The position numbers and the translations under genes are program-made. A stretch of DNA of 64,000 bases from Haliotis cracherodii (Eukaryota): assembly GCF_022045235.1 (NCBI RefSeq), contig NW_027266268.1, forward strand, positions 37,262,001 through 37,326,000, read 5' to 3'. Under the pieces are notes generated by a model, which was given only the letters and a program-made list of their open reading frames with translations, ran no database searches and had not been told where the DNA came from. Below, piece after piece: positions 1 to 64,000 of the stretch (its first letter is position 1; the number at the start of each line of letters is the position of its first letter).

Positions 1-956
1 GAATGATGGATGGACGATGAATCGTGGACAGATGGATGAATGGAATACAGATCGCTATTTACATTTATTTGAATAATAATAATATTATATTTATGTCAAA
101 AATAAATATGTTAGCACCTGTATATTTTAAATAGAAACAATTGATCCCGATACCAAAATCACCACCATCACCCTGAAAATCAAATTGTTGTTTTCTAATG
201 ACATAACATTGTCTTTTTATCAACGTATGCCCTTTTCCGTGTACTGTACACATTATATTTTGTTTTGCTTCTTTAAGATCGGTAAGTTATTCTTTGTAAA
301 CTTCTAACTTGGCAATATTTAAACGAAATTTCCTTTTACCATATGGCGACATGTTCTTCTTCCGCCGTCTTACCTGTATCAGTCAGTAATTGTGGACGTG
401 GATCGTCTTATCAAGTGTTTTATTTATTAGATCCGCATGTGGCGTTTTCCTCGTGCAATCTGTGACAATGAACAATATGACATGTTGATAAGAGGTTCGC
501 TGTTCTTGAAAGACCACGGCAGCTGTTTTTGTTATTCGCTATTGTGCGAGTATTTCACAGGAAACACAAAACATGAGGAAAATAATAATCAGTTTAATGG
601 TGAAAGGCTTAGCATATATAATTATCTTTTTCTATTCATCTCGACCATCTCCTCATTTCTATCCTCAGAAATTCACCTCAACCCTTTCTACATCTCTACC
701 CCACCACTATCATATCACCTATCTCTACATTACTTCCTCGGAATATCACCGCTTCCGTCTCAACATCACACCCGTCAGACCATCACCCTCCCATCTCTCT
801 ACTCCACCCGTCAGACTGTCAACTCCATCATCTCTACAGCCTCACCCCTATATCCTTATAGCCCTACCCACAGATGCTCCAAATCTGTACATGGGTACAT
901 TCCAAGTCCCTGTGAGCGAACAATAGCACAGCTCACGTTGCTGATTGTAAATAACA

Positions 957-1119
957 GGGGCGGTCGGGTAGCCTAGTGGTTAAAGCGTTCGCTCACCACG
1001 CTGAAGACCCGGGTTCGACCCCGACATGGGTACAATGTGTGAAGCCCATTTCTGCTGTCCCCCGCCGTGATATTGCTGGAATATTTCTAAAAAAACTGCG
1101 TAAAACCAAACTCACTCAC
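957..1119 (+). mobile_element. tRNA-derived SINE family A (~160 bp)
   Basis: A box TAGCCTAGTGG, B box GGTTCGA, tail GCTGGAATATT..GCGTAAAAC(TCAC)n; about 12 copies in window. Confidence 0.85.
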
Positions 1120-1319
1120 GCCAAATCTGTACATTCCACCCTATTAGACGTTCATCCATTCCCGCCCTGACACCAAACCCCTCCAACCATCACCTCTCGC
1201 TTCCCTATACTCCTACACATCTTACCTTCCCATCTGTTTATCAGACCGTCATACATTCTGTGAATAATAAGAAGAAGGAGAAGAAGAAAAAATACCACCC
1301 TAACCTCTCAATCTGTACC

Positions 1320-2770
1320 TCACGAATGGATTTTGAGGTCACTGGAATGTATTGACATCCCCAAGCGACTACTTGTTTTACTCAAGTATTTAATTAATTG
1401 CTGGTCAACTCAACTTGAGATGTATTCGCAGGGGCTGTTGGTGACTTCGGAAGCCATTTCTATTAGAAGAGGAATATTTCAGGGCGATTCTTTCGGTCCT
1501 TTGCTTTTCTGTTTATCACTGAATCCTTTAAGGTTTTTGCTGAGCAAAGAGGAAGGTTATCACCCGGGACCTCCTCAGCACAGATCCCCAACACCCCTCA
1601 CTCACCTCCTTTACATGGATGACCTGGAACTTATTGCCAATGGAGGATCTACACTAAAAAACAGGTTATGCTTGTCGAGTCCTTTTCTAATGCTATCGGC
1701 ATGTCCTTTTGACTCGACAAATGCAACATTCTTCATTTGAAACGTGGCAAGGTAGAAGAGGGAGGATAAGTCAGTTTACTTGGAGGAGGAGTTATTGACC
1801 ATCTCGTGGGAGGTCAGGACTATACGTACTTAGGGATGCAGATTAGGGACAAACTCCAGAATGCCCATATCAAGGAAAACCTTCGGGCAGCGTATAAATA
1901 TAGACTTAAGAAAATCTGGAGTTCAGAGCTGAACGCTCGCAATAAAGTCAAAGCAACAAATACTTATGCTGTGTCGTCCTTTCGTATTATGTTGGTGTTG
2001 TTGATTGGACCAAACAAGAAATTCAGGGTATTGACACCCTCACACGAAGAATCATGTCAGACAATAGATCCCACCAGACTCGCTCTTCCCTCAATCGCTT
2101 ATATTTTACCAATCATTATGGGAGGACGTGGTTTGATTAACGTTGGGGCTCTTCATGATAGAATTGTTTTAGTGCACTTTTGCACACATTTATTTGTCTG
2201 ATGATCATCTTGTGAAGCATGTCAAGACTCATGATGAAAACAAGGCATTCCACAGTTTTCTAAAACGAGTCAAGGATGTGGGACATAATCTCAATGTCAG
2301 TGTTGATTTTGTTGATGGTTCTGTACTGCTGGACGGTACAGAAATGAGTATCAACCAAGCGAAGTGCCATATCAAATCGGTCCGGACTCAAGGAGAGGCT
2401 TTCTGAACGACCACTGCATCGAGTTTATATGCAGTGTGTTGAGAGGGACAGCAACCCTGCAGCGTCCTTCGCTTGGATGAGGTCGTCTAGCCTGAAAAGT
2501 GAAACAGAAGGCTTTATGTTGGCTGCTTAGGACCAGTCACTTCCCACTCGAAACCGCCAATGTCTGATTTTGCATCAATATGTTAATATGAAAAGTAGAT
2601 TATGTAATGAATATAATGAGACTCTCCAACACATTGTCAGCGGTTGCCCAGCTTTGACACAAACACAGTATCTTAAACGACATGATGGGGTGGCTCGATC
2701 ATGTTATTACCATCTTCGCCATGCTTGTGGTTTTGACACAGAGGTCCATCCATGGTACGACCCGAAAAGT
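1320..2770 (+). mobile_element. Decayed R4/Dong-like (RLE-type) non-LTR retrotransposon, RT plus C-terminal zinc knuckle
   Basis: RRGIFQGDSFGPLLF, LTHLLYMDDL, YTYLG, SELNARNKVKATNTYAV, GGRGL, LKSETEGFMLAA*DQSL, RLCNEYNETLQHIVSGC..YLKRHD across several frames with stops and frameshifts. Confidence 0.85.
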
Positions 2771-3814
2771 TCTGTGTACGCTTCCTGGGAGAAGTCCCAT
2801 TCGCTGTCTGGGCTGCGTGTAGAGGGGGCAAGGGCCCTGAGCTGATGAAGTTTAATAGTGACAGGCGTCGCAAGTACGCGGTATGACGAGGGTCTTGTTG
2901 TACCCACATGACCTGTATAACTTCAGGAATGAGCACGTCTTTCTCTGCAGATAAGAGAACGAGTTTGTTTGTTTCAAACTTGCATGTTTTAGACATATGG
3001 TGAAATAATCATGTTGGGTCAGACTTAAGAAAGTTTTCACCCGTATTTGATTGATGCTTAAATGAAGCAACTAAGAATCGGCTATTCCATTGTGATGATA
3101 CAGGTATCATAGTTGTGTTTGAGGTTTGCAGTGTTTCGGGGACTGTTTTCAGCCTACTAACTTTTTGATAACCTCTTATATCTTTTGGTCAAACCCAAGT
3201 GTACTGTTAAATTTCGTTGTCCCTTTACGTTAACAAAATCATCCCTTTGCGCTCCTTTTAGCCGTTCCTGTTGAATTGAAGACGACCGAAGTTCAAATGT
3301 ACTGGTACAAGAAACAGACACGGTTATGTCAACAATTTGAACATGTCTTATTTCCATGTGACATGTCAAATAATGCCATATTTGAGGCCTGAGTGTTAAC
3401 TGACGAAGATCTCTTCAAAAATCCCGCATCAGCACAGTTAACTTTTGACTTGACTCTTATCGATATGTCCATTCTCTTCTACTCTGTACTGGGTTCAAAA
3501 GCTCCATAAGTATCTGTATAAAGAGAGAGATATATTGCTGGGTCCAGTAAATGTACCACTAAATCCCTATAACGAAGGATTCAATGTAATCATTAGCACA
3601 AGCAAGGAAGGACCAGGTGGATTCTTGAAACCTCAAAGGCAGGACATTTTGTAATCTCAGGAAGGAACCAACTTCAATTCTGATTTTCCAACTTCGTACA
3701 CAAGTGTCAAACGACAAACTTTAGGAAAAACGTCATACCTTGATCCACAGGGGATTGGTTAGTAATCGTGGTGACCATAGATAATGTCTGTTGATGTTTA
3801 CTGAGAAAACAAAA

Positions 3815-3983
3815 CAGTAAACTACGTTCATAACGACCATCCGTATAACGAACGGACGGATATTACGAACTGATTTAGGGCCAGTTTGCTGTATATGTGC
3901 TGTATATATGCTTATAATAAACTACGGTTATAACGAATTAAAATTAGTGGTCACTTTGAGTTCGTTGTAACCGTAGTTTACTG
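3815..3983. mobile_element. MITE with CAGTAAACTACG terminal inverted repeats (Tc1/mariner-pogo type)
   Basis: TIR pair, TA flank on the right; 3 copies in window. Confidence 0.75.
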
Positions 3984-4106
3984 TATATTAAATGCTGGAC
4001 TTCCTCGTTGATAAGATCTATGTAAAATGTAGGGATAAGGTAAGAAGTAGGCATCCCCACGTGCACTAACTGTTCTGCCCTTCTGGTCGATCTGTTTTCT
4101 TTATAG

Positions 4107-4270
4107 GGGGGCCTTCGGGTAGCCTAGTGGTTAAAGCGTTCGCTCGTCACGCCGAAGACCCGGGTTCGATTCCCGACATGGGTACAATGTGTGAAGCCCA
4201 TTTCTGCTGTCCCCCGCCGTGATATTGCTGGAATATTGCTAAAGCGGCGTAAAACATGCTCGCTCGCTCG
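4107..4270 (+). mobile_element. SINE family A copy with TSD
   Basis: Full length; ctgttt(t)ctttatagg on both sides. Confidence 0.85.
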
Positions 4271-5389
4271 CTGTTTCTTTATAGGATTTCTGCTTGTATT
4301 GCAAAATCAAAACAAGGGAGATAGGCCAAGAAATTTAACTTAAGCTTCAGGTATAAAGATGATCTGATATCGTACAATAACCATCAAATAGCCAGTTCCC
4401 TTACTCTGATTTAGAAACTGAACTAGAATGGGTGAGACCAGTGACCGCCTCATCTGTTTCCTATCTAAAGATACACAATGACCGACCAAACTCCCCACAA
4501 GACTTTAAGACAAGAGGTATGCCTTCAACTTCCCAGCTCCATTCCGCCCAACACACAAACACACAAATCAATTTGTTGCCCCTAACACTTACAAAAAACA
4601 TTATCCATCATGACCGACAATGGTGTATGAACCCGGTAAATGACATAATACAAGAGATCCAATGTGTTTCTTTCAAAGATAATGGGCTAGATTTATCCTC
4701 ACCCGTAGTTGAATGTTACACTCGACTACCTCATCTGTATGGGAGTGTCAGGGTAACCCAAGTATCCCAACGTTAGTGGCGTCAGCAGCAGCTGGTTAAG
4801 TAACCTCTCTCTTTAAGCAGTGACACGTCAGAGGTTGTCTTTTCAAAAACTAGCAAGCACCTGGCGCATTTAATCATGTTAATCATGTTTTTAATAATGA
4901 AGTTATTTTGTCCCCGCTGTTCTTCACCTATGTAGTGGTGTCTCTCGTTCCCGCGGCAATGTTCATCACTACCTGCATGTCTGTATAGGTTGTGTGTCAC
5001 GATGGGGAGGCTCCCAGGACGCGGATACAGGGGGGGGGTGGGGGGAGAGAGAGTGCGTCTGTGTGTTGTGGGAGGGAGGGGTGGTGGTGTCCAAAAGGTC
5101 AGGAACCCTCCCCCCTCGAACCCACCCATCACCACCCTTTGGAAACCCAAATGTAGTATGTTGTGTTGGCAGTAAAATTATCCGAGAGAAAGTTTTGTCT
5201 CCATTATATTTTGGACCCCTGTCTTGTAAAAATGCTAGATCCGCCCTTTCTAAGTCTCTTCAAACTGGGATTATGCATGACATGGCCAAGTGACAGAAGA
5301 ACAGCATTATCAATCCTGTTGCAAAAATTGTTCACACTTTGAAAATAACGGATCGATAAAACTTCTGATTACCTGAACTAACTTCCTTG

Positions 5390-5590
5390 AGAGGTTTTGA
5401 GAAGTTGGAGTCCTAAGCAAGGATAATACATGTGGATGAACAACTTCTTTATTACAATTTATTACGTTTCGCTGTAGGTTCCAACATAGAAACATCACTT
5501 GCTTGATAACGGTGTTAGAACCTACACCGAAATGTCGCTCTTAATTGTATTAAAGAAGTTGTTCATCCACATATCTTATCCGTACTTACC
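5390..5590. mobile_element. Inverted pair of Penelope-like terminal-repeat fragments with variant hammerhead (5501-5538, +)
   Basis: GC-TTGATAA-C-GGTGT(loop)ACACC-GAAA-TGTC-GC...taaagaagttgttcatcc; inverted partial copy at 5390-5486. Confidence 0.65.
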
Positions 5591-6334
5591 TGAACTAGTT
5601 TGTCAGCTTGTCTGTGCATGTCAATGACCTTTCAAATTGAGCTGAGCACAACTTTGACCACCGTTGCTGTAACGGTTTATATACTGTGAAAATATGACAT
5701 CGATGTTTAGTTTGTCTAAATAGAAAGGGTTTGATAAATGCAGAACTTATAATATTGCCATTAGAAAAGTTCTTTCTGTAGGATCCTTCTTTCCTGGAGA
5801 CGCAATGTACCGTAAGTACCCAAAAAATAATCTTCCCGAGGCAAGAGCGTCCACTAGCCTTTTTATCAAAGTATTGTAGAAACAAGGCCTTGATATAGGC
5901 AAGAGGACGCGCGTGCCTCGGAAAGATGCAAAAAATGGGAACACCCTTTCTCTTCGTATTTGTGACGATATAAGATGAAAATGCTATTTCAACTATGACA
6001 ATTCTTATATACCAGACAATATTTCATTTGTTTTGGACATTTACCAAGCTTAATCTATACCGTTAATTGATCACTTTGGTTTGAATATTTCAAGCAAACA
6101 ATTTCAATTACAGAACAAATTATAAATCATGAAATGTGTTGCAAATGTACATGTTGTTATTTTTGTGGTTTCTGTGTTTATTTAGCGTGATGGCCATTTC
6201 TTTCATTTTTCCAGAAATGAATATTTTCATATCACAGAAAACAGAATAAATGAGTTTTTGAAAATACTTTACTTTTTATTCTCATAATTTCCATATTTCA
6301 AGGATGGTGGCCATATCTTCAGGATATGCTCCAG

Positions 6335-6393
6335 TTATGACGTCAGACTGGCCCAAACGACGACAAACTCGGGTTCGCTAACTTTTCCGTTAT
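6335..6393 (-). CDS. Gene A terminal coding exon
   Basis: gtatttccag|AT-NGKVSEPEFVVVWASLTS-TAA, completes EF4. Confidence 0.85.
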
Positions 6394-9300
6394 CTGGAAA
6401 TACACAGCAATACTGTAGAAGAACTGTAGCCGATCACTACATGAATGCTAATCTTCCACGAAGAAATGTTGTAATGCTGCTGTGATTATTGATCCCGAAT
6501 GCAGGAAACCCAACCTGTTCTGAGATAAAGGGATGGTCTCATGCGATGCCGCTCACTCACACACTCATGACTGAAATTCACTCACAAAAGCACACGTTGC
6601 CGATGTAGGTGAAGGTTAACTGGTTAACTGTCTATAGGTGTGATAATAACATGTACTGCTCGTATGGCGCATTCCACATGCGCCGTCAGTTTAAGGTTGG
6701 GCCGTCCGGGCCAGCGCACCTAGCGGGCTAGTGAAGGGAACATAAATTGAAAAGGATCGCCCATTTCACTCGGTGTGAGTGATTGGAGGATATTTTATGA
6801 CGCATCACGTATCCATGTCAGGCCGCTGAACAGTGAGACGCAGGCACGGTGCTGTTCCCAAGACAACGTTCACACTGAGCGTTCAAAACAACCGACTAGA
6901 TCTACTTATGCCCTAAACACAAGGGGATATCTCAGTGTATCGGGAACATTGTGAGCATTACGTGTAATATTTGCTGACTAAATGGCGTCATATAGTCAGA
7001 GGGGCGATTGGGTAGCCCAGTGGTTATAGCGTTCGCTCGTCACGTTGAAGACCCAGGTTCGATTTCCGACATGGGTACAATGTGTGAAACCCATTTCTGT
7101 TATACCCCGGGTGGGATATTTCTAAAAGCGGCGTAAAACCAAACTCATTCACTAACTCACTCACTCACTCACTCACTCACTCACTCACTCACTCACATAG
7201 TCAGCATTGGCTGAATGTGAGGGTTTGAGTGATAAAGTTTGAGATTAACGCGCTTTGAACTGTATTTCAGCAGTATCATGGCGTGTATACGGGCCATAGA
7301 CGTTTACACTTTGGTAAATCATACGATCACTGATATGGTACTGACAATCCTAGAATTAAGAATCCCAATCACGCGAATTTGGGATTCGAACCAAAATCAT
7401 AGGATCATGATACGCCTTCGTGAAGCACTAACTGCAGAACGAACTGCGGCGCCTTAGATGGGAGGCATTCCATGTCCCTGTGAGCGAGCAATAGCACAGC
7501 TCATGTTGCTGATATAAGGGTAACGCTATTTTTCAGGGCATTATCATTTGCAGAAGCCCGAGGTTTTCCATTAACTGCCCGACGAAGGAGGGCAGTTGAA
7601 AAGACCGAGGGCTTCTGCAAATGATAATGCCCTGAAAAAGAGCGTTACCGTTATTATAGCTAAAATGGATGGAATTTGTTATCAAATAAAAAGAAACAAC
7701 AACCACGGTTTTGAAACATTTACTTCAATCAACACGAATGTCACTGACCACATTTTCAGATATGGAAACGTCATAGAACAAACCAGATGACGTCACTACA
7801 ATTCGTGACGTCATGTTCTCTACCCTATGACGTCACCTAACAACGGGCTTGATAATGGCCCGTCGTCAAGCAATAAGAGGGCATTATCAAGTTACAGTGG
7901 CCCGCTCATTTCTGATAGCGTGCGGGTGGTTTAATGATAATTCTATCCATTTTAGCTATAACTGTAAATAACAGGGGCGGTCAGGTAGCCTAGTGGTTAA
8001 AGCTTTCGCTCGCCACGCCGAAGACCTGGGTTCGATTCCCGACATGGGTACAATGTGTGAAGCCCATTTCTGGTTTCCCCGCCGTGTTATTGCTGGAATA
8101 TTGCTAGAGGCGGCGTAAAAAACATACTCAGTCAGTCAGTGTAAATAGTGTCAGAATCACACCAACCGGACACAATGAGCCCCACCCCATTTAACTTTGT
8201 TTGTTTGTTTGTTTGTTTGTTTGTTTGTTTGTGTGGGTTTTTTGTGTGTTCGTTTGTCTGTGTGTTTGTTGTTTGACGCCGCACTCAGCAGTAGGACAGC
8301 TCAATGACGGCGGTCTGTAAATAATCGAGGCTAGACCAGACAACCCTGTGATTGACATCATGAGCATTGACCTACGCAATTCGGATACAATGGCATGCAT
8401 CAACAAAGTCAGCGAGCCTGACCACACGACCCCGTTAGTCGCCTTTAAAGACAAGCATAGTCGCCTCTTACGGCAAGCATGGGTTGCTGTAGACCTTTTC
8501 TACCCCGGATCTTTACGGGTTGGGGCAGCAAGAACAGTGTGACTTAAGTGTACTTAATTCGTCATAGCTTGGGGAGTTGGTATTCGTTGTGTGCCTCTAT
8601 AACAGTTTATCATAATATCTACCGTCGAGGTCGAAGTAGCTGAAGACCCTGTCCATGTCGGGTGTTCGGGTGATGAAGCCGTTCTGGTCGGTGTCTGCGC
8701 GGTGGAAGAGGTAGACGGCGGCCAGGACGCTGCCGAGATTCCGACTCTGCCAGTGGGCAGTGAACTCCGCCTCCGCGATCGTCCCGTCACCTGGGGATAA
8801 CAGTAACAGTAACAGTAACAATAACAGTAACAGTAACGTATCAAATGAGTACAGGTTATAATATAAGTGAGTGAGTGAGTTTTGTTTAACGTCGCTTTTA
8901 ACAGTATTCCAGTTATATCACGGTGTGTCAGCTTAATGTGGGAGGAAAGCCCGATGTGATGCAGGTCTCAGACGTTTACCACTTCGGTGAAAACCCACGA
9001 AAACGGGTATGGTGCTGACAAACCTAGAACCGGGATTCGAACCCACAATCATAGGTTTCTGGCGTGCCCAAGGGACGCAACTCTGCACAGCACCTTAGAC
9101 GACTGGGCCATCCGTGCCCCCGGTTATAATATAAGTGCAGTGAGTGAGTGAGTTGGATTTAACGCCGCTTTAAACAGAATTAAGTTATATCCCCGCGGGT
9201 GAGCTTGACATGGGATGAAAGTGCACTTTGGACCAACGATCCCAGGTATTAGGCTAGCATACCGAGGTTCATAACTGGATTCAAGCACCGGCAAGCAGAT

Positions 9301-12300
9301 CTGTGCACGGCTATGGGAAGCAACTGCACATCGAATATCAATGAGCCACAAAACTTCACGCTCTTGATCGACCCGGATATGGACGTGATATTCTTGATCC
9401 GGATGTAGGTTTGTATCACTGAGTAAGAAGGATGCTGTAGGTTTGATATCACTTGTCTCCCCGTAACTAGACTTGATATTACTTGTCTCCCCGTAACTAG
9501 ACTTGATATCACTTGCCTCGCCGGAACTAGACTTGATATTACTTGTCTCCCCGGAACTAGACTTGATATTACTTGTCTCCCCGGAACTAGACTTGATATT
9601 ACTTGTCTCCCCGGAACTAGACTTGATATTACTTGTCTCCCCGAAACTAGACTTGATATCACTTGCCTCCCCGAAACTAGACTTGATATCACTTGCCTCC
9701 CCGAAACTAGACTTGATATCACTTGTCTCCCCAGAACTAGACTTGATATCACTTGTCTCCCCAGAACTAGACTCGTTATCACTTGTCTCCCCGAAACTAG
9801 ACTTAATATCAATTGTCTCCCCGGAACTAGACTTGATATTACACAGCCAACCGGAAAAACGCTTGGTTATCAACAAGAAATATAGTACCTTTCATCTGGC
9901 ATTAACACAGTATTTTGTCAAGATCACGTGAACCAATCAGATCCCACCATTCTGACATGGGAGTAAGATAATGTCTCCAGTGCTCACCGTTCCCATCAAA
10001 TGCAGTAAATATGTCAGCGACTTCCAGCTTTGTGAGAAACCCATCTGCTGTCCTGTTCATTTCGGCAAGATGAAACAACTGCCTGGCCTGAGTAGGGTCG
10101 ACGAGGGGGGGACGCTCGGGGTGGCCCATCACCCTGCCGGGGGACAACAACACCCACAGGCTCATTACAACATAATGACAAGCATTTAGGAAATAGTGTC
10201 CAATTCATACATAACATAATGGAAATAGGAACTAAAACCATTAAATGCCTCTACAGAACGTGTTTACTTGAAATACATCACGGATTTGTAGCCACAACGC
10301 TCACCCATTATCGCTAATTTTTAAGCAACGAATCAAGGAACGGTTTGGTTGCAGCGAGAGTGACGTCATCGACGTCTTAGGCCAATGATTGCCGCGTTTA
10401 CTTTGTACAAACGACAATGGTCTCATTGGGTCCGTCTTGTGGCTGCATGTTCTACACATTGCTTCCCTAAATGTGTAGATCGATGCTCATGATGTTAATC
10501 ACTGGATTGTCTGGTGCAGACTCGGAATATTGGAATATTGCTGAGTACGACAAACAAACACCACCGACATATTGCATTAATTTCAGGCAATGGTAGGGTT
10601 CGTACAAAGAGTGAGTGAGTGAGTATGGTTTTACGCCGCTTTTAGCAATATTCCAGCAATATCACGGCGGGGGACACCAGGAATGGTCGTACAAAGAAGC
10701 ATAGTGAAGTTGACTTAGGTGAAACGGGTTTTAACGTTGCATGGATTTCTAAGTACACTGATTCCGAGCCGACCAACTCTTGTTTTATCTGCTTAATGCC
10801 GAGCGCCATCTTGTAACGTCTCTTTGACATGACGTGCCCGGGTATCGAACCACCGACCTGTCGCACTCCTGGTAAATATAACAATATAAGGCCATACAGG
10901 AAGTCTGCTCACCCCAACGTCAAAGCTGAGATGACAACTATACTCAATATCCCGGATAGACTAATCTGAAAGTAGAATGTCATGAATTAAGGTCATAAAT
11001 ATGAGATGGAGTTTTCGGCCCGTGAAGATCCGGGGTAGAGTAAGTCTTCAACAACCCAGGCATGCCCTAAAAGGCGACTATGCTTGTCGTAAGAGGCGAC
11101 TATGCTTGTCGTAAGAGGCTACTATGCTTGTCGTTAGAGGCGACTATGCTTGTCGTATGAGGCGACTAACGGGATCGGGTGGTCAGGCTCGCTGGCTTGG
11201 TTGATACATTTCATGGTATCCCAAATGCGTGGATCGTTGGTCATGATGTCAATCACTGGATTGTCTGAATCTAGACTCGATTATTTACAGACCGCCGTCA
11301 TATAGCTGGAATAGTGCGGTACAAGTACAACAAGTACCATATTTTAATGTGTTTTGGTATGACCTGCCAGGGATCGAACCACCGAACTTGCGCTCTCCTG
11401 GTAGACGCTCTATCCACTAGACCACAGAACCGGTCCCGTAAACACAAGAGATAAACTCATCTCTCGTATTTACATTGTAAGTGTGTGTGTCTGTCTGTGT
11501 CTGTCTGTATGTGTGCGCGTGTGCGTGTATGTGTGCGAAACGAACGTGACTGTTATTATTTTAATTTAGCACTTCATCCTTTATGCGATGAAGCAGTGTG
11601 CTGTCTTCCCTTGTGTAAGATCTCAACAACCTTGCAAACCAAAGTACTGAAATGAACCTGATTGTGCTTATTTCTTTAGTGGACGTTTACTGTATTTGAT
11701 AGCTGAATATGACCAGCGCACCTGTCAGTTTCACATGCCTACTAGAACTTCTGATAACCTGGAATCTACAAACTGAGATAGTCATATCCACACGTGGAAT
11801 ACACCAACATCTCGTCTATCCGAACCCCATTAATCCGAATTAGCGGGGTTTCGTTGTATGTCACAACTATTCGATTCAAAAGCTTTGTATTATTTGGTTG
11901 ACTTCTAGATATTCGAACGAAATGGCTTATCTTTTTATTCGTGAGGTATATACTCACCGCCAAAAGAAATGTGAATACCATACATGTTGGTTAATATATA
12001 AAGACTTACTCATATTGAAGAGATGTTACATGTGCATTGGTTCGATGCTGATGAACGCATCACATGTGACGTTATAGATCCATGACACGAGATCACCATT
12101 TGCCTCGTGCAGGATTAGATTTGGTTTGGAAATCACGTACATCATATCGCGATAAGAATAAAGGCACTCTGTGGTAACACATGACTGATTGTTAGTTATA
12201 TCATTAATTGGTACACATCTCTTCATAACGTACATATTTCTCTACATGTTTCCGTGGTCCGCGTTTCTTTTGGCGGTGAGTGTATTTGTTGACAAACCTT

Positions 12301-35382: not shown

Positions 35383-37376
35383 GATGGCGAGGATCTAGCT
35401 GCAAAAGAGTAAACACAATATTAAATTGACTTATTATCTGGTTATTACGAGTGTAACTACAGTATTCTAGTTACTATAGCAACTGAAGAAGCGTGGAATT
35501 AATTAATTATCAAAACAAAGACGACAAAGCCCATGTTCATAACCGCAAGAGACGATTAATGGGATCGGCTGACATGGTTGATGCATGTCATCGTATCCCA
35601 ATCGCCTTGATCGATGCTCATGATGTCCATTACTGGTTTGTCTTAGCCAGACTCGATTATTTACAGACCTACATATAGCTGGAATATTGCTGAGTGCAGA
35701 GTTTAACAACAAACAGAAAAACAAATCAATGATCATAAGAAATCTGTACTAAATGAAGAAACTGTAATGGTAAGAACGACCCCACATGTTTCCATGTGCT
35801 CTTGAAGGATAACTTAAGTAAATACTTATTCCATTTTTAAAACAATGACCTACAGCCGTGTCGACTTATAGTTTGCGTACAGAGACTCGCTTTCTATTTA
35901 TCACCCCAAATCAACACTATGATATCAATTGTTATACATCTATTGAGAATCTTGCAATTCCATTGGTTAACCCGAAGCACGTGACGGAACAAAACATTTC
36001 AATGTTCACATCCAAATCACGTGACCTGTCACGTGATGAATATTGATTCTCTTCAACTAGAATAAAAAAAAGGCGTCCGGTTCTGATGTATCGCGGTTGG
36101 CAGGTTTCTGTAATCGACAGAGGACAGTTTCATAACTGTTTCAGGGCTTCATAAAGTTTGAAGTGAATTTCAGTAAAACAAAACGAATGATTACTCTTGG
36201 CGAGGTCAACACGGGAAAAAAAGGACACTCGGACCCGTCCGCTTCGGTAGTCTTACCGAACCTCGGCCTGTCTTCTGTGTAAAAAGTACATCTAACTACA
36301 ATCAGTGTCAGAGAGAAAAGTGATGTCAATTGACCGTGATGTCATGGTAATCGATGACGTCACAATGGTATGGAAAGCATTGTTAGGCAATTTCTCCCGT
36401 GATAGCCACTTTTACATGATAAACGTACATGCTGCCCTGTCAGGTATATTATGAGAACTACCTTCGATTAATTGCGGTTCATCGTTATCAAGGAAGGTAT
36501 GTCAGAAGATTAATTCCAATGGAAAGATATAGAGGATATTTCATGTGCCAAGTTTCTCTCATCTCATTTTCCCGAGAAACATTGAATATATTTTATTATA
36601 TACTTTTTGTGTAGTTCTCTACGGGAATCGTTTTTTATTACAAATGTTAAACCTTGAAACGTACATTCTCCCTAACTGACACGCAGGCACGTTTCACCAC
36701 CCCATGTAATTGCGACTTAAAAAGAAGTTCCGAGTACGCAAAATCATAAAAAATATAAACAAAAGTAATAACAATATTGAATTAAATTCTTTATCATGCA
36801 TTTGGATGTGATTATAAACGAAATCCGCTGTTCGAAGCGAAGGAATACACGCTGATCAAGTAACAAAAATGAGAAATGTAAAGTTTATAGCAAAACATTT
36901 AAAAGAGAATCACAAAGGGCAAGAAGCGATATTATCTCCATAAATGGCCATCTGTCATTATTTTGCCTTGTAAATGTGGAGCGAGGTTAACGTAATCAGG
37001 AAGTCGGCAATTTGTGTACGTGTCGGACACTAGATAAAGGGAGACAATTTAAGGGGAGGTCACTCTTGTTATCAATTGTTTAGTTCACTGCAAAGAAAAC
37101 ATCGCTTTACTCAGAAAAATCAATCAATTGAAGCATATCATAAAAAAACGTAATTCTGAGTTTCGAGTTGGTTATTCTCTTTCTTACCCATAATCAAATT
37201 TACTGCTAGCATCTCTGGATCCGAACCCTCACCATCCCGATATGTCTAGCGTCTGTAGCCATAAACAAATGTATCCCTACGCAAGGGTAAACAAACGACC
37301 ATATCACGGCACGTCCGATTGTGTACAATAAGCTCGCTATTACCATGCACATTTAGTTTATTTGTATCACTTATAT

Positions 37377-37653
37377 GGGGGCACGGGTAGCCCAGTCGTC
37401 TAAGGCGCCGCGATTCGCTGTGCAGAATTGCGTCCCTTGGGCACGCCAGAAACCTATGATTGTGGGTTCAAATCCCGGTTCGCCCCGATTATGTGTCTAG
37501 GTTTGTCAGCACCATACCCGTGCTCGTGGGTTTCACCGAAGTGGTAAACGTCTGAAACACTTCGGGCTTTCCTCCAACATTAAGCTGACACGCCGTGATA
37601 TAACTGGAATACTGTTAAAAAGCGGCGTTAAGCCCAACCCACTCACTCACACT
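37377..37653 (+). mobile_element. SINE family B copy
   Basis: Family consensus. Confidence 0.85.
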
Positions 37654-37809
37654 CCTGAGATTCATTACATTGAATTCATTGACTTAAACAGATGCAAGTT
37701 AACAATTTTATGATAAACATTGACGAGTGTTGAATGGGCCACACGTGTTATTTATTCGGAATCAGAATCCAGAATTATGCGACGTCTCATTCCATATCAG
37801 CACACGGAT

Positions 37810-38012
37810 GATAAGTATGGACAAGATATATGGATGAACAACTTCTTTATTACAATTAGGAGCCACGTTTCCGTGTAGTTTCTGACACTGTTATCCAGCA
37901 AGTGTGTTAGAACATACACCGAAACGCCGGTCCAAATTGTAATAGAGACGTTGTTCTTCCATATATCTCATCCTTACTTAGTACCCAAACTTGTAAATGT
38001 CTCTCAAAGAAC
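37810..38012. mobile_element. Inverted pair of the same Penelope-like repeat
   Basis: Minus copy 37810-37904, plus copy 37905-38012. Confidence 0.6.
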
Positions 38013-40185
38013 TTAACGTGGATGATAGACTGAAAGAACAAATGAATGAAAAGTAGTACCGGCGACCAAGAAAAACCTATTCGTCACCACTCGCCTCTTT
38101 TCGTAACCTGCAAGAAGACTCGTCCCCCTATCGATGAATGTTATGTGCGAAAATACGACAACCCAATCAGAATGAGCATATGATTTCAAGTTCTTCGTCA
38201 AAGAATCCCTCAGGAATAATTTTTGATTTTACATATGTCTTGCATCTAAAATAATATCCAATACACAGTTAAATGTGTTCAATGATACTGTATAATTCCG
38301 CACGTTCCGATGTGCTTTAAATTGCATCTGAAATACATATATAATATATGGGGAAATATATGCGAGCCATTACGCAACGAGTTGACAATTGTTTTAGGTA
38401 TGCCCGTTTGCGCTAAGACGGAACCCGGTCGCAAAACTGGCCATGACAGGGACACGAGTCGCAATTCTGCTTGTCCCGGAATAACACGAGTTGGTCACGA
38501 ATGAGAAAAGCCGAGTTATTTATAAAAGAACTGTAATTACCAAGAAAATTACGGAACATTAGAATACCCTCTATCCGGCTTCTCTAATGGTTAAGAAAAG
38601 GCATACCTCCGGTCTTTGACTGCCATTCCTGGCAACACTGACATGTCCTACACCTTGTATCGACGTTACCGTAACACATGTAGCATTTCCTACAAAAAGT
38701 ATCTTGATCTATCCCACGTATCCTGCGTTATACGGAGTGCCTAGTATCTGTGTATCCCAGCTCGACGCCACGCCGACAGTGTATTATCTCGCCACGGTGA
38801 TATCGCGTTCGTTGTTAATCACCAGGAATACCTTAATATCGCTTCCTTTCTAAATTACAATTCTCTACCTTAATGTTATTGCGTCCGTTGTATACTATCA
38901 TCCTCAACCGTAACATTGTGGCTTTTGTAAATTATCTTGCTCTACCTGAGTATCACGCCAAGTATCGTGATCTAACTATATATCGTGTCATAATCACACC
39001 GACATGCTTTGCATATACATTGCATAACATTTGTTTAGAACCCAAACCTAAACCTCATAAAACTCCTTTAGGGACGTGACGTGTTTCCCCTAAATATGGT
39101 TAGCGTTGTTTGTAACATCTATAGCATGCTTAAAGTATAAATCTAAAATGTTTATAATCTTAACGTTATATATTCACCTGGCACCATCACTATTTTTATA
39201 ACAAATGTTATATTTGGGATAACACGTTCTGAGTAAGGTACAGATTCTTGTACTTCTTTTGGTTGAGTCTCGTCCGGAATTCGAACCCACACTGCCTGAA
39301 CCCACACTCAGCAACCGAGGCTTCCACAAACTGGTAGTGTACAAGTAGTGTAAAAAGATCATGTACTTTGTGTACCCCTCTGACAAGTGTAAATTGGCAC
39401 GGCTCCCATGGCCGAAAGCTATGAACACACAATGCCATTGAGAAAGTGGTCAACTGTAACAAATGTTATATTTGGGATAACAATAAACTTTACTCAGAAA
39501 GTGTTATCCCAAACATAACATTTGTCACATTTGACCGCTTTTTAAATGGCATTGTGTATTCACACCATCACTATTTCACAGTGATTCATAAACACATGCT
39601 TATGATAGTATTACACAATGGACAAGGCAGACATATTTTGTGTTTATGGATTTGGTGATCCGTCGTTTATATTAATAGGAAAACCTGATCACAATATTTA
39701 GATTCACGATTGACATGAGTGGTAGTTTTGCCGAGAATTTAACCTGGTATAGGTATTCTGATATGTTCAAAAAGCGAAAATCGAAAGGTTTTACGATCGG
39801 ACAGCACCAACATCAAGGGTTCACAAATTAAATCATGTCAGTTCAGATACGCCCTGTGATTCACGACTTTGTATGCTGCTGTGTTTATCAAAGCAAAATG
39901 AATAATAATAATTTATTTCCCTCATTAAATTCTCGCAGTCACTCACTCATACACTCAAGGCTCTTCGTCAATTTGCTTTACGGACTGATGCCGACAGAAG
40001 GTATCTAGTAACCATAGTTACATACGACAAGAAGCCCCGCTTTCGTGCGACCTGGAATTTAACAGAGATGTCTCATAACATCTTGGATAGGCATTTAGAA
40101 GTCTACTCCAGTAGAACAATATCTACTCTACTGCATAAACATTGCGTCCTACTTGTATATATACTTGCCAACCACACTCTGTAAA

Positions 40186-40275
40186 TCACTTGCTTGATAA
40201 CGGTGTTAGAATCTACACCGAAACGCTCCTAATTGTAATAAAGAAGTTGTTCATCCATAAATTCTTATCCTTACT
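40186..40275 (+). mobile_element. Penelope-like repeat fragment with TTGATAA hammerhead core
   Basis: gcttgataacggtgttagaatctacaccgaaac..aataaagaagttgttcatcc. Confidence 0.6.
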
Positions 40276-40550
40276 GAGATTTCTCATGATTATGAAAATG
40301 GCTGTTTTCACTTTTATTTACAAAGAATCTCACCCGTTTCGAAAAAAATAAGCTCTATATGCCACACATCTTTCTGGTTATCAAAGTATATAATATTGTC
40401 ATAACTGGGTAAAATACTGACGAGATGCATACTATTGTCCAAAAGAAATGAAATAAAACTTTCGAGAGAATACGGGTCCAGTTTTTTGGTCAGTACAATC
40501 GGAGATTTAGTAATGCAAAAAATGCGGTAGAACACCTCAGCCATACTTAC

Positions 40551-40655
40551 CTTGAACACAGACGCAGGTAAACTGTCTCTCAGTAGCCCTTGCCACAGTT
40601 CAGATAACACCTGACGAAGCTGATAGCCCTCTGTGTATGGAAACCCGTCCGTGTC
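40551..40655 (-). other. Probable non-coding first exon (5' UTR) of gene C
   Basis: TTCAAG|GTAAGTATGG donor at 40550; paralogous to the 25255 block; TATAAG at ~40687-40682 just upstream. Confidence 0.65.
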
Positions 40656-41209
40656 TAAATTCTGAATAACTCCTGATCAGACTTATAAGTTTCATTAAGT
40701 GATATCTTGTTTGAACCGGTTGTATTGCCCATGAAAGCATTTGAAATGCTCACGATGATGAAGATAATATCTTATGAAATCAATATAAATTACTTTTGTG
40801 ATGAGGTTCAGATATTATTCATGTCAGACGAAAATTGACCACTTCGTTTTAACAGAACCAAAAACCTGGGGTGTCTGTGACTTCACTAAATATTCTTGTA
40901 ATGCGAAATCAAGTTCCCTCCTGTACATTACTTACTTTGGAGATTCAACGTGCTCTTTCCGACTGATGCGTATTTCGCACACGGGCCCGGCCAGGCCAGT
41001 TAATGTGTTTCCGAGAGGGACGAAAGTGGTGTGAGCAACCCAAGGGGGGGGGGGGGGGGGGGGTCTGTTGCCAATCACCTATCAGCGCCGATCATATGTT
41101 GGCTTCCCTTGTTAGTTTCAACCCTTTGTTATTTTCCACCTTTTGTTATCTTGTAATTTTGTTGTCCTTACATTTTCATATATATGCTCTCTGCCTCATG
41201 GCATTCATT

Positions 41210-41249
41210 CACCTGATGAAGGAGGAACCATATACTCCGAAACGTTGTG
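41210..41249 (+). ncRNA. Minimal hammerhead ribozyme in Penelope-like terminal repeat
   Basis: CAC-CTGATGA-A-GGAG(loop)CTCC-GAAAC-GTT-GTG followed by AATAAA; matches the minimal type I hammerheads of Penelope-like elements. Confidence 0.7.
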
Positions 41250-43254
41250 TTCCTCATAATAAAGAAGTTGACCTCCATATATTCTCTTCCTTATGTGTAT
41301 CACTTCTAAATGCCTTTCAAAGACCTAATCCAGTGATCGATAATAAATTTTATGAGCAACGACCCACGATGCCGGAGTACGATGAAACACCACGTCAGCC
41401 AGCCTGACCTCTTCTAACCTGGAATCCTCACGGGACCTTTATATTAGTAGGACTGAGACAAAATGAAATTTCGCTTCCTTGACTGAAGGATGTTAGATAT
41501 ATGAGAACGCGACCGTTACCATTTATGTTTTGGTTTGACAGAGGTTCAGAAGCACATTATGAGGCAAACGTTGAATTGTGGAATTTATTTTCTTCCATAC
41601 TGTCAAAGACGTCCACAGTCAGACTGACCTCGGGGGGTCATTGTACGACCTTGTTTTCTGACCCCCAATAGAGATTTATTTTTTAACTTTTCGTGAGCAC
41701 CTGCCGCCATCACTGATTATTAGTGATCCATTCCTATAATTTTCATCACTATTTTGTCTTTTACGCCCAATGAAATCTGTTTCGGCAGATAATCGAGACT
41801 GGTTATTCTCTGGCGTTGATGTTTACTATTTGCAATAATTCTGTTCATTTTATACACCGAAAAATATGATCTAATTTGATTTATCTGAAGATAGATTTGT
41901 GCTATAAGTGAACATTTGAAGGGGTCGCCTTAACATTATCTTGCTTCTTGTCAATATGTCAATATACTGGTTTCTTAGGGTCAAAGTCCACCGAAACTAA
42001 TCTGTCAACCAATTGATTCTGTTGCCTGCCTGTGTGCTTGCAGCCTAACGCCCAGACCTTCCCTGTAAGCAAACATCCAGATAATACAAGGAAAACATTT
42101 ACGGGGTTTGGGAATGACAATATATTTAAATGAAATATTCAATATTGGAAATTGATAATGACAAGACATGTTTCTGTGGTTCAGCATGAACATATTTCTT
42201 AAAGGTTTCTCATTACTTATAAGCAGCAGAATATCTGCGCTGTGCACAGTAGACCTAATTCTAAGCCAACATATCGTTTTCAGTTTTATGAAAATATGTA
42301 CTGCACTATTGTGGCACTGGATTGTCTGGTTCATGATTATTTTGTCACGATCGATTTACAGGACGCTCACTTTTTGGTGGGAGTGGTGGGTGCTGCCGGT
42401 AGAGCGGGACATGCTTACGATTTTCGCGAACACCTTGTGCCATCCCTGATTGTCAGTGATCCATAATTTTCACGGCTATTTTGGCTTTTGAGCTTAGTGG
42501 ATTTTTTCAGCAGATAATCGAGACTGGCCTTGCGTTGGCGTTCTATATATATTTTTTAAAGCAAGGAAGAAATTTAAACAACGAATGATGATACACAAAA
42601 TAGATGAGATGTTAATGTATGGCAGCATTCATATCATAACCCACATCAACCCTAGCTGATATAGGAGTCTCGGGTTGATTTGGGGTTTGATATGAAGACG
42701 TTAATATAACCTTTTTATCAATTGTAAAATGTGAATGCAAAACATTTTCACCTTGTTTGGAAGTCATTGTCACGGGAAAACTAGCTGAGCAGACGACGCA
42801 CTAAGGGACGTAACTCTAAGTTTTCCCACCTGGGATCGCCAATTTTAAATGCGTTCATAAATCATATGTGGCCGTCGGAGGGGTGGGTGGGTTATTACAC
42901 CCCCGTGATATGACCGTCTCCATGTTAGACTATCGCACATTCAAAATGCCTCATATCATTGATAGGTATATGATAAAATGTTCTATAGCTAAAATACCCG
43001 TATGTACCCTAACTATCAAATACATGTTTCGTTTTGTCACCAGGTCCCCGAAAGCAGGCGTGTCACTGTATTACAGTTAGGCAATGTCAACGGAGATAAG
43101 AAAGGTACACAACGCCAGAGGCCATACCTCTGTCACCAGGCCTAGTTTGAGGGTGTGTGTGTGTGTGGTGGGGGGTGTAGTCATGCAATATATGAGTGAT
43201 GAGTGATCACTGAGAGTGTTGAGGCTTTGCTGTTATCGCCGGAGACTAATGTAC

Positions 43255-43700
43255 TTTTCCACCAGCTACAGCCTTTGGTGTCCACACTTCACAATTTTTA
43301 GGTACGATCGTGCATGCTTTTTCTACTTTGATTTTAAAGAGCGCCTTACGACTTTTACTCAAAAATGGTTTAATCAGGGTTTCAACATCCAAAGCCTTTA
43401 GTAAAGCTTTCAAAAGATTTTATGGTAGACATTTGAACGACATTTCCAAATGTGACGACTCGGTGACAAAATTATGTCCGTTGTAATTATTTTGACTCGT
43501 GCCATATGTTCCCCTGTTTTTTCAGGTGAACAGTTGCCTTGCATTTGCATGTGTTTGTGATGGGTACCACCGGTGGGACAGGATACGCTCACCTTTTATC
43601 ACCTTATATCATCAATATTTAATTTTAATTCATAAACACATGCGTGTAACATAGTTAGAATCGTATAATGGACTCTGCTTTAAGCGGATAGTTCTCATGA
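43255..43700 (+). mobile_element. Decayed Penelope-like retroelement 3' fragment (RT C-terminus plus 3' motif)
   Basis: Across frameshifts reads AFGVHTSQF.RYDRAC.Y.DFKER..FTQKWFNQGF...KAFKRFYGRH, followed by a GGGTACCACCGGTGGGACAGG motif also seen at 42378 and 54247. Confidence 0.5.
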
Positions 43701-44249
43701 TTATGGACAGGGCTCTGTCGCTATTATTTGTGAGAGAGCGAATGGGTTTAATGCCATTTTGAATAGTACCTCCCTATCACGTGTATCAGCGTGAGGATGT
43801 AACGCAGGGTGGAGACGTTCACCATTAGGGATACCCATCCCCACGGTTATGGTACTGACAAACCAAGTGTCGTCACCATGACGACTCTGGGATTCGAACC
43901 ATGGTCGTTGGATTCAGGAACGAATGTGGGCTAACAATATGTACAGCGAATTGTCTGCGGCGATGAATACGGAGCTGGTCGTCCCAGAACCAGTTCAATC
44001 TGCTGTCGTCAGTGAAACATTCGCTGTTAACCTGGTAACCAGGTAACAGGTAACACGGTAACTATTCAGCTAATGATGCCAACGATAAGGCTGAAAGCTT
44101 TACTACAGTTTTCAGATCATACGGTGAACTGAACCTGTTCACGACTCATCCTGTCTCGGGGCTGGCCAAGCTATGTTAAAACGTCGCAACACTCTGGCGA
44201 TGGTACAGCTGACGTTCCTGCAAGGCAGATTTGCTGTCATACAGTAGTT

Positions 44250-44400
44250 GGGCGACGGGGTAGCCGAGAGGTTAAAGTGTTCGCTCGACCGCCTAAGAAC
44301 CGGGTTCGATTCCCAAAATGTGAAGCTTATTCCTGATCCCCCGCCGTGATATTGCTGGAATATTGCTCAAAGCGGCATAAAACCAAACTTACTCACTCAT
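44250..44400 (+). mobile_element. SINE family A copy (diverged)
   Basis: A/B boxes and shared tail. Confidence 0.7.
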
Positions 44401-45050
44401 ACCGTAGTCTGGGGCCAGTCAGCGTCATCATATATAGATCATTAAAATATAAAGTCCCCTTTAGATACCGTACATATTACACGCAGTGTATATAAAAACG
44501 TTTTGTAATACATGAGTTGTAATAAAAAAAGGTATCTAGCAGGGATGACTGAAGTGATATATTTATTACTCACTTAGATTCAACGTCGAAATATATGGTA
44601 TATGGCCCGCTATTGGCTTTGTGATAACATACGAGTCAGCAGATGGCTATTTGATATTATATTTGTTCTAAATACGCCATGATATACACTTTATGTTCAT
44701 TTTCGGAGCACGAAAGATTCCAAACACGAGACTGCATCGCTTGACATGACATTTCTTACGATCGTCCAAGGGAGACTACTCTCATGTACAACACGAAGTT
44801 CAAGGTCGTAAGTAGGCTAATGCTGTGATCATCTTTCAACAAAATACTTTTTAATGCCACGATGCTGGCACTTTTACAATACAAAAGTGGGATTCCGTAT
44901 ATTCCATTTCGCACGTATTTGTTTGCGGGTTTGCCGATTGATCACAGCCAGTGCAATAAGTCACAGACTTACATATTAAAGTAAAAAATATCGATAATAC
45001 AGCATTGGGATGCACGCATAGTGTGTCTGAGTATTACTGTTGTTTTGTGC

Positions 45051-45088
<38 letters not shown>

Positions 45089-45125
45089 AAGTAGTAGTAG
45101 TAGTTGTAGTAGAGTGCAGTAGTAG
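45051..45125. repeat. (AGT)n microsatellite
   Basis: Direct reading. Confidence 0.9.
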
Positions 45126-46379
45126 CGTCAATCGGGAGGAGAGTACAGTTGCACAGCGCCACCGACGTCCCTGTTCTCAAGGCAACTGACGCCAAACATA
45201 GTTCCGTCTGCACGTGGTGTTATTAAGTAATGTGTAATAACGGTGTATTGTTATTAAAACTGATCCCTTCACAAAATGAGAAATACAAAACAATCTTCCC
45301 TAAATTATTCGAACAAGATGACAACGTGCAAATGTACAGACGTCTTCGGAAATACCTTCCCAAGCAACCTGTTGTATCAAAGGCTTAGCGACGGCTCACG
45401 TTTAATCTTATTAAAAGAAAGATGTGAGAAAATTGAACTTCAAAACTGACGTAGTAATGCTAAACAGAGTCCAATCTAGCCACCAATCTGGTCAGAAATG
45501 TTATTACATTATAATAATCTGCCAAGACAACAAAAATTATGCAATCGGCATAACTTGGAGAAAGTGGCCGATGAACAAACTTTCTATTTGCAGTGGCCTT
45601 GTCCGTGTTTGCCCACGCAATACGAGACGTCCCTAAACACACGTGCAACATCGACAGACGGACAAAAACGCCACACACCACTGTGCTCATGTCTGGACTA
45701 CTTCCGACCACGTTCCGCTGGCCAACAATCGGCAATCCTCGTCCGTTTCCGTCACCGCAAGGAAGACCCTCAGAACTGTGAATGCTGGAAATTTGGGGGC
45801 AACTTGTCTCAATACATCAAACACTCATGTTTCCTCCCAAACACTCTCACGGAAGCATATTGTTGTGCGTTAAGTGATTATTTGTATTTAATTTTCGTTT
45901 GTTTAAAATAGTTTCGGAAAAAATACCTGTGTTTTATTTGTACTGGTGTAAATACTATGTTATTTAATATAATATCTGTTCATTCGTCTGATCAATGTTT
46001 TATCATACCAAATTCATTGATAAAACCTAGACCTGGTACCAGAAGACAGAGCGACACGGCCTAGAGGGTGGTTTTACAACTCAATTAACAATGTCAATAT
46101 ACCCATGCTCGTGGGTTTCGCTGACGTGGTATCTGGCTCAGACCTTCCTCGCTTCCGGTTTTTCTTCCACATTAAGCTAACACACCGCGGTATAACTGGT
46201 AATCTGTTCAAAGCGGCGTTAAACTCAACTTACCCCTCGCGTATTTAGAAGTTTTTATCCTAGTGAGTATATTCAAAAGAAACGTGTTCCAAGATGATGA
46301 CTGTATACAAAGTCACGTGCCTGCAGTAGTTCATGGCTAGCATTGACTACACGCGGTCTTTGGATTTACTTAAACAATA

Positions 46380-46560
46380 AGAGGCGACTAACGGGATCAG
46401 GTGATCAGGCTCGTTGACTTGGTTGATGCATGTCATCGTAACCCAATAAGTGGATCGATGCTCATGATGTCAATCATTGGATTGTCTGGTCCAGACTCGA
46501 TTATTTACAGACCGCCTACACATAGCTTGAATATTGCTGAGTGCGGCGTTAAACAACAAA
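46380..46560 (+). mobile_element. SINE-like family D, 5'-truncated
   Basis: Consensus match. Confidence 0.75.
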
Positions 46561-46934
46561 GAATGAAAGGAAACGAGTCCCCTCAGATGACTCTTTTGAA
46601 CAGAAATGGCCGATGGTGTTCAGAAAATAGCCTAAGGTGGGGTAAGCTAGTGGTTCAAGTATTCGCTCGTCCCACCAAAGGCGCGGGTTCGACTACTTGA
46701 GAACAATGTGTGAAGCCGATCTCCCCCTCCGTGATATTGCTGGAATATTGCTAACAGCGCCGTGAAATCATCCTTTCTTATTAAGGCTCCGAAATGATCG
46801 TCTTTTAGGCGTTCCAGAAATGTATGATCGTGGGTTCGAATCTCAATCTACGGACACTAACAACACCAATGACTTATTGACCATATTCTAGTTTTACACC
46901 TTTACGTCTAATCCTTCCTTCTTTATTCCTCGCC

Positions 46935-47100
46935 GGGGCGGTCGGGTAGCCTAGTGGTTTAAGCGTTGGCTCGTCACGTCGAAGGCCCGGGTTCGATTCC
47001 CCACATGGGTTAAATGTGTGAAGCCAATTTCTGGTGTCAACCGCCGTGATATTGCTGGAATATTGGTAAAAGCGGTGTAAAACCATACTCACTCACTCAC
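46935..47100 (+). mobile_element. SINE family A copy
   Basis: TSD ttattcctc. Confidence 0.8.
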
Positions 47101-47388
47101 TTATTCCTCCCCCTTTCGCGTTACTGTACAACGTATATCCACACAAGGTTTAACGTCTGGTGCCAGTCTTCAAGAGCATAACATAGAAGCCCCTTCTAGC
47201 TGCCCTGTGATGTCTGTTGTCTGTTTATGGTGTCTGAAGTCTGCATTGGATTGTGTCATGTACTTGAATTAAGTTTATTCGTGTCCGTTTGAGGCGAGGT
47301 GAATACTATGGACGGATCTCACGACGTCAATACTGCGATAGTCGTTTATGTGTATGCAGTAGTTTTCCTAATCTGCTCTCTCATTAAA

Positions 47389-47660
47389 TGAGTTGGGTTT
47401 AACGTCCCTTTGAACAGCATTCCAGCTCTATCACGACGTGTCAGCTTAATGTGGGAGGAAAGCCCGAAGTGATGCAGGTCTCAGACGTTTACCACTACGG
47501 TGAAACCCACGAGCACGGGTATGGTGCTGACAAACCTAGAAACATAATCGGGGTGAACCGGGATTCGAACCCACAATCGAAGGTTTCTGGCATACCCAAG
47601 GGGCGCTACTCTGCACACCAAATTTCGGCACCAAAGACGACTGGGTCACCCGTGTCCCCT
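47389..47660 (-). mobile_element. SINE family B copy
   Basis: Reverse complement of consensus. Confidence 0.8.
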
Positions 47661-48650
47661 CTCACTCAGTGTGTGATAATCAAATGATTATGATACCTCT
47701 GACACAACACTTTTAATTGTCTATTTTTCAACTGAACCTCAGATAAAAACAAATACACATTTGGGTTATTGTTTATTGTTTCTTTTTCAATATATTGTAC
47801 GTATTCCTCCACGGAATGAACCTGAGAAAGAAAAAAGTGTAAGTATTTTACTCATGCAAAACATGTGAGCGTTTTAGAATCACTATATAAGAAATATACG
47901 ACTAGTGGTCGTTTTTTTATCGTACAGTAAAACACTACAGGGAGAATTGACCATGAGGGGCACAGTCGTTTATTTCTTATATGAAATATCAACACAAAGA
48001 ACAGCCTCTCTAAGGATGTTAAATGTGCAATCTTTAAAAAATATTTACCCGTATTTAAATAACCTGATTACAATACTCCCTGAATACAATCCTGCAATGT
48101 CGGAACAGGGGGTTAAATTTGGTATTTGCCGCATATTTTCACAATCCTCACGTCGATTATCTGCACCTTTTCCGACCCAATACCAATTGTCATATAATGC
48201 CCGATTTTGGGTGCGGCCGTTAGGCCATTCCGTCTGGGGAACAGCATAATAGACACATCCCTCTCAAAAAATAACGTCGTCCAATATATGTCGTCATCAA
48301 TTTCGCGAGCGCATGTTCGAATTTTCAGAAATGACGTCATGATAGAACAATGTTTTATCGGGAAATAAAACACACTTCGTTCTTCATTGTTCTTTGCGAT
48401 TTATCGCGTAACTGTCTATATACATAATGTTCAACCCCGACTACAACCCGTGAAGATCCGGGTTAAAATTTATCCTAAGCTGTTGTCGTGGCGACTAACG
48501 TGATCGAGTGGTAAGGCTCGGTAACTTGGTCGTTACATGTCATCGCATCCCAAATGCGTAGATTGATGCGAATGCTGTCAATCACTGAATTGTCTGGTCA
48601 AGATTCGATAATTTATAGACCGCCGCCACATTAATAGAACATTGATGCAT

Positions 48651-49571
48651 TTAAGGATTGACTGTGTATTTTTTTCGGTTCATTGAGGTATGAATCGAAA
48701 AACCGATGTGCAAACTGTATGAATCCGCGTAGCGGATTCTTACAAAAGTTTGCACATCGGTTTTTCGATTCATACCTCAGTGAACCGAAAAAAATACACA
48801 GTCAATGCTTATAATTAAATTCGACAACGTAAAACATGTTTTATCTACAATAGTTTAACCCAAAACAGTTGCATATATCAAAACAGACAAAAATGACGGC
48901 ATTGATGAACATTCCAGGTGTAGGAATACATACAGTGGCGTGACATGAATCAGGTGATCGTTTAATTTATGCACATAACTTGACAGCCCTACACAGTCAG
49001 TAGCCAATCAACGGAGAGTGGGATTAAAACAATGTTCATTTGACCTGTCAATTAAGGCAAGAGGCGAAAAGACTTGCAACAGTCAGACTGTAACGAACCG
49101 GAAAAAATATGTCCGAGAGAAGGCGGCTGTTTCAAATAACATAGTCATTTACTGCGTGATTCAAACATTACTTCTCTGATTACGGTAAAACAGTTGGAGA
49201 AATGCTAGTTAGAAATGAAACGCGAAGACATGAAAGTTCAACCGAGGCGAGCGGGAAAAAAAACTGGCGAGCGAGCCTGCACGTTTGCTGTTTCATTCAT
49301 TCTCGGCCTTCGGTTTCAAAGGGTAGTTTGGACAATGAATATGCATGAAAGTCGCTAAATGTCCTGTGCATGACGATACACGTGAGCAGAAAGGGAATTC
49401 CCTCGACTGTAATATTGGGATTCCCCGACATTCCGAAGTAATAAAAGTAGTGCGCAGCGGTGGGCGTGGCTGAATTTTTTACATTCATTGGGAAATAAAT
49501 GCAATAACACGTGACCAATTCAGCTAATCAGAATGCAGGAATTTCCATGAACACAACGAAAATTTAATTAT
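48651..49571. mobile_element. Hairpin-terminal non-autonomous element P2
   Basis: ~160-bp hairpin 48652-48811 (loop CCGCGTAGCGG), ataattaaatt ... aatttaattat; interrupts a family D SINE tail. Confidence 0.75.
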
Positions 49572-49683
49572 GTGGCGTTAACAACAAACAAACAAGACGA
49601 TTTGATCATTATCAGCATGCAGTGTGAAAGCTATACCGTATAGTCACAGGAACCAACCCTCTGTTGTGTACCTACCGTTGCAT

Positions 49684-49710
49684 CTACAGGTGACCAGCGA
49701 GTAGACTGAT
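49684..49710 (-). CDS. Gene D probable terminal coding exon
   Basis: Strong acceptor cttcctcttccccatctag|ISLLAGHL-TAG, phase 0. Confidence 0.55.
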   Translation of the reverse strand: MSLLAGHL

Positions 49711-52700
49711 CTAGATGGGGAAGAGGAAGCGGAGAAAATATTAAGCATCATATTTTCATCAATATGTATATCAGGGAGTGAACAAATGTTGTTTGACGCC
49801 GCAATCAGCAATATTCCAGCTATTGATGCCTGTCTGCATTACGGATCAAATCAGTTATACCAGCAGTGTTCATTTAAGAATTGACCTTCACTTTGTGTGA
49901 GTTCATTGGATTATGAACCTTCATAGAGTGAGGGCCAAACTGTATGAACGTCGGAGCTTGCGACGACGTTCTTACAATGTTAAGCCCTCACTCTATGAAG
50001 GTTCATAATCCAATGAACTCACACAAAGTGAAAGTCAATTCTTATAATTTTTTATCACAATTTCTTACCTCAAAGGATGTAGGCCAATATCTAAACACAA
50101 TTTTATTTAGTACGTGTGACTTCATGTTTACACTGACAGCCAAACAACAACCAGCTATATCGCGGAATAAAATAGTTCCCCAAAAAGAGAGGTGACATGA
50201 GCGAATGGATGCAGAACTTGCTCTTCAAAAACATCTAACGCAACACATGTGTTCATATAATATCCCCATTAGATGAGAAAGGTCTGTAATGAACTACCTC
50301 AGTAAGTCAGTCACAATGACAGCGCGTCGTAATACATTTACATCAAGTACAAGACGTCAAAATGGCCGACACGATAAACGTGACGGGAGGATTTCCGAAG
50401 TTGTTAATGAACCTGTGGCGGTTACATGTGTTAGTCATCATTGATCAACTAACCGATTATTAAAAGGTGATTAAAGATGCGTCAAACAGACACCAAGGTA
50501 AATTCGTAGATTGCTGGATACGGTCACTGTCAGCCCAGACACAGATCGAGTCGATACTGACGATAGTTTGGATGTGCATTTTTTCGTTTGTTCATTAGGA
50601 TGGGCCGTAGCGAGGAAATTCGTAAACAATCATGCAGTCAAGCTCTCTTACGTTTCTCAATGTATACTGAATTGCTGAGACCAAGATTAAAGGTTCTAAA
50701 TGATCAGAAATAATGCTTATGTGTGTTTTCGTGCTAGGGAATTCCCAGGGGTTTCCCCAGGAATGTGGAAGTAGTCCATCAGTGTTTACGTCATTTCAAG
50801 AACACGGTCTCGTGAAAAACGTATGAACGTCAAATTGTGTCGTTCTTACACTTATGAACGTGAATATCGCGGTCATGTGACATACCTCTCGTCCAATGCA
50901 AAAGCCGTATATCGTGTAAACGTCAAATTAAAAAATTATTTTAGTAACAATGTTCTCATAACACTATCGCTATGGATGTTGTTTAACACAGATGTTGTTT
51001 GTTGTTTGTAAGACACATCGTCAACCATGGCACGTCAACAAGTATCGTACCAATTACTTTCGTTCTCCCAACGTCGTTTGTAAAATTATACAAACGTAAA
51101 TTATTAAGTAAAAGTATGTGGATATATATATTATAATTAATTGCGAGTTTGGTCAAAAATTACTAAATACCTTTGCCAGTTCTATCAGATCAACGTGGTC
51201 GTCGTCTGAAATATGAAATGGAAATGAAATTAATTTTCTCAACCCCAAATGAATTTAAGATTCCAATTTTCTGTTGTAGCTTGCATTATTAGATAACGTG
51301 AAAGGATTACGCGGTAAAATAGATAACAGTGACAACGGGGATGCGCAAGAACAACGGGGGAGTCGCTTGAATAACAGGAATTACTTGCAGAGTGAGTATG
51401 GTTTTAGGCCGCGTTTAGAAATAGTCGCGCAAAATCACTGCAGGGGAAACAAAAACTCACACATGTTTCCACGTAGGGAGTCGACCTTAGGGGAACGCTT
51501 TACCCTCTGGCCTACCCACCGTAACCACTTTGCGGGAGTGCTAAGAATTTAGGACAAAACGCGCGTTGATTTTGCTTTATGCAGACAATCATCAATATTC
51601 TTGACACAACACTTCTTCTGAGCATTGAAACGAGATGTTGTATTTACTTATACTACGGTTAACAAAGTGATCACGTGACTCACGGTTAGCGTTATACATC
51701 CTATAAAGATGGCTGGTATCGACGCTGGTGATCTTGTTGTCATGGTTACTGTCAATGCCACGGAACAGAGCGTCGGCCTGGGCCTTGTTTCCAAAATTCT
51801 CCTTGGTCCAGCCAGCCTCGAACTCAGCCTTCGACACAGCGTTGTCCTCTGAACAAAACAGACACGTGAAGATGCGGGTCTTCAGCCACCCATGCTTGCC
51901 GTAACTGGTGACTATGCTACAGGTGGTCAGGCTCTCGGACTTGATGATTGTCATCGTATCCCAAATTCGTAGATCGATGCTCATGATATCAATCACTTGA
52001 TTGTCTGGTCCAGACTCGATTATATATAGACCGCCGTCATATAGCTGGAATATTGCTGAGTGCGACGTTAAACAACAAACAAACACCTCACATGAGAATC
52101 GAAAGCAGGTATTCGGCGTGACGAGCGACCGTTCTGACTCCTAAACTGTCCCAACGCTCGGACCATGCCTCACGCCAAAGTTAACGGACAAACAAAACTG
52201 TATTAGTTTCACATTACCATGAAATTTTTGATGGAAAAAATAAACCCGAAATACTTACTGTCAGTGTCGAACGGCTTAAACAGTTTTGTAAATTCAGCTG
52301 TGGACAAGTGTTCATCCTTGTTATTGTCCGCACGTGTGAAGAGGACAGCGAAGGCGGACTCCTTGTATATCTTAACAAGCGGACGGATATTTACATCACA
52401 GTATTATTACAGACAGACAAACAGACAGACAGACACAGAAACAGACAGTTTATTCAGTATTCAAGGCCATATGGCCCATAGTGCAGTTCAGTTTCAACAG
52501 ATACATAACAATCAACGTGATCTTAACATAGTATAATATATTCACCTGAGTCTAAATACATGTTTCAAATACAATGCTAAAGATTTGATAACGTCTTCAT
52601 TGGTCGAATTCAACGAATTGATCATCCGTTGATTGTCTTTGTGTGTTATGTCTAAATTAGGTAGAAACTTTAATCTCAACGTTTTATATTTTTCACATAT

Positions 52701-55448
52701 AAAAAGAACATGAAACTCGTCTTCAATCTCCTTGTTGGTACAGTTAGAACATATATAATTTTCAAAATCACTGTCCTTGGTTCTACGATATTTATTGACA
52801 AAGAAGTTGTGGAGAGATATTCTAAATTTACACAGAGCTTTCAATTGAGTTTTATCTTGTAATATGCTTAAATATTTTAATGATTTAATACCAGCATAAT
52901 GCTTGAGAAAGTGTTAAGAGGAAACTTGTTAGTGCCAGTTTTGATGAAATATGTCTAATAATATGCATTCTACACCCCAAACATCGCTTAACAAGGCAAG
53001 TAATTTTTCATATCCATCTTTTCAAGTTAACGCTTTCTTAATAGCCACAGTTGTTAGACACTCACTCACGCACTCGCCTATGAGTGATACTATAGGGGAT
53101 CATTTATTTGAATATCATTTTGTACTATTCCTAATGGCGTCACCCTTCGTATATAATCTAAGAGACACTCACATCTTGCCACTTGTGATTAAATTCTTCA
53201 CCAGAAACTTTGCCATTTCCTGTTAGAATAAAAAGGTATTCTCCTTAAAAACTGTTTTGAGCATTGTCACTGTTATAAGATGCTTTTTCAGCTCCTGAAT
53301 GAAAGCAAGTCACGAACAAGTTACAACGATAGCGATATATGGATGACTCGCTGACCTGGTTGATGCATGTCTTCGTATCCCACTTGCGGAGATCAATGCG
53401 CATGATGCCAATAACTGGATTGTCTGGTCCGGACTCGGTTATTTACAGCCCGCAATCATATAGCTGGAATATTGCTGGGTGTCGAGTAAGACAACAAACA
53501 AACAAAAATCCACGAACACCACCACTTATGACAAAGAATTTGTGTACGCACCGTCAACGTCGAACCTGCTGTAGAGAATGGTGAGGTCTTTGTGGTCGAT
53601 GACGCCGTCGGCATTGAGGTCGGCAAGCACAAAGTACGCATTGGCCAGCCCCTTCGAGAAGTGGGTGATGGCCATCCACGTCGGTACAAACTCAGCAGGC
53701 GTTACATCTCCGTCACCTAAACGGTCAAGGTCAAATTAGTATTCGGGGTCAAGTTCAGGGTCAAGTTCAGTGTCAAGGTCAGGGTCAAGGTCAAGTTAGA
53801 ATTAAATACAGTAAACTACGGTTATAACGAACTCGAAGGGACCAATAATCTAAGTTCGTTATAACCGTAGTCTGTTATAAACATATATACAACATACATA
53901 CAGCAAATGGACGGGATCAAAACACATTTCGTTATATTCGTTATAAGCGTGTTCGTTATAAACGTAGTTTACTGTACACATAAACGTTGCAATATTATTT
54001 CAGAAAATACGGATGATGACTTTGCTCAGAACTAAACGAATCCTGGCAATCTGGAATGACACATACTAATGAACAAAGGTTAGCGATTTTAACGTCATTG
54101 TCAAATGTACACAAAACACTGAAGACGCTAAATGATGACAACTACCTTCATTCTGTCAATTATACGTGTCGGTACATTTGTTATCGTTGGTCCAGTATGT
54201 CGTCGTTAAATAGACGGGACATTTACTTTTTATGCAGATTGTGTGAGTGGAGGGTGTACTACCGGTAGAGCAGGACATGCTTACCCTTTTCGCGAACACC
54301 TGGTGTCATCAGTTATTTTCAGTAATCCATCCATATAATTTCCACAGATATGTTGCCTTTATGCCAAGTGGAATCTATTACGGCAGACAGCTAGGCTGGT
54401 TATTCTCTTGCAATGACAATTTACATGTGTTTCATGTGGTTCCAGAAGTACAGTTTGTCATGAACTTACCATTGGCATCGAACCCCTTGAATATGTCGTC
54501 AAGCTCGGTTTGTGTAATTGTCCCATCTAGGTTCTTGTCTGCTTTTAAGTACAGTAGATTAATCAGCCCGAACATGTCCAGGTCTCTGGAAGTCCAACAG
54601 AAAATCAGCAGGTTTCATATCCTCATTTGATCAATATATTCATGTTCTGTCAGAGGTGAGGTGAGGTGAGGTGAGGTGAGGTAAGGTGAAATGGGGTTAA
54701 CGTCGCGTCCAAGATTATTGCACTTATATAGCGACGTGCATGTACGTGTGTGTGTTTGTTTGGCTGCTTGTACTAGTCCGGACTGATGCCGATTTATAGT
54801 GCTAGCCCACTGAGATACCATGCCGCAGTTTAACATGAATACCTCACTCAGACACAGTATACTGACTCCAAGCCGACCAGTCCTTGTTTTAGCCCATTAA
54901 TGCCGAGCGCCAGACAGGGTAACAACAAGTAACATCTTTCAACGTCTTTTGGTATGACGCGGCCGGGGATCGAACCCCGGACCTTCCGCTCCCCAGGCGG
55001 ACGCTCTACCATTAGACCACGGAGGCGGTCTGTTCTGTCAGAGGTTTTATATCCTTCCATAACACTCGAACAACCATGCGAAAATCTGGCAATTCATCTA
55101 CTGTGTCAAACTCAGTGTGTTTCATTAGTGTTTCATTGGTGTTTGAAGGGAAGGAATGATGGAATTAGGGGAAACATTAAATTCACAAGTACCGTATGGC
55201 GTTTTATTGTGAATGGTTTACCCTAAATTCCAAAACAATAATAGGACGTAAAATTTATTTATTACCGCCCAATCTCATGAGATATTTCACTTAAAGATAT
55301 TATTAATTAATTTAACATATAGGATCATACCTTCAGTCGCTTATTCAATTGTTTTTTAAAACACAGAGATCTAATGTTTGTTCACTTACTTGTTTTGACA
55401 AAGACTCAGGGGCATCAAACATACAAATAGTAGACCGAGCTTCAACAT
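49684..55448 (-). CDS. Gene D: secreted 8-EF-hand calcium-binding protein (~241 aa), tandem doubling of the A/B/C module
   Basis: Exons 55448-55390, 54585-54470, 53716-53552, 53219-53173, 52370-52259, 51848-51684, 51205-51171, 49710-49684 (GT-AG, phases 2/1/1/0/1/1/0): MLKLGLLFVCLMPLSLC-QNKDLDMFGLINLLYLKADKNLDGTITQTELDDIFKGFDANGDGDVTPAEFVPTWMAITHFSKGLANAYFVLADLNADGVIDHKDLTILYSRFDVDGNGKVSGEEFNHKWQDIYKESAFAVLFTRADNNKDEHLSTAEFTKLFKPFDTDKDNAVSKAEFEAGWTKENFGNKAQADALFRGIDSNHDNKITSVDTSHLYRMYNANHDDHVDLIELAKISLLAGHL*. Possible upstream ATG|GT exon at 56659-56657. The last exon is less certain (read-through stop at 51153). Confidence 0.85.
49875..51136. mobile_element. Hairpin-terminal non-autonomous element P3 (last intron of gene D)
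   Basis: ~170-bp hairpin 49875-50044, TTATAA junction, degenerate inverse at 51117-51136; right end approximate. Confidence 0.65.
51171..51205 (-). CDS. Gene D exon (EF8)
   Basis: catatttcag|AC-DDHVDLIELAK|gtattt. Confidence 0.75.
51684..51848 (-). CDS. Gene D exon (EF6-EF7)
   Basis: ttttgttcag|AG-DNAVSKAEF...DSNHDNKITSVD...YNAN-C|gtgagt. Confidence 0.88.
51865..52085 (+). mobile_element. SINE-like family D copy (intron of gene D)
   Basis: Consensus match. Confidence 0.75.
52259..52370 (-). CDS. Gene D exon (EF5)
   Basis: ttgttaag|IYKESAFAVLFTRADNNKDEHLSTAE...FDTD-A|gtaagt. Confidence 0.85.
52410..52950 (-). mobile_element. 3' end of L2/Crack/Daphne-group LINE (intron of gene D)
   Basis: ALCKFRISLH..ICSNC..EIEDEFHVLFICEKY..LR; AATAAA and (TCTG)n tail. 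Confidence 0.7.
53173..53219 (-). CDS. Gene D exon (EF4)
   Basis: ttctaacag|GA-NGKVSGEEFNHKWQD|gtgagt. Confidence 0.85.
53552..53716 (-). CDS. Gene D exon (EF2-EF3)
   Basis: cgtttag|GT-DGDVTPAEF...DLNADGVIDHKD...FDVD-G|gtgcgt. Confidence 0.88.
53809..53974. mobile_element. Same MITE family (intron of gene D)
   Basis: TA|CAGTAAACTACG...CGTAGTTTACTG|TA. Confidence 0.8.
54470..54585 (-). CDS. Gene D exon (EF1)
   Basis: acttccag|A-DLDMF...DKNLDGTITQTE...FDAN-G|gtaagt. Confidence 0.88.
54654..55030 (-). mobile_element. SINE family C copy (intron of gene D)
   Basis: TSD tgttctgtcagagg. Confidence 0.85.
55390..55448 (-). CDS. Gene D signal-peptide exon
   Basis: ttgtttcag|ATG LKLGLLFVCLMPLSLCQN-AA|gtaagt. 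Confidence 0.85.
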
Positions 55449-55672
55449 CTGAAACAATAATTCATTTTGAAGACTAAACTCAGGGCGGAAAGACAGAAAT
55501 ATATATTGATAAATGTACTGTGTTTTATTTTAAACGATCATTTATAAACAGTGGAAATAATCTTAGTTGTCTACCACTGTGCTCAGAGTGCTCATCTGTG
55601 TCCAGTATGCAAATTTACCCATGACAAAAATCATAACTTATTTTTGGATAGTGACATTCCAAAGAGTTGTAA

Positions 55673-56053
55673 GAGTGAGTGAGTGAGTGAGTATGGTTGT
55701 ACGCAACCTTTAGCAATATTCAAGCAATAATACGACAGTTGACACCAGAGTTGGGCTTCACACATAGTGGCATTCCAAGGAGTTAAAAGAGAGAATGAGT
55801 GATTGAATATGGTTTTTCCGCCACTTTTAGCATTATTCCGACAGTTGACACCAGAGTTTGGCTTCACACATAGTGACATTCCACAGACGTGAAAGAGTGA
55901 GTGAGTGAATATGGTTTTACGCCACTTTTAGCAATATCACGACAGTTGACACCAGAGGTGGGCTTTACACATGGTACCAATGTAGGGAATTGAACCCCAT
56001 GTTTTCGGCGTGACGAGCGAACGCTTAAACCACAAGGCTACCCTACCGCCCCA
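55673..56053 (-). mobile_element. SINE family A copy with its 3' portion tandemly triplicated
   Basis: Head at 56053-55990; three repeats of gagtgagt..ttagca..gacagttgacaccagag..ggcttcacaca. Confidence 0.7.
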
Positions 56054-58773
56054 TATGCTACACAACAATGCATAAGTGGATACTCCAGATGAACAGCGTT
56101 GAGCTGAGACATGATAGATAAATGTTGTACTTACAACTTGCAAGTGTGCCTACTCCTACTGCGAGTGACTCAATCACAGTTTCAGTGAAATTGTTAACAT
56201 AATACTGACAAAATCCAAGTTTCATGCATGAACTGATATGCTAAAAAGTTAAAACACACGTTAGGCTGATTTCATTACTGATTATTTTCGGTGATCCATT
56301 CATTTGTATCACTGGTTTGCCCCTTGCGGTGGAGTCTGTTCGGCAGATGATCGAGATGGTTGACGTTGTATATTTACAATTATACACAAGTCGTAATACA
56401 AAGTTCATTCTCAGTTTAAGGACCCGCTGTGGGACAGGGGAGGCCACTGTACTTTGTCATGCTACATTTAAACATTAACCATTTGTTGAAAACGTACGAA
56501 TATTTTGTAATAAATGTCAATGAAATCTCAAATATGTCTGTTATAAAAATCAAATAAAGTTAGCAAGGTGACAATTGTTTCGCTTTTGGTATAAAACAAC
56601 TATTTCTCTATGTTTCATATAACATAACTAAACGTTCTTTTTTAACGAACACCTACCATGGCGAAGGAGCTTTATACCAATGGGAAGATATCTGCGCAAC
56701 AAGCTATTAGGCTATCTGAGGAACGAAGAGATAGGGACGACCATATGCTAGGTTCCCTCCGCTCTATGTCAAACAGGTGATAAGGGATAAGCTGAAAAAA
56801 ACATCCAAGCGCTTCAAACAACCTGACATGTACAATGAAGTGTATATTGATATCATGCGTGATCGGACTTTGTAGCAAATGCATAAACATCCACCACTGC
56901 TAAACGAAATTACAAGAAATCGGAGTGAACACAGCGTTTGGGGATAGCAGGTATTCATCTGCAAGGAAGCAATCCATTCTAATTTGACACCGATGTCACG
57001 CGGCACGTGGAGCCAATCACCATCGAGGTTTATAAGTATCCGCCGTAGAAGGTTGTGTTCTAGGGGATACTTCGTCTTGACTTCTACATACGACACAAGT
57101 CCGTCTGTGGGTCCACAACGATTTTATTGAGACATAGTTACAAAGTGTAGCTCTGACACTTAGCCTCTACTGCCCAGCACTGCTGGTTCGCAATCATAGA
57201 TATGTCTTATCAACATATCTTACATTCCTGACCATGGTCCCAAAAAGGTTATACCTCCGGACAGCAGTACCGTGTCTGCAATCCCCAATGTTATCAACGC
57301 AGTGACCATCAGGATGGCGGTCATTTTAAAAATGGGATTCACACCTCGTGGGACACTGGGGTGTCATCATCAATGGAAACACCCATGTGAAATTTGTACA
57401 GCGGTTTAACCAGAAACAACTGAGAATCGCTGTGGTGGGGAAGACATTGAGCAACGAATAGCTCTTGCTATAGGAAAAGATCAGGACAGTGTTCTGACAC
57501 TGTGAGGTGACATGAATGCTAGAACTGGTAACTTAAATTACTTCATTGAAGATGATTCTCTTGCCCATCTACCTATTGATGAGGACACTTCCTGCCCTGT
57601 TGAATTTGCCCCACCTGTACGTGCAAACAGGGACAGCGCTATTAACAATTATAGTTGACAATTCGTCGAAATATGTAGATTGTTTTAAATAAAATAAATC
57701 TTTTTATTGTCAATGGAAGATTGTCAGACGCTTCAGGAGCTTTTACTTTCACAGTGGCAAATGGTTACAGCATCCCAGACCCCATGTGTATTTCAACAAA
57801 CACACGCACCGATTCAGTTCATCTCCCTCTTTCCTTAACTTTGAAATTATTTAGAGAAGGTGTTAGGGATTGCAATCATGTTAATGTTATGTGAACCTCT
57901 TATCTACAGGATTTGAGAGAGTGAAGTATATGGAATGTTACATTTAAACAAACATTCGCTGAACAGTTTCAATCAGTTTTTACTCTTGAGCAGTTTGACA
58001 GGTTTACGGAAACAGTTTGCGAAAACACAGACACTGTTGTAGTTAGTCCTGTCGATATTTTGAAATCCATTGGATCACTGTTAAAAAATCTCAAACCGAG
58101 TACACTCGGGAACATTACAGCCTGGGTGGTTTGATCACGATTGTGTTGATTTAAGAAGTATTAAATATATACTTCTAAACGTGTTCCGAGTTAGCCAAAA
58201 TAGAAAAAAAAACCTGCTTCTGTATAAACAAGAAAGAAATAGCTTTAAGAATATATGCCTTAAAGCTGTAGACTTAAAATTAAATGTTAGTAGCAAATTA
58301 GTTCAAGCAGCTGACACACGCGACTGTAAAAGGTTGTGGAAATTAGTTGAGAAAGATTCAAACAAGTCGTTCACGAGTAATACTCACCAGTTGCTGTTGT
58401 CAGGAACACTTTAATAATCTGCTAAACCAACAGATGAACAAGGAGATAAAGGCAAAACAGACGACCCTAACAACTATAGAGGAATCTCATTACACGATGA
58501 GTAAGATATTTCCATATATACTAAATAAGAGACTGGATACTTTCCAAGGAGAAAAAGACATTATTGGAGAATACCAAGGTGTGTTCCGAAAAATATCATT
58601 CCACTGTGGACAATATATTCATTTTTACAGGCATAAGTACAGAAACACATTACACGTGAAAAGGACAAATTTTACTGCGCTTTCGTAGACTTTTAGAAAG
58701 CATTCGATGACCTATAATAATGTACCACATAAGACTGCCAGCACCTATAAATATCTGGGTCTAATGATAGCTA

Positions 58774-58947
58774 GGGATGGTCGGGTAGCCAAGTGGTTAA
58801 AGCGTTCGTTCGTCACACCGAAGACCCGGGTTCGATTCCCGACGTGGGTGCAATGTGCAAAACCCATTTTTCGTGTCCCCCGCCGTGATATTGGTGGAAT
58901 ATTGCTAAAAGCGGCGAAAAACCATACTCACTCACACACTCACTCAC
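58774..58947 (+). mobile_element. SINE family A copy nested in decayed LINE
   Basis: TSD ctaatgata. Confidence 0.8.
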
Positions 58948-59199
58948 TAATGATAACTCCTCAGCTAATCTGGACTATAGCTTCTAATATCCCTACAAAT
59001 CGGGCACGCAAAGCACTGTATACTATTAAAATACTTGTGCCCGTGTTATAGAATAAAATACGATACATGTAATGGGAAATACTAAATAGGGCATCACATA
59101 ATTACAATCTGCTGTTATAGTTACGACTTTGGACATCCCAGGGAGTGGCGATGAGGAAGCGTTTATCTTTGTTCTGAAACAACGTATTCTTGATTGTGC

Positions 59200-59471
59200 C
59201 TGGTCTAGTGAGCGGAAGATGTAGTGTTCGATCCCTGGCCGCCTCATACCAAAGGACTTTAGTACTCGGCATTAAAGGGCTAAAACAAAGACTGTGTCTG
59301 AGTGTGGTATTCATGTTAAACTGCGGCATGGTATCTCAGCGGACTAGCACTATAAATCAGCATCAGTTCGGACTAGTACAAGCAGCCACACACACACACG
59401 TACATGCACGTCTCTATATAAGTGCAATAATCTTGGACACGACGTTAAACCCCATTTCACCTCACCTCACC
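59200..59471 (+). mobile_element. SINE family C copy, internally deleted
   Basis: Homology to family; (CACCT)n tail. Confidence 0.75.
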
Positions 59472-60213
59472 TTGATTGTGCTAAAAAACTGGCATTCACT
59501 TCTTATAGAAAACCGATCACTTATATTTTATTCAACCATGAAATCAAAATATCAAGGTACTTATTTACACAAAGCCCGGGTTAAAATATAGGAGTGGATA
59601 TGATGCATTTAGAGGTCAAAACGCACGTATAGGTAAATGTAATGTAGGTGATGAAGACTCTCTCTGCTCGCACTGTTAATGTCTAGATGGTGAAAAACAT
59701 GTTTTCTTTCTATATCCTCTGTATACTAATGCACGTACTCGATGTAAAGTTTTAACAAACAACAAAACCCATGATATGCCTATTATCATTTGTAAAAGAC
59801 TTGAGAATATATTTCATTTGTCAACGTATATGTACATTGTGTTTAAAATTAGAACGCAAATGTAATGTAATCCAATAACATGATGCGTGTGCAATGTAAT
59901 ATAATTGTATACTATACGTGTATGTAATATTGGTCATATTGCCTTAAAAACAATACACTGACTGAATTACATTTTTAAACCGAAGGAAACTATTTAAACA
60001 TTGTAGTTTAGCGCAAAGAATATTGAAGTCAGTTCTTAAATATCCACACCGATGTCCATCTATGGGTTTTTTAACCGGGGTAAACATTTCAATGTGTACA
60101 AGTGCAGTTAAAAGAGTAATCCTGAAATAAATACTAAAGGTGTATGTCCACTCTATTCTTTTGTCACTGAGAGATTTGAATTGTAAATGACTCAACAACT
60201 TTCGCACTGTCAC

Positions 60214-60214
<1 letters not shown>

Positions 60215-60251
<37 letters not shown>

Positions 60252-60415
60252 TACAGATTTATATAGCGCTGGTATCCAGTTCGTAGAACTGCTCAAAAGC
60301 GCTTCATTTAAGTCTACACAAACAAGAGACATTACACAGCTAGGAAAACAAAAAGCCTCAATCCTCCAAGAAAGATTTGGTGAAAAGATAAGTTTTGAGT
60401 CTTGATCGGAACACG
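60215..60415 (-). mobile_element. L2-clade LINE 3' tail
   Basis: FRSRLKTYLF then AAGCGCTTTTGAG..GCGCTATATAAAT and (TTA)n. Confidence 0.7.
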
Positions 60416-61229
60416 TGATATTATTGATGGATACTCCGTTTGTCGTTATTTGTCAACACCAGTACATGCATTTTGTACTGTAGTTTCTTTGTGAGATGTA
60501 TAGCAACAGATATTTTGGTATATTAATGAATACCTTTCATTTTGAAATAAAATATTGTAACTCACGGCCGCATTACTGGAAACCGATAAGCCTGTTATCA
60601 GAATAAAGGAAATATTCGAATTTTTCAGATATTATTATCATTTTTGCATGCTAAGTTCAAGATATATATGTATCAACTCTGAATAACAATGTTTTCGCTA
60701 CTGTAAATTTCCCTACCATATCACATGGCTGTTTCGATCAAAGTGCTCGAGTCCTATTTGCATCATCTGTAAACATGCGCAGGAGGGAGGTACACATGCT
60801 ACGGGAGAAGAACAAATATATTCTTGTGGGTTCTACACACACCAGCCACACCTGTTGAGAGCCATGGAGGTCCTTGGTAAAGTAAGTGATGCTAGTTATT
60901 TCTTTCCTAAGGATTTTATCAAATTCTTGTATATTCCAATCTTAGATGTGACAAAATGTCTTTTTAATATATGGAAGTATTCAAACATGTCCATGACAAT
61001 TCTTCTTTGACAATTCTTTGTTTTGATCGAATCCTAGATTCGCCTGATAACGTCAGCATCATGTACCCGTGCTAACAATTTTCACCAATGTGGCAAAGAC
61101 CAGCATTACTTCGGGGTTTCCACCCAAATCAAGCTCACGTACCGTGATAAAACTGAAATGCTCACTTAAACTCACTTACGCTTTGTTTTGATTTACCAGA
61201 GACATTTGACTTTTACTCACTCATCCAAG

Positions 61230-61585
61230 AGACCGCCTCTGTGGTCTAGTGGTAGAGCCTCCGCCCGGAGAGCGGAAGTTCCGGGGTTCGATCCCCGGCC
61301 GCGTCATACCAAAAGACGTTGAAAGATGGTACTTGTTGTTACCCTGTCAGGCGCTCGGCATTAAGGGGCTAAAACAAGGACTGGTCGGTTCGGAGTTAGT
61401 ATAATGTGTCTGAGTGGAATATTCATGTTAAACTGCGGCATGGTATCTCAGTGAGCTAGCACTATTAATCGGCATCAGTCCGTACTAGTACAAGCAGCCA
61501 CACAAACACACACACGTCCATGCACGTCGCTATATAAGTGCAATAATCTTGGACGAAACGTTAAACCCCATTTCACCTCACCTCA
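61230..61585 (+). mobile_element. SINE family C copy
   Basis: Full length; TSD catccaag. Confidence 0.85.
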
Positions 61586-62087
61586 CACATCCAAGCGTCT
61601 GTAGACATTAATGTGTGGATCATTTATTGTATATCAATAAAAGCGACAAAACAAATATATATCAACAAGAAATGTACAGTCAGTTGTACAGTTCCGACGA
61701 TGCATGTGTTTGTGAATCACTATAAAATATTGAAGATACAGATCGTTCGCAAAACGGTGAAACATACAAAGGCAAGTCAATCGTTCACCTGAGAAAACAC
61801 GGGAACATATGGCACAAGCCAAAATAGGGAACTGACATCATTTTTGTCACTGATGCGTTGAAGTTGCAAATGCCCTTTAAATGTCAAAGGCTGTGACACC
61901 AAAGGCTGAAGCTGTTGGAATATTGCTCGACATGAAGGGAAAGTTGACTTTTGGAAAGAAGTCATCCCTCTTGTCCTACCGTCTTGTGGAGATATGTATG
62001 CAACGATCTAATTCAGTTGAATGGAATTGGCTATTTGACCGTTCGTGAACGATATCAGGTCATCGATACGTCTTAAGTCTAAGTATT

Positions 62088-62336
62088 CCCGTGAACATGC
62101 GGAGTAAAATAGGTCTTCAGTAACCCATGCTTGCCGAAAAAGGAGGCTACGCTTGTCGTATGAGGCAACTAACGGGATCGGGTGGTCAGGCTCGCTGACT
62201 TGGTTGATGCATGTCATCGTATCCCGATTGCATGGATCGATGCGCATGATGTCAATCACTGGATTGTCTGGTCAAGACAATTTACAGACCGCCGTGATAT
62301 AATTGGAATATTGCTGAGTGCGGCGTTAACAAACAA
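62088..62336 (+). mobile_element. SINE-like family D copy
   Basis: Consensus match. Confidence 0.8.
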
Positions 62337-63007
62337 TTTGATTATATCTATCCGAGCAGCAATCCCGATCCATAGGGGCAAGAACTGGAGCATACTTGGT
62401 GTACATGGGGATGCCCACCTCTTGCCAAAATGTCCTTCCTCAAACGCAATTTATGCACACATCTGATATTAATTTGCATATGTCAGATAAACATGTTTGT
62501 AGCAGATAAGAGTCGATTACACAAATATGGATACGCCATCTTCTGGTTGTTACAACACAAAAAGGAGCAAATAGACCTATATCTCTCAGATGATTTTAAC
62601 ATATGAAAATATCTTAAGTTAACGATATTGTATCCAAACAATGAACAGAACAGACGCACAGTCAGCAATCAAAGACTACTTATACATGGGTTTACTGCTT
62701 AATATATAATTTGGCTTAAAACTTAAAACTTTACAAAACGTTTTCTCGCATCATACACAACTGCTGATGGGTATCTTTCATCTGCACAAATTTACATTTC
62801 AAAAAAGGTACGAGTCATGTGGTTGCAACTTCATTTATCATAAGTATTTTCACAAGATACCCAGCCACAGATTACTTTGTACAAACTGTTGCAGGAATGA
62901 ATGATGATTAAATACACAGACTCACATTTTACAACAGTTCCTTCAATTTTCAATTACATAAAAAACAAAAGTCGGTATACTTCCTTTTGACCCTCTTTGT
63001 TTATTTG

Positions 63008-63289
63008 AGTGAGTGTGAGTGAGTTGGGTTTAGCGCCGCTTTTAACAGTATCACAGTTATATCACGGCGTGTCAGCTTAATGTGGGAGGAAAGCCCGAGG
63101 TGATGCAGGTCTCAGATGTTTACCTCTTCGGTGAAACCCACGAGTACGGGCATGGTGCTCACAAACCTAGAAACATAATCGGGGCGAACCGGGATTCGAA
63201 TCCACAATCATAGGTTTCTGGCGTGCCCAAGGGACGCAACTCTGCACAGCGAATCGCGGCGCCTTAGGCGACTGGGCCACCCGTGCCCC
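63008..63289 (-). mobile_element. SINE family B copy
   Basis: TSD tgtttatttga. Confidence 0.85.
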
Positions 63290-63479
63290 ATGTTTATTTG
63301 AAGAAATTGTCTATGGCGCATTTCCAATGTTCCAATGTGCAACTCACAAGAGCGCATGAACAACATTCACGAATGCTCAAAAGACTCAACTTGTGCAGAG
63401 TTGCGTCCCTTAGGCACGTCTACAAGAAACCAAAACAGATGAGTTGGATGTTAGTATAAACATCAAAGATTAAACTGTT

Positions 63480-64000
63480 ATTCTCAAAAATAGAAACACG
63501 ACAGGTCGAAGGTCAGGAGGTCTAGGAATTCTCATTAAAAATGAAATAGCACCTTATGTTACTGTTGTCCCATCTGACAGTGATATATCCTTGTGGATAC
63601 GTATCAATAAGGTAATGCTAAGTACAGATAGTGATCTTTGTATTGGATTTCTTTATATCCCACCTGTTAACTCTAGGTACGCAAGCGACAGTCATTTTCA
63701 GGATTTGTCAAGTGATATTCTTAATATACGAGATATTACAAGATATTTCTATCTTTTAGGAGATTTTAATGCCCATACGAGTATTCTTGAAGATACATGT
63801 GTCATCAACACCACTGTTAGCCATTCCATTGGTGTAGACGACTCTGAGATGGAGTACTTTAATAATAATGATATTTTTTAATTAAACGACGTGTCGCCAA
63901 TACGAGTCTCTGAAGACAGGTCCGAACCAAATAGACATGGTCGTCAACTCATTGAAATGTGTAAAACTTTACCTCTTCTTATATTAAACGGAAGATTGGG
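63480..64000 (+). mobile_element. LINE ORF2 APE endonuclease region, decayed, runs off window
   Basis: LWIRINK..LCIGFLYIPP..LLGDFNAHT..NRHGRQLIEMCK..LLILNGR with in-frame stop at 63879-63881. Confidence 0.75.

Follow-up and report, generated by a model that had tools for sequence, protein, structure and literature searches.

An IMSP5/SMP5-like cluster of intact, intron-split EF-hand genes in the black abalone Haliotis cracherodii

A series of small exons on one strand of Haliotis cracherodii DNA raises the question whether these exons belong to real genes and, if so, what kind of protein is encoded. The window, i.e. the whole stretch of 64,000 nucleotides that was analysed, carries on its minus strand, between positions 6335 and 55448, four co-oriented, intact, intron-split genes for small acidic Ca2+-binding proteins. 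These genes are referred to as A8, B4, C4 and D4. A8 has eight EF loops encoded by eight coding exons, while B4, C4 and D4 each have four EF loops in four coding exons.

A strict EF-loop pattern scan gave eight minus-strand matches (17404 to 54539); all remaining matches to this pattern, on both strands, had stop codons inside or lacked an EF context. Loops that are split by an intron were located by acceptor and donor scans. At these even-numbered loops the donor is placed one base past loop codon 3 and is followed by GT, and the acceptor AG plus two bases lies ahead of loop codon 5. A phase-1 intron at loop codon 4 was found in all even-numbered loops of the four genes (10 of 10), and a phase-2 intron inside or after the hydrophobic N-terminus in four of four genes. 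All exons of the four models have AG/GT ends and no internal stop codons were present. The first-pass annotation had proposed exactly this intron pattern, with GT-AG ends and matching phases that yield four intact proteins with 4 or 8 EF loops, and this was borne out. Its count of 21 minus-strand exons has to be adjusted, as 20 coding exons were counted across the four models and 21 are reached only if D4 has the ATG-only 5′ exon implied by RefSeq. For homology searches single exons or database proteins were used, and exons were joined only for frame, length and composition. The RefSeq proteins XP_071096852 and XP_071096855/56 were retrieved for the cluster genes, and A8 and D4 are identical to RefSeq proteins residue for residue. 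In the exon-wise match of these two genes exactly one residue, that of the split codon, is absent per phase-1 or phase-2 junction.

The A8 model (726 nt, 241 aa, 55448 to 49684) showed 100% identity, exon by exon, to the H. cracherodii protein P0155 (XP_071096856.1). Exon 1 (55390 to 55448) contains the start codon and the putative signal-peptide region, ends in phase 2 and matches P0155 residues 2-20 (19/19). Loop 1 and codons 1-3 of loop 2 are encoded by exon 2 (54470 to 54585; phase-1 donor; 38/38 to residues 22-59), and the remainder of loop 2, loop 3 and the start of loop 4 by exon 3 (53552 to 53716; 54/54 to residues 61-114). Exon 4 (53173 to 53219; 15/15) completes loop 4 and has a phase-0 donor in the inter-module linker. 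The second module follows with loop 5 and the start of loop 6 in exon 5 (52259 to 52370; 37/37), the remainder of loop 6, loop 7 and the start of loop 8 in exon 6 (51684 to 51848; 54/54), and the remainder of loop 8 in exon 7 (51171 to 51205), whose donor is AAG|GTATTT and whose spliced form corresponds to P0155. The final eight codons and the stop are in exon 8 (49684 to 49710). This distant 3′ mini-exon is real, with 8/8 residues matching P0155 residues 235-242. An ending of A8 at the read-through stop of exon 7 at 51153 (238 aa) was rejected, because P0155 has a donor after ...LAK and the mini-exon at 49710-49684. The H. rufescens model P0163 has the same end as the read-through form; still annotated in that species, this form may be an alternative 3′ end of A8. 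RefSeq isoforms X1 and X2 of gene A add M or MLFQ at the N-terminus; the 5′ exon encoding these residues was looked for and not located. The H. asinina orthologue of gene A, P0156, which is 81% identical on exon 6, is named IMSP5-like.

The D4 model (444 nt, 147 aa, 10983 to 6335) was likewise 100% identical, exon by exon, to an H. cracherodii protein, P0159 (XP_071096852.1). Its putative signal-peptide exon 1 (10913 to 10983) can begin in two ways: the H. asinina model uses the ATG at 10983, and the RefSeq H. cracherodii model enters the exon via the acceptor at 10965. A candidate 5′ exon end, ATG|GTAAG (12590 to 12592, minus strand), was found by pattern only and would explain the RefSeq N-terminus M+ISLSG. 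Exon 2 (9988 to 10133; 48/48 to P0159) encodes a degenerate loop 1 with an N-R-T sequon and the start of loop 2; in the family alignment this N-x-T sequon is conserved among D-type orthologues. Exon 3 (8623 to 8790; 55/55) encodes the remainder of loop 2, a 13-residue loop 3 and the start of loop 4, and exon 4 (6335 to 6393; 18/18) the remainder of loop 4 and the stop. The gene D models of H. rufescens and H. rubra (P0157 and P0158) begin downstream of the signal peptide, thus the 5′ end of gene D is modelled inconsistently between species. Further hydrophobic, ATG-started first-exon candidates for the cluster genes were dropped once orthologues had fixed the true first exons.

B4 (411 nt, 136 aa, 35382 to 31521) and C4 (417 nt, 138 aa, 20812 to 15984) were collinear exon by exon with the full-length mollusc homologues P0031, P0012 and P0018, with a single split-codon residue absent per junction. 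In B4, exon 1 (35339 to 35382) provides the start codon and the first 14 residues of the putative signal peptide and has a phase-2 donor. It is followed by exon 2 (33487 to 33611; signal-peptide end, loop 1 and start of loop 2), exon 3 (32415 to 32582; remainder of loop 2, loop 3 and start of loop 4) and exon 4 (31521 to 31594; remainder of loop 4 and stop), which are collinear with P0031 residues 12-52, 54-108 and 110-130, respectively. In C4, exon 1 (20769 to 20812; start codon and start of the putative signal peptide) has 86.5% nucleotide identity to B4 exon 1. Exon 2 (20218 to 20342), with loop 1 and the start of loop 2, matched EF-hand_5 with 27.8 bits, which is over the cut-off, and exon 3 (17370 to 17537) carries the remainder of loop 2, loop 3 and the start of loop 4. 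Exon 4 (15984 to 16063), with the remainder of loop 4 and the stop, is 87.6% identical in nucleotides, its acceptor included, to B4 exon 4.

Intron 3 of C4 (17369-16064) contains an assembly gap (16106 to 16239), with 42 nt between the gap and the last-exon acceptor downstream of it. The donor and the acceptor on its two sides match in phase, and no residue is missing between exon 3 (reference residues 54-108) and exon 4 (110-131). As judged from the sequence, the gap takes no coding residue from C4; continuity across the gap itself is not provable. The 20 nt at its upstream edge (16259-16240) are another copy of the last-exon acceptor, and for this reason the 3′ end of C4 is not fully certain. 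At least one copy, with gene C the foremost candidate, might be non-functional as modelled, either because a recent duplicate is intact yet unexpressed or because the gap hides a different last exon. This acceptor copy would fit such a reading, as would the large minisatellites in the introns of C4, one of which (17534-18403) repeats the exon-3 acceptor 16 times, and the retrieval of no annotated B or C protein. A search with P0031 for Haliotis B/C-type proteins returned only P0031 itself. However, in gene C the open frame, every splice site and all four loops are intact, and relative to B it has amino-acid changes but no stops or frameshifts. It is considered improbable that a copy is non-functional.

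The cluster had been described as hidden, which is wrong in substance, since the RefSeq annotation of H. cracherodii includes at least two of the genes, A and D, both with the label 'uncharacterized protein', and the genes are invisible only to a prokaryote-style list of open reading frames. With two further members just outside the window, the cluster comprises at least six genes.

Family membership was studied using a profile built from five exon-3-type peptides, which retrieved 220 proteins at E<=1e-10; many of these have 120-250 aa and match end to end. The matches that were looked up came from bivalves, gastropods, a chiton and Lingula. Among the IMSP5-like proteins, P0022 of R. philippinarum (141 aa) was matched end to end at 1.2e-19 and P0041/P0170 of C. 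virginica at 2.5e-16, while P0153 of B. glabrata (238 aa) is in the cluster of P0027, which is itself among the profile results. Together with the name of the gene A orthologue P0156, these matches uphold the proposed resemblance to IMSP5-like proteins, and on sequence similarity the cluster genes can be assigned to the IMSP5/SMP5-like EF-hand family, which is already known. The proposal that the array is lineage-expanded was mostly not supported: orthologues of the 8-EF, B/C and D types each occur in bivalves as well as in other gastropods, and a recent local duplication is suggested for B/C and D/E only. In the tree each half of the 8-EF protein falls into a cross-class clade, with support of 100/99. 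The cluster is mostly ancient, and several subtypes predate the gastropod-bivalve split.

When exons were searched singly against Pfam, 9 of 10 matched EF-hand families with E values of 1.5e-6 to 5e-3. The full-length proteins P0155 (gene A) and P0159 (gene D) reached 77.9 and 56.0 bits, respectively, against EF-hand_1, for which the cut-off is 25.4. This profile check agrees with the first assignment, and the cluster proteins can be placed by their profile matches in the EF-hand superfamily. Loop spacing is 20/36/20 residues for genes B and C; gene D has 20/35/21, and either half of A has 20/35/20. Even-numbered loops are followed by an E-F-x-x-x-W motif, of which F77 and W81 are invariant in alignment A2 (24 sequences). 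The recurring module is acidic and cysteine-free, comprises ∼115 residues and occurs once in B, C and D and twice in A. AlphaFold models (pLDDT 89.6 for P0159 and 84.2 for P0155) have six helices per four loops and beta bridges in all four loops. In these models loops 2 and 3, which have the canonical spacing of 35-36 residues, are predicted to form an ordinary EF pair, while loops 1 and 4 would lie 20 residues outside and share the flanking helices, so that one EF pair is predicted to be nested within another in each module. Some loops are non-canonical, as loop 1 of D reads N-R-T-A-D-G, loop 3 of D has 13 residues and position 12 is Asp in several of the odd loops; Ca2+ need not be bound at all 20 sites. 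It is proposed, tentatively, that the family represents a compact type of EF-hand module not described before, in which six helices carry four Ca2+ loops and a canonical EF2-EF3 pair is nested in an EF1-EF4 pair by way of shared helices. This module would serve extracellular Ca2+ in shell-forming lophotrochozoans and would be maintained in a cluster of an 8-loop double gene and 4-loop genes, with conserved intron phases, that is older than the gastropod-bivalve split; no solved structure spans the module. The module would offer one predicted Ca2+ site per ∼28 residues in a nested-pair topology without a solved counterpart. If confirmed, this would be a new variant of EF-hand architecture and would provide a small, defined, cysteine-free protein for testing secreted Ca2+ binders in biomineralisation.

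Several features suggest that the proteins leave the cytoplasm. The N-termini of all four proteins have a mean Kyte-Doolittle hydropathy of 2.4-2.7 over 12 residues, and a second hydrophobic stretch is absent (maximum 0.86 over 19 residues). Small residues occupy positions -3/-1 before the predicted mature start, the predicted pI is 4.05-4.73, and the mature parts contain no Cys. Hydrophobic N-termini were found throughout the family alignment. As had been claimed, no KDEL/HDEL retention signal is present at the four C-termini (...AGHL, ...PVGK, ...QIGK and ...SLTS). We infer from these features that the four proteins are secreted. A putative signal peptide combined with multiple EF hands would also suit residents of the ER or Golgi lumen, such as the CREC protein Cab45, which buffer Ca2+ of the secretory pathway without being released, and Cab45-type proteins also do without HDEL. 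Against this, besides the missing retention motif, the architecture is not CREC-like (136-242 aa, 20/36/20 loop spacing), the CREC family was absent from the Pfam and PDB matches, and the family is named after a shell-extracted protein. Residence in the ER or Golgi is accordingly very improbable.

As a whole, the combination of a putative, cleavable-looking signal peptide with Ca2+-binding modules is probably best explained by secreted Ca2+ binders of the extrapallial space or shell matrix. After entry into the secretory pathway the proteins would be released by the mantle or other epithelia and would be constitutively loaded at the Ca2+ levels found outside the cell. Either in solution or bound to the matrix, they would function as Ca2+ binders in the extrapallial space or the shell. 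For the four genes we infer their Ca2+ occupancy, tissue and mineralisation role. Secreted Ca2+ binders might instead function outside the shell matrix: in haemolymph or mucus, in immune responses, or more generally in the buffering and transport of extracellular Ca2+. The secretory features are identical under both readings, and the family has several ancient subtypes, the tissues of which may differ. The founding name, however, stems from a shell-matrix protein, and every taxon known to have the family (molluscs and the brachiopod Lingula) mineralises. The pointers to a shell-matrix role come from homologues only, namely the paralogue Hdh-SMP5 (PMC10741955) and an oyster marker (bioRxiv 10.64898/2026.05.15.723513). 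Hdh-SMP5 has a predicted signal peptide of 16 residues, is expressed most highly in mantle, and is upregulated after damage to the shell as well as in trochophore/veliger stages (PMC10741955), and an IMSP5-like gene marks mantle epithelial cells in oyster (bioRxiv 10.64898/2026.05.15.723513). Homologues are thus mantle-enriched or mantle-epithelium markers, which argues for the shell. Expression of Hdh-SMP5 extends to muscle, gonad and haemocytes, and heat as well as starvation elicit a response (PMC10741955), and an IMSP5 transcript was 4.8-fold up in Manila clam haemocytes after Vibrio challenge, so that a role outside the shell is possible. Taken together, a function apart from the shell matrix is considered unlikely, and the shell-matrix or extrapallial reading is preferred. 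In practice, genes A to D can be named as the IMSP5-like cluster of the black abalone, an endangered species; the gain is modest.

Compared with known systems, the cluster proteins share the EF-hand superfamily with calmodulin and canonical EF pairs (polcalcin, S100, CBL). Their loop 2-3 pair aligns to calmodulin lobes, and single EF pairs superpose on the module model with Z of 7-8.4 and rmsd of 1.6-3.5 Å. However, these matches span only 65-79 of the ∼112 module residues, Foldseek gave TM-scores of 0.39 or lower for the whole domain, and, unlike in canonical pairs, just 8 residues separate the additional loops 1 and 4 from loops 2 and 3, whose helices they share. Moreover, calmodulin-type proteins are cytosolic, whereas the cluster proteins are predicted to be secreted. 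Lanmodulin, a bacterial EF-hand protein with four EF loops, unusually short spacers and a compact fold, resembles the module in its loop number and short spacers but comes from an unrelated taxon, differs in spacing pattern and metal specificity, and was absent from the best 50 structural matches to the module model.

CREC proteins (reticulocalbin, Cab45) and the EC domain of SPARC are likewise EF-hand proteins located in the secretory pathway or outside the cell. For SPARC a weak match to Pfam SPARC_Ca_bdg was observed (P0155, 27.8 bits, no single stretch passing). The cluster proteins are far smaller, have another loop spacing, no HDEL and, in contrast to the disulfides of SPARC, no Cys in the mature part. 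Membership in the CREC family, with its 6-7 canonically spaced EF hands, ∼300-400 aa and often an HDEL-type end, was rejected on the same grounds of length, spacing and C-terminus.

Closer likenesses are found among molluscs. EFCBP, PFMG1 and signal-peptide-bearing homologues of Pinctada fucata are mantle-expressed EF-hand proteins tied to shell formation and repair, and are likened here by description only. IMSP5 of Ruditapes philippinarum, which owes its name to its extraction from shell matrix, and the mollusc IMSP5-like proteins resemble the cluster proteins in size, in the putative signal peptide, in the number of loops (four) and in the E-F-x-x-x-W motif following even loops, but gene A is a double, 8-loop form. 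Hdh-SMP5 of Haliotis discus hannai, an acidic protein of 134 aa (pI 4.31) for which a signal peptide is predicted (PMC10741955), is an abalone paralogue; with EF loops at 36, 56 and 112 it has the spacing of 20 and 56 that is seen in B, C and D. It is not one of the cluster genes, since its primers had no match in the window at up to 3 mismatches and its H. cracherodii orthologue is on another contig (C19; L003, 'TDWAIK' exon). The tree places it with gene F and further proteins of the SMP5 type, apart from A to D. The sole characterised abalone member of the family thus lies away from the cluster of at least six genes, as a dispersed paralogue.

The window consists of AT-rich, repeat-laden eukaryotic DNA (GC ∼41%), and a bacterial-style ORF list returned fragments only, in line with the first-pass annotation, which had seen no complete gene in the ORF track. 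When both strands of the window were scanned with a strict EF-loop pattern, eight minus-strand matches were obtained between 17404 and 54539; the remaining matches on either strand contained stop codons or lacked an EF context. Eight residues past each EF-loop match, F-D-x-[DN], one further base and GT were found, and the corresponding acceptors downstream read AG, two bases and then [DN]-G-x-[IV]-x-x-x-E-F-x-x-x-W. Therefore, each even-numbered loop is interrupted at its codon 4 by a phase-1 intron, just as had been proposed. First exons were located by scanning for a hydrophobic, ATG-started stretch with a phase-2 donor, by paralogue similarity and from orthologues, and exon 1 of gene C was 86.5% identical to that of gene B.

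The resulting four minus-strand models have AG/GT ends on every exon and no internal stops. Gene A (55448-55390, 54585-54470, 53716-53552, 53219-53173, 52370-52259, 51848-51684, 51205-51171 and 49710-49684) encodes 241 aa with eight loops from the ATG at 55448. The four-loop genes encode 136 aa (B; 35382-35339, 33611-33487, 32582-32415, 31594-31521), 138 aa (C; 20812-20769, 20342-20218, 17537-17370, 16063-15984) and 147 aa (D; 10983-10913, 10133-9988, 8790-8623, 6393-6335). A search with exon 6 of gene A, within its stop-free ORF, retrieved an 'uncharacterized protein [Haliotis cracherodii]' of 242 aa (P0155, XP_071096856.1), to which all eight exons were 100% identical, with one residue absent per phase-1 or phase-2 junction. 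The sequence cluster of the gene D match included a second H. cracherodii protein (P0159, XP_071096852.1, 142 aa), which was 100% identical to D exons 2-4 plus exon 1 from an internal acceptor at 10965. Thus the earlier gene models hold, down to the remote 27-nt last exon of the eight-loop gene, but the cluster is not hidden as had been claimed, since A and D at least are present in the public annotation. The RefSeq D protein starts M+ISLSG..., which implies an ATG-only 5' exon, and a fitting candidate lies at 12592-12590 on the minus strand; with it, the 21 exons counted previously would be reached, compared with the 20 coding exons modeled here. The H. asinina orthologue of D (P0160, 147 aa) starts at the ATG at 10983, and the gene D models of H. 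rufescens and H. rubra start past the signal peptide, most likely because their 5' ends are incomplete. The exons of B and C are collinear with full-length homologues of Gigantopelta, Littorina and Ylistrum, again with one residue absent per junction. For gene A, two 3' ends are possible: in one, as in the RefSeq H. cracherodii protein, ...LAK is followed by a splice to the mini-exon 49710-49684; in the other, as modeled for H. rufescens (P0163), the exon is read through (51153-51170) until a stop at 51153.

Among the gene models, certainty is lowest for the C-terminus of gene C. Its intron 3 contains an assembly gap (16106-16239) that ends 42 nt before the acceptor (16064/16063). On either side of the gap the phases are compatible and no residue is absent compared with homologues; the 97 nt at 16105-16009 (42 nt of intron adjoining the gap and the start of exon 4) are 87.6% identical to the same part of gene B. 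The 20 nt abutting the gap on the other side (16259-16240, minus strand) form a third copy of the B/C last-exon acceptor, ending ...TTTCAG/GTG, with 17 of 20 positions matching that of B and 11 exact nt matching that of C itself. With this copy next to it, the gap could conceal a duplicate of the last exon or reflect a contig overlap left unresolved. Within the cluster, introns and spacers are filled with large minisatellites, located at 17534-18403 (period 52 nt, repeating the C exon 3 acceptor ∼16 times), 18403-20172 (27 nt, C intron 2), 16486-17128 (35 nt), 34418-35309 (19 nt), 9443-9839 (30 nt), 14494-15710 (46 nt) and, in a spacer, 28319-28773 (27/108 nt, sharing the 27-nt unit of C intron 2). 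Short interspersed repeats of several families, with copies 75-95% identical, occur on both strands in introns and spacers (e.g., 35568-35725, 32647-32934, 34033-34342 and 11124-11317).

All four proteins have a hydrophobic N-terminal segment (mean Kyte-Doolittle hydropathy 2.4-2.7 over 12 residues), followed by small residues at -3/-1 (SLC/Q, VSC/N, VMG/H). No second hydrophobic stretch was found downstream in the four proteins (maximum 0.86 over 19 residues), none of their C-termini carries KDEL or HDEL, as noted before, and the mature proteins lack Cys and have an acidic predicted pI of 4.05-4.73. Across the family alignment hydrophobic N-termini recur and the sequence itself is not conserved. 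D-type orthologues retain an N-x-T sequon within the degenerate loop 1, which fits ER passage. Judged from sequence, the evidence for a signal peptide and secretory route is good but indirect.

Pfam searches confirmed the EF-hand assignment, with family matches for nine of ten single exons and all main EF-hand models passed by P0155 and P0159 at full length. A profile built from the five exon-3-type peptides, scored against 1.84 billion representative proteins, had 3787 matches at E ≤ 1e-3. Of these, 220 reached E ≤ 1e-10, many being 120-250 aa long and aligned end to end. Matches looked up came from bivalves (Ostrea, Solemya, Ylistrum, Ruditapes, Crassostrea, Dreissena, Potamilus), gastropods (Patella, Littorina, Biomphalaria, Bulinus, Gigantopelta, Haliotis), the chiton Liolophura and the brachiopod Lingula, and the earlier guess of an IMSP5-like family proved correct.

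Loop starts are spaced 20/36/20 in B and C, 20/35/21 in D and, within either half of A, 20/35/20. With family alignments as input, AlphaFold gave confident models of P0159 (pLDDT 89.6, pTM 0.73) and P0155 (pLDDT 84.2, pTM 0.79). Six helices are predicted per four loops, with the helix after loop 1 leading straight into loop 2 and that after loop 3 into loop 4, and short beta bridges in each loop; the signal peptide is modeled as a separate helix of lower confidence, and in the eight-loop protein a long helix (121-144) would join the two modules. Foldseek gave no whole-domain match among solved structures (E ≥ 1e-3, TM ≤ 0.39), and an exhaustive structural aligner recovered single EF pairs only (best Z 8.4, 77 residues aligned). 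Polcalcin aligned over 67 residues at 1.6 Å, spanning model residues 33-142, and the RASEF alignment spans residues 48-124. These results are read as a predicted topology in which an EF2-EF3 pair is nested inside an EF1-EF4 pair. Several loops depart from the canonical form: loop 1 of D reads N-R-T-A-D-G, loop 3 of D is 13 residues long, and Asp occupies position 12 in some odd-numbered loops. Ca2+ occupancy of every site is therefore not assured.

A whole-genome search with the same profile identified two further minus-strand four-loop genes directly beyond the low end of the window, on the same contig (C5). Their matches lie at C5:37256595-37256759 (gene at 3300-8212 of L004, C5:37252001-37262000) and C5:37246875-37247036 (gene at 1860-6510 of L001, C5:37242001-37252000), and their split-loop introns are at the same positions as in genes A-D. 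The cluster thus comprises at least six genes. One of the two is a recent duplicate of gene D (E) and the other is of SMP5 type with a degenerate loop 1 (F). The search also returned a paralogue on contig C19 and arrays of weaker EF-hand matches (C3:47600565-47815760 and C5:5224434-5297215). In a maximum-likelihood tree of 35 rows, in which B, C, E, F and the C19 gene were entered as exon 3 only, the N-halves of eight-loop proteins from Haliotis, Patella, Biomphalaria and Ostrea formed one clade and the C-halves another (both 100/99), indicating that module doubling predates the gastropod-bivalve split. D pairs with E as a recent duplicate (97/78) and the two join D-type proteins from other gastropods (90/82), F and the C19 gene are placed among SMP5-type proteins, and B and C belong to a poorly resolved group with proteins of Littorina, Ylistrum, Ruditapes (IMSP5-like), Gigantopelta and Lingula. 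The lineage-specific expansion proposed earlier therefore holds for the B/C and D/E pairs only. The Solemya gene model P0001 (395 aa) is evidently a fusion of an eight-loop protein and a B/C-type protein with its own Met and signal peptide, which suggests the same gene adjacency and orientation in this protobranch bivalve. The cluster is real, but neither hidden nor new as a family, and is a recent expansion only in part; what remains of interest is the prediction of a nested four-loop module, together with an ancient conserved cluster.

That the four proteins are secreted Ca2+ binders is, from sequence, a well supported prediction. At extracellular Ca2+ levels their sites would be permanently filled, and the proteins would therefore more probably have a structural, mineral-interacting or carrier function than act as Ca2+ sensors. 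Judged from homologues, they may act in shell formation: the family carries the name IMSP5 (insoluble matrix shell protein 5), an IMSP5-like gene marks mantle epithelial cells in oyster (bioRxiv 10.64898/2026.05.15.723513), IMSP5 is a shell-formation marker in mussel larvae, EF-hand proteins recur generally in lophotrochozoan shell proteomes, and the Pacific abalone protein Hdh-SMP5 is expressed most highly in mantle and is upregulated in trochophore/veliger larvae and upon shell damage (PMC10741955). A haemocyte or immune context has also been reported for IMSP5. Hdh-SMP5 (134 aa, predicted 16-residue signal peptide, EF loops at 36/56/112; PMC10741955) has the same architecture as the cluster proteins. 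Its primers have no match in the window, however, and its orthologue sits apart from the cluster on contig C19 (plus strand, ∼5000-7300 of L003, C19:6178001-6188000), with an exon containing ...TDWAIK... and a last exon NKSVSEAEF..., so that Hdh-SMP5 represents a dispersed paralogue of the clustered genes.
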